DNA of 64,000 nt from Dehalococcoidales bacterium (GTDB taxonomy: Bacteria > Chloroflexota > Dehalococcoidia > Dehalococcoidales > RBG-16-60-22): the NCBI GenBank assembly GCA_034418415.1, contig DAOULS010000007.1, positions 4,018 through 68,017 of the forward strand, in the 5' to 3' direction. The notes beneath the pieces were generated by a model. That model made no database searches. It had not been told where the DNA came from and saw only the letters and a program-made list of their open reading frames with translations. Both the position numbers and the translations under genes were made by a program. This document shows positions 1 through 64,000 of the stretch, one piece after another. Every line of letters starts with the position of its first letter. The first letter of the stretch is position 1.

Positions 1-497
1 AGTTCCTTGACGGCGGTCTTCAGGCGCAGCTTGAGTTCCGCCGGCGACTCCGTGCTGCGTTTTTGGAGTCGGTCCTCCAGCTCGTCCATGGTCGAGGTCA
101 CCAGGAAGATAAGGACGGCGCCGGGGACCTTTTTCCTGATGGTGGCGGCGCCCTGAACATCGATTTTTACAATCACGTCCTGTCCGCGCTCGATGGCTTT
201 TCTTACCGGCGCCCGGGGAATGCCGTAGCGGTTGCCGTAAACTACGGCCCACTCCAGCAGCTCGTCGGCGTCAATCATCTGCTGGAATTTCTCCGGGGCA
301 GCGAAGTAATAGTCGGCGCCTTCTTTTTCGCCGGAGCGGCGGGCGCGTGTGGTAGCGGAAACGCTGAAAAATGCGGGGAGACCTGATTTTTTCAGGTCGG
401 CTAAAACGGTGTCCTTGCCGACCCCGGAAAGGCCGGAAAGAACGATAAGGAGGGGTTTAGCGGGGGGCACGAGGGTGGAACGACGGTCACGGCTCAT
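1..497 (-). CDS. gmk: Guanylate kinase (C-terminus runs off the left window edge)
   Basis: Own minus-strand translation from ATG at 495-497: [39 protein letters not shown]...[19 protein letters not shown]...[17 protein letters not shown]. It has the GxSGVGK P-loop and Gmk-type TTR/YYF/YG motifs. It is absent from the ORF track because there is no stop in the window; track ORF 63..386(+) is its antisense shadow. Confidence 0.85.
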
Positions 498-780
498 CAG
501 CGATATCACTCTGGTCTTGCTTTGAGATAAGGACGGGGCGGTTCGACTGGAAGCGGCTGGCGATGGTCTCCGGGGCAAGCGCCGCCAGGACGATATGGCC
601 GCTGTCGGTGAAGATGACCGCCTTGGTCCTCCGGCCGCTGGTCATATCGATTACCTTGCCGTTATTTTTCCCGTCGTGAATGATGCGCTTGGTGGGGGCG
701 GAATTGGGGGATGCTATAGCTATGGCCCTACTCATTGCCAGGATATTTCCGAAACCGATGTGGACTAACTCAATACTCAT
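487..780 (-). CDS. remA: RemA/YlzA (DUF370) family small regulator
   Basis: Track ORF 487..897 trimmed to the internal ATG (778-780): [65 protein letters not shown]... Its 3' end overlaps the gmk start by 11 nt, matching the conserved remA-gmk adjacency. Confidence 0.8.
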
Positions 781-1002
781 AACATCACCTCGTATAATTC
801 GTAGGGCCGAAGGCTGTACGATGGCAAGCAGGTATAAGGAAAAAGCCTTGCGGGAAAAGCCCTCCCATAACCTAGCACTTGTCCAAAATCTTGTCAAGGG
901 CGGGTAAAGGCAAATTAAATACAGGATAAAAGTCTTAATAAAAAAATGGGGGATAAGCCGCTTTTATTGCGTGAGATAATATGCTAAAATATATGTTGCA
1001 GC

Positions 1003-1031
1003 TTGAAAAAAGCCCTTAACAACCGCATAAT
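1003..1031 (+). promoter_or_regulatory. Sigma70-like promoter in front of the 5S rRNA gene
   Basis: TTGAAA (1003-1008), 17-nt spacer, CATAAT (1026-1031), about 20 nt upstream of the 5S 5' end. Confidence 0.4.
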
Positions 1032-1050
1032 ACCAATCTTGAGAACAAGT

Positions 1051-1171
1051 CTCTTGGTGGTTAGAGCGAGGTGGTCCCACCCGTTCCCATCCCGAACACG
1101 GAAGTGAAACGCCCCAGCGCAGACGATACTGAGGGGGCGACCCCTTGTGGAAAATATGCCACTGCCAGGAG
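1051..1171 (+). rRNA. rrf: 5S ribosomal RNA, stand-alone (no 23S upstream in the window)
   Basis: Contains the universal 5S core ...GGTGGTCCCACCCGTTCCCATCCCGAACACGGAAGTGAAACGCCCCAGCGCAGACGATACTGAGGGGGCGACCCCTTGTGGAAAATATGCCACTGCCAGGAG. The 5' CTCTTGGTGG pairs with the 3' CCACTGCCAGGAG (helix I). Ends are approximate to within a few nt. Confidence 0.85.
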
Positions 1172-1210
1172 ACTTTTCTTTTTCCTTAAATCCATTTTAA
1201 AGGGGCGTTT

Positions 1211-1232
1211 AAGAGGGGCGTAAGCCCCTCTT
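1211..1232 (+). terminator. Hairpin downstream of the 5S gene
   Basis: AAGAGGGG-cgtaag-CCCCTCTT, a perfect 8-bp stem followed by an A/T-rich stretch. Confidence 0.45.
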
Positions 1233-1243
1233 CTAAATTTAAT

Positions 1244-1301
1244 CCCCCTCTCCAAACCGACTAAACAACGGGTTACGTCGTTGACCCGTTTGGAGAGGGG
1301 G
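1244..1301. repeat. Perfect 14-bp inverted repeat with a 30-nt loop
   Basis: CCCCCTCTCCAAAC (1244-1257) pairs with GTTTGGAGAGGGGG (1288-1301). The right arm runs into the dispersed G-rich 20-mer at 1295-1314. Confidence 0.7.
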
Positions 1302-1472
1302 CAAGGGGGTGAGGCATCAACTTATTCCAATATAAAATAATCCGAACATATAATTATAGATATAAACCCCTGCTCCTAAAGGCAGTTAACCCTATTGCTT
1401 TACCAGCCTCGATATTATAATATTAAAATTAGAAGGGCATTCCGCCTGACAAATCAGTACCAGAGGAGCTAG

Positions 1473-4268
1473 ATGGCTAGCAGGTTTGAAAAATTTTCAG
1501 AAAGAGCCCGCCGCGTCCTCACCATCGCCCAGGAAGAAGCTCGCAATCTGAACCATAACTACATCGGCACCGAGCATATTCTGCTGGGACTGGTGCGGGA
1601 GGACGAGTGCGTGGCGGCTAAGGTGCTGATGAACCTGGGCATCGGGCTAAGCAAGGTCCGCTCTGCGGTGGAGTTCATCATCGGGCGGGGAGAAAAGCAG
1701 AGCTCTGGCGAGACAGGACTGACCCCCCGCGCCAAGAAAGTAATCGAGCTTGCCATCGACGAAGCCCGCCAGATGGGGCATAACTATATCGGCACCGAGC
1801 ACCTGCTGCTGGGCCTGCTGCGCGAGGGCGAAGGGGTGGCATCGAGCGTGCTGGACAGCTTCGGCATCACGCTGGAGCGGGCGCGCGCCGAGGTGACCCA
1901 TATCCTCACGCAGGGCGTGCCCAAGGCCAGACTTTCCCGCAGCTCCAGCAAGACCCCGGCCCTGGACCAGCTGGGCAGCGACCTCACGGATGCGGCGCGG
2001 AAGAAGAAGCTCGACCCCATTATCGGGCGGCATAAAGAAATCGAGCGCGTCATCCAGATATTAAGTCGGCGCACCAAGAACAATCCGGCGCTAATCGGTG
2101 AGCCGGGCGTGGGCAAGACCGCTATCGTCGAGGGACTGGCGCAGCAAATCGTGTCCGGCACCGTGCCGGAAACGCTGGAAGATAAAAGACTCATCGCTCT
2201 GGACATGGGCTCGCTGGTGGCGGGGACGAAGTACCGCGGCGAGTTCGAGGAGCGACTGAAAAAGATAATCGACGAAATCAAGACGGCCGGCAACTGCATT
2301 ATATTTATCGATGAATTTCATACGATGGTGGGCGCCGGCGCCGCCGAGGGCGCGGTTGACGCCGCCAATATCCTGAAACCATCGCTGGCGCGCGGCGAGC
2401 TGCAGTGCATCGGCGCCACCACGCTGGACGATTACCGCAAGTACGTCGAGCGTGATGCGGGACTGGAGCGCCGCTTCCAGCCGGTGCTGGTGGAAGAGCC
2501 GTCGGTTGATGATACATTACAAATTCTTCGCGGCATCAAGGAACGCTATGAAGAGCACCACCGACTGAAAATCAGCGAAGAGGCTTTGAACGCGGCGGCA
2601 AATCTGGCGGCGCGGTATATACCCGACCGCTTCCTGCCGGATAAAGCCATCGACCTGATAGACGAATCGGCATCCAGGGTGCGCATACGCCACAGCACGA
2701 TGCCGGTGACGCTTAAGCAGACCAAGGAGGAGCAGGAGACCATCCGCAAGGACAAGGACGCCGCCCTGGCGACGCAGCAGTACGACTACGCCGCGGAATT
2801 AAGGGAACGCGAGCTTCAGAACGAAGAAAAAATTAAAGAACTGGAAGCCGAGTGGCATGAAGAACAGGAGCAGACGGACATCGTCGTTGACAAGGAAGAC
2901 ATCGCCGAGGTGGTCAGCATGTGGACCGGCGTGCCGATGGCGCAGCTTGCCGAGGGCGAAATGAGTCGACTGCTCAACATGGAAGAAGTCATCCACAAGC
3001 GCATCGCCGGACAGGAGGAAGCCGTCAACGCTATCTCCAAGTCGGTCAGGCGGGCGCGGTCCGGTATTAAGGATATGAGGCGGCCGATGGGCGTTTTCCT
3101 CTTCCTCGGCCCTACCGGCGTGGGCAAGACGGAAATGGCGAAAACGCTGGCGGAATTCATGTTCGGCAGCGAGGACGCCTTGGTGCGCATTGATATGTCC
3201 GAGTTCATGGAGAAATTCGCCGTCTCGCGACTGGTCGGCGCACCGCCCGGCTACGTGGGCTATGAAGAGGGCGGTCAGCTTACCGAGGCGGTCAGACGCA
3301 AGCCCTACTGCTGCATCCTGCTGGATGAAATCGAGAAAGCCCACCCGGATGTATTTAATATATTACTGCAGATATTCGACGACGGTCATTTGACCGACGC
3401 CAAGGGACGGCGCGTGGACTTCCGCAACAGCATTATCATCATGACCAGCAACTTCGGCGCCGTGGACATCAAGCGGGGTATGGTGGGTTTTGCCCAGCGC
3501 AGCGACGAAGCCAAAACACGGGAACGCTCTTACGAGAAGATGCGTGACGACCTTCTTAATAAGCTGAAGGACAGCCGCGAGAGCAATTTCCGTCCCGAGT
3601 TCCTGAACCGTATCGACGAGATAATCGTTTTCCACTCTCTCACCGAGCAGCAAATCCGGGAGATAGTCGATATGATGCTCGCGAACGTCAGCAAACAGCT
3701 GGCGGAGAAAGAAATTAAGCTCCAGGTAACCGATGAGTGCAAAGATACCCTGGGCAAAGAAGGCTATAAAGAGGAATACGGCGCCCGCCAGTTGCGCCGC
3801 GTCATCCAGAACAGAGTCGAGGACAAGCTTTCCGAGGAGCTGCTGCGCGGCGGCCTCAAGACCTTCAAGCGGGTCTATGAAGACAAGGCGGTTATCAAGG
3901 ATAAGGATATCATCGATGACGTTATCAAGGCGGTGAAGGAAGTTCCGGAGAAACGGACGGCGGAAAAAGAGGAAGAAAAGTACCGCACCGTGCCGGAAAT
4001 CCTGGCCGTCGAGAGTGAAGGGGATACCGTCACCGTTTACGCCAGCGAGAGCATGAAGTTCGACATCGAGAAGATAATCAAGGACGCGCTGGAGGCAAAG
4101 AAGAAGGGCGAGTCCAAGAAAAAGCCCAAGGCGACGGACGAATTCAAGGTTACGGAAAACTCGTACGTTTCCGAGGTCTTGGTTGACGTGAAGGGCGAAG
4201 AAATCACCATCGACTCCAGGAAAGCGTTTACCCTACCTAAAGTAGCGGTGGAGGCAAGCGCCGGTTAA
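1473..4268 (+). CDS. clpC: ATP-dependent Clp protease ATP-binding subunit ClpC with an extended C-terminus
   Basis: 931 aa. It has N-terminal Clp repeats ([14 protein letters not shown] twice), two AAA+ modules (GEPGVGKTA and GPTGVGKTE Walker A motifs) and a UVR-like middle domain. After the LLRG motif the tail is about 100 aa longer than I recall for canonical ClpC. Confidence 0.93.
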
Positions 4269-4314
4269 CACAACTGCAGGATAGTGACTTATAGTCACAA
4301 CTTTAGTATAATAG

Positions 4315-4350
4315 GGCGGTGGCACTAAAAAGCCACCGCCTTAAATTTTT
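4315..4350 (+). terminator. Rho-independent terminator of clpC
   Basis: GGCGGTGGC-actaaaaa-GCCACCGCC, a 9-bp stem followed by TTAAATTTTT. Confidence 0.7.
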
Positions 4351-4379
4351 GAGGACCGGACTGGAAAGGAGCCCGAGAA

Positions 4380-4601
4380 TTGGCCAGGGAAACGGTAGAA
4401 GTTCCGATTACGGGGAAAATCATCAGCGTCGCCGTCAAGGTGGGCGACACTGTTAAAGAGGGTGACGTGCTCTGCATGCTGGAATCCATGAAAATGGAAA
4501 ACCCGATACTGTCGCCGGTGGACGGCGCCATCGTGGAAGTCGGCGTGCAGCCGGAGCAGGTGGTCAAACCCGGCGAGAAAATCGCCGTCATCGAGTATTA
4601 G
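4380..4601 (+). CDS. Biotinyl/lipoyl-domain protein (biotin carrier subunit of a Na+-translocating decarboxylase)
   Basis: 73 aa with a TTG start after GGAAAGGAG. It carries the biotinylation motif E-S-M-K-M (CMLESMKMENPI) and sits in an operon with OadG-like and beta subunit genes. Confidence 0.8.
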   Translation: MARETVEVPITGKIISVAVKVGDTVKEGDVLCMLESMKMENPILSPVDGAIVEVGVQPEQVVKPGEKIAVIEY

Positions 4602-4687
4602 TCTTACCATGCCTCGCCGCAGATTTGTATTATCCGGCGGGGCGCATTTATAATATCGGGTAACTAGCAGAAAGCAGGGAGTAATAA

Positions 4688-4831
4688 ATGGACTGGTCTT
4701 TCGGACTGACGATGACATTCGCGGGGATGGGGATTACCTTCATCACTTTGTACCTGCTGACGCTGCTTATCCGCCTTTTGAACAAGCTCTTCCCCTTTAA
4801 AAACGAGGAAGAAAAGAAGGGCAAGACCTAA
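4688..4831 (+). CDS. OadG-like small membrane subunit of a Na+-translocating decarboxylase
   Basis: Own translation, below the ORF-track size cutoff: MDWSFGLTMTFAGMGITFITLYLLTLLIRLLNKLFPFKNEEEKKGKT (47 aa). It has a single TM helix with a GMG motif and a basic tail, and lies between the biotin carrier and beta subunit genes. Confidence 0.6.
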   Translation: MDWSFGLTMTFAGMGITFITLYLLTLLIRLLNKLFPFKNEEEKKGKT

Positions 4832-4848
4832 GGGATATCGGGCCGTAA

Positions 4849-6000
4849 ATGGATGCATTTTTAGACGCCTTGAACAGCCTGGGACAGGGCTTCACCAACC
4901 TCACCTGGGAAGCCGCCGTTATGATTTTAATCGGCTGCGTGCTGCTGTACCTGGGCATCGGGCGTAAGATTGAGCCGCTTTTATTGATACCCATCGGCTT
5001 CGGGGTGGTGCTGGGGAACCTGCCTTTAGCCAACCTCGGGGCGGGTGACCAGGGCGGCGTAATTAATCTGCTTTACGTATCCGGTATACTTACGGAAATA
5101 TTCCCCGTGCTGCTGTTCGTGGGGCTGGGGGCGATGATCGACTTCGGCCCGATGCTGGCTAACCCCGTCGTCCTGATATTCGGGGCGGCGGGGCAGTTCG
5201 GCATCTTCATCACGCTCTTACTGGCGCTGGGGCTGGGCTTCGCTAAGCAGGAGGCGGTGTCCATCGCGGTCATCGGTGCTTGCGACGGTCCGACCGCCAT
5301 CTACGTAACGTCCAAGTTCGCCCGCGAGCTGCTGCCGGCGGTGTCCATTGCGGCTTATTCCTACATGGCGCTGGTGCCCATCATCCAGCCGCCCATCATG
5401 CGGGCGATGACGACTAAAAAAGAGCGCGAGACGCTGATGTCCACCGGCGAGAAACAGGTATCGCAGCGGGTGAAAATACTGTTCCCGATTGTCGCCGGCA
5501 TCGCCACCATACTGATAGCCCCCATGGGCGCCCCGCTGATGGGGATGCTGATGCTCGGCAATTTATTGAAAGAGTCGGGCGTTGTCGGCAGGCTGGTGGA
5601 CGTCTCGCAGAACACCATCGCCAACCTGGTGACGCTGTTGCTCGGACTCTGTATCGGGGCGTCGATGCTGGGTGGCAACTTCCTGACCTGGGACACGATA
5701 CTGGTGTTCCTGCTGGGCTTTATCGCTATTTCCATGGACACGGTGACGGGCATGCTGCTGGGTAAGCTTATGCGGGTACTCACCAAGGGCAAAATCAACC
5801 CGTTGCTGGGGGCGGCGGGGACTTCCGCCTTCCCGATGTCCGCCCGCGTGGTGCAGAAGGAAGGGCAGAAAGCCAATCCTCGCAGCTTCCTTTTATGGCA
5901 TGCCATCGGCGCCAACACCGGCGGCCAAATCGGCTCGGTCATGGCAGCGGCCGTCATGCTCGCCATCTTGAGCGGACTGGGCATAGGCCCGCTTAGCTAA
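4849..6000 (+). CDS. Na+-translocating decarboxylase beta subunit (OadB/MmdB/GcdB family)
   Basis: 383-aa polytopic membrane protein. N-terminus ...LTWEAAVMILIGCVLLYLGIGRKIEPLLLIPIGFGVVLGNLP and later ...ACDGPTAIYVTSKFA..., ...AAGTSAFPMSARVVQKEG..., typical of the beta-subunit family. Confidence 0.88.
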   Translation: MDAFLDALNSLGQGFTNLTWEAAVMILIGCVLLYLGIGRKIEPLLLIPIGFGVVLGNLPLANLGAGDQGGVINLLYVSGILTEIFPVLLFVGLGAMIDFGPMLANPVVLIFGAAGQFGIFITLLLALGLGFAKQEAVSIAVIGACDGPTAIYVTSKFARELLPAVSIAAYSYMALVPIIQPPIMRAMTTKKERETLMSTGEKQVSQRVKILFPIVAGIATILIAPMGAPLMGMLMLGNLLKESGVVGRLVDVSQNTIANLVTLLLGLCIGASMLGGNFLTWDTILVFLLGFIAISMDTVTGMLLGKLMRVLTKGKINPLLGAAGTSAFPMSARVVQKEGQKANPRSFLLWHAIGANTGGQIGSVMAAAVMLAILSGLGIGPLS

Positions 6001-6199
6001 AAAGACGACTAAATTTCTCTCATCTTTATCAAAGAGGGGGATTTTTTTATCCTTTTTCAAAAAATAATCCAAAATTTCCTTAAAAACCCCTTGACAAACA
6101 GGTAATTATATGTTTTAATATTAAAATAAAAATTAAATTAAAAATTAAACAAAGGATTAAAATAATTATTAAAGATGAGTGTAATGGAGTGTTAAGACA

Positions 6200-6832
6200 A
6201 TGAAAACAGAGGAATTTAAATACAAGGATTTTACAAAGGTTGAAATCAGCAGCACCTTCGATTTTAAGATCGTCCAATCGGATTCCTACAGCGTGACTGT
6301 CGATGCGGATGAAGGACTATTTAAAAATCTCCATATCGATGTTGATGGAGAAACATTAAAGGCGTATCACAGTAGACATATCAGCTGGGTATTCCGTCTT
6401 AGCCGACCGCATATAAAGATATCAATGCCCGTGATTAAAGAGCTTAAGCTTTCTGGCGCGGTAAGCGGAAAAGTCAGCGGGTTCAAGTCCGCGGAGGATT
6501 TCAGGTTGGAGATGGATGGCGCCAGTAAGGTTAAGGCGGATATGGAGGTCGGTAAGTGTGAGATACGCATGCGGGGGGCATGCAATGTCGAGGCAAATGG
6601 TAAAGCTGAAAGCATCATCATTGACGTGAACGGCGCTAACTTCCTGGATATGGAAGACTTTACGATTCAAAACGCCGCTATAAGGCTGAATGGAGCCAGT
6701 AACTGCAAGATAAGGGTTGACGGCAGGCTCGATGCTAGGCTGGCGGGTGTTTCTAACCTGGACCTGGCCGGTCAACCGACCATCGGTGACATCAGGACAA
6801 CCGGGCTCGCAAAAATCAACAAAATTTCCTGA
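6200..6832 (+). CDS. DUF2807/GIN-domain (adhesin-head-like beta-helix) protein
   Basis: 210 aa with repetitive beta-strand units (...LKLSGAVSGKVSGF..., ...MDGASKVKADM..., ...LNGASNCKIRVDG..., ...LAGVSNLDLAG...) characteristic of DUF2807. No obvious signal peptide. It is preceded by an extremely A/T-rich tract. Confidence 0.55.
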   Translation: MKTEEFKYKDFTKVEISSTFDFKIVQSDSYSVTVDADEGLFKNLHIDVDGETLKAYHSRHISWVFRLSRPHIKISMPVIKELKLSGAVSGKVSGFKSAEDFRLEMDGASKVKADMEVGKCEIRMRGACNVEANGKAESIIIDVNGANFLDMEDFTIQNAAIRLNGASNCKIRVDGRLDARLAGVSNLDLAGQPTIGDIRTTGLAKINKIS

Positions 6833-6889
6833 ATGAAATAAATCTAAAAAGTGTAATATCGCCGGGGAGGCGACGGGGAGGCTATAAAA

Positions 6890-7027
6890 ATGAAACGACT
6901 ATCGGAGACAACGCGGAACAAGGTTCACTATAACGAGCGTGAAATCGTGATGCTGCCGGAATTCGGCGGGAGTAACTGGGTGTACTTAAATACCCGAATG
7001 GCATCTCGTTTGAAAGTCCAGAGGTGA
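6890..7027 (+). CDS. Hypothetical small protein (45 aa)
   Basis: Own translation: MKRLSETTRNKVHYNEREIVMLPEFGGSNWVYLNTRMASRLKVQR. It lies in a lower-GC spacer. No family recognised, so coding status is uncertain. Confidence 0.2.
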   Translation: MKRLSETTRNKVHYNEREIVMLPEFGGSNWVYLNTRMASRLKVQR

Positions 7028-7037
7028 GGTGATTGAA

Positions 7038-7196
7038 ATGAAGTGGATACCGAAGATAATACGCATGAGAATTCACCATAAAGAAAATGAAGTCGGGCTG
7101 TTTACCAGCATTCTTCGCCAGCGTGAGTTAATTAATACAAGCGAAGTTGTAGAACGGGGCAACGTCACGTCCGAAGAGCCGGTAAGAAGATTTTAG
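7038..7196 (+). CDS. Hypothetical small protein (52 aa)
   Basis: Own translation: MKWIPKIIRMRIHHKENEVGLFTSILRQRELINTSEVVERGNVTSEEPVRRF. GAGGTGAGGTG precedes the ATG, 10 nt after the previous small ORF's stop. No family recognised. Confidence 0.25.
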   Translation: MKWIPKIIRMRIHHKENEVGLFTSILRQRELINTSEVVERGNVTSEEPVRRF

Positions 7197-7480
7197 TAAT
7201 GAACGATGTTAATTTAGCTGGGGAGGGTGAGGTTAAAAGCGACAAAATCCTGTTTACATCTGGACCAACCCGAATTATACTTATAATCGAAGTGGGCATC
7301 ATTTCCCTTCAACTCTTACCTGCATTTAACATAACAATTGGACATAACTCTAAAACGAATACAAACGAATCAGCTACGACCCAAAACTAAAACCACAAAA
7401 AAAATTTTTCAAAAAACGAATAAAACGAATAACTTATATTCCTTCTTGCCTTATTTTTCTAAATCCAGTAAAGTCTAGCT

Positions 7481-8863
7481 GTGAGCAAGTCCCAGTCTAA
7501 AGTCGTCTATGTTTGCCGCGAGTGCGGCCGCGAGAGCCTCAAGTGGCTGGGGCGCTGCCCTGACTGCCATCAGTGGAACACCTTCTCCGAGATGACCGTC
7601 AGGGCGGAAGTGTCTTCCTTACGACCGGCGGGCCAGCCGGTCTTGCCGCAGGAGCTTTCCCAGGTAGCCATCGAGGCTAAAGACCGCGCCCCTTTGCCCC
7701 TCACCGAGTTCAACCGAGTTTTAGGCGGAGGCATGGTGGCGGGGTCTTTGGTCTTAATCAGCGGCGACCCCGGCATCGGCAAGTCCACTCTCCTGCTTCA
7801 GGCGGCGGCATCCATCGCTAACGAAAGTCACCGCGTGGTCTATGTCACCGGCGAGGAGACGGCGCCGCAAATCAAGCTAAGAGCGCAGCGACTGGGACTG
7901 ACAGGCGAAGGACTTTTCATACTGGCGGAGACCGACCTCGATGCGGTGATAGAGCAGGCGGAGCAGGCCGCGCCGTCGCTGGTGATTATCGATTCCATTC
8001 AGACGGTCTATATACCGGGTGGTGACTCGGCGGCGGGCAGCGTCTCGCAGGTGCGCGACTCCACGATGCGGCTGATGCAGTGGGCTAAGATTCACGGCGT
8101 GCCTGTCTTTATCTCCGGCCATGTCACCAAAGATGGCTCCATCGCCGGCCCGAGAGTCCTTGAGCATATCGTCGATGTTGTCCTTTACCTTGAGGGAGAG
8201 CCCTTCAGCGCTTACCGACTGCTAAGGTGTGTTAAGAACCGCTTCGGCTCCACCAACGAGGTGGGCGTGTTCGAGATGAAAGAGGAGGGCATGGTCGAGG
8301 TGGCGAACCCATCGCTGGCTTTCCTTTCCCAGCGGGGGACGGCAACGGTGGGGTCGGCGGTCGTGCCGGTTATAGAGGGAAGTCGTCCTTTACTCGTTGA
8401 AATCCAGGCTTTAACGACCCTCAACGCTTTCGGACAGCCGCGTAGGACGGCCAACGGTGTGGACTTCAACCGACTGCTCATCGTGGCGGCGGTGCTTTCC
8501 AGAAGAGTGGGACTCAAGTTGGGCAATCAGGACATCATCGTCAACGTCACGGGTGGCTTAAGGGTGGGCGAGCCGGCCGCCGACCTGGGCATGGCATTAG
8601 CCATTGCCTCCAGCTACCGGGACGCCGAGGTGCTGCCGGCAACGGCGGCGGTGGGTGAGGTGGGCTTAAGCGGCGAGCTGCGCCCCGCCCCCCAGATGGA
8701 CCGGCGCCTCTCCGAAGCCGCACGACTGGGCTTCAAGCGCTGTATCATCCCTAAAACAGGGGCTAAAGTGAATGCCCCCAGGGATATGGAGTTAATCATA
8801 GCCAGTACGTTAAGGGAGGCGGTAAATAAGGGAGTGAAGAAGGGGAAGGGGGAGGAGGAATAA
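7481..8863 (+). CDS. radA: DNA repair protein RadA/Sms
   Basis: 460 aa with a GTG start. It has an N-terminal zinc ribbon (CRECGRESLKWLGRCPDCHQWNTF), a Walker A motif (GDPGIGKST), the KNRFG motif and a Lon-like C-terminal domain. Confidence 0.95.
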   Translation: MSKSQSKVVYVCRECGRESLKWLGRCPDCHQWNTFSEMTVRAEVSSLRPAGQPVLPQELSQVAIEAKDRAPLPLTEFNRVLGGGMVAGSLVLISGDPGIGKSTLLLQAAASIANESHRVVYVTGEETAPQIKLRAQRLGLTGEGLFILAETDLDAVIEQAEQAAPSLVIIDSIQTVYIPGGDSAAGSVSQVRDSTMRLMQWAKIHGVPVFISGHVTKDGSIAGPRVLEHIVDVVLYLEGEPFSAYRLLRCVKNRFGSTNEVGVFEMKEEGMVEVANPSLAFLSQRGTATVGSAVVPVIEGSRPLLVEIQALTTLNAFGQPRRTANGVDFNRLLIVAAVLSRRVGLKLGNQDIIVNVTGGLRVGEPAADLGMALAIASSYRDAEVLPATAAVGEVGLSGELRPAPQMDRRLSEAARLGFKRCIIPKTGAKVNAPRDMELIIASTLREAVNKGVKKGKGEEE

Positions 8864-8879
8864 TAAAATCTCTCTTAAT

Positions 8880-8965
8880 CCCTCTTTACAAAAGAGGGAA
8901 AGATTAGACTGAACCTGATGATATGTGGTTTGTACTATCATACTCTCCCTTTGAAAAAGGGAGAG
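8880..8965 (+). other. Two hairpins in the radA-ispD spacer
   Basis: CCCTCTT-tacaa-AAGAGGG (8880-8898) and CTCTCCCTT-tgaaa-AAGGGAGAG (8943-8965). Neither has a clean U-tail. They may be an attenuator, a terminator or a REP-like element. Confidence 0.35.
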
Positions 8966-8981
8966 TTAGAGAGGGATTTTA

Positions 8982-9647
8982 ATGGCTAAAGTCTCTGCCA
9001 TCATCGTTGCCGCCGGGGAAAGCCAGCGCATGGGGACAATCGATAAGATGTTCGTCCCCGTCGGAGGGCGGGCGGCATTGGCGCGCGTGCTGGATACCTT
9101 CCAGGCATGTAGAAGAGTCAACCATATCGTCGTGGTGATGAGTCCCCGCAACATCGAGGAGTGCCGTCGGCTGGTGGCGGTGGAGGGGTGGTCTAAGGTC
9201 AAGGACGTTGTCCTCGGCGGTCCGAGGCGGCAGGACTCGGTGATCGAGGGGTTGAGGAGGACTAAAGAGGCCGACTGGGTGATTATCCATGACGGGGCGC
9301 GTCCCCTGGTGACCACCGCCCTTATCGAGAGGGGGCTTAGGGCGGCTAAAGAGACCGGCGCGGCGGTGGCGGCGGTGCCGATAACCGATACCGTCAAGTA
9401 CGCCAAGGAGGACGATGTCGTCATCCGCACGCTGGACCGAAGGTACTTGAGGGCTGTCCAGACGCCCCAGGTTTTCCGCGCCGATATCATCAAAAACACC
9501 TATAAATTTACCCCCGGCGAGGTGACGGACGACTCGGCGCTGGTGGAAAAAGCTGGCTATAAGGTTAAGCTTTACATGGGCTCGTATGCTAATATTAAGA
9601 TAACGACCCCCGACGACCTTGCCATGGCGGGGGCACTGCTGAAATAA
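8982..9647 (+). CDS. ispD: 2-C-methyl-D-erythritol 4-phosphate cytidylyltransferase
   Basis: 221 aa, MAKVSAIIVAAGESQRMG... (AAGxGxRMG signature). It sits directly upstream of ispF. Confidence 0.92.
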   Translation: MAKVSAIIVAAGESQRMGTIDKMFVPVGGRAALARVLDTFQACRRVNHIVVVMSPRNIEECRRLVAVEGWSKVKDVVLGGPRRQDSVIEGLRRTKEADWVIIHDGARPLVTTALIERGLRAAKETGAAVAAVPITDTVKYAKEDDVVIRTLDRRYLRAVQTPQVFRADIIKNTYKFTPGEVTDDSALVEKAGYKVKLYMGSYANIKITTPDDLAMAGALLK

Positions 9648-9648
9648 C

Positions 9649-10137
9649 ATGAGTAACAATTTACGTATCGGCTTTGGCTATGACGTTCACCCTCTGGTAC
9701 CCGGCAAGAAGCTGGTGCTGGGTGGAGTGGAGATTCCTTTCTCCAAAGGACTGGAGGGCTGGAGCGACGCCGATGTGCTTACCCACGCGCTGATGGACGC
9801 CCTGCTGGGGGCGGCGGCGCTGGGCGATATCGGGCAGCATTTCCCGCCCGGCGAAGCGGAATTCAAGGAGGTCTCCAGTCTGTTCCTGCTCGACAATGTG
9901 GTGGAGAAGCTGGAGGAGGGGGGCTATAGCGTGATGAATATCGACGCCACGGTGGTAGCCGCCCAGCCGAGATTACGCGAATACATCGACGAGATGCGGC
10001 ACAACTTGAGCCACGTGCTGGGCATCAACGAAGATAAAGTCAGCGTGAAAGCCGGCAGCAACAACGGAGTGGGGTCTATCGGGGCGGGTGAAGGCATTGC
10101 GGCTTTTGCAGTGGCACTCATAGAAGGGAAGAAATGA
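9649..10137 (+). CDS. ispF: 2-C-methyl-D-erythritol 2,4-cyclodiphosphate synthase
   Basis: 162 aa with RIGFGYDVH..., SDADVLTHALMDALLGA and GDIGQHFPP motifs. Confidence 0.95.
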   Translation: MSNNLRIGFGYDVHPLVPGKKLVLGGVEIPFSKGLEGWSDADVLTHALMDALLGAAALGDIGQHFPPGEAEFKEVSSLFLLDNVVEKLEEGGYSVMNIDATVVAAQPRLREYIDEMRHNLSHVLGINEDKVSVKAGSNNGVGSIGAGEGIAAFAVALIEGKK

Positions 10138-11522
10138 GAGTAACCGACACGATATCCGGCAAAAAAGAAGAATTCAAACCCATCGGCGACGTGGTGAAGA
10201 TGTACGTCTGCGGCATCAATCCCTACGCTGATGCGCACGTTGGGCACGGCATGAGCTATATTATATTCGACGTCGTCCGGCGCTACCTTGAGTACCGCGG
10301 CTATAAGGTGAAGCACGTGGAAAACGTCACCGACGTCGAGGACAACATCATCAACCACGCCAACCGGCAGGGTATAACGGTCAAGGAACTGACGGAAAAG
10401 TTCACGCAGCGTTACTTCGAGGACATGGACGCGCTGAATATCCTGCGGCCGCACCACACCCCCAAAGCCACGGAGACCATCCCGGAAATCATTAACATGG
10501 CGCAGGGACTGATAGAGAAGGGCTACGCCTACGCGGTGGATGGCAACGTTTATTTCCGGGTGGGCAAGCTCTCCGACTACGGCAAGCTTTCCAAGCGCAG
10601 CCTCAAGCAGATGATGGCCGGGGCGAGGGTGGAGGTGGGGGAGGCTAAGGAAGACCCGATGGACTTCGTTTTATGGAAGGCGGCCAAGCCGGACGAACCG
10701 TCCTGGGACAGTCCGTGGGGTAAAGGCCGGCCGGGCTGGCATATCGAGTGCAGCGCCATGTCCGTGAAATTTCTCGGCGAGCAGATAGACATTCACGGCG
10801 GGGGCCAGGACCTGGTCTTCCCTCACCACGAAAACGAGATAGCCCAGAGCGAGAGTTTCACCGGCAAAAAGCCTTTCGTGAAATACTGGATGCATAACGG
10901 ACTGCTCCAGATGGGCGCCGAGAAGATGAGCAAGAGCCTGGGAAACCTGATAACGATTCGAGACGCGCTGCAAAAGTACACCGCTGACGGACTGCGGGTC
11001 TTTATCTTGAGCTCATATTACCGCAGTCCGCTGACCTACACGGGCGAGGCTATTGGGGCGGCGCAGGTGGGGGCGGAAAGGCTGGCGCGCGTGGCGAATA
11101 GGGAAAGCAAGGGGGGTGAGGGTAAAGCCCTGGACGAAAAACCTTACCGCCAGCGGTTTTTAGACGCCATGGACGATGATTTTAATACCCCGCAGGCGCT
11201 GGCGGCGCTCTTCGACCTGGCGAGAGATATCAACCGGGCGGAGGAGGAAGGGATGGATGTGGTGAAAGGGCGGGAAACGCTGAAGGAGTTAGGCGGGATA
11301 CTGGGACTTACTTTTAAAACAAAAGAAGAGCCAGCCATTGATACTATTGAGTACAACGGCAAAACCGTCTCCGTCCAGGTCCTTCTTGAGGAACGCGCTA
11401 GGCTAAGACAGGCCAAAAAATGGGAAGAAGCCGATGAAATACGGGATAAGCTGGCTTCGCAGGGCATTGTTATTGAAGACCTGCCCGATGGAACGGCAAC
11501 AATACGGGCGAGAAGAAGATAA
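10134..11522 (+). CDS. cysS: Cysteine--tRNA ligase
   Basis: 462 aa with a HIGH-type motif (HVGHGMSY), KMSKS (AEKMSKSLGN) and WHIECSAM. It has a 4-nt overlap with ispF. Confidence 0.95.
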   Translation: MRVTDTISGKKEEFKPIGDVVKMYVCGINPYADAHVGHGMSYIIFDVVRRYLEYRGYKVKHVENVTDVEDNIINHANRQGITVKELTEKFTQRYFEDMDALNILRPHHTPKATETIPEIINMAQGLIEKGYAYAVDGNVYFRVGKLSDYGKLSKRSLKQMMAGARVEVGEAKEDPMDFVLWKAAKPDEPSWDSPWGKGRPGWHIECSAMSVKFLGEQIDIHGGGQDLVFPHHENEIAQSESFTGKKPFVKYWMHNGLLQMGAEKMSKSLGNLITIRDALQKYTADGLRVFILSSYYRSPLTYTGEAIGAAQVGAERLARVANRESKGGEGKALDEKPYRQRFLDAMDDDFNTPQALAALFDLARDINRAEEEGMDVVKGRETLKELGGILGLTFKTKEEPAIDTIEYNGKTVSVQVLLEERARLRQAKKWEEADEIRDKLASQGIVIEDLPDGTATIRARRR

Positions 11523-11550
11523 TATAACCAGCTTTTTTCACTGGAAATGA

Positions 11551-11580
11551 AATAAGGCACCGCCGAAGCAATGCCTTATT
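11551..11580 (+). terminator. Hairpin downstream of cysS
   Basis: AATAAGGCA-12 nt-TGCCTTATT, a 9-bp stem with a weak U-tail. Confidence 0.45.
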
Positions 11581-11726
11581 CATGGTTGCAAGTTCTCGTT
11601 ACCTGCAGACTATTTCAAGCTTTAAATCGACTTATCAGTGGTACCCTTTATCACGAGTCGACGGCAGCTTAAAAAACGTCCGACCGGTTTTAACTCGATA
11701 AGGAAAGTCTGCAACTGAAGTAGCTA

Positions 11727-11864
11727 CTACTTGCCGATGCGGAATACTTTCGTGCCGCAGTTGGGGCAGGTGCCTTGGGTCGCCGGCCTCCCGTTCTTCA
11801 GGGTGACCGCCTTGGGATTCCTCATCTCAACTTTCTTCCTGCATTTCATGCAATAAGCTTGCAT
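11727..11864 (-). CDS. DUF5679-type zinc-ribbon mini-protein
   Basis: Own translation: MQAYCMKCRKKVEMRNPKAVTLKNGRPATQGTCPNCGTKVFRIGK (45 aa). It has CxxC...CxxC and an AGGAGGTG RBS upstream, and matches my recollection of the DUF5679 consensus closely. Confidence 0.7.
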   Translation of the reverse strand: MQAYCMKCRKKVEMRNPKAVTLKNGRPATQGTCPNCGTKVFRIGK

Positions 11865-12117
11865 CTCGCACCTCCTATGTTATCCTTGCCTAGCAGAGTA
11901 GCAAAATTGAGCGTATTTGTCAATAGCTGTAGGCATAAAATTATAGTATTTTATTACTATTTTCTGAAAATAGGCCCGGAAAAGTGAAAGTAATGCCGAT
12001 TATGTAGTAATTGTGTGTCGTTTAACACCTTCAGTCCCAATGTAATATTGCCTCCTTTTTTAGAGGGGTGTAAAATGGGACGAGCATCGAATATCGGATA
12101 AAGCGGAGGGGTGTGAA

Positions 12118-13389
12118 ATGGACGTTTTATTTGATAAAAGCGCCAAAAAGGACCATGAAGTTGAGAATACTGTCCTCGAGTTTCTGGACAGCATCGACAC
12201 GCTGGAAAGGACGAGAAATGTGCCGGTATATATCTTCCAGGACGGCGTTAAAAAGAGCTATTACATACGCTGCACCATTACCGGCAAGTCGATAGCCCGG
12301 AATGTAAGCCTGGATGCCCGTCTTAACCCGGAGAGCGGCGAGACGTTCCGGGACAACCGGGAGATACTGATGACGCATAATACCTTCCTGCGCATGAAGG
12401 CCGATGCCAATGACGAGCGTGAGTTCAGCGACCTTATCGCCGAGTACATCGTGTCTTATCTGCCGCACAAACCGCTGAAAATCTGGGGAGGGCAGCACCG
12501 TTGCCGCGCCATCATTGATGCGTATACAGAGAAGAAGGTGTCGAGGTATCACGGCTTACGGGTGTACTTCTGCCTTTCCAAGGAGCAGCGGACGGAGCTC
12601 GCCCTGATATCCAACACCAGCATATCGGTCTCCAACGACCTTTTTGACCGGCAGCTGGAAGAGACCTACATGGGACCGCACCTGCGGCGGTGGTGCGTTA
12701 AGGTGGGGCTGCTAAAGCAGGGGGAGGACTTCCCGGACGTGGGCTCTCACGCCGAGAGAATCACCACGCAGGGCGCCCGCAGCTTTATCGTGAACTATTT
12801 CAAGGGCAGGCAAATCGGCGAGCAGGTAAAAGCCGAGGAACTCGACAAGAACGTTTACGAACCCTATCTCTGCCAGACGGGCATCTTCATCGACGAGGAG
12901 TACCGCCAGCTCACGGAGGAGATGGGCAACAAGCTGTGGACGGACAGAGGGCTGATAGAAGCCGGTAAAGCCTTTGCCCGACTGCATAAGGCCCAGTATG
13001 ATGCCATTAAAAAGAGCCAGACCAATTATAAGGTATTCCGCATGAAAGCGATGGTGCCTTCGGTCATGACGGCGTGGAGCTTCGTAGCTGGACTGTTGCA
13101 GGCGCACCCCAAGCGACTGGAAGTGCACCTGATGATACCACAGCCCCCCAAAGGCGCGCCGGACCCGCTTAACGCTGAAGAGATGTCACGGTACCGCTAC
13201 TACCAGGACATTGAGACATACCGCGGTCTGGGCACAAGAGCGATTATGAAAGACCGGCAGCGGATGGCGCAGGTGTTCCTGGCGAGGAGCATCGACGCGG
13301 AAGCGACGCTGAACAAAAAGCTGCTGGAACAGGCGGTCAACCAGTTCACGGCTTTGAGGTTCTTCAGTCGGGGCTACACGACTAACTAA
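12118..13389 (+). CDS. DGQHR/ParB-Srx-fold domain protein (DndB-like), stand-alone
   Basis: 423 aa. KIWGGQHRCRAIID resembles the DGQHR motif of DndB/ParB-like nuclease-domain proteins, followed by ...LALISNTSISVSNDLFDRQ... and a helical C-terminal half. A candidate promoter TTGCCT-17-TAAAAT lies at 12048-12076. Confidence 0.5.
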   Translation: MDVLFDKSAKKDHEVENTVLEFLDSIDTLERTRNVPVYIFQDGVKKSYYIRCTITGKSIARNVSLDARLNPESGETFRDNREILMTHNTFLRMKADANDEREFSDLIAEYIVSYLPHKPLKIWGGQHRCRAIIDAYTEKKVSRYHGLRVYFCLSKEQRTELALISNTSISVSNDLFDRQLEETYMGPHLRRWCVKVGLLKQGEDFPDVGSHAERITTQGARSFIVNYFKGRQIGEQVKAEELDKNVYEPYLCQTGIFIDEEYRQLTEEMGNKLWTDRGLIEAGKAFARLHKAQYDAIKKSQTNYKVFRMKAMVPSVMTAWSFVAGLLQAHPKRLEVHLMIPQPPKGAPDPLNAEEMSRYRYYQDIETYRGLGTRAIMKDRQRMAQVFLARSIDAEATLNKKLLEQAVNQFTALRFFSRGYTTN

Positions 13390-13395
13390 AACTTT

Positions 13396-13857
13396 TTACT
13401 TTTTCGCATCGGGGAGGTAGCCGGCGGGATTGGACTCCTTAAGCGTGCCCGCCCCTGGCATAACCACCATCTGGAGGTGGGGCTTCTCCACACTCTTCCA
13501 TGTCAGGGGGCCGTGCTTAACGCCCTTGGGGATGAAAAGGGCGGAGGTCTTATCGATAATTATTTTTTCGTCGCCGACCACGAATTCGACTTTCCCGCCT
13601 AGATACTCGGGATTTTGGGGGTCCATGCCGATGTGCAGGACGATTTCCGGGTAATCGTGAGAGTGGGCGTGGATGTGGGGGTTGGGGGTAGGCATCTCGT
13701 ATATCCAGCCGATTTCGATATAGGTATCACTGCCGGGAACGAGGTCGTTGCTCATGAAGGTCATCGTGGGGTTCTGGCGCCCTTTGATATCCTGCTGGCC
13801 ACCGACTTCATAGGCGGGTTTGTCTACCAGGTTTTGCTTATAACTTCTTTTAGGCAT
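13396..13857 (-). CDS. Cupin-domain protein
   Basis: 153 aa with the two cupin motifs, PHIHAHSHDYPEIVLHIG and ALFIPKGVKHGPL. Confidence 0.6.
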   Translation of the reverse strand: MPKRSYKQNLVDKPAYEVGGQQDIKGRQNPTMTFMSNDLVPGSDTYIEIGWIYEMPTPNPHIHAHSHDYPEIVLHIGMDPQNPEYLGGKVEFVVGDEKIIIDKTSALFIPKGVKHGPLTWKSVEKPHLQMVVMPGAGTLKESNPAGYLPDAKK

Positions 13858-13979
13858 CGGGAAGCTCCTTTTAAAGTGGATATATTTTATATTACCTGTT
13901 CTTTAGGATAATTGTCATCTCCCGTTTGACGTGTGTGTATTTGCCCGATGCCTACGGGAGAGACTATAATGTACCGAAT

Positions 13980-15152
13980 ATGAAAATACTGCAGGTGATA
14001 CCCTATTTCTACCCGGCGTGGTCGTACGGGGGACCGCCGCGCAGCACGTATGGACTGTGCAAGGAGCTGGTAAAGAGGGGACATGAGGTTACCGTATTCA
14101 CCACCGACGCCCTTGACAGGCATAACAGGATTAAAGAAACACAGGAAACAGCCGAGGGAATTGAAATAAGGCGTTTCAGCAATCTTAACAACTATGTTGC
14201 CTTCCGTCACCGCATTTTCCTCTCGCCGGGGATGATAGGCGCGATGAGAAAAGAACTGAAAAACTGCGACATCGTCCACCTCAACGAGTTCCGCACGCTG
14301 CAGAACCTGCTGGCACACCGCTATGCCATGAAAAATGACGTGCCCTACGTGGTACAGCCGCGAGGTTCGCTGGTAAATATCCTTGCCAAGCAGCGACTGA
14401 AGAGCCTGTTCGATATCATGGGGGGTCGAAAGCTGATACAGGACGCAACGCGACTGATAGCGCTGGCGCCCCTGGAGCTGCCCCAGTTCATCGGCTATGG
14501 CGTTGATGAGGAAAAAATAGACATCGTGCCCAACGGCATCGACCTGGCGGAATACCGGGACCTCCCGCCTCAAGGAGAATTCCGGCGGAAGTACGGGATT
14601 GACGCGAATCAGCGTATTATTCTCTTCCTGGGGAGGTTGCATCAGAGCAAGGGTATCGACCTGCTGATTAAAGCTTTTAGCAGTCTGGAGGGGGATTATA
14701 GCGAGGCAAGACTGGTGATTGCCGGCCCGGACGATGGATTTTTACCTTCGCTCAAGAACCTGGTCAATGAACTGAAGCTGGAGACAAAAGTGATTTTCAC
14801 CGGCCCCGTTTACGGAGAGCAGAAACTCTCCGCCTACGTGGATGCGGATGTTTATATGCTGCCCTCTTTCTACGAGTCGTTCGGTATCAGCGTCTTCGAA
14901 GCGCTTGCCTGCGGTACGCCGGTGGTGGTGACCGACCGCTGCGGTATAGCTAATATCGTTAAGGACAAGGGGGGGCTGGCGGTGTCCTACGAAGCGGAGT
15001 CGATTGCAGAAGGCCTGCGGCGGATGTTGGAAGGCGATAGTCTAAGGCAGAAATACGGCAAAGATGGACAGGCGCTGGTGCGTGAGAAATACGGATGGGA
15101 AGCGATAGCGGAGGAGATGGAAAAAGTATATGAGAGGTGCCTTGAAAAATGA
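13980..15152 (+). CDS. Glycosyltransferase family 4 (GT-B)
   Basis: Track ORF trimmed to MKILQVIPYFYPAWSYGGPPRSTYGLCKELVKRGHEVTVFTT.... It has the C-terminal E-x7-E region (YESFGISVFEALACGTPVVVTD). Confidence 0.85.
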   Translation: MKILQVIPYFYPAWSYGGPPRSTYGLCKELVKRGHEVTVFTTDALDRHNRIKETQETAEGIEIRRFSNLNNYVAFRHRIFLSPGMIGAMRKELKNCDIVHLNEFRTLQNLLAHRYAMKNDVPYVVQPRGSLVNILAKQRLKSLFDIMGGRKLIQDATRLIALAPLELPQFIGYGVDEEKIDIVPNGIDLAEYRDLPPQGEFRRKYGIDANQRIILFLGRLHQSKGIDLLIKAFSSLEGDYSEARLVIAGPDDGFLPSLKNLVNELKLETKVIFTGPVYGEQKLSAYVDADVYMLPSFYESFGISVFEALACGTPVVVTDRCGIANIVKDKGGLAVSYEAESIAEGLRRMLEGDSLRQKYGKDGQALVREKYGWEAIAEEMEKVYERCLEK

Positions 15153-15769
15153 GTTTAAGAGATAAAATGGTAATGCGTAAAGTTTTTTATCTGGTTATTC
15201 TGATACTCGTTGTATCTATGATACCAATACCTTTTATGAGCTGTTCGAGCACTTCCGAGAATACTACTCCCGGATATGTTACCGAGACTTTCACGAAACG
15301 TGGCATCGACTTCTCATTCGAATATCCGGACGACTACGAAAAATACGAGACCGGTTATGAAGAAGAAAGTGATGAAGTAGATTATATCGTGCTACAATAT
15401 TCTGCCTCGACCTATGACGGCACATTCCGTAAGGTAATAAATATACAGATGTGGAATCCCACGGAAGACTGGCATGATGCCGCGACCAAGCTGGACTACT
15501 ATCTGGCTCATCTTGGGGATACGGGACAGGATCCCGAGGTGAAAGAGCGTTCGGCGCTGCAGGTAGCCGGTGTGGCCGGAGAAAAAGCGGTTTTTTCAGT
15601 GGTGATGACAGATATTACGAATATCCCTAACAAGCTGACCGGCTGGATTGCCGCTTTCGATTACAGGGGACAGATCTGGTTTCTGGTCGTGACCACAAAC
15701 ATGGAAACACCGGATGAAGTTGAAGCCGATTTTGGACATATAATAGAGAGCTTTAAATTCCTGGACTAA
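15149..15769 (+). CDS. Putative lipoprotein, unknown function
   Basis: 206 aa with a hydrophobic N-terminus ending in a lipobox-like FMSC followed by SSTSE. ATGA overlap with the glycosyltransferase stop suggests translational coupling. Confidence 0.5.
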   Translation: MSLRDKMVMRKVFYLVILILVVSMIPIPFMSCSSTSENTTPGYVTETFTKRGIDFSFEYPDDYEKYETGYEEESDEVDYIVLQYSASTYDGTFRKVINIQMWNPTEDWHDAATKLDYYLAHLGDTGQDPEVKERSALQVAGVAGEKAVFSVVMTDITNIPNKLTGWIAAFDYRGQIWFLVVTTNMETPDEVEADFGHIIESFKFLD

Positions 15770-15787
15770 AGTAATCCTGCGACCCTG

Positions 15788-15836
15788 TTGACAAATCGAC
15801 TATTTCCTATTATAATATGAATGAACATTCATTCAT
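15788..15836 (+). promoter_or_regulatory. Consensus sigma70 promoter plus palindromic TetR-type operator
   Basis: TTGACA (15788-15793), 17 nt, TATAAT (15811-15816). Immediately after comes ATGAATGAA-ca-TTCATTCAT (15817-15836), with perfect 9-bp arms covering the expected transcription start. Confidence 0.7.
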
Positions 15837-15855
15837 TATCTCAAGGTAATTAACT

Positions 15856-16494
15856 ATGCCAGCTGGAGCATCGAAGAAGAGCCGAAGCACGGAGAAGCGC
15901 CGGAAACAAATACTCAAGGCGGCGCTGGAAGTATTTACGCAAAAGGGCTACGCTGCCGCCACGGTGCCGGAAATCGCTCAAGCGGCGGGAGTAGCCGCAG
16001 GTACTATTTATCTCTACTATCCCAGCAAGCGGGAGTTGTTTGTGGCTGTAATTAAGAATCTTATCATCACAACTCCTCTACTAAAACTTCTCGATAAGAT
16101 TCCGCAGGGGGATTTAGAGTCGGTGTTGAAAGATATTTTGAAAGACAGGTTTGACCTTGTTAAGAACCCAGTTTTCGCGCGATTGCCGTCGCTGATGGGG
16201 GAGGTCATACGTGACCCCGAGCTCAAAGAGCTATGGCTGAAAGAATTCATCCAGAACTTCCTCGGGCGTATAGAAATGGGCTCCCGGATGATGTCAGCGG
16301 CGAACAAGTATCGTGAGATAGAGCCGGCGGTAGCCGTAAGGGCGGTGGGGGGTATGATTATCGGCTTCATGCTCCTAAGGGTAGCGGAGGGCGACACCAG
16401 CCCGCTGAATAAAATGAAGCAGGAAAAAATCGCCGAAGACATCGTGACTATCATGTTGCACGGACTGCTTAAGGAAAAGGAGAACGCCCGATGA
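15856..16494 (+). CDS. TetR/AcrR family transcriptional regulator
   Basis: 212 aa with an N-terminal HTH: ILKAALEVFTQKGYAAATVPEIAQAAGVAAGTIYLYYPSKRELF. Confidence 0.9.
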   Translation: MPAGASKKSRSTEKRRKQILKAALEVFTQKGYAAATVPEIAQAAGVAAGTIYLYYPSKRELFVAVIKNLIITTPLLKLLDKIPQGDLESVLKDILKDRFDLVKNPVFARLPSLMGEVIRDPELKELWLKEFIQNFLGRIEMGSRMMSAANKYREIEPAVAVRAVGGMIIGFMLLRVAEGDTSPLNKMKQEKIAEDIVTIMLHGLLKEKENAR

Positions 16495-17240
16495 CAGGTC
16501 CCGCGATAGCGGTCAATAACCTGGAATTCAAGTATGGCAAGCTGAAGGTCATAGATGATATGACGCTGGAGATTGGTAGCGGCACCAGCTACGGGCTGCT
16601 GGGGCCTAACGGAGCGGGCAAGACCACCCTGATACGGCTGATGGTGGGGCTGCTGAAGCCGGCGGGGGGCAGCATTTTGTGCCTGGGGAAGCCACCGACG
16701 AGAGCCATAGCCAAAAATATCGGCTATATGCCGCAACTGCCGGCGTTATATTCGGAGATATCCGTGGAGCAGAATATCGACTTTTTTGCCAGGATTTACG
16801 GACTGAAAAACCGAAGAGAAAGGTCGGCGCGCGTCAAAGACATTATTAAAGTAGTGGACCTCTGGGACAAGCGTAAAACACAGATAATTAACTTGAGCGG
16901 TGGCATGAAGCAGCGCGTCAGCCTGGCGTGCGCGATAGTCCACCAGCCGCCTCTGATATTCCTCGACGAGCCGACGGTAGGCCTGGACCCCGAATTAAGG
17001 GTACATTTCTGGGAATACTTTACCAACCTTACCAAAGCGGGGCATACGCTGATTATTTCCAGCCACACCTTCGACGACGCGGCGCACTGCCAGCAGCTGG
17101 CCTTCCTGCGGATGGGCAGGGTGGTGGGGCAGGGTACGCCGGAGGAACTATGCGCCGCCACCGGCAATAAAGATGCCTCGCTGGAAGACGCCTTCCTCTA
17201 CTTTATCAGGCAGGACGAGGAGCAGAAAAATGTCCGGTAG
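16491..17240 (+). CDS. ABC transporter ATP-binding protein
   Basis: 249 aa with Walker A (GPNGAGKTT), the signature LSGGMKQR and Walker B (LIFLDEPT). Confidence 0.92.
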   Translation: MTGPAIAVNNLEFKYGKLKVIDDMTLEIGSGTSYGLLGPNGAGKTTLIRLMVGLLKPAGGSILCLGKPPTRAIAKNIGYMPQLPALYSEISVEQNIDFFARIYGLKNRRERSARVKDIIKVVDLWDKRKTQIINLSGGMKQRVSLACAIVHQPPLIFLDEPTVGLDPELRVHFWEYFTNLTKAGHTLIISSHTFDDAAHCQQLAFLRMGRVVGQGTPEELCAATGNKDASLEDAFLYFIRQDEEQKNVR

Positions 17241-17958
17241 CACTTTTACCGTCGCCAAGCGGGTAATACTCCAGGTGGTGCGCGACCGCCGCACTATCGC
17301 GTTGATATTGGTTGCGCCGCTGATAATCGCCAGCATCGCCGGTTTCAGCATCCCGGATAAAAGCTCGCTGGATGTTTTCTCGCCGGCCATACTGGCCACG
17401 TTGATACTGTTCTTCGGTTTCCTGATAACCGGCATCAGCTTTTTAAGGGAGCGCACCCAGGGCACGCTGGAGCGCCTGCTGGCTTCGCCGATATCCAAAA
17501 TGGATGTCGTGGTGGGGTATCTGCTGGGCCTGCTGGGGTTCGCTCTGGTGCAGACCCTGATAATGTTTTTCTACATGGTGTACGTGCTGGACATCAACTA
17601 CCGCGGCGATTTATGGCAAATTCTCATCTTCCAGGCGCTCATGGGCGTCAACGCAGTCTGCCTGGGCACCTTCTTTTCCGCTTTCGCCCGGAACGAGTTC
17701 CAGATGATACAGTTTATACCTCTGATTATCATTCCACAGGTATTCGTCAGCGGACTTTTTATCCCGGTGGACCAGCTGCCGGTCGTCCTGGAATGGGTAT
17801 CCAAGTTCCTGCCGCTGACTTATGGAGTGGAGGGGATAAGGGCAATGATGCTGCAGGGGCAAAGCCTGCTGGATATAGGCAAGGACATCTGGATACTGGT
17901 GGCTTACGCGGCGGGGCTTTTGATACTGGCTTCGCTGACCTTAAGGCAGAAGTCGTAA
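17230..17958 (+). CDS. ABC-2 type transporter permease
   Basis: Track ORF 17173..17958 trimmed to MSGSTFTVAKRVILQVVRDRRT... (start at 17230, overlapping the ATPase stop). It has six predicted hydrophobic segments. Confidence 0.8.
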   Translation: MSGSTFTVAKRVILQVVRDRRTIALILVAPLIIASIAGFSIPDKSSLDVFSPAILATLILFFGFLITGISFLRERTQGTLERLLASPISKMDVVVGYLLGLLGFALVQTLIMFFYMVYVLDINYRGDLWQILIFQALMGVNAVCLGTFFSAFARNEFQMIQFIPLIIIPQVFVSGLFIPVDQLPVVLEWVSKFLPLTYGVEGIRAMMLQGQSLLDIGKDIWILVAYAAGLLILASLTLRQKS

Positions 17959-17991
17959 AGAAGATATTAGCATCTAGACTTGCTTATAGGC

Positions 17992-20202
17992 CTAGTCTCT
18001 GCGGTGGGTAATCCAGAATCCCAGCACTCCGGCTAAAACTATGACCCCGGCGATAATACCTCCAATCATCCCCCAGTTAGTCCCGGGTTCCGTCGTTGTT
18101 GGCGCCGGAGTAGGGGCGGCTGTTTGTGCCGGAGTAGTGGTGGCAGCGGGAGTTGCCGTTGGAGACGGAGCGGCTGTCTCTTCTGGTGGTGATGGGGCTG
18201 TGTCCTGCGTGGGAGAGGGGGCAGGCGTCTGGGTCGGGGATGGTGCCGGCTCCTGCGTTGGTGCCGGCGTGGGTGTTGGCTCTGTCACGATTAATACGCC
18301 GGACAGCAGGCCGATACTGATATTATAAGTACCGGCGGTATCCAGTGATACAGAAAAACTCACTGTCTGGTTCTCATGGCCTTCGAGAGTGACCTGTTTG
18401 GTTTCCGTGACGACGTCATTGATTTTGAGGACGACGCTATAGGTACCGGAAAGGTCGCCGGTATTGGTTACAAGGACGCTGATGGATGTCGTCTCACCGG
18501 TGTATATTTCCGCCGGTGTAAATATGAGGTCGCTGATGGCAAAAGAAGCAGGTTCGATGAGAGACAGCACCGCGAAGGCGGTGAAATGGGTGGTCTCACC
18601 GGTGATGGTGTGTGTTGACGGGTCAACGACTATATTTTGAAGGACGACCCATTCGCCGTTGATATCGTCGTAAAAAGCAATCGAGAGGTCCTCTTCGTTA
18701 ACCCCGGCGGGAATGTTGTTGGGGTCATAGGTGAAGGTAATGGTTACTGGCTGGTCAAATGTAGCTCCATCAGGTCTGAAGTCGTAAGTAAGACCGATAA
18801 TTGACGATTGCTCCGGGGGGTCCGGGGGGAAATTCAGGGTCAATATCATCAGATTGGCTAGCGGCTGACCGGTAGCCGTCAGACCGGTGGTGCCCCCGTC
18901 GACATTCAGCTGGACATTACCATCGCCGGAGGAGAGTGCAACGTCCTGTGTGAACAGACCTCCGCTGGTGACTACATTTGAAATATCAGTTACGCCCCCA
19001 ATAGGCGGAGGCGTCTGGTTGTTTAGTGACTCATCATCCGTATTGGTCACGATGACATCGCTGGCATTTATGTTGTTATAATTGGCATCGACGGATACTG
19101 AAGGAGCGGTAATAATCGTATAAAAGATATCGCCGTCAAAATCGGCATCATCAACACCGGTGACGGTAATGGTTTGGGGTGTATTCCAGTTCAAATTGGT
19201 AAAGGTGACATTGTCTGCCGATATGGTGCCTTCGCTGAAATCACTGCTGGTCAGCCCTATGGTCACATTATTCGTAGGCTGGGTATTGAGGACGATAGTG
19301 AAAGTATCGGTGCCGCCGATTTCAGAAGTGACAAGCCCCGCGGTAGGATTAACGGTGATGCCATAGATAACAATATTAAATGGATTAGAATCGACAGTGA
19401 CACCCCCGAAGGAAAACCTTAAAACCTTGCCCGGCCCCACGGTATTGATTTTCAGGTCATTAAAGGTGGCAATACCGTTGGCATTGGTTACCCGGGGAGA
19501 AGTGCCGGTAAGCGCGCCCGTACCGGCCTGAAGCGCTACGGCGATATTCTGGGCGGAAACGTTATTGGTGAACTGGTCGGTAGCCCTTACCGTTACCGCT
19601 GGCGATATGGCTACATTAACCAGGGTATCCGTGGGCTGCTGGATAATCGTGAGGGTGGTTATCGCGCCGGCAACCTCGGTCAGGGTACCGAAGTTGGTTG
19701 CCCCGTTTACGCCTGTAATAACTCCGGCAGTCATGGTAATGTTACCGTTTGCCAGAGGCGTACCCGCCGTCGGTCTGACCTGGATGGGAGTGACCCCGCC
19801 GATGGTCATGGTATCCGCTTCAGTAGATGAATTGGCGGTAACGGTAACCGTAATGGTATTGGCTGCAATGACAGCCGGGGTGTTGGCGGCCAGTTCGGGG
19901 GTAGCACCGGTTATGGCGACATCGGGGGCAGAGGCTGGATTAAACTCAAATCCGGCCGGAATAGTCAGGACAAAAACACCATCATCAATATCGCCGGGGG
20001 CTCCTTCGGCTATAACGATAGCGCCTAATGACGTCCAGGCACCACCGGTTGTATCTGCAGATATTGCGCCCCCACCAGCTGCCGGAGTAACGTTGGCGGC
20101 TGCCTGGGCAGGTACCGCCATTATCAGGCTGAAGTATAAAACCAGCACCAGAGCCAGTACCGCTCTTAGAATCCTGCTTTTAATTTTACTCGCCTCCCCC
20201 AC
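17992..20202 (-). CDS. Large cell-surface (S-layer/adhesin-like) protein with a C-terminal membrane anchor
   Basis: 736 aa with a GTG start. Signal peptide ...LIMAVPAQAAAN; Thr/Asn/Val-rich Ig-like repeats; a CARDB-like segment (ISVLVTNTGDLSGTYSVVLKINDVV...). A Pro/Thr linker (EPTPTPAPTQEPAPSPTQTPAPSPTQ...) is followed by EPGTNW, a TM helix and HRRD. Confidence 0.75.
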   Translation of the reverse strand: MGEASKIKSRILRAVLALVLVLYFSLIMAVPAQAAANVTPAAGGGAISADTTGGAWTSLGAIVIAEGAPGDIDDGVFVLTIPAGFEFNPASAPDVAITGATPELAANTPAVIAANTITVTVTANSSTEADTMTIGGVTPIQVRPTAGTPLANGNITMTAGVITGVNGATNFGTLTEVAGAITTLTIIQQPTDTLVNVAISPAVTVRATDQFTNNVSAQNIAVALQAGTGALTGTSPRVTNANGIATFNDLKINTVGPGKVLRFSFGGVTVDSNPFNIVIYGITVNPTAGLVTSEIGGTDTFTIVLNTQPTNNVTIGLTSSDFSEGTISADNVTFTNLNWNTPQTITVTGVDDADFDGDIFYTIITAPSVSVDANYNNINASDVIVTNTDDESLNNQTPPPIGGVTDISNVVTSGGLFTQDVALSSGDGNVQLNVDGGTTGLTATGQPLANLMILTLNFPPDPPEQSSIIGLTYDFRPDGATFDQPVTITFTYDPNNIPAGVNEEDLSIAFYDDINGEWVVLQNIVVDPSTHTITGETTHFTAFAVLSLIEPASFAISDLIFTPAEIYTGETTSISVLVTNTGDLSGTYSVVLKINDVVTETKQVTLEGHENQTVSFSVSLDTAGTYNISIGLLSGVLIVTEPTPTPAPTQEPAPSPTQTPAPSPTQDTAPSPPEETAAPSPTATPAATTTPAQTAAPTPAPTTTEPGTNWGMIGGIIAGVIVLAGVLGFWITHRRD

Positions 20203-20417
20203 CTTGAAGGCTTTTTATTAAACTCTTTATGATTATTAAAAATAAAAAACAATATCAAATTATACCCTAGTCCAAAAAACGGCAAATGTCAAGGGGTTTT
20301 GAGATAAAATTTGTCAGAGATGGACTAAAAAGCAACAGGTTTTAAAGCCGGTTTCTTTGATATTTAAATATTTAAACAGAAATTATAACTTTATATTATT
20401 GAGTTCAACAATCGTGT

Positions 20418-20603
20418 TTAATCGGTGAGGTCTTCGATGGGGGCAGACGGGGCGTTTTCCTTAACAGACTGTATGCCGTTTTTGGCATCGGCTTTATTCA
20501 CATAGCCCTCGCCTGAATCAGCGATTATCTGCCCGTTCGAATGGCGAAGTCTCCAGCGGTATTCTCCCTTTGCATCCTTAAGTAACTCGAACGTGGCTGC
20601 CAT
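20418..20603 (-). CDS. YegP/DUF1508 family protein
   Basis: 61 aa: MAATFELLKDAKGEYRWRLRHSNGQIIADSGEGYVNKADAKNGIQSVKENA..., matching the DUF1508 repeat consensus as I recall it. Confidence 0.75.
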   Translation of the reverse strand: MAATFELLKDAKGEYRWRLRHSNGQIIADSGEGYVNKADAKNGIQSVKENAPSAPIEDLTD

Positions 20604-20762
20604 ATTATGCCTCCTTTCTTAAAAATATACTTAGTGGAGGAAACAGGCATACAACATTATATTCACGTGATATACCCCTGTCAATAAAAATAGCAAAAAA
20701 TTGATGTATATTGGACATCTGTCATTGGGGCTGGATGGAAAAAGAAAGAAAGGTTACGTAAG

Positions 20763-23700
20763 TCAGCGTGACGCTTTTCTAATATCCTCGTGGTAATTCT
20801 GGAGGGATTTAACGTCCTCCCGACCCTCGCGGTAAGCGGTAATACCCTTGACAGCCGCTCTGGCCGCCGCCAGCGTGGTGATATAGGGCACGCGGTACTT
20901 GATAGCCGCCTTGCGGATATAGGAGTCGTCATAGCGGCTTAACTTGCCGGTGGGCGTGTTGATTAACAGATTTATTTCCTTGTTCTTGATGGCGTCGGTG
21001 ATGTTGGGGCGGCCCTCATGCTCTTTTAAAATATGCTCACTGGAGATGCCCTTGCCGGCTAAATACTCGCCCGTGCCCTCGGTGGCTCTGATTTTAAAGC
21101 CTAGTTTAGCGAACCCGGCCGCCACCTCCGCCGCCGCGGCGCGGTCGGATTCCGTGACGGTGATGAGCACGGTGCCTTCGGTGGGCAGGCGGTTGACCGC
21201 CTCCTGCGCTTTCCAGTAGGCCATGCCGAAAGAATCGGCGATGCCCAGCACCTCGCCGGTGGACTTCATTTCCGGTCGTAAAACGGGGTCGACCTCCGGG
21301 AACATGTTGAAGGGGAAGACGGACTCCTTGACGCCGTGGTGGGGAATTTTCCAGTTCTTGAGTCCGAGGTCCTTGACCTTTTTACCCATGATAATCTGCG
21401 TTGCCAGGCGCGCCATCTGCACGGAACAGACCTTGGAGACGACGGGCACGGTGCGGGAGGCGCGCGGGTTGACCTCGATGACGTAAACGACGTCGTTGCA
21501 GAGGACGTACTGCACGTTCATCAGGCCGACCACCTCAAGCTCAATGGCGATGCGGCGTGTGTATTCGTTGATGGTATCGATGTGTTTCTGGGAGAGGCTG
21601 ACCGGAGGCAGGACACAGGCGGCATCGCCGGAATGGACGCCGGCGTATTCGATATGCTCCATGATAGTGGGTATAAACACATCCTTGCCGTCGGACACGG
21701 CGTCCGCCTCTATTTCGATAGAGTCCTCGAGGTAGCGCTCGATAAGGAGGGGACGGTCGGGGGTAACGGCGACGGCCGCGGTGACATACTGCTGCAGCTC
21801 TTCCTCATCGTGGATGATTTCCATGCCCCGGCCGCCGAGCACGTAAGAAGGCCGTACGATGAGCGGGAAGCCGATGCGTCTCCCGATAGTGAATGCCTCA
21901 TCGAGGCTGCTGGCCATGTCCGATTCCGGCATGGGGATGCCATATTTTTCCATCATCTCGCCGAAACGCCCACGGTCGGAGGCGATATCGATGGAATTAA
22001 CCGATGTGCCCAGCACCTTAACGCCGTGCTCCTCCAGTTCTGCGGCGATGTTGAGCGGCGTCTGCCCGCCGAACTGGACGATTATCCCAAGGGGCTTTTC
22101 TTTCTCGTAGATATTTAATACATCCTCAACGGTCAAAGGCTCGAAGTACAGCTTGTCCGAGGTATCGAAGTCAGTGGAGACCGTCTCCGGATTGCAGTTA
22201 ATCATCAGCGTCTCATAGCCCTCGTCCTTTAAGGCGTAAGCGGCATGGACACAGCAGTAGTCGAACTCGATACCCTGGCCGATGCGGATAGGCCCGCTGC
22301 CCACGACGATGACCTTTTTCTTCTGCGTCGGCTGTGCCTCGTCCTCCGTCTCGTAAGTGCTGTAATAATAGGGCGTGGCGGCGTCGAACTCGGCGGCGCA
22401 GGTATCCACGATTTTATAAACCGTCTCGATTTGCCAGTCCTGCCGCAGCTGCCTCACCTGCCGCAAAGACTGCCCCGTTAAAGCCCCGATTTGGTCGTCG
22501 GTGAAGCCGAGTCGCTTGGCGGAGAGCAGGTTATCTTTAGAAAGCTTCTCCGTCTGCAGCTTTTTTTCCATATCGATTATGTTCTGCATCTTGTTAATGA
22601 ACCAGATGTCGATTTTCGTATGCTCCGCCAGCGCCTCCGGCGTTTTGCCTCTTCTCAAGGCGGCCATAATAGCCCACAGTCGGGCCTCGTTGGGGAAGAG
22701 GGGGTAAGAAAGGAGGTCGTCAGTCAGTTTCCACTCGGGGTCTTCCCACAGCAGCGAGCGCTTGCTGAACTCCAGCGAGCGGACGGCTTTCTGGAGGGCG
22801 GCCTCGAAACAGCGGTCGATAGACATGACCTCGCCGGTGGCTTTCATCTGCGTGCCTAGAGTGGGGTTACTGGCGGCGAATTTATCGAACGGCCAGCGGG
22901 GAATCTTAACTACAATGTAGTCCAGCGCTGGCTCGAAGCAGGCCATCGTCTTGCCGGTTACCTGGTTGGGAATCTCGTCCAGCCGCTTACCGATAGCGAT
23001 TTTTGAAGCCACGCGGGCGATAGGATAGCCGGTGGCTTTACTCGCCAGGGCGGAGGAGCGGCTGACGCGGGGATTGACCTCGATGACGTAGTAATTTTCA
23101 CTCACGGTGTCGAGGGCAAACTGGATGTTACAGCCGCCCTCGATGCCCAGCGCGCGGATAATTTTGAGGCTGGCGGTACGCAGCATCTGGTACTCTTTAT
23201 TGTTCAGGGTCTGGCTGGGGGCGACCACGATGCTGTCGCCGGTATGCACCCCCATGGGGTCGAAGTTTTCCATGTTGCACACGGTGATGCAGTTATCGGC
23301 GCCGTCCCGCATGACTTCATACTCGATTTCCTTCCAGCCGGCCACGGACTTTTCCAGCAGCACCTGGTGAATGGGGCTGGTGGCCAGTCCTTTGGGGACG
23401 ACGATCTCCAGTTCCTCGAGGTTCATCGCCGCGCCGCCGCCGGTGCCGCCTAATGTAAAGGCGGGGCGGATGATGAGGGGGAGGCCTATTTCCTTAGCCG
23501 CCTCCCGCGCCTGCTCCATGGTATTAACACTGGCGCTGGGCGGCACGGGCTCCCCGATTTTAATCAGGAGTTTCTTAAAAAGCTCGCGGTCTTCCGCGTT
23601 CCTGATCGTCTCGATGGGCGTGCCCAGACTTTTGACGTTATATTTTTCCAGGACCCCGGCGTCGGCCAGCTCCACGGCCAGGTTAAGTCCGGTCTGTCCG

Positions 23701-23960
23701 CCGAGGGTGGGCAGCAAACCGTCCGGGCGCTCTTTTTCAATGATACGTGTCAGGGTTTCCACGTTCAGGGGCTCGATATACACCACATCGGCGATGCCTT
23801 CATCGGTCATAATGGTAGCCGGATTTGAGTTCACCAGCACGGAAACGATGCCCTCTTCACGCATGGCTTTGCACGCCTGCGTGCCGGCGTAGTCGAACTC
23901 CGCCGCCTGCCCGATGATGATGGGGCCCGAACCGATTATCAATACTTTAGATGGTTTCAA
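20763..23960 (-). CDS. carB: Carbamoyl-phosphate synthase large subunit
   Basis: 1065 aa, [32 protein letters not shown]..., with duplicated ATP-grasp halves and an MGS-like C-terminus. Confidence 0.97.
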
Positions 23961-25048
23961 GACTGATTTCCTTCTATCATCTTTAAAAATCTATCGAAAA
24001 GATAGGTGCTGTCCCAGGGACCCGGCGATGCTTCGGAGTGGTACTGGATGGCAAAGATAGGCAGTTCTTTATGACGCAGCCCTTCGACCGTGCCGTCGTT
24101 GAGGTTGATGTGGGTGATTTCCAGTCCGCCCTTGATACTATCGGCATCCGCGGCATAGCCGTGGTTTTGCGCCGTGATATAGACCCGGCCGGTAGCCAGC
24201 TCGCGTACGGGATGATTGCCGCCGCGATGCCCGAATTTAAGTTTATAGTTGCGGCCGCCGAAAGCCCGGGCGATAAGCTGGTTACCCAGGCAGATGCCCA
24301 TGATGGGCTTCTTATCAACCAGCTCCTTGACCGTAGCGACGATATAGTCCAGCAGCTCGGGGTCGCCGGGACCGGGTGAAAGCAGAATGCCGTCCGGCTT
24401 GAGAGAGAGGACTTCCTTAGCCGAAGTAGTGCAGGGGACGACGGTCACGCTGCAGCCCAGCCGGTTGAGGATGCGCAGGATGTTGAACTTTAAGCCGTAA
24501 TCAATAACGACGACATGATGCTTCGTTTTTTGGTTACCATTTTGCCATTGGTAGGTTTTTTTCGTGGAGACCTGCTTCACAAAATCGATGGTGCCGTAGT
24601 CCGGCGTACGGCGCAATTCCTCCAGCGCCTGCTGGGGAGTCTTACTGCTGGTTATTATGCCCATCATCACGCCGTGCGAGCGCAGGCGGCGGGTAAGCGC
24701 GCGGGTGTCCACGCCGTAAATGCCGGGGGTCTTGCTGCGCTTAAGATATTCATGGATGGTCTCTTGATTAAGGTAGTGGCTGGGCTCGAGACACTGTTCC
24801 CGCACCGTAAAGCCGCGCACCTGTATCTTGTTCGATTCAAAGTCCTGCTCATTAGTGCCGTAGTTGCCGATAAGAGGGTAGGTGGGGACCAGAATCTGGC
24901 CGGCATAGGATGGGTCGGTGAGCATTTCCTGGTAGCCGACCATGCTGGTGCAAAAGACGACTTCACCCACGGCGTCGTCCATAGCACCGAAGGCATACCC
25001 GTGATAAACCGTGCCGTCTTCTAGGACTAAAAATGCTTGTTTATCCAT
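23957..25048 (-). CDS. carA: Carbamoyl-phosphate synthase small (glutaminase) subunit
   Basis: 363 aa with the catalytic GICLGNQL and the ...HRGGNHPV... and [10 protein letters not shown] motifs. It has a 4-nt overlap with carB. Confidence 0.96.
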
Positions 25049-25124
25049 GAGATTTTCAAACCCCTAGAATTCTAGCATAAACTACTTTGTTTCGTACATA
25101 TCTAACTATGTTGTAGCCTGTATT

Positions 25125-25170
25125 CTCTTTACAAAAAAATAACGGGAGGGGGTGCCGCCCCCCTCCCGTT
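25125..25170 (-). terminator. Rho-independent terminator of the amt-glnK operon
   Basis: AACGGGAGGGGG-tgccgc-CCCCCTCCCGTT (25141-25170), a 12-bp stem. On the minus strand it is followed by TTATTTTTTTG. Confidence 0.75.
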
Positions 25171-25247
25171 ACCTGCGCCCTTCCCGGGCGCGAAAAGAGA
25201 GGAAAAATTAAAGGATAATATTCTGCTTAATATCCTTCCTCTTATAC

Positions 25248-26821
<1,574 letters not shown>

Positions 26822-26864
26822 CGACCTCCTTATGGTCTTGATGCCTTCATTTTAGCGGGCTAAT

Positions 26865-26891
26865 GTTACGCGTGGATTACGGAGAGGTTAC
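26865..26891 (-). promoter_or_regulatory. Three direct pentamer repeats at 11-bp spacing upstream of amt (candidate OmpR-family binding site)
   Basis: Minus strand reads GTAAC-ctctcc-GTAAT-ccacgc-GTAAC (plus-strand pentamers start at 26865, 26876 and 26887). A TAAAAT -10 hexamer lies 10 nt downstream and there is no TTGACA-like -35 at the expected position. Confidence 0.45.
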
Positions 26892-26915
26892 ATTTGTGTT
26901 AAAAAAGACCTGCGG

Positions 26916-27650
26916 TTAGCTGCCCTTGGTAAACCGGTAGCCAATATTGCGTACGGTCTCGATGTAAGTGTGGTTAGCGTCCTCAATTTTGCTGCGGAGT
27001 CGCCGCATATGCACGTCCACGGTGCGGTCGCCGCCGTAATAATCGTATCCCCAGATTTTATTCAGCAGGGCTTCGCGTGTAAAGACCCGGCCGGGACTGC
27101 CGGCCATCAGCTTAAGCAGCTCGTATTCCTTATAGGTAAGGTCGGCTTTCTTGCCGTCCACGGTCACCTCGCAGGTAACCAGGTCGATGGTCAGCCCGTT
27201 GCGCTTTATCCTCTCATTACCATCGGCTTCTCCGGACTGGCGCAGCAGGCGTTTTATCCGCAGCAAAAGCTCGGTATTATCGTAAGGATAGATAATAAAA
27301 TCATCTATCTCATTATAATCATCAAGTCCCACCAGGTCCTCCGCCGTAACCAGAGCTATTACCGGTATTTTTTTCTGTTTTTTCAGGTTGACGGTGAGTT
27401 CCGTAGCACTTTTATCGAAACGGCGGCTATTATCGGCGATAATCAGGTGCGGAGCCTGGGTTTCAATTTTTTGTAGAGCATCGTCGCAGGCAATACTCGC
27501 GCAATCATAGCCGCCGCGAGCGATTTCCCGTCGCATGGTATCCGTTGCTGCAGTATCCGCGGTAATTATCAGCACACGTTCCATAACACTATTTCCGTCG
27601 GTAAACGCCGGTAATTTTTTAGCACCGTTTCTCTTCATAGATAATACCAT
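26916..27650 (-). CDS. OmpR/PhoB-family response regulator with an atypical receiver domain (orphan, GlnR-like context)
   Basis: 244 aa (alternative start at 27584, MERVLIIT...). It has a winged-helix C-terminus (...LTYKEYELLKLMAGSPGRVFTREALLNKIWGYDYYGGDRTVDVHMRRLRSKIED...GYRF). In the receiver, the DD pair reads TAD and the conserved Lys-Pro reads YPY. No histidine kinase is in the window. Confidence 0.8.
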   Translation of the reverse strand: MVLSMKRNGAKKLPAFTDGNSVMERVLIITADTAATDTMRREIARGGYDCASIACDDALQKIETQAPHLIIADNSRRFDKSATELTVNLKKQKKIPVIALVTAEDLVGLDDYNEIDDFIIYPYDNTELLLRIKRLLRQSGEADGNERIKRNGLTIDLVTCEVTVDGKKADLTYKEYELLKLMAGSPGRVFTREALLNKIWGYDYYGGDRTVDVHMRRLRSKIEDANHTYIETVRNIGYRFTKGS

Positions 27651-27667
27651 CTTATATCTTCTTGGCG

Positions 27668-28426
27668 TTAATAGGCGTAAAGTCGGCCGTAAGGACGCAG
27701 CCAGCGCGGATACAACTTGATAAAGTTACCTTTTAAGATATCATCGGCATTAAAACCAAACAGCTCGGAGAATACCGATACATGCTCCTTGATAACGGCG
27801 TTGTCTTTCTCGTTCAATTTAGCCACGCCGACCTCCCGGCCGAGGTGGTATTTAGGGATGTTGCCCCGTACGTAGATAACCCCGCCGTGCATCCCCGTGC
27901 CCACGTATCGGGAAAGGTGGTCCTGGCCTTCCTTTAGATTCAAGCCCAGCAGGATAATGGTGCCTCCGGCCATGTACTCCCCGAGAAAGTCCTGGGCGGT
28001 CCCGCCGATGACGATGACGGGCTTTTTACTCTGATACTCCTTCATGTGGATGCCGGCGCGGTAGCCCACGTCATTACGAATATAGATTTTCCCGCCCCGG
28101 GCGGAAAGCCCGGCGGTATCACCGGCGCGACCATGAACGATGATTTCGCCCTCGTTCATGGTGTTGCCGCAGCCGTCCTGCGCGCTGCCGTGAACGATGA
28201 TGCGCGGTCCGTTCATGAAAGCGCCGAGGTCGTTGCCGGGCGTGCCGTATATCTCGATTTCCACCGGCTTGTCCAGGTCTGTGCCGATATACCGCTGACC
28301 GTAAACGTTCTGCAGTTCGATTTTGGTCGCGCCGTTAGCGATAGCTTTCCTAAGCCGCGCGTTCAGGTCCCGGTAATAAACACCGGCGGAATCTATTTTC
28401 ATTATCGTTTTACTCATCGTCGTCAT
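27668..28426 (-). CDS. Glutamate synthase GXGXG-domain subunit (GltB domain 3, archaeal-type split GOGAT)
   Basis: 252 aa with repeated G-x-x-G-x-x-x-G beta-helix units (IYGTPGNDLGAFMNGPRIIVHGSAQDGCGNTMNEGEIIVHGRAGDTAGLSARGGKIYIRNDVGYRAG...). Confidence 0.85.
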   Translation of the reverse strand: MTTMSKTIMKIDSAGVYYRDLNARLRKAIANGATKIELQNVYGQRYIGTDLDKPVEIEIYGTPGNDLGAFMNGPRIIVHGSAQDGCGNTMNEGEIIVHGRAGDTAGLSARGGKIYIRNDVGYRAGIHMKEYQSKKPVIVIGGTAQDFLGEYMAGGTIILLGLNLKEGQDHLSRYVGTGMHGGVIYVRGNIPKYHLGREVGVAKLNEKDNAVIKEHVSVFSELFGFNADDILKGNFIKLYPRWLRPYGRLYAY

Positions 28427-28428
28427 CT

Positions 28429-29934
28429 TTAACTACCCGCCATTTTAATCCCCAGTATCCCCAGCTCGGTATCGGAGAGCCCGATGCCGCGCAGGTGCAG
28501 GCGGTTGCCCCGCAGGCTTTCCAGCGCATTGACGCCGAGTCCGCCGAGGATGTCTTTAAGCTCGATGCTCCAGCCGCGAAGCAGATTGGCCGCCCGCCGC
28601 GCGCCGATTTCTGGGTTGATACGCTTGGTCAGCCGCAGGTCGGTGGTGCAGATGCCCCAGGCGCACTTGCCGGTATGGCACTGCTGGCAGACGTGGCAGC
28701 CCAGCGAAATAAGCGCGGCCGTCCCGATATAGACGGCGTCGGCGCCGAGAGCAATAGCCTTTGCCACGTCGCCGCTGCTGCGGATGCCCCCGGCTATCAC
28801 CAGTGAAGCCCGGTGGCGGATGCCTTCCTGTCTCAAGCGGGTGTCCACTGAAGCCAGCGCCAGCTCGATAGGAATGCCCACGTTATCGCGGATGACCTTG
28901 GGTGCCGCGCCGGTCGCCCCGCGCAGCCCATCAAGGACAACGATATCCGCCCCGCCCCGAACGATGCCGCTGGCGATGGCGGCGGAGTTGTGCACGGCGG
29001 CTATCTTGACCGACACCGGCTTGGTGTAATTCGTAGCTTCCTTAAGCGCGTAAATAAGCTGCGCCAGGTCTTCGATGGAGTAAATATCGTGCTGGGGCGC
29101 CGGCGATAAAGCGTCGGTGCCTTCCGGAATCATGCGCGTCAGCGAAACGTCGGCGCTGACCTTCTCGCCCGGCAGGTGCCCGCCGATACCCGGCTTGGCA
29201 CCCTGGCCGATTTTAATTTCCACTACTCTGGCGGCATCCAGGTAATCGGCATGCACGCCGAAGCGCCCCGAGGCCACCTGTACAATGGTGTTATCGCCGT
29301 ATTTATAGAGGCTGGGGTGCAGGCCGCCTTCGCCGGTATTCCAGAGCGTGCCCATTTCTGTGGCCGCCCTGGCCAGCGATTCCTGTACGTTGAGGCTGAC
29401 TGCCCCGTAGGACATGGCGGAAAACATCACCGGCACGTCCAGTTTGACCTGCGGCGTCATCTTCGTCTTTAAATTATTCTTGCCTGGCCCCAGTTCCAGC
29501 CGTTCCGGCTTTTGCCCGAGGTAAGTAGTTAATTCCATCGGCTCGCGGAGGGGGTCGATGGAGGGGTTGGTCACCTGGCTGGCATTAAGCACGATGTGGT
29601 CCCAGTAAATCCGCTGTGTTTTATCGTCGCCCATGCCGGTAAGCAACACGCCACCGGTCTCCGCCTGCTTGGCGATGTCCTCGATGATATCCGGACGCCA
29701 GTTATAGTTGCCGCGGTAGTCCAGCGGGTTATAGGTCACCCGGATGGCGTTAGTGGGACAGAACGCCTCGCAGCGATGGCAGCCCACACACAACTCCTCG
29801 CGACTCTTTACCTTATCTTCTTCGGCGTCGTAGTAGTTCGCCCCGAAGCTGCACTGGTTGACGCAGACCTGGCACTGAATGCAGCGGTCTTCGTCTCTAT
29901 TTATTTTAAATTTAGGTGTTATGAATGTTTTCAT
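28429..29934 (-). CDS. Glutamate synthase FMN/Fe-S central-domain subunit (GltB domain 2) with an N-terminal 2x[4Fe-4S] ferredoxin module
   Basis: 501 aa with CIQCQVCVNQC and CVGCHRCEAFCP motifs, then ...GEGG..., ...IKIGQGAKPGIGGHLPG..., ...LDGLRGATGAAP.... Confidence 0.88.
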   Translation of the reverse strand: MKTFITPKFKINRDEDRCIQCQVCVNQCSFGANYYDAEEDKVKSREELCVGCHRCEAFCPTNAIRVTYNPLDYRGNYNWRPDIIEDIAKQAETGGVLLTGMGDDKTQRIYWDHIVLNASQVTNPSIDPLREPMELTTYLGQKPERLELGPGKNNLKTKMTPQVKLDVPVMFSAMSYGAVSLNVQESLARAATEMGTLWNTGEGGLHPSLYKYGDNTIVQVASGRFGVHADYLDAARVVEIKIGQGAKPGIGGHLPGEKVSADVSLTRMIPEGTDALSPAPQHDIYSIEDLAQLIYALKEATNYTKPVSVKIAAVHNSAAIASGIVRGGADIVVLDGLRGATGAAPKVIRDNVGIPIELALASVDTRLRQEGIRHRASLVIAGGIRSSGDVAKAIALGADAVYIGTAALISLGCHVCQQCHTGKCAWGICTTDLRLTKRINPEIGARRAANLLRGWSIELKDILGGLGVNALESLRGNRLHLRGIGLSDTELGILGIKMAGS

Positions 29935-29970
29935 TTGTTTACCCTGAGTTACTAACTCGTGTCGCGCCGT

Positions 29971-31116
29971 CTAGCGCGATACTGCTTCTTTTTTCTCATC
30001 CTCCAGATGTATTTTCGCATTTGGCTTGAGCCGCCCGATAACCGGCTCGCCGCCCATCGGCGACCAGGCATTATCAAGGTCGGGGGATATCAGCCTGATG
30101 GCGGACTCCTCCGATGATAGATAAAGCATATCGCCTTTTTCCCCCACCGTCAGCGGACGCAGTCGAATGCGGTCGGTCAGCCCTATCATCTCGCCCGTAT
30201 GGGCGATAACGACGGCGAAAGGCCCGTTCAAAAGCAGGCTGCCGTAGGTCTGGCGTATCGCTCGCATCAGGTTCTGTTCTTTTTCCGGCATACGCTCGAT
30301 TTCGTCCCAGAACGGCGCCGCTAAGACCTTGGCGGCTATTTCCAGCGGCAGGTTATGTTTTCTCATGAGCAGGTCGACGGCGTAAGCGACGACCTCCGTG
30401 TCCGTCTGCATCGTACAACTATAGCCGAACTGCTCCAGATAGCGCCGGTTGATGCCGTAGGACGAGATTTCGCCGTTATGCACCACCGTCCAGTCCAGGA
30501 TCGAGAACGGGTGTGCCCCGCCCCACCACGCCACCGTGTTGGTCGGGAAGCGACCGTGGGCGGTCCAGATATAGGCTTTATATTGCTCTAATTTAAAGTA
30601 CTCGGCGATTTCTTCCGGGTAGCCAACGCCCTTGAAGACCGCCATGTTCTTACCGCTGGAAAAAACGAAGCTGTCATTATCGCTGGTATTTATATCCATG
30701 ACCCGCGCCACGACGTAGTCGTCGGCCGACTGGTTTTTCGGGAGGCTCTGGGGCACGTCCACGAAATAACGCCAGACCAGCGGGGGATTTTTTATTGCCG
30801 CCGTCTTTCGGGAAGGCACCTCCTCCTGCCAGACCACGTTGAAGTGCTCGCGCAGGAATTCTTCGGTTTCCAGCTTGCTTTTTATGCTAAGGTACATCAC
30901 GTGCAGGGCGTAGTTATCGGCATGTTCCGGGTAAAGGCCATAAGCTGCGAAGCCGCCGCCCAGTCCGTTACCGCGGTCGTGCATGTTGGCGATAGCTTTG
31001 ATTACGCTCTCGCCGGAGAACCTTCGTCCGGTTCTGTCCATAGCGCCGAAGATAGAACAGGCGTCGATTACCTTATCATCGTTATAGGTGTTGTTTATTA
31101 ACGCTAAATTTCTCAT
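29971..31116 (-). CDS. Class-II (Ntn) glutamine amidotransferase subunit (GltB domain 1)
   Basis: The track ORF starts at a GTG at 31140. I prefer the ATG at 31116 (MRNLALINN...), which is preceded by GGAAGGA. A candidate nucleophile Cys sits in ...VIDACSIFGAMD..., followed by ...HGRFPTNT... and ...VVHNGEISSYG.... Confidence 0.8.
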   Translation of the reverse strand: MRNLALINNTYNDDKVIDACSIFGAMDRTGRRFSGESVIKAIANMHDRGNGLGGGFAAYGLYPEHADNYALHVMYLSIKSKLETEEFLREHFNVVWQEEVPSRKTAAIKNPPLVWRYFVDVPQSLPKNQSADDYVVARVMDINTSDNDSFVFSSGKNMAVFKGVGYPEEIAEYFKLEQYKAYIWTAHGRFPTNTVAWWGGAHPFSILDWTVVHNGEISSYGINRRYLEQFGYSCTMQTDTEVVAYAVDLLMRKHNLPLEIAAKVLAAPFWDEIERMPEKEQNLMRAIRQTYGSLLLNGPFAVVIAHTGEMIGLTDRIRLRPLTVGEKGDMLYLSSEESAIRLISPDLDNAWSPMGGEPVIGRLKPNAKIHLEDEKKEAVSR

Positions 31117-31139
31117 TGGTGTCCTTCCGGATAGTAACA

Positions 31140-32483
31140 CTAGTCCCCGATGATAGCCTCTTCCATCGGCTCTTCGGTGGTGATAAGAACAGCCGACGCT
31201 GAAGGCTTGGCCAGTTTCGAGCGCCAGGCGGATTCTGGCAGGGAAGCCAGTCCGAAATCATCGGCGACGAGTTGCTGCTTAAAACTCTCCACATTTATGC
31301 CGTCTTTCATCAAATTGTAAATAATCCCCGATTTTTCAATATCCCCGGCGAACGCAAAGCCCGCCAGTTTACCCTTCTTCAAAATAACCTTGCGGTAGGT
31401 ACCGTTATTCCGGTTGATAATAGTCTCGTAGCCGTCATCGGGCGGATTTACGAGCCCGGCGGAGGCGATGTTCAACCCGAAGTATTTCAGGGCGTTCATG
31501 GCCGTGCCGCCCGTATATTCCACCTTTTTCCCCGCCATATTAAGACCGGCTACGTGACCGCCCTCGTAAGCGTTGGGCCAGACCGGCGTGGGTCGATTTT
31601 CCCCCAGCACGAAGTCGTAAGCCTCGGCGGCGTCGCCGCAGGCGTAGATATTAGGCAGCGAGGCGGCCATGTGTCTATCGACCACGATGCCGCGGTTTGT
31701 TTTTATTTTGGTTTTGGCAACTAGGTCGAGCCGCGGCCTGACGCCAATAGCGATAACTACCATGTCGCCGGGCAGCGTCCGTCCGTCGTCCAGGGTCACG
31801 CTGCTGACCTTTCCGGCGGTCTGGCTATTGATTCTCGCCACGGTGCGGCCGGTAATGATATTCACGCCGGCCTGCTCCAGGGCAGCCGCTTCCAGGGCCG
31901 CTGCCTCCTCATCGAGAATCGTATTCAAAACATAGTCCTTCATTTCTATAATGGTCACCTCAACGCCCCGCTTTACCAGCGCCTCCGTGACGCTGACCCC
32001 GATAAGGCCTCCCCCGATAACCACGGCCTTTACATTCCTCCGGTATTCGTTCAGATATTTATCAATCGCTTTGGCATCGTCGAGCTTGTTGAAAGTGAAG
32101 ATGCCTTTCAACTGCATGCCTTCCATCTTGGGCACGATAGGCGCGCCGCCGGTAGCCAGCAGCAGCTTTTGCCACTTTATTAATTTACCGCTCCCCAGTT
32201 TTACCGTATTCTTTGCCGTATTAATGGCAACGACCTTTTCCCCGAAGACGGACTGAATATCGTTTGCCTTGTAGAAATCGGGTTTGCGGTAGAGCATTTT
32301 CTCTATCGGGCACGGCTGCGCCAGGTACTCCGATATAAGCGGACGGGAATAGGCGGGGTAAGGCTCATCGGAGACGATGGTTATCTTACCGACCCCGTCC
32401 GCCTCGCGGATGGCTTCGGCCGCGCCGATGCCGCCCGCCGAGTTTCCTATAATTAGATATTTTGCATTAGTTGGTGTTGACAT
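31140..32483 (-). CDS. FAD/NAD(P)-dependent pyridine-nucleotide-disulfide-family oxidoreductase (putative electron-input subunit of the split GOGAT)
   Basis: 447 aa with two Rossmann dinucleotide motifs (YLIIGNSAGGIGAAEA and AVVIGGGLIGVSVTEAL) and ...IYACGDAAE.... Confidence 0.8.
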   Translation of the reverse strand: MSTPTNAKYLIIGNSAGGIGAAEAIREADGVGKITIVSDEPYPAYSRPLISEYLAQPCPIEKMLYRKPDFYKANDIQSVFGEKVVAINTAKNTVKLGSGKLIKWQKLLLATGGAPIVPKMEGMQLKGIFTFNKLDDAKAIDKYLNEYRRNVKAVVIGGGLIGVSVTEALVKRGVEVTIIEMKDYVLNTILDEEAAALEAAALEQAGVNIITGRTVARINSQTAGKVSSVTLDDGRTLPGDMVVIAIGVRPRLDLVAKTKIKTNRGIVVDRHMAASLPNIYACGDAAEAYDFVLGENRPTPVWPNAYEGGHVAGLNMAGKKVEYTGGTAMNALKYFGLNIASAGLVNPPDDGYETIINRNNGTYRKVILKKGKLAGFAFAGDIEKSGIIYNLMKDGINVESFKQQLVADDFGLASLPESAWRSKLAKPSASAVLITTEEPMEEAIIGD

Positions 32484-32541
32484 AATTCACCATTCAATCA
32501 AGTAACACTTATGATTGATATTTCTTATATTCTTCAGGTCT

Positions 32542-32910
32542 TTAATTCTTTACGGTTACCTCGACAACGTTTTGCCGGGCTACGGCTACCTCGGAGCCGT
32601 TTTTACGGACGAAGGCGTGCATCAGGCCGAGTATTTCGTACTGACCATTTTCCAGACCGACCGTATCCCACCTGACCGGGAAGTTGTTTTGCCTGTCCGA
32701 GGACTCGTCGATTTTAATCCATGTATCGGTGTTCTTTTTCCGGAAGTACCAGGGGTTGGATATCCTGATAACCGGTCCCTGTAAACCCAATTCCTCCAGC
32801 TCTTTCATCAGCTCGTTTTCGTCGAGTTCTTCACGAAGTTGTACGGCTCCGGAATAGACCTTTATTACCCCGGATGGTACGATATAACGCGGTCCCCAAT
32901 TGTGCGGCAT
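32542..32910 (-). CDS. Hypothetical protein embedded in the GOGAT operon
   Basis: Track ORF trimmed to the ATG at 32910 (MPHNWGPRYIVPSGVIKVYSG...) with AGGAGGTG upstream. 122 aa with a beta-rich C-terminus. No family recognised. Confidence 0.5.
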   Translation of the reverse strand: MPHNWGPRYIVPSGVIKVYSGAVQLREELDENELMKELEELGLQGPVIRISNPWYFRKKNTDTWIKIDESSDRQNNFPVRWDTVGLENGQYEILGLMHAFVRKNGSEVAVARQNVVEVTVKN

Positions 32911-32921
32911 AATACACCTCC

Positions 32922-33437
32922 TTAACCTTTTGTTTTTACAGGTGATATTTTTTGTCTGCCAGTACCGGTATCGGTAGAGGCCGGCGTTTTTTCCTCCTCT
33001 GCTTCTTCCATATAGACCAGTGCCTCGTTGGGGCAATTAGCCACGCAGACGGGTATTTCCTCGTCCTGACAGAGGTCGCATTTGACCATTTTCTTCTGGG
33101 CTTTGTCCAGTTTCGGCACCCCTAGCGGACAGACCAGGGCGCAGGTGCCGCAGCCGATGCATCGTTCTTCATCCACGATTACCAGTCCGGTCGCCGGGTC
33201 TCTGGATAGCGCGCCGGTAAGACACGCCTTAATACAGGGGGCATCGGCGCAGTGCTCGCAGCGCACGGAAAGGGAAACGATACCGCTTTCGTCCACACGT
33301 ACTCTGGGCAGTGCCCGCGGCGACTCTTTTTTATAGGCTTTGATAAGGTCCTTAGTGTGGGCATGTTTCAGCAGGCAGTACACCTCGCAGAGGCGACAGC
33401 CCATACAGACCTTTTCATTAACGTATACCTTTTTCAT
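32922..33437 (-). CDS. 4Fe-4S dicluster ferredoxin-domain protein
   Basis: 171 aa with CMGCRLCEVYC, CEHCADAPCIKAC, CIGCGTCALVCP and CDLCQDEEIPVCVANCP motifs. It is the first gene of the GOGAT operon. Confidence 0.85.
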   Translation of the reverse strand: MKKVYVNEKVCMGCRLCEVYCLLKHAHTKDLIKAYKKESPRALPRVRVDESGIVSLSVRCEHCADAPCIKACLTGALSRDPATGLVIVDEERCIGCGTCALVCPLGVPKLDKAQKKMVKCDLCQDEEIPVCVANCPNEALVYMEEAEEEKTPASTDTGTGRQKISPVKTKG

Positions 33438-33508
33438 TTCCGTTTTTATCCCTGCTTATAACTGGATAAAGCATAAGGATTACGGCAACCGTTTACCGTA
33501 TCCTATTA

Positions 33509-33537
33509 AGGATAACACCTCTTTTACTGTTTGTCAA
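33509..33537 (-). promoter_or_regulatory. Candidate promoter of the ferredoxin-GOGAT operon
   Basis: On the minus strand: TTGACA (33532-33537), 17 nt, TATCCT (33509-33514). The leader can form the stem-loop AGGATACGG/CCGTAATCCT (33477-33504). Confidence 0.4.
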
Positions 33538-33621
33538 TAGGTTTTAAGGTTTTTTAAACAGAATTTGATACTAAAGACAGGTAGGAGGGAATACTGTAGG
33601 GCGATGGAGGTGAATTGCTTG

Positions 33622-34380
33622 TCAATGGGCTCTGAAACAGACCCTTTCCAGGCCGGTTAATGCCGCCACACTGGCCCCGGTAACGCCGAAGATAATCATC
33701 CTTTTACCCTGCGCAGCGGCCTTTTCCCGTATTTCATCGAAAGTTCCGTTAACGATGGTGCTGCTGGTAACGAGCAGCAGGTCGCACCACTCAATCAGCT
33801 TTCCGGTATCCGTTCTGCCGTCCCAGATTTGAGCCCCGTATTTCACGGTGCCGATATTATCGGGGTTAAGGTCCGTGCAGCGCACGTTATCACCACCAAA
33901 AGTCAAGACCAGATTTTCCAGGATAGCCGGCTGGAGTCCTATCAGACCGACTTTTACCTTGCCTGTATTGTTCAGAACATACTGCGCTATTTCTGCGGCG
34001 CATTCCTCCGGCTCCTCGTCGCGACAGTGCCTTGTCTCGTTAACCAGGCCCAGGTGCGCCGCGACCGCATTCAGGGTGGCAATGAAAATGGCCCTGTTGT
34101 CGCTCTTGTCCAGGCTTAATTCCAGGACATCGTTCAGCGAACCGGAAAAGTCGCTTGGTTTATCCGTAAAAGCCTGACCGTAACTGCCGCGGAATTCAGC
34201 CTCAATCATGACCTCTTTACCCTGCAGAAGAGGGAAGTCCTGCCGTCTTGGGCTGCCGATTGCCTGCTTGACCGACAGCGTCCCGATGGTAACCTTCACC
34301 GCCGTTTCGCCGAGATGCTTTTGGGCGGCAATCGACTGCAGTTTTTCTTTAGCTTCAATAATTACTGGTTTTGGTGCCAA
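33622..34380 (-). CDS. DUF364-like (Rossmann-like, 'putative heavy-metal chelation') protein
   Basis: 252 aa. ...KVGLIGLQPAILENL... and ...DLLLVTSSTIVNGTFDEI... parallel the second DUF364 protein at 45854..46582. It overlaps the ModA-like gene by 19 nt. Confidence 0.55.
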   Translation of the reverse strand: MAPKPVIIEAKEKLQSIAAQKHLGETAVKVTIGTLSVKQAIGSPRRQDFPLLQGKEVMIEAEFRGSYGQAFTDKPSDFSGSLNDVLELSLDKSDNRAIFIATLNAVAAHLGLVNETRHCRDEEPEECAAEIAQYVLNNTGKVKVGLIGLQPAILENLVLTFGGDNVRCTDLNPDNIGTVKYGAQIWDGRTDTGKLIEWCDLLLVTSSTIVNGTFDEIREKAAAQGKRMIIFGVTGASVAALTGLERVCFRAH

Positions 34381-35180
34381 TACTGGTCCACCTCCCAGGT
34401 ATTAGTAAAATAACCGTATTTTTGAAATATTTCCTTGCCTTCGGCCGAGGTTACGAAGTAGATGAACTCCCGTGCCAGACTGCCATTCTGGCAGTAAGAG
34501 GTCACCGCTATCTGCATTTCGCCGATACCGGTAAGCTGCTCGGGCGGCAGGAAAATTACCTCGATATCATCCGGTGCCTGGAGCTGGTAGAAATGCCAGA
34601 TTATCCCGGCATCGACCTGCCCCATGACCAGCGCCGTCAGCAGGCTGTCGGGTCGGGCGGCTTCGGTGACGATATTATTACCTATCTCCTCGGCCAGTCC
34701 CGCCTTGCTGAATATCTCGTAAGCGTATTTCCCCACTAGGGTCGTCTCCGCACGGGTGACACCGACCTGAATGCCTGGTTTGGCAAGGTCGGCTAGCGAC
34801 TGTATATTATGGGGATTGCCTTTTTGCACGGCGATGACCGGTATCATGTAGGCGACACTCTCGATTGTCGAGGCATCAACGGCATTTTTCGTTACCGCTG
34901 TCTCCATGAAACTCTGTTCCGGGGCTACATAAACGTCGCCGCTTTCCGAAAGCACCATCTGGTTCAATACCTCGCCACCGCCCCCGTAGGTGATTTCAAC
35001 GGTTATGCCGTGCAATTCCTTAAATTTTTGCACTATTTCATCCATGGCTGGCTTGGACCCGGCGGCGGCAAAAACGGTTATCGTACCATCTGGCGATGAG
35101 CATGACGCACTGAATCCCGTAACTGATGTTAATAACATGAGAAATGCCAGAATAATAACTATCTTTCTTTTCAGGAACAT
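34362..35180 (-). CDS. ModA/WtpA-like periplasmic binding lipoprotein (molybdate/tungstate type), no cognate permease or ATPase nearby
   Basis: Track ORF trimmed to MFLKRKIVIILAFLMLLTSVTGFSASCSS (lipobox). ...ITVFAAAGSKPAMDEIVQKFKELHGITVEITYGGGGEVLNQMV...DVYVAPEQ... resembles ModA-type binding proteins. Confidence 0.65.
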   Translation of the reverse strand: MFLKRKIVIILAFLMLLTSVTGFSASCSSPDGTITVFAAAGSKPAMDEIVQKFKELHGITVEITYGGGGEVLNQMVLSESGDVYVAPEQSFMETAVTKNAVDASTIESVAYMIPVIAVQKGNPHNIQSLADLAKPGIQVGVTRAETTLVGKYAYEIFSKAGLAEEIGNNIVTEAARPDSLLTALVMGQVDAGIIWHFYQLQAPDDIEVIFLPPEQLTGIGEMQIAVTSYCQNGSLAREFIYFVTSAEGKEIFQKYGYFTNTWEVDQYWHQNQ

Positions 35181-35235
35181 AATATAACCTCTTATAATCG
35201 GGATTTTAGCGGTACAGCTTAGGAAAAACTCGTCC

Positions 35236-35264
35236 ATTATAACAAAACGTTATATCGTTGTCAA
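35236..35264 (-). promoter_or_regulatory. Perfect consensus sigma70 promoter ahead of the ModA-like gene
   Basis: On the minus strand: TTGACA (35259-35264), 17 nt, TATAAT (35236-35241). Confidence 0.6.
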
Positions 35265-35329
35265 TATAGTATTACTAAGGATTCATTTAACAGCCCTGTA
35301 AGTAGACTATGATATCCTTGTGTTAACTT

Positions 35330-36073
35330 TTATTCGTGGTCCATGCCCCAGGCCTCGAAGACCTTCTTGTAGAGGTCCGGCTGGGGGAAGTCCGGCCGCA
35401 TCATCATCTGTTCGTGGGCGAACCCGGACTCGTTCCTGTCGAAATCGCGCAGGTTCTCCACCAGCGCGGGCAGCTTTTCCCGCGGCACCGAGAACATCAT
35501 CTCACCCTGGATAGTCAGCGCCCGGGCGTACTCGCCGGGGTCGGGCAGGTTAATCCAGTACTCGCCGTGCAGCATTACGGGCACGATGGAGTTAGAGCAG
35601 GAGAAGGGAAAGAAGTTGGATTTAACCAGTTGCCTCTCCTCCATTTTCAGCGAAAGGAGGATGATGCGGAGCTGGTTGGTATCGCAGTAGATAATCACGG
35701 CATCCGGCTCGAAGGCGGCTTTCTTCAGCGGGGCGGTAAGAATGCCGATGTACTTGCCGTACTCGAAACATTCGCCCGTGTTTTGGGCTCTAGCAGCCGG
35801 GTCATCGGGTATTTGTATCAGCCCGTAAGATATAACGGCGCCGGGGCACCAGTTGTCCTCTTTCAGCATGGCGACGGCAATCCTGTCCCGCCGCGATAGG
35901 GCAAATGCCTGGCATTGCGCCAGGTGGTAGCCGCGGTCTTTCTTGGGGCGGATGGCATCTTTGGGAATATCCGCTTCACTTTCCAGCATTTTCACGGCAA
36001 TGGGGGACGTGGATAGTCCAAGTATGTTCTCCAGTTCTTCTCCGTAGCGGTTATAGTCATTTATCGTCGGCAT
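35330..36073 (-). CDS. DUF169 family protein (paralog 1)
   Basis: 247 aa: MPTINDYNRYGEELENILGLSTSPIAVKMLESEADIPKDAIRPKKDRGYHLAQCQAFALSRRDRIAVAMLKEDNWCPGA.... The N-terminal half is clearly paralogous to 37929..38681. Confidence 0.6.
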   Translation of the reverse strand: MPTINDYNRYGEELENILGLSTSPIAVKMLESEADIPKDAIRPKKDRGYHLAQCQAFALSRRDRIAVAMLKEDNWCPGAVISYGLIQIPDDPAARAQNTGECFEYGKYIGILTAPLKKAAFEPDAVIIYCDTNQLRIILLSLKMEERQLVKSNFFPFSCSNSIVPVMLHGEYWINLPDPGEYARALTIQGEMMFSVPREKLPALVENLRDFDRNESGFAHEQMMMRPDFPQPDLYKKVFEAWGMDHE

Positions 36074-36096
36074 TTATGCCCTCCTGTAAATATTTA

Positions 36097-36651
36097 TTAT
36101 GAACGTATGGACTTTATTAGTTTAGCTACATTATTTTCCACCTCGACCAGGTCCTGCCGGTTGGGGCGTCCCCGGATATCGCCGAGCAGGCCTTTGGTGC
36201 TGTTTTCTAGAGATTTGTGGAACTCACCGACCACATACCATTCGGCAGCGACCTCGAAGCCGAGGTGCGCGAAAAACTGCCCGAGGTATTTCCCGGCGGG
36301 TATAGCTTCGTCGATGCCCGTGTGCGGGCCGGAATAGGTGATAAAAACCACGGCTTTTTTACCGGGTATTTTAGGGGCGCACGGTTTGATATCGCCGCGC
36401 TTTCTGTGGTCGTCCATCATTTCGCCGACTATTTTACGTACCGGTTCCGGCGGCGCCCACATGTATGACGGCGAGCCCATGAACACCAGGTCGTAATCGT
36501 ATAAGTTTACGGTACCGGCTTTGTGGATTTTCTTCATTGCCGGCTTGATTCCCTCACGCTCAAGCGCCTGTTGAATAGAGACCGCCACCTTTTCCGTATT
36601 GCCGGTAGCCGACCAGTAGTAAATCAGCACTTTAAGGTCGTTTTGTACCAT
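36097..36651 (-). CDS. Flavodoxin-like protein
   Basis: 184 aa. The N-terminal KVLIYYWSATGNTEKVA is an FMN phosphate-binding loop (S/T-x-T-G-N-T). Confidence 0.75.
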   Translation of the reverse strand: MVQNDLKVLIYYWSATGNTEKVAVSIQQALEREGIKPAMKKIHKAGTVNLYDYDLVFMGSPSYMWAPPEPVRKIVGEMMDDHRKRGDIKPCAPKIPGKKAVVFITYSGPHTGIDEAIPAGKYLGQFFAHLGFEVAAEWYVVGEFHKSLENSTKGLLGDIRGRPNRQDLVEVENNVAKLIKSIRS

Positions 36652-36669
36652 ATATTCCTCTCCTTTATA

Positions 36670-37848
36670 CTATCTCGAATACTTAATAAAGCCTTCGCCG
36701 TATAGGGATTCGTCCCGCTTTTTTCTACCGAGTCGATTCAGAAACTTAAAATAACTCAAGCCCTCGGTAAAGGCGCTATAACGGATAGCCCCGGGTTCGT
36801 GGCAGGTTTGACAGTATTCCGATTTGTCGATTCTTTTCCGCCAGGTTTGCGCCCTCGGACTTGCCCAGATTTCCCGGATGTCCTGTTGTTTCAAGTCCCC
36901 GACCGGTTCGGGCATGATTTCACAGGGATATATTTTACCATCAAAATCGATAAATAAATAGTTGAAAAGCGCCGTACAGACCCACTGCCTGCGGTTGCTG
37001 GCGAGAAACCGACGCGCCGTATTGTAGTAATGGCCTGTTTTCAATTCGTCGCGACTATAAAAGTCCAGCATCTTTTTGTATTCGGCGGGTGATAGCGCTA
37101 ATTCGTCCCGCCTGTTCAGGTTTCTAAACCTCTTTTCGGTAAAGAAAGCCGGAGAAATGATATAGAATAGGTCTCTGGTTCTGGCAAAGTCTAATATCTC
37201 ATCGAGGGCATCGATGTTTTGAGGCAGGATTGTTGTTTTTATACCTGAAATCAACTCGGGATATTCCTGCTTTAGTTCTGCGAGACGGTCGAGCGTTGCC
37301 GTAGCCATTTTGAAGGCGTTTTTTGTGCCCCTTATTTTATCGTGGGTTTCCCCGATACCGTCGATGGAAATAACACTGACCAGGTCGATATCCGTATCTT
37401 TTAAAACCCCTAATATCTCCCTGTAATTGGCTATGATTTTATCGGTCAGGAATCCGTTGGACGTGATAATAATGCTTCTCAATTTCGATAGAGAAGTGCT
37501 CTTAAGTTTAATTATCCCCAGCACGATATCAGTCAGGTCGTCCCTTAAATGCGGTTCGCCCCCGGTTAAGTCCAGCTCGACCAGTTCCGAGAACAGAGGA
37601 TTTGAGAGTAAATTGATAATTTCCGGCGCTGACAGCTCCTGGCTGACGATTTCCGGTTCTTCTCTTGCCCGCTGCCAGATATTGCACATGACGCAGTGGG
37701 AGTTGCAGCGGCCGGTGACCGCCAGACTTAAGACGGATGGCTTCAGGGGTCTGTTGATGCACCTGAAATAGCGGAACCTTAGAGCATTAAGCAGAAGCCT
37801 GCCAACGCTCTTATAGTAGCCGGTGTAGTTGCCCTTTTCCGGTTTCAA
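36670..37848 (-). CDS. Radical SAM enzyme with a Cys-rich (SPASM/twitch-like) C-terminal region
   Basis: 392 aa with a TTG start. It has CNSHCVMCNIW (CxxxCxxC), the GGEP motif (LTGGEPHLRDD) and C-terminal cysteines (...CTALFNYLFIDFDGKIYPCE...YCQTCHEPG...). Confidence 0.8.
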   Translation of the reverse strand: MKPEKGNYTGYYKSVGRLLLNALRFRYFRCINRPLKPSVLSLAVTGRCNSHCVMCNIWQRAREEPEIVSQELSAPEIINLLSNPLFSELVELDLTGGEPHLRDDLTDIVLGIIKLKSTSLSKLRSIIITSNGFLTDKIIANYREILGVLKDTDIDLVSVISIDGIGETHDKIRGTKNAFKMATATLDRLAELKQEYPELISGIKTTILPQNIDALDEILDFARTRDLFYIISPAFFTEKRFRNLNRRDELALSPAEYKKMLDFYSRDELKTGHYYNTARRFLASNRRQWVCTALFNYLFIDFDGKIYPCEIMPEPVGDLKQQDIREIWASPRAQTWRKRIDKSEYCQTCHEPGAIRYSAFTEGLSYFKFLNRLGRKKRDESLYGEGFIKYSR

Positions 37849-37928
37849 AACACCAATACTCTGGAATTTAGTACCGATATTAGTGTGTTAGTTTGATTTT
37901 TTATCTCACTCTACTAATCGGCCGACTA

Positions 37929-38681
37929 TCAGTCCTCTACGTCCAGGCCCCACTTTTTAAATAGCTCTTTGTAGAAGTCGGGACGGGGGAAGTCGGGGGT
38001 CATTATCATGTGCGACCAGTCATCCGGGTTCTGCTTCATCTCGGCGCTGCGTTTGACCCCTTCGGCCAGCTTGCCTATCTTGTCTTTGGGGACGGAGAAG
38101 ATAATCTCATCATCGCCGGCCCAGGCGCGGGAGTATTCGCCGGGGTCGGGGAGGGTAATCCGGTACTGCCCGTCCTGGAGTACAGGTAACACGGAGTACA
38201 CGCAGGAATCGATGGGGTCGAATTCGGACTTCACCGTTGTCTTTTCCACGAATTTAGGAACGCCGATCATCTCTCTTAATTGCGCGGTATTCGAATATAT
38301 CAGGACCATGTCCGGTTCGAAATTAGCCGTACTCAAGGGCGCGGTGACCATGCCGATATATTTGCCCAGTTCGAAACGGGGTAGAGAAGTAAGCGCGTCA
38401 ACAATCGGGTGGTGCGGGTCTTCCACCAGACCGTAAGCCATAAGCGGTGCCCAGCACCAGTGGTCTTCCTTCAACATGGCTATCGTCATTCCCTGCCGTC
38501 GCGTCATGGCGAAAGCCTGGCACTGCGCCAGGTGGTAGCCGCGGTCTTTTTTCGGCCGTATCGCCCCTTCCGGTATGTCCTCTTCCTTCTCCAGCATTTT
38601 CACGGCTATAGGAAACGTCTTCAGTTTCAGGTAGGTTTCGAGGTCTTTTCCCCATTGGTTATATTCTTTTATTGTGGGCAT
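37929..38681 (-). CDS. DUF169 family protein (paralog 2)
   Basis: 250 aa: MPTIKEYNQWGKDLETYLKLKTFPIAVKMLEKEEDIPEGAIRPKKDRGYHLAQCQAFAMTRRQGMTIAMLKEDHWCWAP... Confidence 0.6.
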   Translation of the reverse strand: MPTIKEYNQWGKDLETYLKLKTFPIAVKMLEKEEDIPEGAIRPKKDRGYHLAQCQAFAMTRRQGMTIAMLKEDHWCWAPLMAYGLVEDPHHPIVDALTSLPRFELGKYIGMVTAPLSTANFEPDMVLIYSNTAQLREMIGVPKFVEKTTVKSEFDPIDSCVYSVLPVLQDGQYRITLPDPGEYSRAWAGDDEIIFSVPKDKIGKLAEGVKRSAEMKQNPDDWSHMIMTPDFPRPDFYKELFKKWGLDVED

Positions 38682-38733
38682 GTGTTTAGCCTCCGTATAT
38701 ATTGATTATTAAGATGGGTTTCTTTTTGTCTTT

Positions 38734-39729
38734 TTACTTTGGCACGTTTTCGATGAGTTTTTGTGCAAATGAATTATACATACTGGAGTTGTATTGTTCA
38801 ATGTTTCCCTCGTCGCCGAGTTTAGCCAGCGCCGGGTCGATGGGCAGTTGCCCCAGCAGGGGAGCTTCGGCCGCCCGCGACATTTCCTCGCCGCGGCTTT
38901 TCCCGAAGAGCTCGATTTTCTTGTCTATCTCGGCCACATGCAGGTAGCTCATATTTTCGACGACGCCGAGGATGGACTTCCCCATCTGTCTCGCCATCTT
39001 GACCGCCTTGCGGACGACCATCGCCGTCAGGTCCTGCGGCGTGAAAACGATGATTATCCCCGATATCGGAATAGTTTGCAGTACAGTCAGCGGGGCGTCC
39101 GCCGTGCCCGGAGGCAGGTCGACAATCAGGTAGTCCAGGCTGCCCCAGAGCACCTCCTCCCAGAACTGCGTAATGGCGTGCCCGATAAGCGGTCCGCGCC
39201 AGATTACGGCATCGTCGTCACTCTGTAGCAGGAGATTGATGGACATTACCTCGATGCCGGAACGCGTTGGTACCGGCAAGAGGCCGCTTTCGCTCATGCC
39301 GGGACGACTATTGATGCCGAGCATCTTGGGTATGCTGGGGCCGGTTATATCGGCGTCCAGAATACCGACCTCATAGCCTTCGCGCTTTAGCGCCACTGCC
39401 GCCAGACTGGCAACCAGCGATTTGCCCACGCCGCCTTTACCGCTCATCACGGCGATAACATTCTTGATTTTATTCAGTTCTTTAGGTTTAATATCGGCGA
39501 AGTTAATGGCTACATCCTTCACACCATCCAGCTTTGCCACGTGTTCTTTAACGCTTTCCTGCAGCTGTTCCTGCGTTGTTTTCATCAAAGCCGCCGTAGC
39601 AATGGTAATATCGACCTTGCCGTCGGCCACGCTGACGTCCCGTACCAGGTTCATCTTTATAAGGCTGCGCTTGACATCGGGGACCAGCACTTTATCTAGT
39701 GTATTCTTGACTTCTTCCGGTGTTGGCAT
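38734..39729 (-). CDS. Mrp/NBP35/ApbC-family P-loop ATPase, cysteine-free variant
   Basis: 331 aa with a DUF59-like N-terminus, a deviant Walker A (VMSGKGGVGKS) and ...VDLPPGT.... Where Mrp proteins carry CxxC (ENMSxFxCPxCG), this one reads ENMSYLHVAEIDKK. I find no Cys anywhere in the translation. Confidence 0.8.
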   Translation of the reverse strand: MPTPEEVKNTLDKVLVPDVKRSLIKMNLVRDVSVADGKVDITIATAALMKTTQEQLQESVKEHVAKLDGVKDVAINFADIKPKELNKIKNVIAVMSGKGGVGKSLVASLAAVALKREGYEVGILDADITGPSIPKMLGINSRPGMSESGLLPVPTRSGIEVMSINLLLQSDDDAVIWRGPLIGHAITQFWEEVLWGSLDYLIVDLPPGTADAPLTVLQTIPISGIIIVFTPQDLTAMVVRKAVKMARQMGKSILGVVENMSYLHVAEIDKKIELFGKSRGEEMSRAAEAPLLGQLPIDPALAKLGDEGNIEQYNSSMYNSFAQKLIENVPK

Positions 39730-39752
39730 AAATCTCCTTCTAGTAAGTTAAT

Positions 39753-40304
39753 TTATTGTTTAACAAAGCTGCAGTTCATTTTTCCTTTTGCGGATAACTT
39801 AAAAAGACCCCCGCTCGTGATGCCGGATATTATCTCTTCTTCCTTGAGGTGATGGTCGTTAACGGATAAAACGCCTTCGGGCTTAAGTACTCTGTGCAAT
39901 TCTGCAAGGACTTCGTCTCGGTTCTCGAGTTCATGAAGAATATCGTAAAGCAGCACGATATCGATGCTTTCGTCCATCATTCCGGTATTGCAGTCGGAAG
40001 AGATAACCTGGACGTTGGAAAGTCCCTTTTTAGAAATCAAAGATTGTACCGTTTGTATCGCCATCGGATGTATGTCCAGTGCGTACAGCATGCCGCTATC
40101 GCCTATCAGTTTTATGACCGGCATGACGTAGCTGCCCGGACCGCAGCCGTAGTCGAGCACCCTTGAGCCCGGTTTAATCCCCACCTCCTTCAGGATACGG
40201 GAACGCGGCTTAAAAGCGTTCCTGATTCTAAAACCTAGGGACATAAATTTAAAGGCTAGGCTGGACTGGGTTTTGTGTTTATTTCCTGCTTCCTGTGTCG
40301 GCAT
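39753..40304 (-). CDS. Class I SAM-dependent methyltransferase
   Basis: 183 aa with motif I VLDYGCGPGSY and a post-I acidic residue (LYALD). Confidence 0.8.
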   Translation of the reverse strand: MPTQEAGNKHKTQSSLAFKFMSLGFRIRNAFKPRSRILKEVGIKPGSRVLDYGCGPGSYVMPVIKLIGDSGMLYALDIHPMAIQTVQSLISKKGLSNVQVISSDCNTGMMDESIDIVLLYDILHELENRDEVLAELHRVLKPEGVLSVNDHHLKEEEIISGITSGGLFKLSAKGKMNCSFVKQ

Positions 40305-40836
40305 AGGTATGCTCCTTGTGTTGATATGACGGCTTTCTCCTGATAACCCGTATCACTCCCAGGAAAATATTCATCCCCGGCACTCTTTGCATGTATCTAA
40401 CGTAATCGTCCCCGAACTTTTCCACCATGAGTTTATCTTCTTCTTTAATGCTCAAGTATATAACCACCGTGCCGATGACCCCCAGCACCGCGAAAAGCCA
40501 GTGCGGGTACCATAACAGCGTGGTAATGAATATTGAATATACGCCTCCCGTGTACTGCGGGTGTCTGATAACAGAATAGATGCCGGTATCCACCAGTTGA
40601 GTTGTGTGAACGAATGTTTTACCTTTCGGTACACCGCCCCGGCGCGGGAACATAATTATCGGGGCTAGAACCAGCGCAAACCCGAAAGCCCAGACAACCC
40701 ACCCGATAATGAACAGAGCAGGATGAAAATACGTATCCAGTACACCCGTCAGGACGAGGGGATTGGCCGGGAAGCAAGCAATCGCCAGCACGGTTATGAG
40801 AATCATCCATAGAATGTCTATTTTTGACCTTTTCAT
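40279..40836 (-). CDS. Isoprenylcysteine carboxyl methyltransferase (ICMT)/phospholipid methyltransferase-family membrane protein
   Basis: 185 aa, multi-TM, with ...GIYSVIRHPQYTGGVYSIFITTLLW... (the RHPxY signature). Confidence 0.7.
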   Translation of the reverse strand: MKRSKIDILWMILITVLAIACFPANPLVLTGVLDTYFHPALFIIGWVVWAFGFALVLAPIIMFPRRGGVPKGKTFVHTTQLVDTGIYSVIRHPQYTGGVYSIFITTLLWYPHWLFAVLGVIGTVVIYLSIKEEDKLMVEKFGDDYVRYMQRVPGMNIFLGVIRVIRRKPSYQHKEHTYADTGSRK

Positions 40837-40856
40837 CAGCCCATGTTTTTCAATCT

Positions 40857-41255
40857 CTAGTGCAATCTCTCCATCAGATTGGGCAATTTCCCCTGCAGAT
40901 ACAGGTTGACCGCCTCGTCGATATCCGCAATGTCGGTGACAACTGTTTCGATGCCCCGGTCTTTAAAGCTTTCATAGGCGCCCCACCCCATGCCCCCGGC
41001 GATGAGAACCTGGCAGTCCTCGATGCTTTGTGCCATAGCGGCGTGCCTCGACTGCGCGCCGGAGTCATAGCCGTGCCTTTCGCCCGGCGCCGCCTCGTGA
41101 TGCTGACCGCCTTGGAAGGTATGGTGCCCTGCCTTGTTTCTCGTTTCTTTGTTTATAATTTTACCGTCTTCCGCCGTTACTATCACATACAGCGACGCCC
41201 TCCCGAAATGCTGGCTGATAGTGGTCCCGTCATCAGATACTGCAGCAATTTTCAT
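40857..41255 (-). CDS. NifB/NifX-like (dinitrogenase FeMo-cofactor-binding fold) domain protein
   Basis: 132 aa: MKIAAVSDDGTTISQHFGRASLYVIVTAEDGKI...VLIAGGMGWGAYESFKDRGIE... It has a His/Gly-rich internal insert (HHTFQGGQHHEAAPGERHGYD). Confidence 0.7.
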   Translation of the reverse strand: MKIAAVSDDGTTISQHFGRASLYVIVTAEDGKIINKETRNKAGHHTFQGGQHHEAAPGERHGYDSGAQSRHAAMAQSIEDCQVLIAGGMGWGAYESFKDRGIETVVTDIADIDEAVNLYLQGKLPNLMERLH

Positions 41256-41270
41256 GATTGCTTTACTCCT

Positions 41271-41591
41271 TTACTTTACTATCAAATCGTATTTTGGCCG
41301 GCCTTTGTTCATGGAAATTTTCACCGATACCTGCTTTCCCTCGGCCAGATATTTTTCCGACTCTATACGTAGTCGTTCCGACTCCGGCGACTGCAGGAAT
41401 TTCACCAGGGCCTCATATTTGCGCTGAATATCATTATCAATCCCCCCCTCGCGCAGCATCAGCATCAGGCAGCTGTTCAGTTCATGCTCGCTAAGGCATT
41501 TCAGGCATTTGCCCGATATTTCGTTGGTTGAGTACTTCGGCTCGAGGTTGAAGGATTCTGTTTTACTCTTTTTCAGTTCATCATTACGCAT
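41271..41591 (-). CDS. Hypothetical protein
   Basis: 106-aa ORF in operon register, overlapping the CoA-binding gene by 19 nt. No family recognised and the start is uncertain. Confidence 0.4.
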   Translation of the reverse strand: MRNDELKKSKTESFNLEPKYSTNEISGKCLKCLSEHELNSCLMLMLREGGIDNDIQRKYEALVKFLQSPESERLRIESEKYLAEGKQVSVKISMNKGRPKYDLIVK

Positions 41592-41953
41592 ACGCTGTGC
41601 ACTACCTTCATGTTATTTTCGTTACAATAGGCTATCGCCGCCTCGCTCTCCGAACCGGGCTGGAGCCAGATACGGTTCAGTCCCAGTTCCTTGCACTGTT
41701 TCAGTATTTCTTCGGTCACCCCCGGCGGAACGACGAAGTCGACGACATCCACTTTAACCGGGATTTCAGCCAGGCCGGCGTAACAGGGCAGGCCTTCTAT
41801 CTCTTTCAGTCTGGGGTTCACCGGATAGACTTCATAGTCGCGCTTTTTCAGATTTTTAACAATCTGGTTGCCGTATTTCTCCGGATTGTCCGTAGCCCCG
41901 ATTACCGCGAATTTCTTCTGGGCCATAAATTCTTTAATCAGGTCCTGCATCAT
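41573..41953 (-). CDS. CoA-binding domain protein (YccU-like)
   Basis: 126 aa: ...KKFAVIGATDNPEKYGNQIVKNLKKRDYEVYPVNPRLKEIEGLPCY...VDFVVPP...RIWLQPGSES... Confidence 0.75.
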   Translation of the reverse strand: MMQDLIKEFMAQKKFAVIGATDNPEKYGNQIVKNLKKRDYEVYPVNPRLKEIEGLPCYAGLAEIPVKVDVVDFVVPPGVTEEILKQCKELGLNRIWLQPGSESEAAIAYCNENNMKVVHSVCVMMN

Positions 41954-41962
41954 TGCCCCCCG

Positions 41963-42199
41963 CTAGTTCCTGCGGCAGTGGCCTCCGTCTGAACAGGGCG
42001 GTTTCTCGCACCGCTCTTCACGACCGCAGCAGGTCTTGCCGGAATTACTCGTGTTTTTTAACAGGCTGGGAGACGTTATCAGTCTGGTCATTTCACTCCC
42101 GCATTCTGGGCATTCAGGCTCTTTGGGACTGAAGAAGCCCTGCACCAGCACTTCGGAGACATGCCCGCAGGACTTGCACTTATATTCGTAAATCGGCAT
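41963..42199 (-). CDS. FmdB-family zinc-ribbon protein with a Cys-rich tail
   Basis: Track ORF trimmed to MPIYEYKCKSCGHVSEVLVQGFFSPKEPECPECGS...GKTCCGREERCEKPPCSDGGHCRRN (78 aa). Confidence 0.75.
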   Translation of the reverse strand: MPIYEYKCKSCGHVSEVLVQGFFSPKEPECPECGSEMTRLITSPSLLKNTSNSGKTCCGREERCEKPPCSDGGHCRRN

Positions 42200-42212
42200 T
42201 TTCCCCCTCATT

Positions 42213-43067
42213 TTACAGCTTATTAACAATTTTGTCCCATAATGCCGCAATTTCATGAGAGAGGCCGTTTTTGGAATACTCGACTACCGGTACTCCCTTT
42301 ATCATTGCCTCGGTAACGACATTATCGTAAGGAATCCTTGATACTGTTCCCATTCCCTGCTTTTTGCAGTAGTCCTCTATTTTATCGGCGTTGCTTTCAT
42401 TGATATCGTATTTGTTGATGCAGACCAGCGCCGGAACACCGAAGTGCCGGCAGACCTCGTGTACCCTTTCCAGGTCGTGTATGCCGGATAGCGTGGGCTC
42501 CGTAACCAGCAGCGCCATGTCGGCCCCTGAAAGTGACGATATCACCGGGCAGCCGATGCCGGGCGGGCCGTCGCTGATGATATAGTCGGCGTTCTTTTTC
42601 TCCGCCAGTTCCCTGGCTTTCTGCCTGACCAGCGCCACCAGCTTGCCGGAGTTTTCCTCGGCGATGCCCAGTCGCGCGTGGACCAAATCTCCGTACCTGG
42701 TTTTGGAGATAAACCAGTGCCCCGCCATGTTGTCCGTCATCGTAATCGCGTCGGCGGGGCATATGTGCGAGCAGAACCCGCAGCCCTCGCAGGAAATTGG
42801 GTCGACTTTATAGTCTTTGATTGCGTTGAAGCGGCATAATTCCTGGCAAAGTCCGCATTGCGTGCATTTATCTTCATCGATAGTAGCGACCTGCCCGCTC
42901 CAGAACTCGTTTTTCTCTTGAGTATCCGGCTGTAGCAGCAGGTGAAGGTCGGCGGCATCGACATCGCAGTCCGCCAGCACCTTGTTCTTTGCCAGCGAGG
43001 CAAAAGAACCGACGATGCTGGTCTTGCCCGTGCCTCCTTTACCGCTTAAGACTACTACTTCTTTCAT
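42213..43067 (-). CDS. MinD/ParA-superfamily P-loop ATPase with an inserted 2x[4Fe-4S] ferredoxin domain
   Basis: 284 aa with LSGKGGTGKTS, then CTQCGLCQELC and CEGCGFCSHICP inserted between the P-loop and ...DGPPGIGCPV.... Confidence 0.85.
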   Translation of the reverse strand: MKEVVVLSGKGGTGKTSIVGSFASLAKNKVLADCDVDAADLHLLLQPDTQEKNEFWSGQVATIDEDKCTQCGLCQELCRFNAIKDYKVDPISCEGCGFCSHICPADAITMTDNMAGHWFISKTRYGDLVHARLGIAEENSGKLVALVRQKARELAEKKNADYIISDGPPGIGCPVISSLSGADMALLVTEPTLSGIHDLERVHEVCRHFGVPALVCINKYDINESNADKIEDYCKKQGMGTVSRIPYDNVVTEAMIKGVPVVEYSKNGLSHEIAALWDKIVNKL

Positions 43068-43905
43068 CTACCAGTTCCTGTATTCGTTCGAAGAGCGACG
43101 CAAACCTTTCCTGCCACTGGGGCATTCCTTCTGCCAGCGTGATGCCCCTGGAATATAGTCGCGCTATTTCACTGTCCAGCGGGATAGTTAGCAATACCGG
43201 GACATTTTGTTCGCGACAGTATTCTTCAAGTTTCCCTTGATTGCCGCCGGCGCGGTTGATAACAATCCCGCATGGAATCTTAAGTTTCTTGACCGTTTCC
43301 ACCGCCAGGGTGAGGTCGTTTAGCCCGAAGGGCGTGGGTTCGGTGACCAGCAGGCAGAAATCGCTGTCCTTGACGGATTCCACCACAGGGCAGGAAGTCC
43401 CCGGCGATACGTCGATAATAACGGTGTTATCGGGGCTGACCTTTTCCTTGACCTTCCTGATAACCGGGGTCGGCATGGCCTCCCCCGTATTCAGCCTCCC
43501 CTGGACGAAATCAATGTTGCCGGCCTGACCGGATTCCACCACGCCGATTATCATATCCTCTTCGGCGATTGCCTTTTCCGGGCAAAGGTAGCTGCAGGCG
43601 CCGCAGCCGTGGCAGAGGTTCGCCAGAACCAGCACGTTCTTGGGTAAAACAGCGATGGCGTTATAAGCGCAGATGTCGCTGCACTTGCCGCAAAACGTGC
43701 ACTTCGTCTCGTCGACATGCGGTACGGGTATGGCTACCGCTTCCTTCTTGTTGATAACCGGCTTGAGAAACAGGTGGTCGTTCGGCTCCTCGACGTCACA
43801 ATCGACGATTTGCAGCCTGCATTTATCTTTCAGCGAGACCGCCAGACTGGTTGCTACCAGGGTCTTGCCGGTGCCGCCTTTACCGCTGGCAACCGAGATT
43901 ATCAT
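43039..43905 (-). CDS. MinD/ParA-superfamily P-loop ATPase with an inserted 2x[4Fe-4S] ferredoxin domain (paralog)
   Basis: 288 aa with ASGKGGTGKT, CTFCGKCSDIC, CHGCGACSYLCP and ...DVSPGTSCPV.... It overlaps its paralog by 29 nt. Confidence 0.85.
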   Translation of the reverse strand: MIISVASGKGGTGKTLVATSLAVSLKDKCRLQIVDCDVEEPNDHLFLKPVINKKEAVAIPVPHVDETKCTFCGKCSDICAYNAIAVLPKNVLVLANLCHGCGACSYLCPEKAIAEEDMIIGVVESGQAGNIDFVQGRLNTGEAMPTPVIRKVKEKVSPDNTVIIDVSPGTSCPVVESVKDSDFCLLVTEPTPFGLNDLTLAVETVKKLKIPCGIVINRAGGNQGKLEEYCREQNVPVLLTIPLDSEIARLYSRGITLAEGMPQWQERFASLFERIQELVDERSSSLKR

Positions 43906-43906
43906 G

Positions 43907-44104
43907 CTAGCCTCTTATCATTTTAGCGCCGCATTTGGGGCAGCTCATGTTATAACAGGGCGTGCCTCTCTGGTGGGGCGCCCTTGCGCCGCAGCTGGGG
44001 CATACGCAGTCGCCGCCGGGCCCCAGACCGGGACGGTTGCCTCCCATCCTGCCCCCTCTTTGACCACGACCGGTCGGCGGGCCGGTGCCGTCTCCTCTTG
44101 GCAT
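43907..44104 (-). CDS. DUF5320 family protein (Gly/Arg-rich N-terminus plus zinc ribbon)
   Basis: 65 aa: MPRGDGTGPPTGRGQRGGRMGGNRPGLGPGGDCVCPSCGARAPHQRGTPCYNMSCPKCGAKMIRG. MPRGDGTGP is the hallmark start of the family as I recall it. Confidence 0.7.
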   Translation of the reverse strand: MPRGDGTGPPTGRGQRGGRMGGNRPGLGPGGDCVCPSCGARAPHQRGTPCYNMSCPKCGAKMIRG

Positions 44105-44176
44105 GATTAATACCTCCAGAACCTGTTCTTTTAACCTGTTTATATTTGCCTGATGAATATCGATATATTGTTTAAA

Positions 44177-44641
44177 TTAGTAAGTATGTAATTCAGGATG
44201 GGTTTTAGCATGCTCGACAATGGGACCTTTGGCAATCATGGCTAACCCGACATAGCTTCCCCGTCCCGAAAGTAAATTATCTCCCGGCTTGATGCCGTAG
44301 GCGTCAAGTGTTTGACGACCGAGTATTATCATATTATTTTCTCGGATTTTAACCCAGCAGTATTTTCTCTTCTTGAACTCGATGGGCTTTCCCTCATCGA
44401 TTTGAAAGTTATTCAGGTCCGGATATACTGTGAAAACACCACCCAGAGATGATTGCTCCAACATTTGCTTGCGGGCAATTATAAAGCCTCCCGAGGTTTT
44501 GCTCCCGGATAGAAGGATTACATTCATACCCGGAATTAGTCTGTATTCTTCTACGGCTTCGGCGGGGATAACGATACCCCCCTTCTCGCTGATTCGCGAC
44601 CAGCCGAAAACGTACTTGCCTCCCTTTACTAATTGCGGCAT
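44177..44641 (-). CDS. Hypothetical protein with two AbrB/SpoVT-like swapped-hairpin motifs
   Basis: 154 aa. GGIVIPAEAVEEYRLIPGMNVILL and MIILGRQTLDAYGIKPGDNLL resemble AbrB/MazE-type DNA-binding repeats. This is a weak call. Confidence 0.4.
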   Translation of the reverse strand: MPQLVKGGKYVFGWSRISEKGGIVIPAEAVEEYRLIPGMNVILLSGSKTSGGFIIARKQMLEQSSLGGVFTVYPDLNNFQIDEGKPIEFKKRKYCWVKIRENNMIILGRQTLDAYGIKPGDNLLSGRGSYVGLAMIAKGPIVEHAKTHPELHTY

Positions 44642-44683
44642 ATATTAACTATTCCAGCAGCCAAAGCCCCATTATTCTGGTGT

Positions 44684-45160
44684 TTATTGCCCGCCTATAC
44701 CTCCGCCACCTCCCATTCCTCTGCCGCCACCCATACCTCTTCCACCGCCCATGCCTCGGCCACCTCCCATTCCTCTACCTCCACCCATGCCTCTGCCGGA
44801 GCCGAAATGTGCATTGACATTGGGTTGGGAACCGGCTTTCAGCTTGTCAGTCTTGAAGTTTTCTATGGCATCCTTAACTTTACCCGTAACTCCGGTGATG
44901 ATTTTTATACCGGCGCCCGAAAGCACCTGGTAGGCGTTGGGTCCGCAGTTGCCGGTGAGTACTACCTCGACGCCTTTACCGGCGATGTTCTGCGCCGCCG
45001 ATATCCCTGCGCCTCCCCCCGCCATCATCGAAGAATTTTCCAGCGCCTCAAATTCCATTGTGTCCGGGTCGACGATAATGAAATACTGGCACCGCCCGAA
45101 ACGCGGGTCGATTTCTGCATCCAGATTAGGGGCAGTCGATGTTACTACAATTTTCATCAC
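44684..45160 (-). CDS. NifB/NifX-like domain protein with a C-terminal (GRGMGG)x5 tail
   Basis: 158 aa: MMKIVVTSTAPNLDAEIDPRFGRCQYFIIVDPDT...VVLTGNCGPNAYQVLSGAGIKII..., then GSGRGMGGGRGMGGGRGMGGGRGMGGGRGMGGGGGIGGQ. Confidence 0.75.
   Translation of the reverse strand: MMKIVVTSTAPNLDAEIDPRFGRCQYFIIVDPDTMEFEALENSSMMAGGGAGISAAQNIAGKGVEVVLTGNCGPNAYQVLSGAGIKIITGVTGKVKDAIENFKTDKLKAGSQPNVNAHFGSGRGMGGGRGMGGGRGMGGGRGMGGGRGMGGGGGIGGQ
44710..44799 (-). repeat. Five tandem 18-nt coding repeats (GRGMGG units)
   Basis: Plus-strand units are cctcccattcctctgccg, ccacccatacctcttcca, ccgcccatgcctcggcca, cctcccattcctctacct and ccacccatgcctctgccg. The DNA differs only at synonymous positions, so the peptide repeat is perfect. 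Confidence 0.9.
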
Positions 45161-45463
45161 TTACTCCTTGCTTGAAGTTTTACTCTTCTCCAGTTCCTTT
45201 ATCCGGCGCTCGATGTCCGCCAGCTGCTGCCTGGTGGCTTCCGCCTGGCTCTTCAAAAGGTCGAGCTCTTCGCCTTGAGCAGGCGCCGCTGTAAATGGAG
45301 CATTGGCATCGTAGGGGAACGACGTTCTCGATAAGCCCGGATAGGCACAGCGGGGTAAGCCGCCTCTGCCTCTGCCAACATAAGGATAAGGGGGAGAACT
45401 CCCTCTGAATCCAAATCCGGCGCCGCCTCTGCCTCCAGACCCTCTACCCATTCCGTAAACCAT
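45161..45463 (-). CDS. DUF5320 family protein (Gly/Arg-rich N-terminus plus C-terminal coiled coil)
   Basis: Track ORF trimmed to the ATG at 45463 (AAGGAGGTG upstream): MVYGMGRGSGGRGGAGFGFRGSSPPYPYVGRGRGGLPRCAYPG...LDLLKSQAEATRQQLADIERRIKELEKSK. Confidence 0.65.
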   Translation of the reverse strand: MVYGMGRGSGGRGGAGFGFRGSSPPYPYVGRGRGGLPRCAYPGLSRTSFPYDANAPFTAAPAQGEELDLLKSQAEATRQQLADIERRIKELEKSKTSSKE

Positions 45464-45522
45464 ATTCACACCTCCTTGTGCTTTTGCTATTTTTGAGGCA
45501 CACGGCCTCGATATAATCCTTA

Positions 45523-45849
45523 TCAGCCGCAATACAGCGGCAGGTTTTTCTCGCCGGTTAATAAATGAAGGTGCCCGCTGTTGCAGACAGGGCATTTACG
45601 GTTCTTATCTTCCGTGGGACTCTTGGGGATAGGCATGCTGAACTTGTACTTGCATTGCTGGCATTCATAGTCCCACATTTTGGTTTCAAAGATGTTCCTG
45701 CCGGAGCCCAGCGGCGCCCAGGGCGGGGCGTCCATAATATCAACACCGCAGCACGCCGGGCATTTTATTTTCTTATCTGGAGAAGGACTGTCGGGGACAG
45801 CATGGTCGAACACATTCAAACACTGCTTGCACAAAAACCGACGTTCCAT
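45523..45849 (-). CDS. Tandem zinc-ribbon protein
   Basis: 108 aa with two CxxC...CxxC units (CKQC...CPAC and CQQC...CPVC). Confidence 0.6.
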   Translation of the reverse strand: MERRFLCKQCLNVFDHAVPDSPSPDKKIKCPACCGVDIMDAPPWAPLGSGRNIFETKMWDYECQQCKYKFSMPIPKSPTEDKNRKCPVCNSGHLHLLTGEKNLPLYCG

Positions 45850-45853
45850 AATA

Positions 45854-46582
45854 CTAGCCGTCCTTTCTCATGGTCAGTAATTCAAGGCCTGATATTTGAC
45901 GGAATGTCGCTCCTTGACTCACATAGCGGAGCACCGCTTCACTGTCGATTACCTTTGTCCCGGATACGGCGTCGATGCCGTAGTCGAAGAGGACCGGCGA
46001 TAACGGGGCTGTCCCTCCGAGGATGACGACGTACGCTGCCGGACTGCATAAGCCGAGTAGATATTCAAGGGTATGGTTGGTAAAAGCCGTCCCGGTGATG
46101 CCGATAACGTCCGCCTTGGGGAGATATTTGGCGGACTCCTTTTCCGGGAGGTCGTTTTCCTGCGGATTTTTCTCGATTACCCAGAGCTCTTTGGTGGTTT
46201 GCCGCAGCCCCTTCACAAACGGGAAATGCCCGATTATTGCCACCCTTTTTCCTTCGCCCTTGCTGGCAATAAGGTCGCCGGCGTTTAGCTTCACACAGCG
46301 CTTTTCGTCTATGTCAACCAGTGAGTTTATGGTGGCCATGCCGATAGCCGCTTCAACGGCACTGCGTGAATTAGCCATACCAGCGAGTTCCCGGGCGTCT
46401 TTTTCCAGCAGCCGGCCGGCGTCGGCAACCGGCGACTTTTTGTGGTGCGGTCCCTGGTCGTGGGGCGTGGAAGCCAGCCCGCACCGTCCGGTCACTACCG
46501 CCGTCTGGAAAGGCCCCATGCGTATGTCTTTAACCGGGGTCCCGTATTCCAGCGTTGCCAGTATGTCGTTGATTATTTTCAT
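45854..46582 (-). CDS. DUF4213/DUF364 protein (Rossmann-like, 'putative heavy-metal chelation')
   Basis: 242 aa: ...VKDIRMGPFQTAVVTGRCGLAST..., ...RVAIIGHFPFVKGL..., ...DVIGITGTAFTNHTLEYLL... Confidence 0.65.
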   Translation of the reverse strand: MKIINDILATLEYGTPVKDIRMGPFQTAVVTGRCGLASTPHDQGPHHKKSPVADAGRLLEKDARELAGMANSRSAVEAAIGMATINSLVDIDEKRCVKLNAGDLIASKGEGKRVAIIGHFPFVKGLRQTTKELWVIEKNPQENDLPEKESAKYLPKADVIGITGTAFTNHTLEYLLGLCSPAAYVVILGGTAPLSPVLFDYGIDAVSGTKVIDSEAVLRYVSQGATFRQISGLELLTMRKDG

Positions 46583-46597
46583 GGTAAAAATGCCTTA

Positions 46598-47071
46598 CTA
46601 TGATATATCTCTGGTGCTTTTACCGCGTCCTCTGCCTCTGCCCCTTGTGCTCTGGCTGTTTCCAAGCGAAGGTACCGGTTCCACATCGGGCAAACGGCAA
46701 ACTGGGCAGAGTTCCGGCGGCACCCCGACCGGCTTGTCCAGTTCCCATTCGTGTCCCCGGTGACAGCGGAAACGACGCCAGCTCATCTCAAAATTACCGC
46801 CCTCGATCCTGATAGCCTTACCGTTAAGAATTACATCAGCCAACTTTTGCCGCGCCGAGGCCAGTACCCGCTGGAAGGTAGGGCGGGAGATGTTCATCTT
46901 TTTGGCTCCCTCCTCCTGCTCCAGGCCCTCCAGGTCTTTAAGTCGTATCGCTTCAGCCTCTTCAACGGACAAGCGCACTTCAGTCAGTTCTCTTAGCGGG
47001 GCTCCGGCTGGCTTGAAATAGGTTACGTCAGGCACATATTCTACACGGCGGTATTTACGCGGTCGGGACAT
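46598..47071 (-). CDS. DUF134 (UPF0251) putative transcriptional regulator with a C-terminal zinc-ribbon/RG extension
   Basis: 157 aa: MSRPRKYRRVEYVPDVTYFKPAGAPLRELTEVRLSVEEAEAIRLKDLEGLEQEEGAKKMNISRPTFQRVLASARQKLADVILNGKAIRIEGG, a close match to my memory of the DUF134 consensus. It continues ...CHRGHEW...CPVC...RGRGRGRGK. Confidence 0.8.
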   Translation of the reverse strand: MSRPRKYRRVEYVPDVTYFKPAGAPLRELTEVRLSVEEAEAIRLKDLEGLEQEEGAKKMNISRPTFQRVLASARQKLADVILNGKAIRIEGGNFEMSWRRFRCHRGHEWELDKPVGVPPELCPVCRLPDVEPVPSLGNSQSTRGRGRGRGKSTRDIS

Positions 47072-47084
47072 ATTCCCTCCTGAA

Positions 47085-47135
47085 TTATGAGCATATGTTC
47101 ATAATAATGATATAAGTTGGCTGATATTTTGTCAA
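47085..47135 (-). promoter_or_regulatory. Promoter and palindromic operator of the DUF134-led operon
   Basis: On the minus strand: TTGACA (47130-47135), 17 nt, TATCAT (47107-47112). Then comes the 20-bp imperfect palindrome TTATGAaCATATGcTCATAA (47085-47104, 18 of 20 symmetric) over the expected start site. Confidence 0.5.
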
Positions 47136-47212
47136 GCCTATTAAGGTATTTGATGAAAAGTAGGTATGTCTATGGAGAGAATGTAGAAAGTCAACGAGAA
47201 TTGAGCTTTAAA

Positions 47213-47289
47213 TGGTGGGCGGTACAGGACTCGAACCTGTGACCTTCAGTGTGTGATACTGACGCTCTAACCAACTGAGCTAACCGCCC
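47213..47289 (-). tRNA. tRNA-Val (anticodon CAC), CCA encoded
   Basis: The minus strand folds as GGGCGGU-UA-GCUC-AGUUGGUUA-GAGC-G-UCAGU-AUCACAC-ACUGA-AGGUC-ACAGG-UUCGAGU-CCUGU-ACCGCCC-A-CCA. Hand folding gives a full cloverleaf with a 7-nt anticodon loop, U33 and A37. Confidence 0.9.
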
Positions 47290-47428
47290 GCAGGATGGCT
47301 GCCTTTAAATTCTAAGGAATATATTGCCTAAAATCAAGCCTCCCGATTGTTTTTCCGCACTAAAATTGACGGCAGAGCAATAAACAATATATTATCTATC
47401 ATCGCCGTAGAGAGGCGGCTTCTAGCAG

Positions 47429-48340
47429 ATGAAAATAAACCGACTTTTGGAAATCACCCTGATTCTCCTCAACAAAAAGTCCGTCACCGCCGGTGAACTC
47501 GCCGAGAGGTTCGGGGTGTCCACCCGGACTATTTACCGGGACATCGATGAGCTTTCTGTGGCGGGTGTCCCTGTTTTTACCAACAAAGGCAGCGGCGGTG
47601 GCATATCTCTGCTGGATAACTATGCCATCAATAAGGCCATGTTGACCGAACATGAACGCGATAGCCTCCTTTTGGCCCTCAAGACCCTGCAGGCCACCAA
47701 GTACCCGGAAATCGACGCTATTCTGGAAAAAATCGGGGCCATTTTCAGGAAAGCCGCGGCGGCAGACTGGGTTCAGATTGAATTTTCCCACTGGGGCAGC
47801 GGTCCCAACGAGGAAAACAAATTCCTTGATATCAAGCGCGCTATCCTCGAATGTAAGGTGGTCACATTCGACTACGTAAACGCCGATGGCATCTTAAGCC
47901 ATCGTAAAATAGAACCCATGCTGCTTTCGTTCAAGGGGCAGGCGTGGTATGTGTGGGGCTACTGCACCACCCGCCGCGATTTCCGCACTTTTCGCATCTC
48001 CAGAATCAGGAACCTGCTGGTCAGCGACCAGGCTTTTACGCGCCGAACGCTGACCAGCGTCAAGGATGAAGAGCCTGCCACCGCCCCCAAAAACCAGGTC
48101 ACCCTTAAATTAAGGTTCCGACCCGAAAACCTGTTCCGCGTCTATGACGACTATGATGAGCAGCGTATCACCCGCAATCCCGACGGTACTTACGATGTCA
48201 CCGTTACCTTTCCGGAAGACGAGTGGGTCTATGGCTACATCATGTCCTTCGGCAATTATGTGGAAGTCCTTGAGCCGCCGCGTATCCGCGATATCATCCG
48301 TGAAAGAATGAAGAAAGCCCTGAAATATTACGACGAATAA
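47429..48340 (+). CDS. HTH-WYL domain transcriptional regulator (YafY/PafBC-like)
   Basis: 303 aa: MKINRLLEITLILLNKKSVTAGELAERFGVSTRTIYRDIDELSVAGVPV... (DeoR-type HTH), then ...VTFDYVNADGILSHRKIEPMLLSFKGQAWYVWGYC...RTFRISRI... (WYL) and a C-terminal WCX-like region. Confidence 0.85.
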   Translation: MKINRLLEITLILLNKKSVTAGELAERFGVSTRTIYRDIDELSVAGVPVFTNKGSGGGISLLDNYAINKAMLTEHERDSLLLALKTLQATKYPEIDAILEKIGAIFRKAAAADWVQIEFSHWGSGPNEENKFLDIKRAILECKVVTFDYVNADGILSHRKIEPMLLSFKGQAWYVWGYCTTRRDFRTFRISRIRNLLVSDQAFTRRTLTSVKDEEPATAPKNQVTLKLRFRPENLFRVYDDYDEQRITRNPDGTYDVTVTFPEDEWVYGYIMSFGNYVEVLEPPRIRDIIRERMKKALKYYDE

Positions 48341-48419
48341 TTTCTTAATATGACATACTGCTGTCCGATTTATTTGTTAGTATGGATATACGACGGTAAA
48401 TAAATCGGGAGGTAGTTAA

Positions 48420-48566
48420 ATGGACGTTAAGTACACAGAAAAAGGTAAGAAGGGCAAGACCTGCGCTGACTGCAAGTACTTTAAGGACGAGGGCGATGGC
48501 CTGGGCAAGTGCTTTGGGCATGAGGTTTCTGCCAAAGGCAGCTGCAATATGTTCGAGGCTAAGTAG
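48420..48566 (+). CDS. HiPIP-like four-cysteine mini-protein (leaderless)
   Basis: Own translation: MDVKYTEKGKKGKTCADCKYFKDEGDGLGKCFGHEVSAKGSCNMFEAK (48 aa). GGGAGG precedes the ATG. The C-x2-C-x12-C-x10-C pattern with flanking aromatic residues resembles high-potential iron-sulfur proteins. Confidence 0.4.
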   Translation: MDVKYTEKGKKGKTCADCKYFKDEGDGLGKCFGHEVSAKGSCNMFEAK

Positions 48567-48593
48567 TATCCATTAACTTAAGGAGGTCTTGAC

Positions 48594-49655
48594 GTGGAAC
48601 CGAAAATAATCAAAAAAGATGCTTTTTTAATCGCCGGTGTTGCCGGCAGCGGCGATGAGACCGCCAAGGTCTGGCAAACTTACATGAAACTGGAGAAATT
48701 GAACCCGCTGAAAAATCAGGTCGGTGAAGTGGGTTATGAAGTGCGTATGTATCCTGGCGAGGAAGGCCCCGGTAAAATCCATGTGGGCGTGCAGGTTAAA
48801 GACAGCAACGTCCCCAAAGAATACCAGCTGTTCTTCGTGCCGGCTGCCACCTATGCCGAATTTGAAATCTATCCCGCTAAAGGTTATGAAAGCAGCAACG
48901 CCGAGATGAGTAAATGGCTGGAGGATAATGCCGGTACTTACAAACCGGTCCTGCTGGACGGGATGAGTTACGGTGTCGAGGTTTACGACCAGAGATTCAA
49001 GGGTAACGATAACCCGGAATCGGTGGTCGGGTTTTTAGAGCCGATAGTGAAAGTCGACCCGAATTTCGATATCACGCAAATGGTTTCGGGTCCGATGAAC
49101 GAGCTGGCTGGCCGTATCGAGCAGTTTGCCGGAGCTGATGTAAGTAAAAAAGTAATGAAAGGTAAAGATGAGATACTGGCCGCTAAGGACCCGGTTAAAG
49201 GTGCGTTGTGGATGAAAGAAGCCATCGACCGTCTGGACTCCCTCACCGACGGAGAAACACGAAAGCAGATAATGACCGCCTGCGGCTGCTCCTGCAACAC
49301 TGTGAACCATAAAGATACAGAAGAATGCAGGCAGATGCGTCTCCTTTGTGTTTCGGAAGAGGATTACCCGGAAAAGTTTTTACAGCCGCCCGGCAGCGGC
49401 GTCCGCTACGAACGGGAAGGTAACACGTTATTCCAGTATTACACCCCCGGTAAATACAAAAAGGGGTTGCGCTGCTACTGCTCTTTGATAAATGCCCTGC
49501 CGAAAGGCGTGAATGCCTCCCCCACCTACTGCCAGTGTGCGCGGGCTTTTACGGAACAGCACTGGAGTTATGTGCTTGGTCGCCCGGTCAAGGTAGAACT
49601 CGGAGCGACGGCAATAACGGGGTCGGATGAGTGTAAATTTATCATCCACTTATAG
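48594..49655 (+). CDS. GyrI-like (AraC effector-binding/SOUL fold) domain fused to a Cys-rich C-terminal domain
   Basis: 353 aa with a GTG start. N-terminal IIKKDAFLIAGVAG...YEVRMYP...FFVPAATYAEFEIYP... fits the GyrI-like fold. The C-terminal about 130 aa carries ACGCSCN, CRQMRLLC, RCYCS, YCQCA and a terminal ...GSDECKFIIHL. Confidence 0.6.
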   Translation: MEPKIIKKDAFLIAGVAGSGDETAKVWQTYMKLEKLNPLKNQVGEVGYEVRMYPGEEGPGKIHVGVQVKDSNVPKEYQLFFVPAATYAEFEIYPAKGYESSNAEMSKWLEDNAGTYKPVLLDGMSYGVEVYDQRFKGNDNPESVVGFLEPIVKVDPNFDITQMVSGPMNELAGRIEQFAGADVSKKVMKGKDEILAAKDPVKGALWMKEAIDRLDSLTDGETRKQIMTACGCSCNTVNHKDTEECRQMRLLCVSEEDYPEKFLQPPGSGVRYEREGNTLFQYYTPGKYKKGLRCYCSLINALPKGVNASPTYCQCARAFTEQHWSYVLGRPVKVELGATAITGSDECKFIIHL

Positions 49656-49672
49656 TGGTAAAATAGAGAACC

Positions 49673-50281
49673 ATGAAAATCACCGATAATATAAAATGCC
49701 TCGATTTCCCCTGCACGGACGTTGATAAAGACAGCTACGTCATACCACCGGTAGAAATCGACCCCGAAAAAATCAAAATCATCATGATAACGGAAGCCCC
49801 ACCCGTAGAAAAAGCCGACTATTTTTACGCGCCCGGCAGTCCGTTCTACCTTCAGACCACCCTCCAGGCTTTTAAAGATGCCGGGGCTGACGTGTCTTCA
49901 ATGCGGGATATCCTCGACCTGGGCGTTTACATCACCACGGCCGTCAAGTGCGGCAAGACGCAGTACGCCGTCTCCCCGGCCACCATGAAAAACTGCTCCT
50001 TATTGCTGGAAAAGGAAATTTCCCTGTTTCCCAACGTCAGGGTGTTCCTGCTCGGCGGCGACGTGGCTATCAAAATGATGAACGCTATCTGGAAACAAAA
50101 GACCGGCAAGAGGGTTATCCCCGCCGGCTCTACCTATAAAATACGGGGTCAGCCGTTTTATTACGAAGATAAGAGAGTCATGCCCTCTTACACCCCGGCG
50201 GGCAAAAACTTCCTCATTGAAAAGTCCAAGCGCAGGATGGTGGCAGAGGATATAAGGGAGGCTTTAAAATCCGGTCGTTAA
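49673..50281 (+). CDS. Uracil-DNA glycosylase superfamily protein, divergent Fe-S type
   Basis: 202 aa. The Cys pattern C-x4-C ... C-x14-C (KCLDFPC; VKCGKTQYAVSPATMKNCS) recalls the family 4/5 [4Fe-4S] ligands. The motif A position reads ITEAPP rather than GE(A/G)PG, and the motif B region reads MPSYTPAG. Confidence 0.5.
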   Translation: MKITDNIKCLDFPCTDVDKDSYVIPPVEIDPEKIKIIMITEAPPVEKADYFYAPGSPFYLQTTLQAFKDAGADVSSMRDILDLGVYITTAVKCGKTQYAVSPATMKNCSLLLEKEISLFPNVRVFLLGGDVAIKMMNAIWKQKTGKRVIPAGSTYKIRGQPFYYEDKRVMPSYTPAGKNFLIEKSKRRMVAEDIREALKSGR

Positions 50282-50286
50282 CCGCC

Positions 50287-51222
50287 CTAGTTCTTGGCTG
50301 CCTGCGCCGCCGATTTTTCGCGGTTCTTGTCCAGGGCTTCCTTCGCCAGTCCCATGAATTTCCGTGCCATGGGGTGTTCCGGAGCGTCGCTCCGCAATAG
50401 CCCCTGCGCCCCTACCAGAATGTCGCTGGATAAAGGTAATATCTTCAGTCGGCCGTCGGCAATCGACCTTTCCACGCTTTTGATGTGATGCACCCCCACC
50501 CCCTCACCGTTTTCCACCATTTTAATGCCCCATTCGGCGCTGTTAACTTCGACGATAATCGGCGAGGGCATGTGGCAGCCCCCCACCCTGATTCTGTTGA
50601 GTATTAACTGGCGCGTGGCGGACGTCTCCGGCCCCAGTATCAGCGGATAACCGCAGAGGTTGGCGAATACCAGGCGGGGTTTTTGCGATATGGCGCTTGA
50701 GGGAGATGCCACGAGCACCAGCTGTTCTTGGGTGGAGAGTGGAATGGACTTTAGTTTAGGATTGCCGTAATCAGTACTGACCACTATCCCGAGGTCCACT
50801 TCGCAATTCTGAACGGCTTCGGCAATCTCAAAGGAAGAGGCGCTTTTAATTATGAGTTTCACGCCGGGATATGATTTTTCAAAAGCCGCGGCGGCTGAAG
50901 CCAGGCAGGTGGTAAAGGTGGTGGAAATTCCCGCGCGCAGGCTGGCTCCCTTAAGGTTCTCCAGATACTTTTCGGCGTCGTTCATCTGCCGGTATATCTC
51001 GCCAGCATATTTAAACAGGCCTTCCCCGGCTTGGGTAAGGAATACCTTCTGCTTCTTTACCTCGATAAGTTTAAGTCCTACGTTCCTCTCCAGCGACCTT
51101 ATATGGTAGGTAATGGTGGGCTGGGTAAGGCACAGATTGCTCGCGGCGGCGGTGATGCTTGCCTCGCTGGCGACGTGGTAAAAAACGATAAGGCTGTGAA
51201 GGTCTAATTTTGGAGATGTCAT
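50287..51222 (-). CDS. LysR-family transcriptional regulator
   Basis: 311 aa with an N-terminal HTH (LHSLIVFYHVASEASITAAASNLCLTQPTITYHIRSLERNVGLKLIE). It is divergent from the corrinoid methyltransferase genes. Confidence 0.9.
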   Translation of the reverse strand: MTSPKLDLHSLIVFYHVASEASITAAASNLCLTQPTITYHIRSLERNVGLKLIEVKKQKVFLTQAGEGLFKYAGEIYRQMNDAEKYLENLKGASLRAGISTTFTTCLASAAAAFEKSYPGVKLIIKSASSFEIAEAVQNCEVDLGIVVSTDYGNPKLKSIPLSTQEQLVLVASPSSAISQKPRLVFANLCGYPLILGPETSATRQLILNRIRVGGCHMPSPIIVEVNSAEWGIKMVENGEGVGVHHIKSVERSIADGRLKILPLSSDILVGAQGLLRSDAPEHPMARKFMGLAKEALDKNREKSAAQAAKN

Positions 51223-51312
51223 TTTTCAACCTGACCGGGCGGGAGCCGGTTCTCCCGCCGTAAATTAGTACAAATATTTCCCGTATCCCCTGACCCGGGG
51301 AATGCGGGAGTG

Positions 51313-51334
51313 TTCTCTATGATATCATAGAGAA
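51313..51334. promoter_or_regulatory. Perfect 22-bp palindrome in the LysR/corrinoid divergent region (candidate LysR box)
   Basis: TTCTCTATGATATCATAGAGAA is its own reverse complement and contains an ATAG-N-CTAT core of the T-N11-A type. Confidence 0.5.
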
Positions 51335-51444
51335 AGTTACATTGCAATCTGGTTGTAATCTCCCGGCATCATTTTCAAGAGCGCTTCAACAGCCCTGTTC
51401 TCACAGGAGAGCTTGCATTTTTTATTCCAAATGGCTAATATGTG

Positions 51445-51473
51445 TTGCAGCGTATCTTTTTTACGCCTATAAT
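51445..51473 (+). promoter_or_regulatory. Candidate promoter of the corrinoid-protein operon
   Basis: TTGCAG (51445-51450), 17 nt, TATAAT (51468-51473), 58 nt upstream of the ATG. Confidence 0.45.
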
Positions 51474-51531
51474 GGATAGTTGCGGCAACCGCCGCTGATT
51501 GTCGATACAAACATACAGGAGGTAAAGAAAC

Positions 51532-52164
51532 ATGGCCAAGGATTTAGCCAAAGCGCTGGCCGACCTCAAAGAAGATGAGGCGGTGGCAATCACCAAGGAA
51601 AAACTGGATGCAGGCGCTGACCCCATGGGTATTCTTAACGAAGCGGGGAAGGGCATGGAAGTGGTGGGCACAAGGTTCTCCAAAGGCGAATATTTCATAC
51701 CGGACCTGGTTTACTCCGGTGAAATCCTCAAGAGAGTCAACGAGCTTGTCAAACCCAAACTAACCGCGGGGAGTGGTAAAAAGACCGGTGGCAAGGTTAT
51801 CATTGCTACGGTAGCCGGAGATATCCATGATATCGGCAAGGATATCGTCGTTTTCATGCTCGATGTCAGCGGCTTCGAGGTCTATGACATGGGTGTGGAC
51901 GTGCCGGCGCAGAAAATCGTCGATAAAATAAAGGAAACCGGCGCGCCGGTTGTCGGCTTGAGCGGGTTCCTGACTTTAGCTTATGACTCCATGAAGCAGA
52001 CCATCGAGGCCATCAAGGCAGCCGGCCTGCGGGAAAAGACGAAAATCATGATTGGCGGCGGCCAGATAACACCGGAAATCGTCAAATATACCGGCGCCGA
52101 CACTTACGGCAAAGATGCCGTTGAGGCGGTCGCTCTCGCTAAAAAATTCATGGCTGCATCATAA
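51532..52164 (+). CDS. Cobalamin-binding corrinoid protein (methyltransferase-cognate, MtbC/MtaC-like)
   Basis: 210 aa with an N-terminal helical cap, then the B12-binding domain carrying the D-x-H-x-x-G motif (VAGDIHDIGKDIV) and ...VVGLSGFLT.... Confidence 0.88.
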   Translation: MAKDLAKALADLKEDEAVAITKEKLDAGADPMGILNEAGKGMEVVGTRFSKGEYFIPDLVYSGEILKRVNELVKPKLTAGSGKKTGGKVIIATVAGDIHDIGKDIVVFMLDVSGFEVYDMGVDVPAQKIVDKIKETGAPVVGLSGFLTLAYDSMKQTIEAIKAAGLREKTKIMIGGGQITPEIVKYTGADTYGKDAVEAVALAKKFMAAS

Positions 52165-52200
52165 ATTTTCCTATCGTAAATAAATATTAGGAGGCTAATA

Positions 52201-53541
52201 ATGGCAAAACAGTGGGAAGAAATGACCCCGGCAGAAAAACGCGCTGACCTGGATGGCAAGTGGATGTCTCCTCTGGAAGCGAAATACAACAGTGCCGAGG
52301 CAGAAAAGGAATACAAAGCCAGAGTTCAAAGAATTCTGGATGCTGTTAACATGAAGCAGCCGGATAGAGTGCCGGTGATACCGATGGTAGGCTTCTTCGG
52401 CGCTTACATCTCCGGCTTGACCCCCTACGATGTAATGTACGATTATGATAAGCTCATGAGCTCGTTTGCCAAGTACGTGCTGGAATACAAGCCGGACGGG
52501 CATTTGAGTGTAACCAACTCGCCTCCGGGAAAGGCCCATGATATCCTCGATTATAAACTGTATGCCTACCCCGGCCACGGCGTCGCCAAGGAGCATTCCT
52601 ACCAGTGCATCGAGGGCGAGTACATGAAAGCCGAAGAATACGATGCACTGATTGATGACCCCACCTACTTCTTCCTGACGGGCTGGCTTCCCCGTGTCAT
52701 GGGCGCTCTTGACGGCTTGAAGATGCTGTCGCCTTTCACCAATATGACGGAGATGTACGGCGGCTTTACTGGTGCGGCTCTGGTTCCCTTTGGTCTGCCG
52801 CCGGTCAAGGCAGCTCTAAAAGCGCTGATGGACGCTGGCGACGAAGCCTTAAAGTGGATCGGCACCGTCGGTGCCTTCGGCGGGGCGCTGACCGCGGCCG
52901 GTTTCCCCGGATTCATGGGCGGCGGCACCAAAGTCTCCTTCGATACCATCGGCGATACCCTGCGCGGCACCAGGGGCGTTATCATGGATATGTATCGCCA
53001 GCCGGCAAAGCTCATGCGCGCCATGGAGCAGTTGACGCCTATCATGGTGAAAATGGGCGTTGCCGGCGCCAAGCAAAACGGCTGTCCAATCGTCTTTATC
53101 CCGTTGCATAAGGGCGCCGACGGCTTCCTCAACGATGAGCAGTACAAGAAGTTCTACTGGCCGGCGCTTAAAGACCTCATGGACGGCCTGATTGCGGAAG
53201 GCTGTGTACCGTTCCCCTGGGCTGAAGGCGGCTATAATTCACGTTTGAAGGTTATCAAGGATTCGCCCAAGGGCAAGGTCGTCTGGGGCTTCGATACCAC
53301 GGACATGGCTCAAGCGAAGAAAATACTGGGCGATGTCTGCTGCATCACCGGGAATATGCCCATTGCCACGTTAAGTGTCGGCACCCCGGAAGATGTTAAA
53401 GCTGCTGTTCAAAAACTCATCAATACTTGTGCCAAGGGAGGCGGTTACATCATGATGAGCGGGGCTGTAATTGAAAACGTGCCCCCGGATAATGTGAAGA
53501 CGATGATTGATGCTACCAAGGAATTGGGCGTCTATAAATAG
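52201..53541 (+). CDS. Uroporphyrinogen-decarboxylase (URO-D) family corrinoid methyltransferase-like protein
   Basis: 446 aa: ...PDRVPVIPMVGFFGAYISGLTPYDVMYDYDKL.... Placement directly after a corrinoid protein fits MtaA/CmuA/O-demethylase-type methyltransferases. The substrate is unknown. Confidence 0.65.
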   Translation: MAKQWEEMTPAEKRADLDGKWMSPLEAKYNSAEAEKEYKARVQRILDAVNMKQPDRVPVIPMVGFFGAYISGLTPYDVMYDYDKLMSSFAKYVLEYKPDGHLSVTNSPPGKAHDILDYKLYAYPGHGVAKEHSYQCIEGEYMKAEEYDALIDDPTYFFLTGWLPRVMGALDGLKMLSPFTNMTEMYGGFTGAALVPFGLPPVKAALKALMDAGDEALKWIGTVGAFGGALTAAGFPGFMGGGTKVSFDTIGDTLRGTRGVIMDMYRQPAKLMRAMEQLTPIMVKMGVAGAKQNGCPIVFIPLHKGADGFLNDEQYKKFYWPALKDLMDGLIAEGCVPFPWAEGGYNSRLKVIKDSPKGKVVWGFDTTDMAQAKKILGDVCCITGNMPIATLSVGTPEDVKAAVQKLINTCAKGGGYIMMSGAVIENVPPDNVKTMIDATKELGVYK

Positions 53542-53619
53542 AACCTGGAGCGTCAGACAAGCATAAAGAAAGAGGGGGGTGTAAAAACCCCCCTCTCTTT
53601 TTACCCCTTGAACAGGGGA

Positions 53620-54387
53620 CTAAAGCATTACCGTTCCGCCATCGACGTAATATATCTGCCCGTTAATAAAGTCGGAATCCTTGGAAGCGAGGAACACCGC
53701 CGCTCCCACCATGTCTTCGGGCATGCCGCGCCGTTGCATTGACTGCTCACTGGTGGCGAGCTTGAATGTATCGTCGCTGCCCGGCTGCGCCAAGCTCGCC
53801 TCGGAGGCGGTGAATCCGGGAGCGATGGCGTTAACGTTGATTCCGGAAGGACCTACCGCCCTTGCCAGAGCATGTGTAAACGTGTACATCGCGCCTTTGC
53901 TGCAGGAATACGGCATGAAGACCATTGCCGCCGGCACCTGCGCCACGTTGGAGGCGATATTGATTATCTTGCCTTTCTTGGCTTTGGCCATCAGCGGCAC
54001 GACCGCCTTGCAGACCGACCATGTGCCGATTACATTCACTCTGTAAATGCGTTCCCAGTCTTCTACCTTCCAGCCGTCCCATGGAGTAACATTGACGCCG
54101 TACCAGATGGCGGCGTTATTAAGAAGGATGTCCACCTTACCGTACTGCTTCTTAACTTCATCGGCGATTTTCTGGCAGTCGCTCTCCACGGAGATATCGG
54201 CTTGTACCAGCGCCGCCTTAGCGCCTTTTGCTTTCACCTCGTCAACGGTGCCCTTGGCTCTATCAAGATTGGTGGTGGTCAGCAGCAGGTCCGCTCCCTC
54301 CTCGGCGAACCTTAAGGCAAAAGCCTTGCCGAGTCCGCGGCTGGCACCGGTAATAATGGCTACCTTCCCCTTTAGTGCTTGTGACAT
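53620..54387 (-). CDS. Short-chain dehydrogenase/reductase (SDR)
   Basis: 255 aa with TGASRGLG, NNAA and a Y-x3-K catalytic motif (YSCSKGA). Confidence 0.9.
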   Translation of the reverse strand: MSQALKGKVAIITGASRGLGKAFALRFAEEGADLLLTTTNLDRAKGTVDEVKAKGAKAALVQADISVESDCQKIADEVKKQYGKVDILLNNAAIWYGVNVTPWDGWKVEDWERIYRVNVIGTWSVCKAVVPLMAKAKKGKIINIASNVAQVPAAMVFMPYSCSKGAMYTFTHALARAVGPSGINVNAIAPGFTASEASLAQPGSDDTFKLATSEQSMQRRGMPEDMVGAAVFLASKDSDFINGQIYYVDGGTVML

Positions 54388-54510
54388 GTCTTCCTCCTTT
54401 TATCTGTTTTTTAAGATTTTTCAGACAGCCTAGAAAAATTTACATCACCCGTAAAGCTATGTCAAGTTAATGGTCCCGGGTGTTGGTTTTTCCTGGAACG
54501 GGGTGTTTAA

Positions 54511-54530
54511 GAGGGGGCAAGGGGGTGAGG
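54511..54530. repeat. Dispersed G-rich 20-mer (second copy; first copy at 1295-1314)
   Basis: GAGGGGGCAAGGGGGTGAGG occurs identically at 1295-1314 and 54511-54530. Both copies are intergenic and preceded by GTTT(GG/AA)A/G. GTTTAAGAGGGG also occurs at 1207-1218. Confidence 0.8.
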
Positions 54531-54601
54531 TAAACTGGTTTTTAAATAAAAGGAATCGAGCTTGACTTTTCTTGATTTTTTCGGTATATGGGATTTTTTT
54601 G

Positions 54602-54630
54602 TTGAATTAATCGTGCGGGGGGAGTACAAT
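54602..54630 (+). promoter_or_regulatory. Candidate promoter of the AprAB-like genes
   Basis: TTGAAT (54602-54607), 17 nt, TACAAT (54625-54630), about 70 nt upstream of the ATG at 54699. Confidence 0.4.
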
Positions 54631-54698
54631 CTATCACAGTCACGTCTATACTCACCTTTCGTATGTATCAATCATCAACTGTGTAAGGAGGTAAAAAT

Positions 54699-56645
54699 AT
54701 GACCCGATGGCATGATTTTATTGAAAAAGACGGCAAGCCGCCCGCCTGGCCTTACCCGATTAATTATGATAAAGAGCAGGTAATTGATACCGATGTGCTG
54801 GTCATCGGCGGCGGCATTGCCGGTTGCTGGGCGGCTATCAGCGCTGCTCGCAAAGGTGTAAGCGTCGCCCTCGTGGAAAAGGGGGACACCGTCAGGAGCG
54901 GGGCGGGCGGCCCCGGCTGCGACCATTGGTGCAATGCCCCTGCCAATCCGCTGTCCAATGTCGACCCCGATGAGTGGGCGCAGCACATGGCCGAGCCTCC
55001 GTATTCCAACGGCATCGGTACCCAGATCCAGTGCCGCGAGAACTGGGATACCCTGCTGGAAATGGAGCTGATGGGAGGTAAAATCAGGGACACCAAGGAT
55101 GAGTACGTCGGCGCTAAAGGCAGGGACGAAAAGACAAAACTGATGATATCCCCGCGCTATACGAAGGTACACAGCTATATCCCCGGCATGCAAAAACCGA
55201 TAACCTTTAAAAGCAACCCGGAAGGAAAACTCAATAACGTGGTCATCCGGGTGTGGGGTTCGACATTCAAGCCCTCGCTAAAAAGAGAATGCAAGCGACT
55301 GGGCGTGAAGATTTTCGACCGCGTCATGGTCACTAGCCTGCTGACGGAAAAAGGCGTCCAGGGCGCCCGGGTTATCGGCGCCACCGGCTTTAATAACCGC
55401 ACCGGTGAGTTCATGGTATTCAGGTCTAAAGCCGCTGTGCTGGCTACCGCCGGCGACTGGTCTCTATATTTACTAAATACCGAGCTGGCAGGCTACAACA
55501 CCTTCCGCTCCCGCACCACCACCGGCGATGGCGCCGCCATGGCTTGGAAGGCAGGCGCGGCATTGACCGTCATGGAGAGGACGGGCGTCATGATGTTGAG
55601 TACCGGCTTCAAACATACCTGGTACGGCGGCGCCGGGGACGCCAGCTACGAGAACGTCCCCCTCGTCGATGCCAACGGCAAGAAACTCCCCTGGCCCACG
55701 CAGGGTTGGGAGGACGCCGGCGCCATGAGGCCGACCCCGGAGAATATGGAGAAAATCATCAAGGGCATTCAGAGCGGCGAGTACGCCCTGCCTTTCTACG
55801 GCGATTTTCCCGCCATGCCGGAGGTCGAGCGCCGGGTCACCTGGAGAATGATGCTCGGCGAGGAGTCCACCACCAGGAATATCATCGATTCCTACGAAAA
55901 AGGCGGCTTCGACCCCGCCAAGAACCTCCTCCAGAACTATAGCTTTATTGAAGGCAATACCCCGGCACAATGGCGTACAGCTGGCGGCGGCGGGCCCGTC
56001 GTCGACTGGGACCTTAAGTCCACCCTTGACGGTCTGTATGTTGCCGGTGAACAGACCTTCTCCGCCGGCGACCACTCCTATGCCGCGGCCACGGGACGCT
56101 ATGCCGGCCGCAAAGCCGCCGATTACTCACAGCAGGTCGCCCAGGCTGAAATCTACAAAGACCAGGTCAGGCTGGAGAAAGCCCGCATCTACGCTCCCAT
56201 TAAGCGTAACGAGGGCATCGACTGGAAGGAGCTGCACGCCGGTATCGCCCGCGCCATGCAGTACTTCTGCAGTGAATACAAGACCGAAAAACTGCTGAAT
56301 ATGGGGCTGGACGCCCTCAAGGAAATCGAAGAGGTGTTCGTCCCCCGCCTTTACGCCCTCGACCCGCATAAACTGATGCGCAGCATCGAGGACTTGAGCC
56401 TGCTGACCCACGGCCAGATTATCATCAATGCTTCCCTGGCGCGTAAAGCCAGCAGCCGGATGCTCAACTTCTTCAGAATCGATTATCCAGAGGTCGACCC
56501 GCCCGAGTGGAATAAGTACGTTACTGTCCAGCTGGAAAACAACAAGGTCAAGGTCGGTGAACTGCCTTTCGCTTACTGGGGCGACATGAAAGCAAATTAC
56601 GAGGCCCGCAACAAGGACTACACGGGCGTCTATCAAGGGAAATAA
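54699..56645 (+). CDS. FAD-dependent oxidoreductase with adenylylsulfate-reductase-alpha (AprA)-like architecture
   Basis: 648 aa with an FAD Rossmann motif (VLVIGGGIAGCWAA). Its length matches AprA, and the C-terminal capping region is collinear with AprA as I recall it (...RIDYPEVDPPEWNKYV... versus AprA ...RTDYPELNDEEW...). The region after the first FAD motif is divergent (SGAGGPGCDHWCNAP). Confidence 0.55.
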   Translation: MTRWHDFIEKDGKPPAWPYPINYDKEQVIDTDVLVIGGGIAGCWAAISAARKGVSVALVEKGDTVRSGAGGPGCDHWCNAPANPLSNVDPDEWAQHMAEPPYSNGIGTQIQCRENWDTLLEMELMGGKIRDTKDEYVGAKGRDEKTKLMISPRYTKVHSYIPGMQKPITFKSNPEGKLNNVVIRVWGSTFKPSLKRECKRLGVKIFDRVMVTSLLTEKGVQGARVIGATGFNNRTGEFMVFRSKAAVLATAGDWSLYLLNTELAGYNTFRSRTTTGDGAAMAWKAGAALTVMERTGVMMLSTGFKHTWYGGAGDASYENVPLVDANGKKLPWPTQGWEDAGAMRPTPENMEKIIKGIQSGEYALPFYGDFPAMPEVERRVTWRMMLGEESTTRNIIDSYEKGGFDPAKNLLQNYSFIEGNTPAQWRTAGGGGPVVDWDLKSTLDGLYVAGEQTFSAGDHSYAAATGRYAGRKAADYSQQVAQAEIYKDQVRLEKARIYAPIKRNEGIDWKELHAGIARAMQYFCSEYKTEKLLNMGLDALKEIEEVFVPRLYALDPHKLMRSIEDLSLLTHGQIIINASLARKASSRMLNFFRIDYPEVDPPEWNKYVTVQLENNKVKVGELPFAYWGDMKANYEARNKDYTGVYQGK

Positions 56646-56655
56646 GGAGACTGCT

Positions 56656-56955
56656 ATGGCTAAGAAAACATATGCGTTGCCAAATATAATTACCCCCGCC
56701 AGCCCGGTGATTTTCAATCCGGAGGTCTGTAACGGCTGTAATCACTGCGTGGAGGTCTGCCAGGTGGATGTCTATATCCCCAACCCGGAAAAGGGCAAGC
56801 CGCCGGTAATCTTGCACCCGGACGAGTGCTGGTACTGCGGCTGCTGCGTCAACGATTGTCCCCGCCCCGGCGCCATTACCTTTAACTGGCCGGTGCAGCA
56901 GCGCGCCTACTGGAAGGACAAGGCTTCCGGTAAGGTCTTGAGGGACAGCCAGTAA
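56656..56955 (+). CDS. AprB-like 2x[4Fe-4S] ferredoxin subunit (short form)
   Basis: 99 aa: ...NPEVCNGCNHCVEVCQVDV...HPDECWYCGCCVNDCPRPGAI..., following the AprB N-terminal pattern but without the long C-terminal tail. Confidence 0.55.
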   Translation: MAKKTYALPNIITPASPVIFNPEVCNGCNHCVEVCQVDVYIPNPEKGKPPVILHPDECWYCGCCVNDCPRPGAITFNWPVQQRAYWKDKASGKVLRDSQ

Positions 56956-56981
56956 ATTAACTGTCATTGCGAGGAACGAAG

Positions 56982-57033
56982 TGACGTGGCAATCTCTATC
57001 TTGCTTTAGTTCATCATCAGGGTTGCCACGTCA
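56982..57033. terminator. Bidirectional hairpin between convergent genes (REP-like)
   Basis: TGACGTGGCAA (56982-56992) pairs with TTGCCACGTCA (57023-57033), an 11-bp stem with a 30-nt loop. The preceding GTCATTGCGAGGAACGAAGTGACG resembles a widespread intergenic palindromic-element half-site. Confidence 0.4.
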
Positions 57034-57039
57034 TAGTTA

Positions 57040-58419
57040 TTAACCCAATTGCCTGATTATCTCCGTAGCATCGTCCAGTTTTTCCAGACGACCCACCATT
57101 TCGATTACTTTTTCTGTTTTGTCTTTACCTAACGGCTTTATCGAGGATGGCGCGCACTCGCGGAATTTCTTGGTCACGTCCTCGAAGGTCATCGGTCGCT
57201 GCACGCTGCCCAGGCAGTACTCCACTTCTTCGGTGTACTCCCGCCCGTCCTGCATTTTTAGCGTCACCCCGCCCGGCTCCACCCCGTGCCGGTTCATCGA
57301 GGTCTCCAGCCGCGTGTCAATCTTCTGCGCCAGATTGAGTATCTCTGGTCGCTTAATCGCTGCATCGGTGAAGTCGTCCACGGTCACCTTGCCCCTGGCA
57401 AGTGCTATCGCCACCACCCACGGCACGCTGAACTGCGCGTCGATAACCGTCCGCGGTGCTTGCTTGATTTCCGGCGGCTGCGCGTGCTGGTAGACCTTGT
57501 CCCCGCCATAGACGGTTATTTCCTTAATATCATCGGTGTTTATACCGTGTTTCGTTTTCAGCGCCAGCGCCGCGTCGATGCAGGCGTGGGTCAGCCCGCA
57601 GCAGGGATAGGGCTTGTCCCCGATATTGACCACCTCCCACCTTTTCCCCAGGTCGGCGGTTAAAATGGCAGGGTCGTAGTCCCCGCCCATGTAGGTCTTA
57701 TAAAGTCCCGTCCTCCCCTCGAGCGGGTCGCGCTCGCCGGTGATGCCCCTTTCCGCCATCAGGGCGGCGGTAATGCCCCCCTTTGCTGCTAGCCCCGGTC
57801 CCATTCTCTTTGCCAGCGCCCCGTCCGCCACGCCGGTACCGGCGCCGCCGCACTGGTGGTAGGCAAGACCCAGTGCGTTTATCATTCTCTCTTCATCGAG
57901 CCTTATAATCCTGCCGGTCACTGCGGCGCTGCCCAGAAACCCGAAAAGCGTCGTCGGGTGCCAGCCGGCGGCCATGGCGCTGCCGCCCGGCTTGCTGGCC
58001 AGCCCTAGCCTCGCCGTAAGGTCGCCCCCCAGCGCTATCGCCGTGATTAGTTCCCTGCCGCTGACTTTTCCCATCCGTTCCGCTACTGCAAAGGCTGTGG
58101 ATACCGCCACGCACCCGATATGCACCAGCGCCACCTGGTGTCCGTCGTCGTAATCTAAAGCGTGAATCATCGTGCCGTTGACCTGGGCGGCGTTAGGGGC
58201 GGGGCACCTGAAGCCGTAAGCAATAACCGTGCTCTGCTTGGCGCCTCCCCACTCTTTGACCATGTCCACCAGCTCTTTGACCCCCGCCTTCGATGAGCCC
58301 CCCAGCGCCGTCGCCAGGCTGTCCAGCACTTCCTGCTTGACCGCCGCCACGGCGTCGGTAGGGATATCTTCATACCCGGTGCTGACGAGGTGTTTCACCA
58401 GTTCGTTTATAGCTGTCAT
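57040..58419 (-). CDS. MmgE/PrpD family protein (2-methylcitrate-dehydratase-like)
   Basis: 459 aa: ...GTMIHALDYDDGH... plus the family's two-domain length. Confidence 0.8.
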   Translation of the reverse strand: MTAINELVKHLVSTGYEDIPTDAVAAVKQEVLDSLATALGGSSKAGVKELVDMVKEWGGAKQSTVIAYGFRCPAPNAAQVNGTMIHALDYDDGHQVALVHIGCVAVSTAFAVAERMGKVSGRELITAIALGGDLTARLGLASKPGGSAMAAGWHPTTLFGFLGSAAVTGRIIRLDEERMINALGLAYHQCGGAGTGVADGALAKRMGPGLAAKGGITAALMAERGITGERDPLEGRTGLYKTYMGGDYDPAILTADLGKRWEVVNIGDKPYPCCGLTHACIDAALALKTKHGINTDDIKEITVYGGDKVYQHAQPPEIKQAPRTVIDAQFSVPWVVAIALARGKVTVDDFTDAAIKRPEILNLAQKIDTRLETSMNRHGVEPGGVTLKMQDGREYTEEVEYCLGSVQRPMTFEDVTKKFRECAPSSIKPLGKDKTEKVIEMVGRLEKLDDATEIIRQLG

Positions 58420-59129
58420 GGCTTATTCCCTTTCAAAAACGGTGGCGGCCAGCCGGCTTCTGTTTTCCCGTCCGTCTTGAAGCGGTGATCGCATTTTCCG
58501 TGCCCTTCATAAAGGGTCATCGTCCGGACAAAGCCGAATCCCCTGACCTTGCCGGCGACGAAATCGAGGTAGCAGTAGTACGGTAAAAATTCGTCGGCGT
58601 CCTGCGCGTGGTAAAACTTGTGAGAAGCGCATTCCGTGAAGTCGAATCCGTGGTCGAATTCCCGCCCGTCGCCTTCGACGAATGTATAGACGTAATCGCC
58701 CGGATAACGTCTTGCCTGCGACTTTATAGCCCCCTGACGATAACGCACCAGTCTCTGTTCCGGCGTGAGCCATATGGAAGGCGGGATGGCAGGTTGGGGC
58801 TGGCTGGCTTTTATAATGTAGCCGTCGTAAAGTATCCTGCCGGCCTCCTCCGCCGTCTTACCGTGTTTTTTCATTGATTTGTAAAGCGCCAGGTAGCGGA
58901 CGGAATTGACCAGGTGCCTGGTAAAATCATTTTCGTCCCCGCCGATATAAGGTATTTGGGGTATCAGGTCTTCAAATATCTGGCGCGCTTCCTGCAGGAT
59001 TCGGTACGACTGTATTTCCCCGTACTGCTTGAGGAGTAAAGGACTCCACCGTTTCACGTCCTCCTCGAGCTTTTCCAGCAATTCGGGTTTTTTTCTTATG
59101 TAATAGTCTTTATCTATCGGGTATACCAT
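58416..59129 (-). CDS. ATC-hydrolase-like (L-2-amino-thiazoline-4-carboxylic acid hydrolase family) protein
   Basis: 237 aa. The C-terminal pattern ...FTECASHKFYHAQDADEFLPYYCYLDFVAG...RTMTLYEGHGKCDHRF matches my recollection of that family's Cys motif. It has a 4-nt overlap with the PrpD-family gene. Confidence 0.45.
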   Translation of the reverse strand: MVYPIDKDYYIRKKPELLEKLEEDVKRWSPLLLKQYGEIQSYRILQEARQIFEDLIPQIPYIGGDENDFTRHLVNSVRYLALYKSMKKHGKTAEEAGRILYDGYIIKASQPQPAIPPSIWLTPEQRLVRYRQGAIKSQARRYPGDYVYTFVEGDGREFDHGFDFTECASHKFYHAQDADEFLPYYCYLDFVAGKVRGFGFVRTMTLYEGHGKCDHRFKTDGKTEAGWPPPFLKGNKP

Positions 59130-59139
59130 TCCCTTTCCC

Positions 59140-59174
59140 CACTGTCAACTGTTAACTGATAACTGTAAACTCTC
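59140..59174. repeat. Five tandem heptamers in a 55-nt intergenic spacer
   Basis: cactgtc aactgtt aactgat aactgta aactctc (consensus AACTGTN). They lie directly upstream, on the minus strand, of the RBS and start of the ATC-hydrolase-like gene. Confidence 0.8.
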
Positions 59175-59184
59175 CTTCTCCCCC

Positions 59185-60021
59185 TTACGTCACTCCGCCC
59201 CCCAGCGCAATCACTTCGCCCGTGATGTAGTCCGACTGGTCGGAACAGAGGAAATAGGTGAGGTCGGCTGCCTCTTCCGGCGTGCCTAATCGACCCCACG
59301 GGATAATTTTAGCCAGGCCCCCCTGGTCTTTCTTTCGTGCTTCCTCCCAGGTAATGCCTTGCGCCTCCGCCATCTTCTGGAAACTCTCGTCCCTCAAGTT
59401 GGTCACTATCATGCCCGGGTTGATGCCGTTGACGTTGATTTTGTACTTGGCAAGCTCCAGCGCTAGACTCTTGGTCAGCCCGATGGTGCCGTACTTTGCT
59501 GCGGAATAGGCCGCGCTGCCCGCCACGCCGTGCGTCCCCGCCAGCGAGCAGAATATCACGATTTTCCCCCCTTTACCCCCCACCGCTATCTGCTTGGCCG
59601 CCGCCTTGCAGATGAGGAAAGACCCCACTAAGTCGATGTCGATTATCGACCTGATGTCTTTTTCCGGGAGGTCGATGACCGGCACGCCTACCGGACCGCG
59701 TATGGCGGCGGCGTGCACCAGTATGTCCAGCCTGCCGAATTTTTTCACGACATTTTCCATGCCGGCGTCTATCTCTTTGCCGACGTTGATATCAAGCGTT
59801 AGCGCCAGGGCTTTCCTGCCCATCGACTCTATTTCCTTAACGATTTCGTCCAGGCCGCCCCACCCCTCGTCGCCGGGGAACATGCTTTTCGGCGCGGCGA
59901 ACTTGTCCGCCACCACCACGTCCGCCCCTTCTTTCGCCAGGCGCAGCGCAATAGCGTGCCCCATGCCCCTCTTGCTGGCGGCTCCGGTTACCATGGCGAC
60001 TTTTCCCTTCAGGCTGCTCAT
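59185..60021 (-). CDS. Short-chain dehydrogenase/reductase (SDR)
   Basis: Track ORF trimmed to MSSLKGKVAMVTGAASKRGMGHAIA... (start at 60021), with a Y-x3-K motif (YSAAKYG). Confidence 0.88.
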   Translation of the reverse strand: MSSLKGKVAMVTGAASKRGMGHAIALRLAKEGADVVVADKFAAPKSMFPGDEGWGGLDEIVKEIESMGRKALALTLDINVGKEIDAGMENVVKKFGRLDILVHAAAIRGPVGVPVIDLPEKDIRSIIDIDLVGSFLICKAAAKQIAVGGKGGKIVIFCSLAGTHGVAGSAAYSAAKYGTIGLTKSLALELAKYKINVNGINPGMIVTNLRDESFQKMAEAQGITWEEARKKDQGGLAKIIPWGRLGTPEEAADLTYFLCSDQSDYITGEVIALGGGVT

Positions 60022-60128
60022 AACGCGTCTGTTCTCCTTATCGTTTTCTTTATACAGGATACTATATATTAGTAAAACTGGTATAATAACGTCAAAAGCC
60101 GTTATCATCAATCATCGGGGAGGCTGTC

Positions 60129-60911
60129 ATGCTGCTTAAGGACAGGGTTGCCGTCGTCACCGGGGGTACTAAAGGAATCGGGAAGGGCATTGCCTTAAAG
60201 TTTGCCCGGGAGGGCTGCGATGTCGTTGTCAATGCCCGGCACATCGAGGACGCCAAGAAAGTTGCCGCCGAAATCAAGAAGCTGGGCCGCCGCTCGCTGG
60301 CTATCGCCGCCGATGTCTCTAAAAGCGGTGAGGTGAACGACATGGTGGCGCGGACTATCAGGGAGTTCGGGAAAATCGATATCCTGGTGAATAATGCCGG
60401 CGGTGTCTCCGGCGACTCCAAACTCGAGGACACCACCGACGAGGCATGGGAGAGGGTTATCGGCGTTAACCTGACCGGCCAGTTTTTATGTTGCCGTGCC
60501 GTGGTGCCCCATATGAAGAAAAAGAAATACGGTAAAATTATCAACATTGCCTCGATGGGCGCCATCAACCCGCCTGCCCCGATTGTGCATTATCACTCGG
60601 CCAAGGGCGGGGTGCTGGGGCTGACCACCGACCTGGCTTTTGAGCTGGCTCCCTATAATATCACGGTCAACGCCATTCTGCCCGGCCCGATACGCACGGA
60701 ATTTTTCACCGAGATGCTGAAGAAAATGACCGCTGCCGAGGGTAAGGCTTTCTTTAAAATGCTTGAAAACAAGGTGCCGATGCACCGCATGGGCGAGCCG
60801 GAAGAAATCGCCGGCGTGGCGTTGTTCCTGGCTTCGGAGCTTTCCTCTTACGTCACTGGCCAGGCCATCAACGCTGGCGGCGGACTGCCCCTCGAGCCGT
60901 ATCAACCATAG
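60129..60911 (+). CDS. Short-chain dehydrogenase/reductase (FabG-like SDR)
   Basis: 260 aa with VTGGTKGIGKGIA, NNAG and a Y-x3-K motif (YHSAKGG). Confidence 0.9.
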   Translation: MLLKDRVAVVTGGTKGIGKGIALKFAREGCDVVVNARHIEDAKKVAAEIKKLGRRSLAIAADVSKSGEVNDMVARTIREFGKIDILVNNAGGVSGDSKLEDTTDEAWERVIGVNLTGQFLCCRAVVPHMKKKKYGKIINIASMGAINPPAPIVHYHSAKGGVLGLTTDLAFELAPYNITVNAILPGPIRTEFFTEMLKKMTAAEGKAFFKMLENKVPMHRMGEPEEIAGVALFLASELSSYVTGQAINAGGGLPLEPYQP

Positions 60912-62360
60912 TTATTTCCCGATATATTTCAGGGCGTTCTTACCCGCAATCCGCCCCGAGTTCATGGCGAAGGCGGAAGCCAGCCCGGAGGAGCACTTGA
61001 TGGGATAGCTGTCTCCGTACATACCCCCCGCGTCAAACCCCACCGCGTAAAGCCCGGGAATGGCCGCGCCCTTTTTATCGATTACCTCGGTTTTTTCGTT
61101 GATTTTTATGCCCCCCATCGTCCCCAGGCAGACGGTACGCGCTTTCACGGCGTAATATTTGGGTCCGGTAATAGGGTGGAGGTATTTGGGGTCTTTGGCA
61201 AACAGGTCGTCGTGGCGTTTTTCGCAGCAGGTGTTGTATTCATCGACCGTCGCTTTTAAAGTTGCCGGGCTTACGCCCATTTGCTCCGCCAGCCCTTCGA
61301 TAGAGTCCGCCGCGAAAAGCTCTTTAGTCCCTCTCTCCAGGGCGGCGTTGATTTCCCGGTAAATATCGGTCGGTTTGGTGCCCGGCAGCGTGTTTACATT
61401 AACACTCTTGGTAATCCCGTTCTCAATCATCCGCTGCAAAGCGGTATCGTCGAAGATGCTGTAGGTAAAGCCCTCTTTAAATCTCGCGTTGGCGTTCCCC
61501 ACCGACGAATCGTAAAAGGCGACGCTTTCATCGCAGAAACGCTCACCATTCGGGTTGACCCAGAGGTCGGGCTGGACCACGGCGCATTCCAGCTGGCAGC
61601 CCATGGCAAAGTCGGGCCCGATGGGTCCGGCGCGGTACAACTCGAGGAGGCTTACGTTTTCTTCCGCTGCCCCGCTTTCCCACGCCATGCGGATGCCGTC
61701 CCCCATCTTGTCCACGTTGCCGATGGCTACCAGATTAACGTCCAAATCAAACCCCGTGTACTTTTTAATCCACTCTTTATTGTTCAAATAACCACCGCTG
61801 GCGATGACCACCGCTTTAGCGGTGAAAGGAGTGTCCTCGCCGTCCACCTCGGCGATAACGCCCCTGATGCTTTCGCCCTGCTTGACGATTCTGTTTACGG
61901 GAGTCGCCAGCCTGATTTCCGCCCCTTTTTCCTTGACTCTGGTGGTGAGTGCTTTGACGACCGCCTCCCCTTTACCCTTAATGACGTGGTAGGTGCGTGG
62001 TGAATCCGGCATGTTAATCGTGGCGTCGGTGAAGACGACGCCCTGCTGCTGCAGCCAGCTGATGGTCGCGCCGGACTCGTTGACAATCGCCCGCACCAGC
62101 CGCGGGTCGGCACGCCAGTGACTGTACTCCATGATGTTTTTGAATGCCTCGTCCCGACTGTACGTAATGTACCTCTCGCGCTGCATATCGCTTTCCACGG
62201 CAAACGTGCCCTCGAAGAAGTTTGAGGTGCCCCCCGGTGAGCGTTCTTTTTCAAAAATAATAACCTTGGCCCCGCCCTCCGCTGCCGTCAATGCCGCCGC
62301 CAGCCCCGCCGCCCCGGAGCCTACCACCGCAATATCGGTTTCCACAGGCAAGTTGTTCAT
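60912..62360 (-). CDS. FAD-binding dehydrogenase (fumarate reductase/flavocytochrome-c flavoprotein-like)
   Basis: 482 aa: DIAVVGSGAAGLAAALTAAEGGAKVIIFEKERSPGGTS..., ...VVIASGGY..., ...IPGLYAVGFDAGG.... Confidence 0.8.
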   Translation of the reverse strand: MNNLPVETDIAVVGSGAAGLAAALTAAEGGAKVIIFEKERSPGGTSNFFEGTFAVESDMQRERYITYSRDEAFKNIMEYSHWRADPRLVRAIVNESGATISWLQQQGVVFTDATINMPDSPRTYHVIKGKGEAVVKALTTRVKEKGAEIRLATPVNRIVKQGESIRGVIAEVDGEDTPFTAKAVVIASGGYLNNKEWIKKYTGFDLDVNLVAIGNVDKMGDGIRMAWESGAAEENVSLLELYRAGPIGPDFAMGCQLECAVVQPDLWVNPNGERFCDESVAFYDSSVGNANARFKEGFTYSIFDDTALQRMIENGITKSVNVNTLPGTKPTDIYREINAALERGTKELFAADSIEGLAEQMGVSPATLKATVDEYNTCCEKRHDDLFAKDPKYLHPITGPKYYAVKARTVCLGTMGGIKINEKTEVIDKKGAAIPGLYAVGFDAGGMYGDSYPIKCSSGLASAFAMNSGRIAGKNALKYIGK

Positions 62361-62380
62361 ATTTCACCTCCCGGTATAAC

Positions 62381-64000
62381 TCAATAACTGCTCCAGAACT
62401 TGACCTGCGTTATCTTGAGCCGCAGGTCGCACTGGAGGCAGCGCTTTGCTTCACACTCTGCCGCTTTTTCATCGAGGTTCGCCACCACTTTGCAGAAGCT
62501 CTTCAGTCGCTTGTCAACCGGCGCGTACGCATCCCCGCAGCGTTCCAGCGACGCGAAACCGTCCTGTCGTCCCAGGTTTTTCTCCGGCTCGGTCGCCGGC
62601 GCCAGTGTCTCGTCGATATTGCCGTTCCCCCCGAGATACCTGTCCAGGGCGACCGCTGCTTTCCTGCCGGAGGCGATGGCTTTGATGACGGACGATGTGC
62701 CGTTGACCGCGTCCCCGGCGGCAAAAATCCCCTCTTTGCTGGTGGTAAAAGTAAACTCATCTACCTCTATCAGGTTGCCGGCTGCGGTGCTAAGCCCGAA
62801 ACCCTCCGGTATTTCCGGCCGCTGACCGATGGCGAATATCACGGTATCGGCTTCGATGACGTGCTGGGATTCCTCCCGCGTCTCGATTTGCGGAACTTTC
62901 TCCTCATTGAAGGTCAGCGATGTGACCTCCAGGCATTCCACTCCGGTTATCTTGCCGTTTTCCGTTAAAATGCGGGTAAAGGTCCGGGCGGGGTAAACCG
63001 TTATCCCCTCCTCCTCCCCCTGTTCTATTTCGTCGCTGGCGGCCGGCATCGTTTCCCTCGCTTCCAGGCAGGCCATCTTTACCGCCGACCCCAGCCGCCG
63101 CGCCGCCCGCGCGCAGTCGAAAGCCACGTTGCCTCCCCCCAGCACCAGTACCTTCCTGCCGATTTCTACCTTCTTCCCCAGGTTGATTTCCTTTAAAAAG
63201 TCGACGCCAATCAATACCCCGGCATTATCGGCGCCGGGAATCTTGAGTTTTTGTCCCTGGTGCGTTCCCACCGTCGCCACAACGCCGTCGTAGCCTGCTT
63301 CAAGAAGCTCATCGACGGACTCCACACGCGTGCCGGTCTTAATTTCCACGCCGATGTCTGCGACGCATTTTATCTCCCTGTCCAGCACCTCACGCGGCAG
63401 GCGGTATTCCGGGATGCCGGCGCGCAGCATGCCCCCGGCAAAGGGCAGCGCCTCGAATACCGTAACCTCATGTCTCTGCAAAGCCAGGTAATAAGCCGCC
63501 GTCAGCCCCGCCGGCCCCGCCCCGATGACCGCCGCTTTCTTGCCGGTAGCGGTTTTCCTCTCCGGTTTCAGGTCGTTTCCATCGTGTTCCGCCGCATAAC
63601 GTTTCAATTCTCTTATCGAGATAGGCTCATTTATCTCTCCGCGACGGCAGACGTCCTCGCAGGGACGGTCGCACACGTAGCCCAGTACCCCTGGGAAGGG
63701 CACTTTTTCTCTTATCACCGCCGCGGCGGCTTTATAGTCCTTTTCCCCGATGAAGCGCAGATAACGGGGGACATCTATTTCCGCTGGGCAGGTGTACCGA
63801 CACGGCAGCAGGGCCTGCTTCCTGTTTTTCCCCTTGGTCAGCTCTTCCTTATCCATGATGGCACCGCTGGGGCAGACCTCGGCGCATGCCCCGCAGAAGC
63901 GGCAGCCCGACTCCACCAGCGGCAGCCCGTTTTCTGTCCCGATATATTTCTCCTCGCCCTTAGTCTTTTCAACGAGTATCCCCACCCCCCGCAGGTCCTT
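62381..64000 (-). CDS. GltD/NfnB-like NAD(P)H-dependent Fe-S flavoprotein (N-terminus beyond the right edge)
   Basis: The reading frame stays open to the window end. It has ...CRFCGACAEVCPSGAI..., ...CPAEIDVPRYLRFI..., two dinucleotide motifs (AAVIGAGPAGLTAAYYLA and VLVLGGGNVAFDCA) and an extra Cys-containing C-terminal tail (...CEAKRCLQCDLRL...). Confidence 0.75.
   Translation of the reverse strand, partial: KDLRGVGILVEKTKGEEKYIGTENGLPLVESGCRFCGACAEVCPSGAIMDKEELTKGKNRKQALLPCRYTCPAEIDVPRYLRFIGEKDYKAAAAVIREKVPFPGVLGYVCDRPCEDVCRRGEINEPISIRELKRYAAEHDGNDLKPERKTATGKKAAVIGAGPAGLTAAYYLALQRHEVTVFEALPFAGGMLRAGIPEYRLPREVLDREIKCVADIGVEIKTGTRVESVDELLEAGYDGVVATVGTHQGQKLKIPGADNAGVLIGVDFLKEINLGKKVEIGRKVLVLGGGNVAFDCARAARRLGSAVKMACLEARETMPAASDEIEQGEEEGITVYPARTFTRILTENGKITGVECLEVTSLTFNEEKVPQIETREESQHVIEADTVIFAIGQRPEIPEGFGLSTAAGNLIEVDEFTFTTSKEGIFAAGDAVNGTSSVIKAIASGRKAAVALDRYLGGNGNIDETLAPATEPEKNLGRQDGFASLERCGDAYAPVDKRLKSFCKVVANLDEKAAECEAKRCLQCDLRLKITQVKFWSSY

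Follow-up and report, generated by a model that had tools for sequence, protein, structure and literature searches.

Genes g01–g20 of this region can be read as the Dehalococcoidales version of an anaerobe-specific ORP ("orange protein") cluster in which two DUF134-controlled modules are joined, with g21–g22 as an independent unit and with a mechanism that would involve iron sulfide; we give this reading as a whole a probability of about 60%. Its core, g01–g13 together with g16, is an ORP cluster of the type known from Desulfovibrio, and the observations concern homology, gene architecture, conservation, protein fusions and an operator motif. The preliminary description considered the core to be without assigned function, but it matches the published ORP complex cluster of Desulfovibrio, whose physiological role was left open there (PMC6345978, PMC8359166). 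Both contain an ORP homologue, a small Cys-rich protein, two MinD-ferredoxin ATPases and an MrpORP-like ATPase.

The window, i.e. the whole 64-kb stretch that was analysed, carries 22 tightly packed ORFs on the minus strand between 33622 and 47071. Taken with longest-ORF starts they were separated by −73 to +92 nt. The starts of g04 and g10 were corrected to 45463 and 42199, in agreement with public gene calls, and that of g21 was moved to 35180, its longest-ORF start being overlapped by a promoter. After these three corrections every gap measures 80 nt or less save the 149 nt between g20 and g21, so that the packing described earlier stands, as does the consensus promoter in the long gap. Consensus scans gave two strong minus-strand matches in the region:

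47107..47135, minus strand: promoter P1 of the long operon, TTGACA-17-TATCAT, 11 of 12 matches
35236..35264, minus strand: promoter P2, perfect TTGACA-17(TG)-TATAAT, within the g20/g21 gap

P1, upstream of g01, is the second-best site and the sole other strong match besides P2. No convincing minus-strand terminator was found inside the 22-gene run. The minus-strand run extends on to 17992 through unrelated nitrogen-metabolism genes; same-strand packing is thus regional, and co-directionality alone is no evidence of a single unit. The operon structure predicted from these consensus scans is one of two transcription units, g01–g20 from the promoter at 47135 and g21–g22.

The long operon opens with its putative regulator:

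46598..47071, minus strand: g01, DUF134/UPF0251 DNA-binding protein (PF02001, 90.8 bits)
47084..47105, no strand: 22-nt palindrome ATTATGAGCAT/ATGTTCATAAT, candidate DUF134 operator, between the −10 box and the g01 ribosome-binding site

A Pfam profile search assigns g01 a sigma-70 region-4-like HTH; its C-terminus bears a C..H..CPxC extension and an RG-rich tail (pI 12), both conserved in homologues. Across phyla, operons led by DUF134 have the palindrome (consensus ATGAGCATATGCTCAT) immediately downstream of their −10 box. Allowing up to 3 mismatches, the consensus matches the window once (47084–47105; 0.13 expected). In 80 related loci (1.14 Mb) there are 27 hits against a mean of ~4 in shuffles, most of them directly upstream of DUF134, NifX or MinD genes. 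The P1-type promoter-operator layout recurs in the relatives L003, L011, L168 and L169, and in one genome with two DUF134 operons the palindrome directly follows the −10 box in both. The conservation of the palindrome at this position and its single occurrence in the window make DUF134 a likely autorepressor. The preliminary description had taken DUF134 as the controller of the gene set; a role as regulator is likely and is backed by the conserved candidate operator, and at modA-DUF364, P2 included, the window scan found no DUF134-type operator.

Those 80 loci, anchored on the MinD ATPase pair, represent 15 or more lineages of Bacteria and Archaea in many anaerobic phyla; they are the best-scoring relatives and no random sample, and the phmmer-based neighbour counts are lower bounds. 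Profile searches (Pfam/NCBIfam) upheld nearly all the family labels given earlier, the exceptions being g06 and g07. Module A consists of DUF5320, ORP/IssA-like NifX-fold, Orp5-like Cys-rich, paired MinD-ferredoxin ATPase, zinc-ribbon and CoA-binding proteins and is listed here with the lineage-specific insert g06:

45161..45463, minus strand: g04, DUF5320 protein (PF17253, 34.3 bits)
44684..45157, minus strand: g05, homologue of the orange protein (ORP), IssA-like cationic tail (PF02579)
44177..44641, minus strand: g06, 154-aa protein without family, lineage-specific insert (no Pfam or PDB match)
43907..44104, minus strand: g07, small (65 aa) Gly/Arg-rich protein (33 homologues from Bacteria and Archaea aligned)
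43039..43905, minus strand: g08, MinD-type ATPase carrying a 2x[4Fe-4S] ferredoxin insert, paralogue a (CbiA/MinD Pfam)
42213..43067, minus strand: g09, second MinD-ferredoxin ATPase, paralogue b (CbiA/MinD Pfam)
41963..42199, minus strand: g10, FmdB-type zinc-ribbon protein, Cys-rich tail (PF09723, 59.3 bits)
41573..41953, minus strand: g11, small CoA_binding_2 protein, accessory (Pfam; closes module A in L169)

The best solved-structure match of g05 is the D. gigas ORP (PDB 2WFB, E 3.1e-21), and it also matches MTH1175 of the IssA clade (E 9.5e-18). Its RG tail, correctly recognized beforehand, is (GRGMGG)5 with 54% Gly and a pI of 12; an 18-nt tandem repeat lies at 44700–44797 within the gene. 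The protein g06 found no match in Pfam and PDB sequence searches, is present in none of the 80 loci and is confined to L002, L088 and L089, the closest relatives; its AbrB-like label retains a weak AbrB/MazE-like stretch but comes down to a 24-residue match (E 0.006). The label DUF5320 was wrong for g07, which has no Pfam DUF5320 and instead combines a Gly/Arg-rich N-terminus with a conserved CxCPxCG...H...PC...CPxCG motif (six Cys, one His). Genes of its kind (31 of the 80 loci) lie directly upstream of the ATPase pair, the position of orp5 in the published cluster (PMC8359166), and the Orp5 homologue binds [2Fe-2S] (PMC6345978, ref. 23). The ATPase g08 has a deviant Walker-A with an invariant SGKGGTGKT, two CxxCxxCxxxC motifs and, in addition, C36 and C172; its AlphaFold2 model (pLDDT 78.6) has MinD, ATPase-type HypB, BchL and ApbC as fold neighbours. 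It overlaps g09 by 29 nt, the two being 35–37% identical, and they share the Orp3/Orp4 architecture of Desulfovibrio; the a-then-b order is retained in 75/80 loci.

Module B consists of tandem zinc-ribbon, AF_2379-family, His-rich NifX-fold and Cys-free DUF59-Mrp proteins and of DUF169 with flavodoxin and radical SAM; it is listed here with the accessory and lineage-specific genes of the same operon:

45854..46582, minus strand: g02, DUF4213+DUF364 enzyme, accessory (Pfam; PDB 3L5O, E 1.5e-20)
45523..45849, minus strand: g03, tandem FmdB-type zinc-ribbon (Zn_ribbon_8) protein, 10 Cys, module B (Pfam/NCBIfam)
41271..41591, minus strand: g12, AF_2379-family helical protein (PF27306, weak; public annotation)
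40857..41255, minus strand: g13, second NifX-fold protein, His-rich insert (PF02579, 60.6 bits)
40279..40836, minus strand: g14, PEMT/ICMT-type membrane methyltransferase, lineage-specific (Pfam/NCBIfam)
39753..40304, minus strand: g15, class I SAM methyltransferase (ArsM/UbiE-like), accessory (Pfam/NCBIfam)
38734..39729, minus strand: g16, DUF59 + Mrp/NBP35 ATPase (NF041136 MrpORP, 317.6 bits, model positions 1–241)
37929..38681, minus strand: g17, DUF169 paralogue a, module-B accessory (Pfam)
36670..37848, minus strand: g18, radical SAM/SPASM enzyme, lineage-specific (Pfam; 1/80 loci)
36097..36651, minus strand: g19, flavodoxin-like protein (Pfam/NCBIfam)
35330..36073, minus strand: g20, DUF169 paralogue b, final gene of the long operon (Pfam; 53% identical to g17)

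The Rossmann-like g02 belongs to the SAM-lyase/cyclase family and comes after DUF134 in Dehalococcoidia relatives. In three module-B operons (L168, L093, L101) the gene directly behind DUF134 is of the g03 type. Weak similarity links g12 to the knotted HP0242; AF2378–AF2380 are ORP-type genes of A. fulgidus (PMC3949148). MrpORP is the best family model for g16 (against 226 bits for ApbC), and g13 matches positions 319–365 of the same model, its Di-Nase end (E 2.6e-11). As had been stated, g16 has no cysteine at all: the CXXC is lost and NMSYLHVAEIDKK stands in place of NMSGFxCPxCG, a loss common to all Dehalococcoidia loci. MrpORP is its closest family, but g16, being free of cysteine, cannot carry a cluster in the MrpORP manner. 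Genes of the g17 type are a module-B accessory in Dehalococcoidales only (1/80 MinD-anchored loci), DUF169 following DUF134-led operons in L088, L089, L093, L101 and L168; a structure model of g17 found no fold neighbour in the PDB. The enzyme g18 falls under every NCBIfam cut-off, with no defined subfamily, and in L003 and L011 its slot is occupied by a Pyr_redox_2 gene, the flavodoxin staying beside DUF169. The g15 gene is present in L003, L015 and L088.

The neighbours of the ATPase pair in other genomes delimit the core. NifX-like genes recur in 73/80 loci, Mrp in 40, NifU_N and Zn_ribbon_8 in 32 each, and DUF134 in 25; DUF5320 stands as a gene of its own in 30, a figure that rises to 37 with fusions. 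DUF364 was found in 9/80, class I methyltransferase and CoA-binding genes (4/80 each) and ICMT (2/80) are rare, and DUF169, flavodoxin, radical SAM/SPASM and ModA occur in 0–1 loci each, DUF169 being found mostly without ORP genes. With so many members absent or rare, the 22 genes are not a single conserved system. In the close relatives L088 and L089 the operon is kept and the ATPase pair missing, which indicates that the parts are separable, and in one related genome the g01–g20 content is split into two DUF134 modules in separate operons. The window lacks NifU_N and small radical SAM genes, both common at ORP loci elsewhere.

The second unit bears on a possible role in acquiring molybdenum or tungsten or in assembling their cofactors:

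34362..35180, minus strand: g21, ModA-type molybdate/tungstate-binding protein with signal peptide (PF13531, 182.8 bits)
33622..34380, minus strand: g22, divergent DUF364 protein (PF04016, 37.8 bits)

The first passes the TIGR01256 modA cut-off (74.8 against 62.5 bits); g22 overlaps it by 19 nt and had no match in a PDB sequence search. Neither modB nor modC was found in the 64-kb window. The association of DUF364 with modABC is already known (PMC2954201; bioRxiv 10.1101/2024.03.05.583561), and g21–g22 is an independent modA-DUF364 pair predicted to bind Mo/W. It speaks against iron sulfide that a Mo-Cu-S cluster is the sole cofactor to have been isolated together with an orange protein (PMC6345978). 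ModA occurs in 0/80 ORP loci, modA-DUF364b has its own promoter with a distinct palindrome of its own (TATAAC-5-GTTATA, 35238–35254), and the extra neighbours of the core are iron-related. The link to Mo/W acquisition drawn earlier is accordingly weak, and iron-sulfide handling appears a more likely function than the assembly of a Mo/W cofactor.

The recurrent extra neighbours NifU_N, FeoB, DtxR and Fur relate to iron or Fe-S: FeoAB and a DtxR-type repressor are encoded directly upstream of the cluster in L003, L004 and L015, with an encapsulated-ferritin-like gene within the cluster, Fur occurs in 8 loci and FeoB or DtxR in others. On pyrite, the IssA homologues of M. voltae increase along with FeoB and DtxR (PMC8516115). 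Cationic Gly/Arg-rich segments (pI 11–12) occur in four families, g01, g04, g05 and g07, and in their homologues; in g04 the N-terminal half is rich in Gly, Arg and aromatics and a coiled coil forms the C-terminus. An ORP (NifX) domain is fused to GR repeats and a DUF5320 coiled coil in 9 loci and to a GR tail and g07-type Cys motif in L026, and a ferredoxin to a DUF5320-like tail in L006. These fusions link ORP, DUF5320 and the Cys-rich protein, as is the case in the thioferrate protein IssA. The four cationic segments parallel the thioferrate-binding IssA tail and that of g05 is of the IssA type, although nearly without aromatics (2%), unlike IssA itself (PMC5524996). The IssA paradigm is debated, since P. 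furiosus without IssA still makes thioferrate-like iron (PMC8219758).

We have combined these data in a model whose ligand, direction of flow and sensing mechanism are inferred. NifX-fold domains and Gly/Arg-rich segments would hold anionic inorganic metal-sulfide species non-covalently, most likely iron sulfide (either thioferrate-like or as fragments of Fe-S clusters), thiometallates being possible. The heterodimeric ferredoxin-ATPases would tie ATP hydrolysis to electron transfer, so that the metal-sulfide is loaded, reduced or released, and the Mrp and NifX pair would hand it onward. DUF134, bound to the palindrome after the −10 box, would repress the operon, the Cys/His motif and the RG tail of DUF134 itself being the probable sensor. 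In Desulfovibrio, MrpORP passes Fe-S clusters to Orp3/Orp4, and expression of the orp genes is restricted to very low redox potential (PMC6345978, PMC8359166). A role in cell division was put forward by the Desulfovibrio authors. The view of the core as carrying metal-sulfide clusters on NifX-fold proteins and SIMIBI ATPases was already that of the preliminary description and holds, as does its exclusion of nitrogenase assembly, the window being without nif genes.

In this organism, an ORP/IssA-type core for metal-sulfide handling is joined by genes specific to the lineage and by a separate unit for molybdate binding. New here are the candidate DUF134 operator, a palindrome conserved across phyla, the cationic Gly/Arg-rich segments of four families, among them the regulator, with the fusions, the complete cysteine loss of the Mrp, the division of the operon into two DUF134 modules in a related genome, and the perfect promoter of modA-DUF364 that lacks the operator.

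The core of the minus-strand gene run, which the preliminary description had considered to be without an assigned function, matches the protein set published as the orange protein (ORP) complex of Desulfovibrio vulgaris (PMC6345978, PMC8359166). In that complex Orp3 and Orp4 are ferredoxin-ATPases, Orp9 is MrpORP, Orp5 is a small protein with a homologue that binds [2Fe-2S], and Orp8 is the orange protein itself, homologous to carriers of a Mo-Cu-S cluster. The orp genes are under the control of the sigma-54 regulator OrpR, which senses redox conditions via a [4Fe-4S] cluster, and what the complex does is described as 'still unclear', one hypothesis being cell division (PMC6345978, PMC8359166). 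The gene run and the features within it are the following.

33622-47071, minus strand: 22 packed genes, g01 to g22 in transcription order
47135-47107, minus strand: promoter match TTGACA-17-TATCAT upstream of g01 (DUF134)
47084-47105: 22-nt palindrome ATTATGAGCAT/ATGTTCATAAT, between the -10 box and the g01 ribosome-binding site
44697-44798 (approximate), minus strand: 18-nt tandem repeat, ~5.4 copies, coding for the (GRGMGG)n tail of g05 (ORP homologue)
41271-41591, minus strand: g12, AF_2379 family
40857-41255, minus strand: g13, second NifX-fold protein
37929-38681, minus strand: g17, DUF169
35330-36073, minus strand: g20, DUF169
35264-35236, minus strand: perfect promoter TTGACA-17(TG)-TATAAT ahead of g21 (ModA)

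The dense packing reported earlier was borne out, all junctions being overlaps or gaps of at most 80 nt except that between g20 and g21 (149 nt), and so was the consensus promoter within this gap. The match upstream of g01 is the second standout minus-strand promoter, and no convincing minus-strand terminator was found inside the run. Three gene starts were corrected: g04 to 45463 and g10 to 42199, following the public gene calls for the same sequence, and g21 to 35180, because of the public call and because the promoter overlaps the longest-ORF start. Pfam and NCBIfam searches upheld almost all of the earlier family labels. The exceptions are g07, which is not Pfam DUF5320, and g06, for which the label 'AbrB-like' was dropped since the hints were only sub-threshold.

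The best solved relative of g05 is the Desulfovibrio gigas orange protein (PDB 2WFB, E 3.1e-21, residues 1-114), followed by MTH1175 (E 9.5e-18), and with 88 bits against PF02579 it is a single-domain homologue of the orange protein (Orp8) and has the NifX/IPR003731 fold. As in D. vulgaris Hildenborough and D. alaskensis G20, it is accompanied by two adjacent paralogous MinD-type ATPases, g08 and g09 (35-37% identical), each with CbiA/ParA and two Fer4 motifs, that is a deviant Walker-A ATPase with an inserted 2x[4Fe-4S] domain. They are of the Orp3/Orp4 type by architecture, and the order of the pair is kept in 75 of 80 homologous loci. Directly upstream lies g07, a 65-aa protein in the position of Dde_3197/Orp5, with six cysteines and one histidine conserved in 33 homologues. 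The Desulfovibrio system also shares with this one an Mrp ATPase together with a Di-Nase domain protein, and its confinement to strict anaerobes. For g16 (DUF59-Mrp) the best family model is MrpORP (NF041136; 317.6 bits against a cut-off of 450), matched over model positions 1-241 only, the P-loop part, while the Di-Nase end of the same model is matched by g13, a separate gene.

The differences are nevertheless substantial. In Desulfovibrio there are two divergent operons with sigma-54, OrpR and IHF; here one operon, with all genes in the same direction, has a sigma-70-type promoter and includes a DUF134 gene. MrpORP, a fusion of Mrp and Di-Nase with a CXXC motif in Desulfovibrio, is split into g16 and g13, and g16 has lost the CXXC along with all other cysteines. 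Across all Dehalococcoidia loci the Mrp has another sequence in place of the canonical NMSGFxCPxCG, which almost every other ORP-linked Mrp protein retains. Unlike its Desulfovibrio counterpart, the ORP protein ends in a (GRGMGG)n tail. Additional genes encode DUF364, DUF5320, zinc-ribbon, CoA-binding and AF_2379 proteins, methyltransferases, DUF169, a radical SAM/SPASM enzyme and a flavodoxin.

The tail of g05 points to a second relative, IssA of Pyrococcus furiosus, in which the same fold is followed by a cationic Gly-rich tail and which binds thioferrate (PMC5524996; qualified by PMC8219758). Both proteins consist of an N-terminal IPR003731/NifX-fold domain and an unstructured cationic Gly-rich tail of pI 12, have no need of four Cys ligands and occur in sulfide-exposed anaerobes (PMC5524996). 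MTH1175 has been placed in the IssA clade of IPR003731 by Vaccaro et al., and the uncharacterized mesophilic 'IssX' clade can be grouped with IssA as a comparison system. The tail of g05 (residues 109-158) contains 54% Gly, 10% Arg and no acidic residues (pI 12.0). It differs from that of IssA in being a regular GRGMGG repeat almost without prolines or aromatic residues, the latter amounting to 2% versus about 20% in IssA (PMC5524996). Moreover, the best sequence match of g05 is ORP rather than a Thermococcales protein, and g05 lies in an operon with ATPases, a setting not discussed in the IssA papers. In the corresponding regions of other assemblies (L002 2088-2585; L001 8643-9264), one codes for a longer tail (165 aa), and the public assembly has a run of N at this point with no gene called; either the copy number varies or the array is hard to assemble.

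The NifX fold also binds anionic metal-sulfide clusters non-covalently in NifX, NafY and the C-terminal part of NifB, and NifH-type Fe proteins and BchL likewise combine a SIMIBI deviant Walker-A ATPase with Fe-S clusters. However, nifHDK, nifEN and nifB are absent here, and the ATPases have inserted ferredoxin domains instead of one bridging cluster. The earlier statement that this is not nitrogenase assembly therefore stands: there are no nif genes in the window, and g13 scores far below the cut-offs of the nifX and nifB family models, TIGR02663 (17.1 vs 112) and TIGR01290 (20 vs 343).

Taken together, the best supported reading is an ORP/IssA-type system that handles anionic metal-sulfide species, for which we infer what is bound, what the ATPases do and how sensing works. 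Iron sulfide is the most likely species, judging by the iron-related genes around the core and by how IssA homologues respond to iron and sulfur supply (PMC8516115). The preliminary interpretation is thus partly supported, in that a metal-sulfide handling core stands while a single Mo/W pathway is rather improbable.

The conservation of this core was examined in 80 loci, the best-scoring relatives of the ATPase pair, which were retrieved with an alignment of the ATPase paralogues and whose six-frame ORFs were searched with the window proteins. They span Dehalococcoidia, Desulfobacterota, Ignavibacteria, Zixibacteria, Omnitrophota, Clostridia, Bathyarchaeia, methanogens, Heimdallarchaeota and others. 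The listed homologous proteins, by comparison, were close relatives (at least 67% identity) and of limited use for judging diversity.

Genes accompanying the ferredoxin-ATPases in the 80 loci (neighbor counts are lower bounds)
ATPase pair, a-then-b order: 75/80
NifX-like: 73/80
Mrp: 40/80
Zinc ribbon: 32/80
NifU_N (missing from the window): 32/80
g07-like: 31/80
DUF5320 as a separate gene: 30/80 (37 including fusions)
DUF134: 25/80
255-aa radical SAM: 21/80
DUF364: 9/80
CoA-binding: 4/80
Methyltransferase: 4/80
ICMT: 2/80
DUF169: 1/80
Flavodoxin: 1/80
Radical SAM/SPASM: 1/80
ModA: 0/80

The co-occurrence that the preliminary description asked about holds for the NifX-like (73), DUF5320 (30) and DUF134 (25) proteins, but not for DUF364 (9) or DUF169 (1). 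Metallo-beta-lactamase-fold proteins, ARMT1/DUF89, Fur, CGGC proteins and sigma-54 activators are further recurrent neighbors. In close relatives FeoAB and a DtxR-type repressor lie directly upstream, and an encapsulated-ferritin-like gene is found within the cluster.

Could the arrangement be accidental? In a streamlined Dehalococcoidales genome, compaction could place unrelated small operons head to tail on the leading strand with no common function. The same-strand run indeed extends a further 15 kb past genes that have nothing to do with the cluster (those for a ferredoxin, a split glutamate synthase, a regulator, Amt, P-II and CarAB), so that co-directionality as such is a regional property; conservation of the core does not extend to the tail genes, and gene contents differ widely among relatives. 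Nevertheless we think an accidental origin quite improbable, since the order of the core is conserved across bacterial and archaeal phyla, three of the families are linked by protein fusions, and DUF169 repeatedly follows DUF134-led operons within Dehalococcoidales. Furthermore, a single operator-bearing promoter precedes 20 genes with gaps of at most 80 nt and no strong internal promoter or terminator. The surroundings contain the following.

1053-1170, plus strand: 5S rRNA, at the start of the window
12118-13389, plus strand: large ORF (423 aa), no Pfam hit at E 1e-5
17992-20202, minus strand: large ORF (736 aa), no Pfam hit at E 1e-5
17992-33437, minus strand: ferredoxin, split archaeal-type glutamate synthase set (Pyr_redox_2, GATase_2, Glu_synthase, GXGXG), then a 244-aa protein with a Trans_reg_C domain only, Amt, P-II and CarAB; a nitrogen-assimilation block unrelated to the cluster
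47213-47289, minus strand: tRNA-Val(CAC), 78 nt upstream of the -35 box of the cluster, with a weak promoter-like site at 47337-47309
50287-53541: LysR regulator gene divergent from genes for a corrinoid-binding protein and a URO-D/MtaA-like methyltransferase; this looks like a corrinoid-dependent methyl-transfer module

A second possibility is that the MinD-like ATPases and their partners form a positioning or cell-division device in which the Fe-S clusters act as redox sensors only. Inactivation of orpR in D. vulgaris causes morphological defects, MrpORP is localized at a cell pole, and amphipathic helices like those of MinD have been reported at the C termini of Orp3 and Orp4 (PMC6345978, PMC8359166). 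Archaeal MinD is also the closest in fold to g08 and g09; however, HypB, BchL, ApbC and NifH were matched equally well in the fold search with the g08 model, which did not discriminate between them, and both proteins fall far below the MinD family cut-offs (25-54 bits vs 212.9 for TIGR01968, 56-72 vs 201.75 for TIGR01969). No MinC, MinE, FtsZ or other division gene is among the recurrent neighbors in the 80 loci, where the constant partners of the ATPase pair are NifX-fold, Mrp, NifU and Cys-rich proteins, and in close relatives the pair is lost while the rest of the operon is kept. A role in cell division is thus very improbable, and less likely, as is an accidental arrangement, than the handling of metal-sulfide species. 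The ferredoxin insert of g08 and g09 was not seen in any solved protein in the PDB. In addition to the eight ferredoxin cysteines, two residues are invariant in both proteins, C36 in a DCDV motif of the switch I region and C172 in GxxCPV just after the Walker B/switch II region. Since C172 occupies the position of a NifH cluster ligand, it hints at an extra inter-subunit metal site.

The third alternative keeps all 22 genes in one pathway, in which ModA would take up Mo or W, DUF364 would chelate it, and NifX-fold carriers would serve to build or carry a heterometal (Mo/W-Cu/Fe-S) cofactor for some metalloenzyme. When isolated, the orange protein of D. gigas contained a [S2MoS2CuS2MoS2]3- cluster (PMC6345978), and DUF364 has been linked to transporters of Mo/W and, in Methanococcus maripaludis, is cofit with nifH (PMC2954201; bioRxiv 10.1101/2024.03.05.583561). 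The first of the DUF364 genes, g02, comes right after DUF134 in a number of Dehalococcoidia loci, and MoaE occurs within a related operon (L168). The part of ModA in acquiring Mo or W, as proposed earlier, finds support in the score of g21, which at 74.8 bits passes the modA cut-off (TIGR01256, 62.5), but g21 has its own promoter and ModA-like genes are found in none of the 80 ORP loci (DUF364 in only nine). The translationally coupled genes g21 and g22, for a ModA-type binding protein and a DUF364 protein, resemble the modABC-DUF364 clusters of, for example, M. maripaludis (MMP_RS02670-02685). They differ in that the permease and ATPase genes (modB, modC) are absent from the window and that the second DUF364 protein (g22) is highly divergent, with no PDB sequence hit; g02 and g22 are even too divergent to detect each other. 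No molybdo- or tungstoenzyme gene adjoins the cluster, its recurrent neighbors are related to iron and Fe-S, and the one characterized DUF364 enzyme is a SAM-derivative cyclase and not a chelatase (PMC12930334). With its perfect promoter and a different palindrome in place of the DUF134 operator, modA-DUF364b is a separate unit, and the Mo/W cofactor model is the weaker one and rather improbable. An Rfam scan of the window, 149-nt gap included, returned the 5S rRNA and the tRNA only, and no Moco, Wco or other riboswitch.

Control of the ORP/IssA-type system would lie with DUF134. The g01 protein clearly belongs to this family (90.8 bits against PF02001, cut-off 27), falling short of the NCBIfam equivalog PRK04217 (72.6 vs 115), and the 22-nt palindrome lies just behind the -10 box of its promoter. 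The palindrome core, ATGAGCATATGCTCAT, also immediately precedes DUF134 genes in Dehalococcoidia, Zixibacteria, Ignavibacteria, Desulfobacterales and Smithella, with TGCACATATGTGCA-like variants in archaeal loci. Allowing at most three mismatches, there are 27 matches in the 80 loci compared to 1-11 (mean ~4) in shuffled sequences, nearly all of them just upstream of DUF134, NifX, MinD, zinc-ribbon or DUF364 genes. Four of five matches in the DUF169-anchored loci (585 kb) precede DUF134, and the window has one match where 0.13 is expected. The candidate operator is not shared with the g21 promoter. The position after the -10 box, also seen immediately downstream of it in both DUF134 operons of a 2.31-Mb contig, fits DUF134 as an autorepressor, so that its regulatory role, suggested earlier, can be retained as that of a proposed repressor backed by a conserved candidate operator. 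In some loci without DUF134 (L047, L060, L028) the palindrome nevertheless precedes MinD or zinc-ribbon genes, which suggests that a DUF134 gene resides elsewhere in those genomes. Sigma-54 activators occur in 15 of the 80 loci, mainly in Desulfobacterota, whose clusters usually have one instead of DUF134; both are present in just three loci. A literature search on DUF134/UPF0251/COG1342 and DUF5320 returned incidental mentions only, and no functional study of DUF134 was found.

Within Dehalococcoidales the gene content of the operon varies. Two metagenome contigs (L088 and L089; DUF169 88-91% identical) are without both ferredoxin-ATPase genes and g13 but keep the DUF134, DUF364, zinc-ribbon, DUF5320, ORP, g07-like, CoA-binding, AF_2379, methyltransferase, Mrp, DUF169 and radical SAM genes; either the deletion is natural or the contigs are misassembled. 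Shorter versions have the order DUF134, tandem zinc ribbon, NifX, DUF169 (L093) or DUF134, tandem zinc ribbon, AF_2379, Mrp, DUF169 (L101). In GCA_041300405.1, one 2.31-Mb contig (L168, L169), two operons headed by DUF134 paralogues lie 240 kb apart. Module A contains DUF5320, ORP, the 65-aa protein, the ATPase pair, a zinc-ribbon protein and a CoA-binding protein; module B contains the tandem zinc ribbon, NifX and DUF59-Mrp, with DUF169 further downstream. AhpC fragments, MoaE and a HapK-like gene are located ahead of DUF169 in the module-B operon (L168). The long operon of the window is a merger of the two, with A nested between g03 (tandem zinc ribbon) and g12.

As to DUF169, it was discarded as a general ORP partner, being present in one of the 80 MinD-anchored loci while ORP genes occur in two of 34 DUF169-anchored loci (at least 6 kb). 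Its AlphaFold2 model (pLDDT 84.8, pTM 0.80) has no neighbor in the PDB by Foldseek (best E 0.28), and the predicted fold appears to be one without a solved representative; the invariant residues include H50, C54, C76 and C160. PDB sequence searches gave no match for g17 or g06. The sole functional mention of DUF169 that we found, a paper on a Desulfovibrio 'nitrate cluster', concerns a different gene context and provided no lead. Weak similarity of g12 to HP0242 (E 0.04; 6e-4 to a tandem HP0242 chimera) leads to a knotted helical dimer whose function is not known. In g13 the NifX fold is interrupted by a His-rich insert, AGHHTFQGGQHHEAAPGERHGYDSGAQSRH, possibly a metal-binding loop.

Cationic Gly/Arg-rich segments of pI 11-12 are present in g01, g04 (DUF5320), g05 and g07. 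'HFGMG(RGMG)n' tails are found on many ORP-type NifX proteins of other phyla. The ORP/NifX tail runs on into a DUF5320 coiled coil in nine loci and into a g07-type Cys motif in L026, and a ferredoxin with a DUF5320-like tail occurs in L006. Through such fusions g04, g05 and g07 are linked as a single functional module. The fusions also parallel the electrostatic binding of an anionic iron-sulfide polymer proposed for IssA. The DUF134 homologues of these clusters have a C..H/C..CPxC motif followed by an RG-rich tail. As a speculation, which we regard as unlikely though worth stating, the segments might be a shared electrostatic 'address' onto one anionic polymer, the fill state of which is read by the repressor. 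Four unrelated families, the ORP/NifX carrier, DUF5320, the Orp5-like Cys-rich protein and DUF134, would be recruited onto a thioferrate-like iron sulfide or thiometallate chain and form with it a membrane-less metal-sulfide body, which the ferredoxin-ATPase pair would load or reductively unload. The repressor tail and its Cys/His motif would sense the fill of the body directly and set transcription via the ATGAGCATATGCTCAT operator. If true, many anaerobic bacteria and archaea would share a regulatory circuit that senses an inorganic polymer.

To our knowledge, it is not settled how sulfide-dwelling strict anaerobes with very large Fe-S proteomes acquire, store and distribute iron and sulfur; the proteins of the ORP complex have, as far as we know, had no agreed function from the time they were described, and we know of no proposed sulfide-based iron store other than IssA. 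The present data suggest that the ORP and IssA stories concern one widespread gene system, in which ORP-fold carriers bear IssA-like tails. The cysteine-free Mrp, the operons without the ATPase pair and the separate occurrence of modules A and B are natural dissections to guide experiments, and the palindrome offers a concrete, cheaply testable candidate operator for the apparently never-studied DUF134/UPF0251 family, which would replace OrpR outside Desulfobacterota. Although the system is not of a new kind, we infer that in the Dehalococcoidales, with their dependence on numerous Fe-S and corrinoid enzymes, it is probably a central metal-homeostasis operon.
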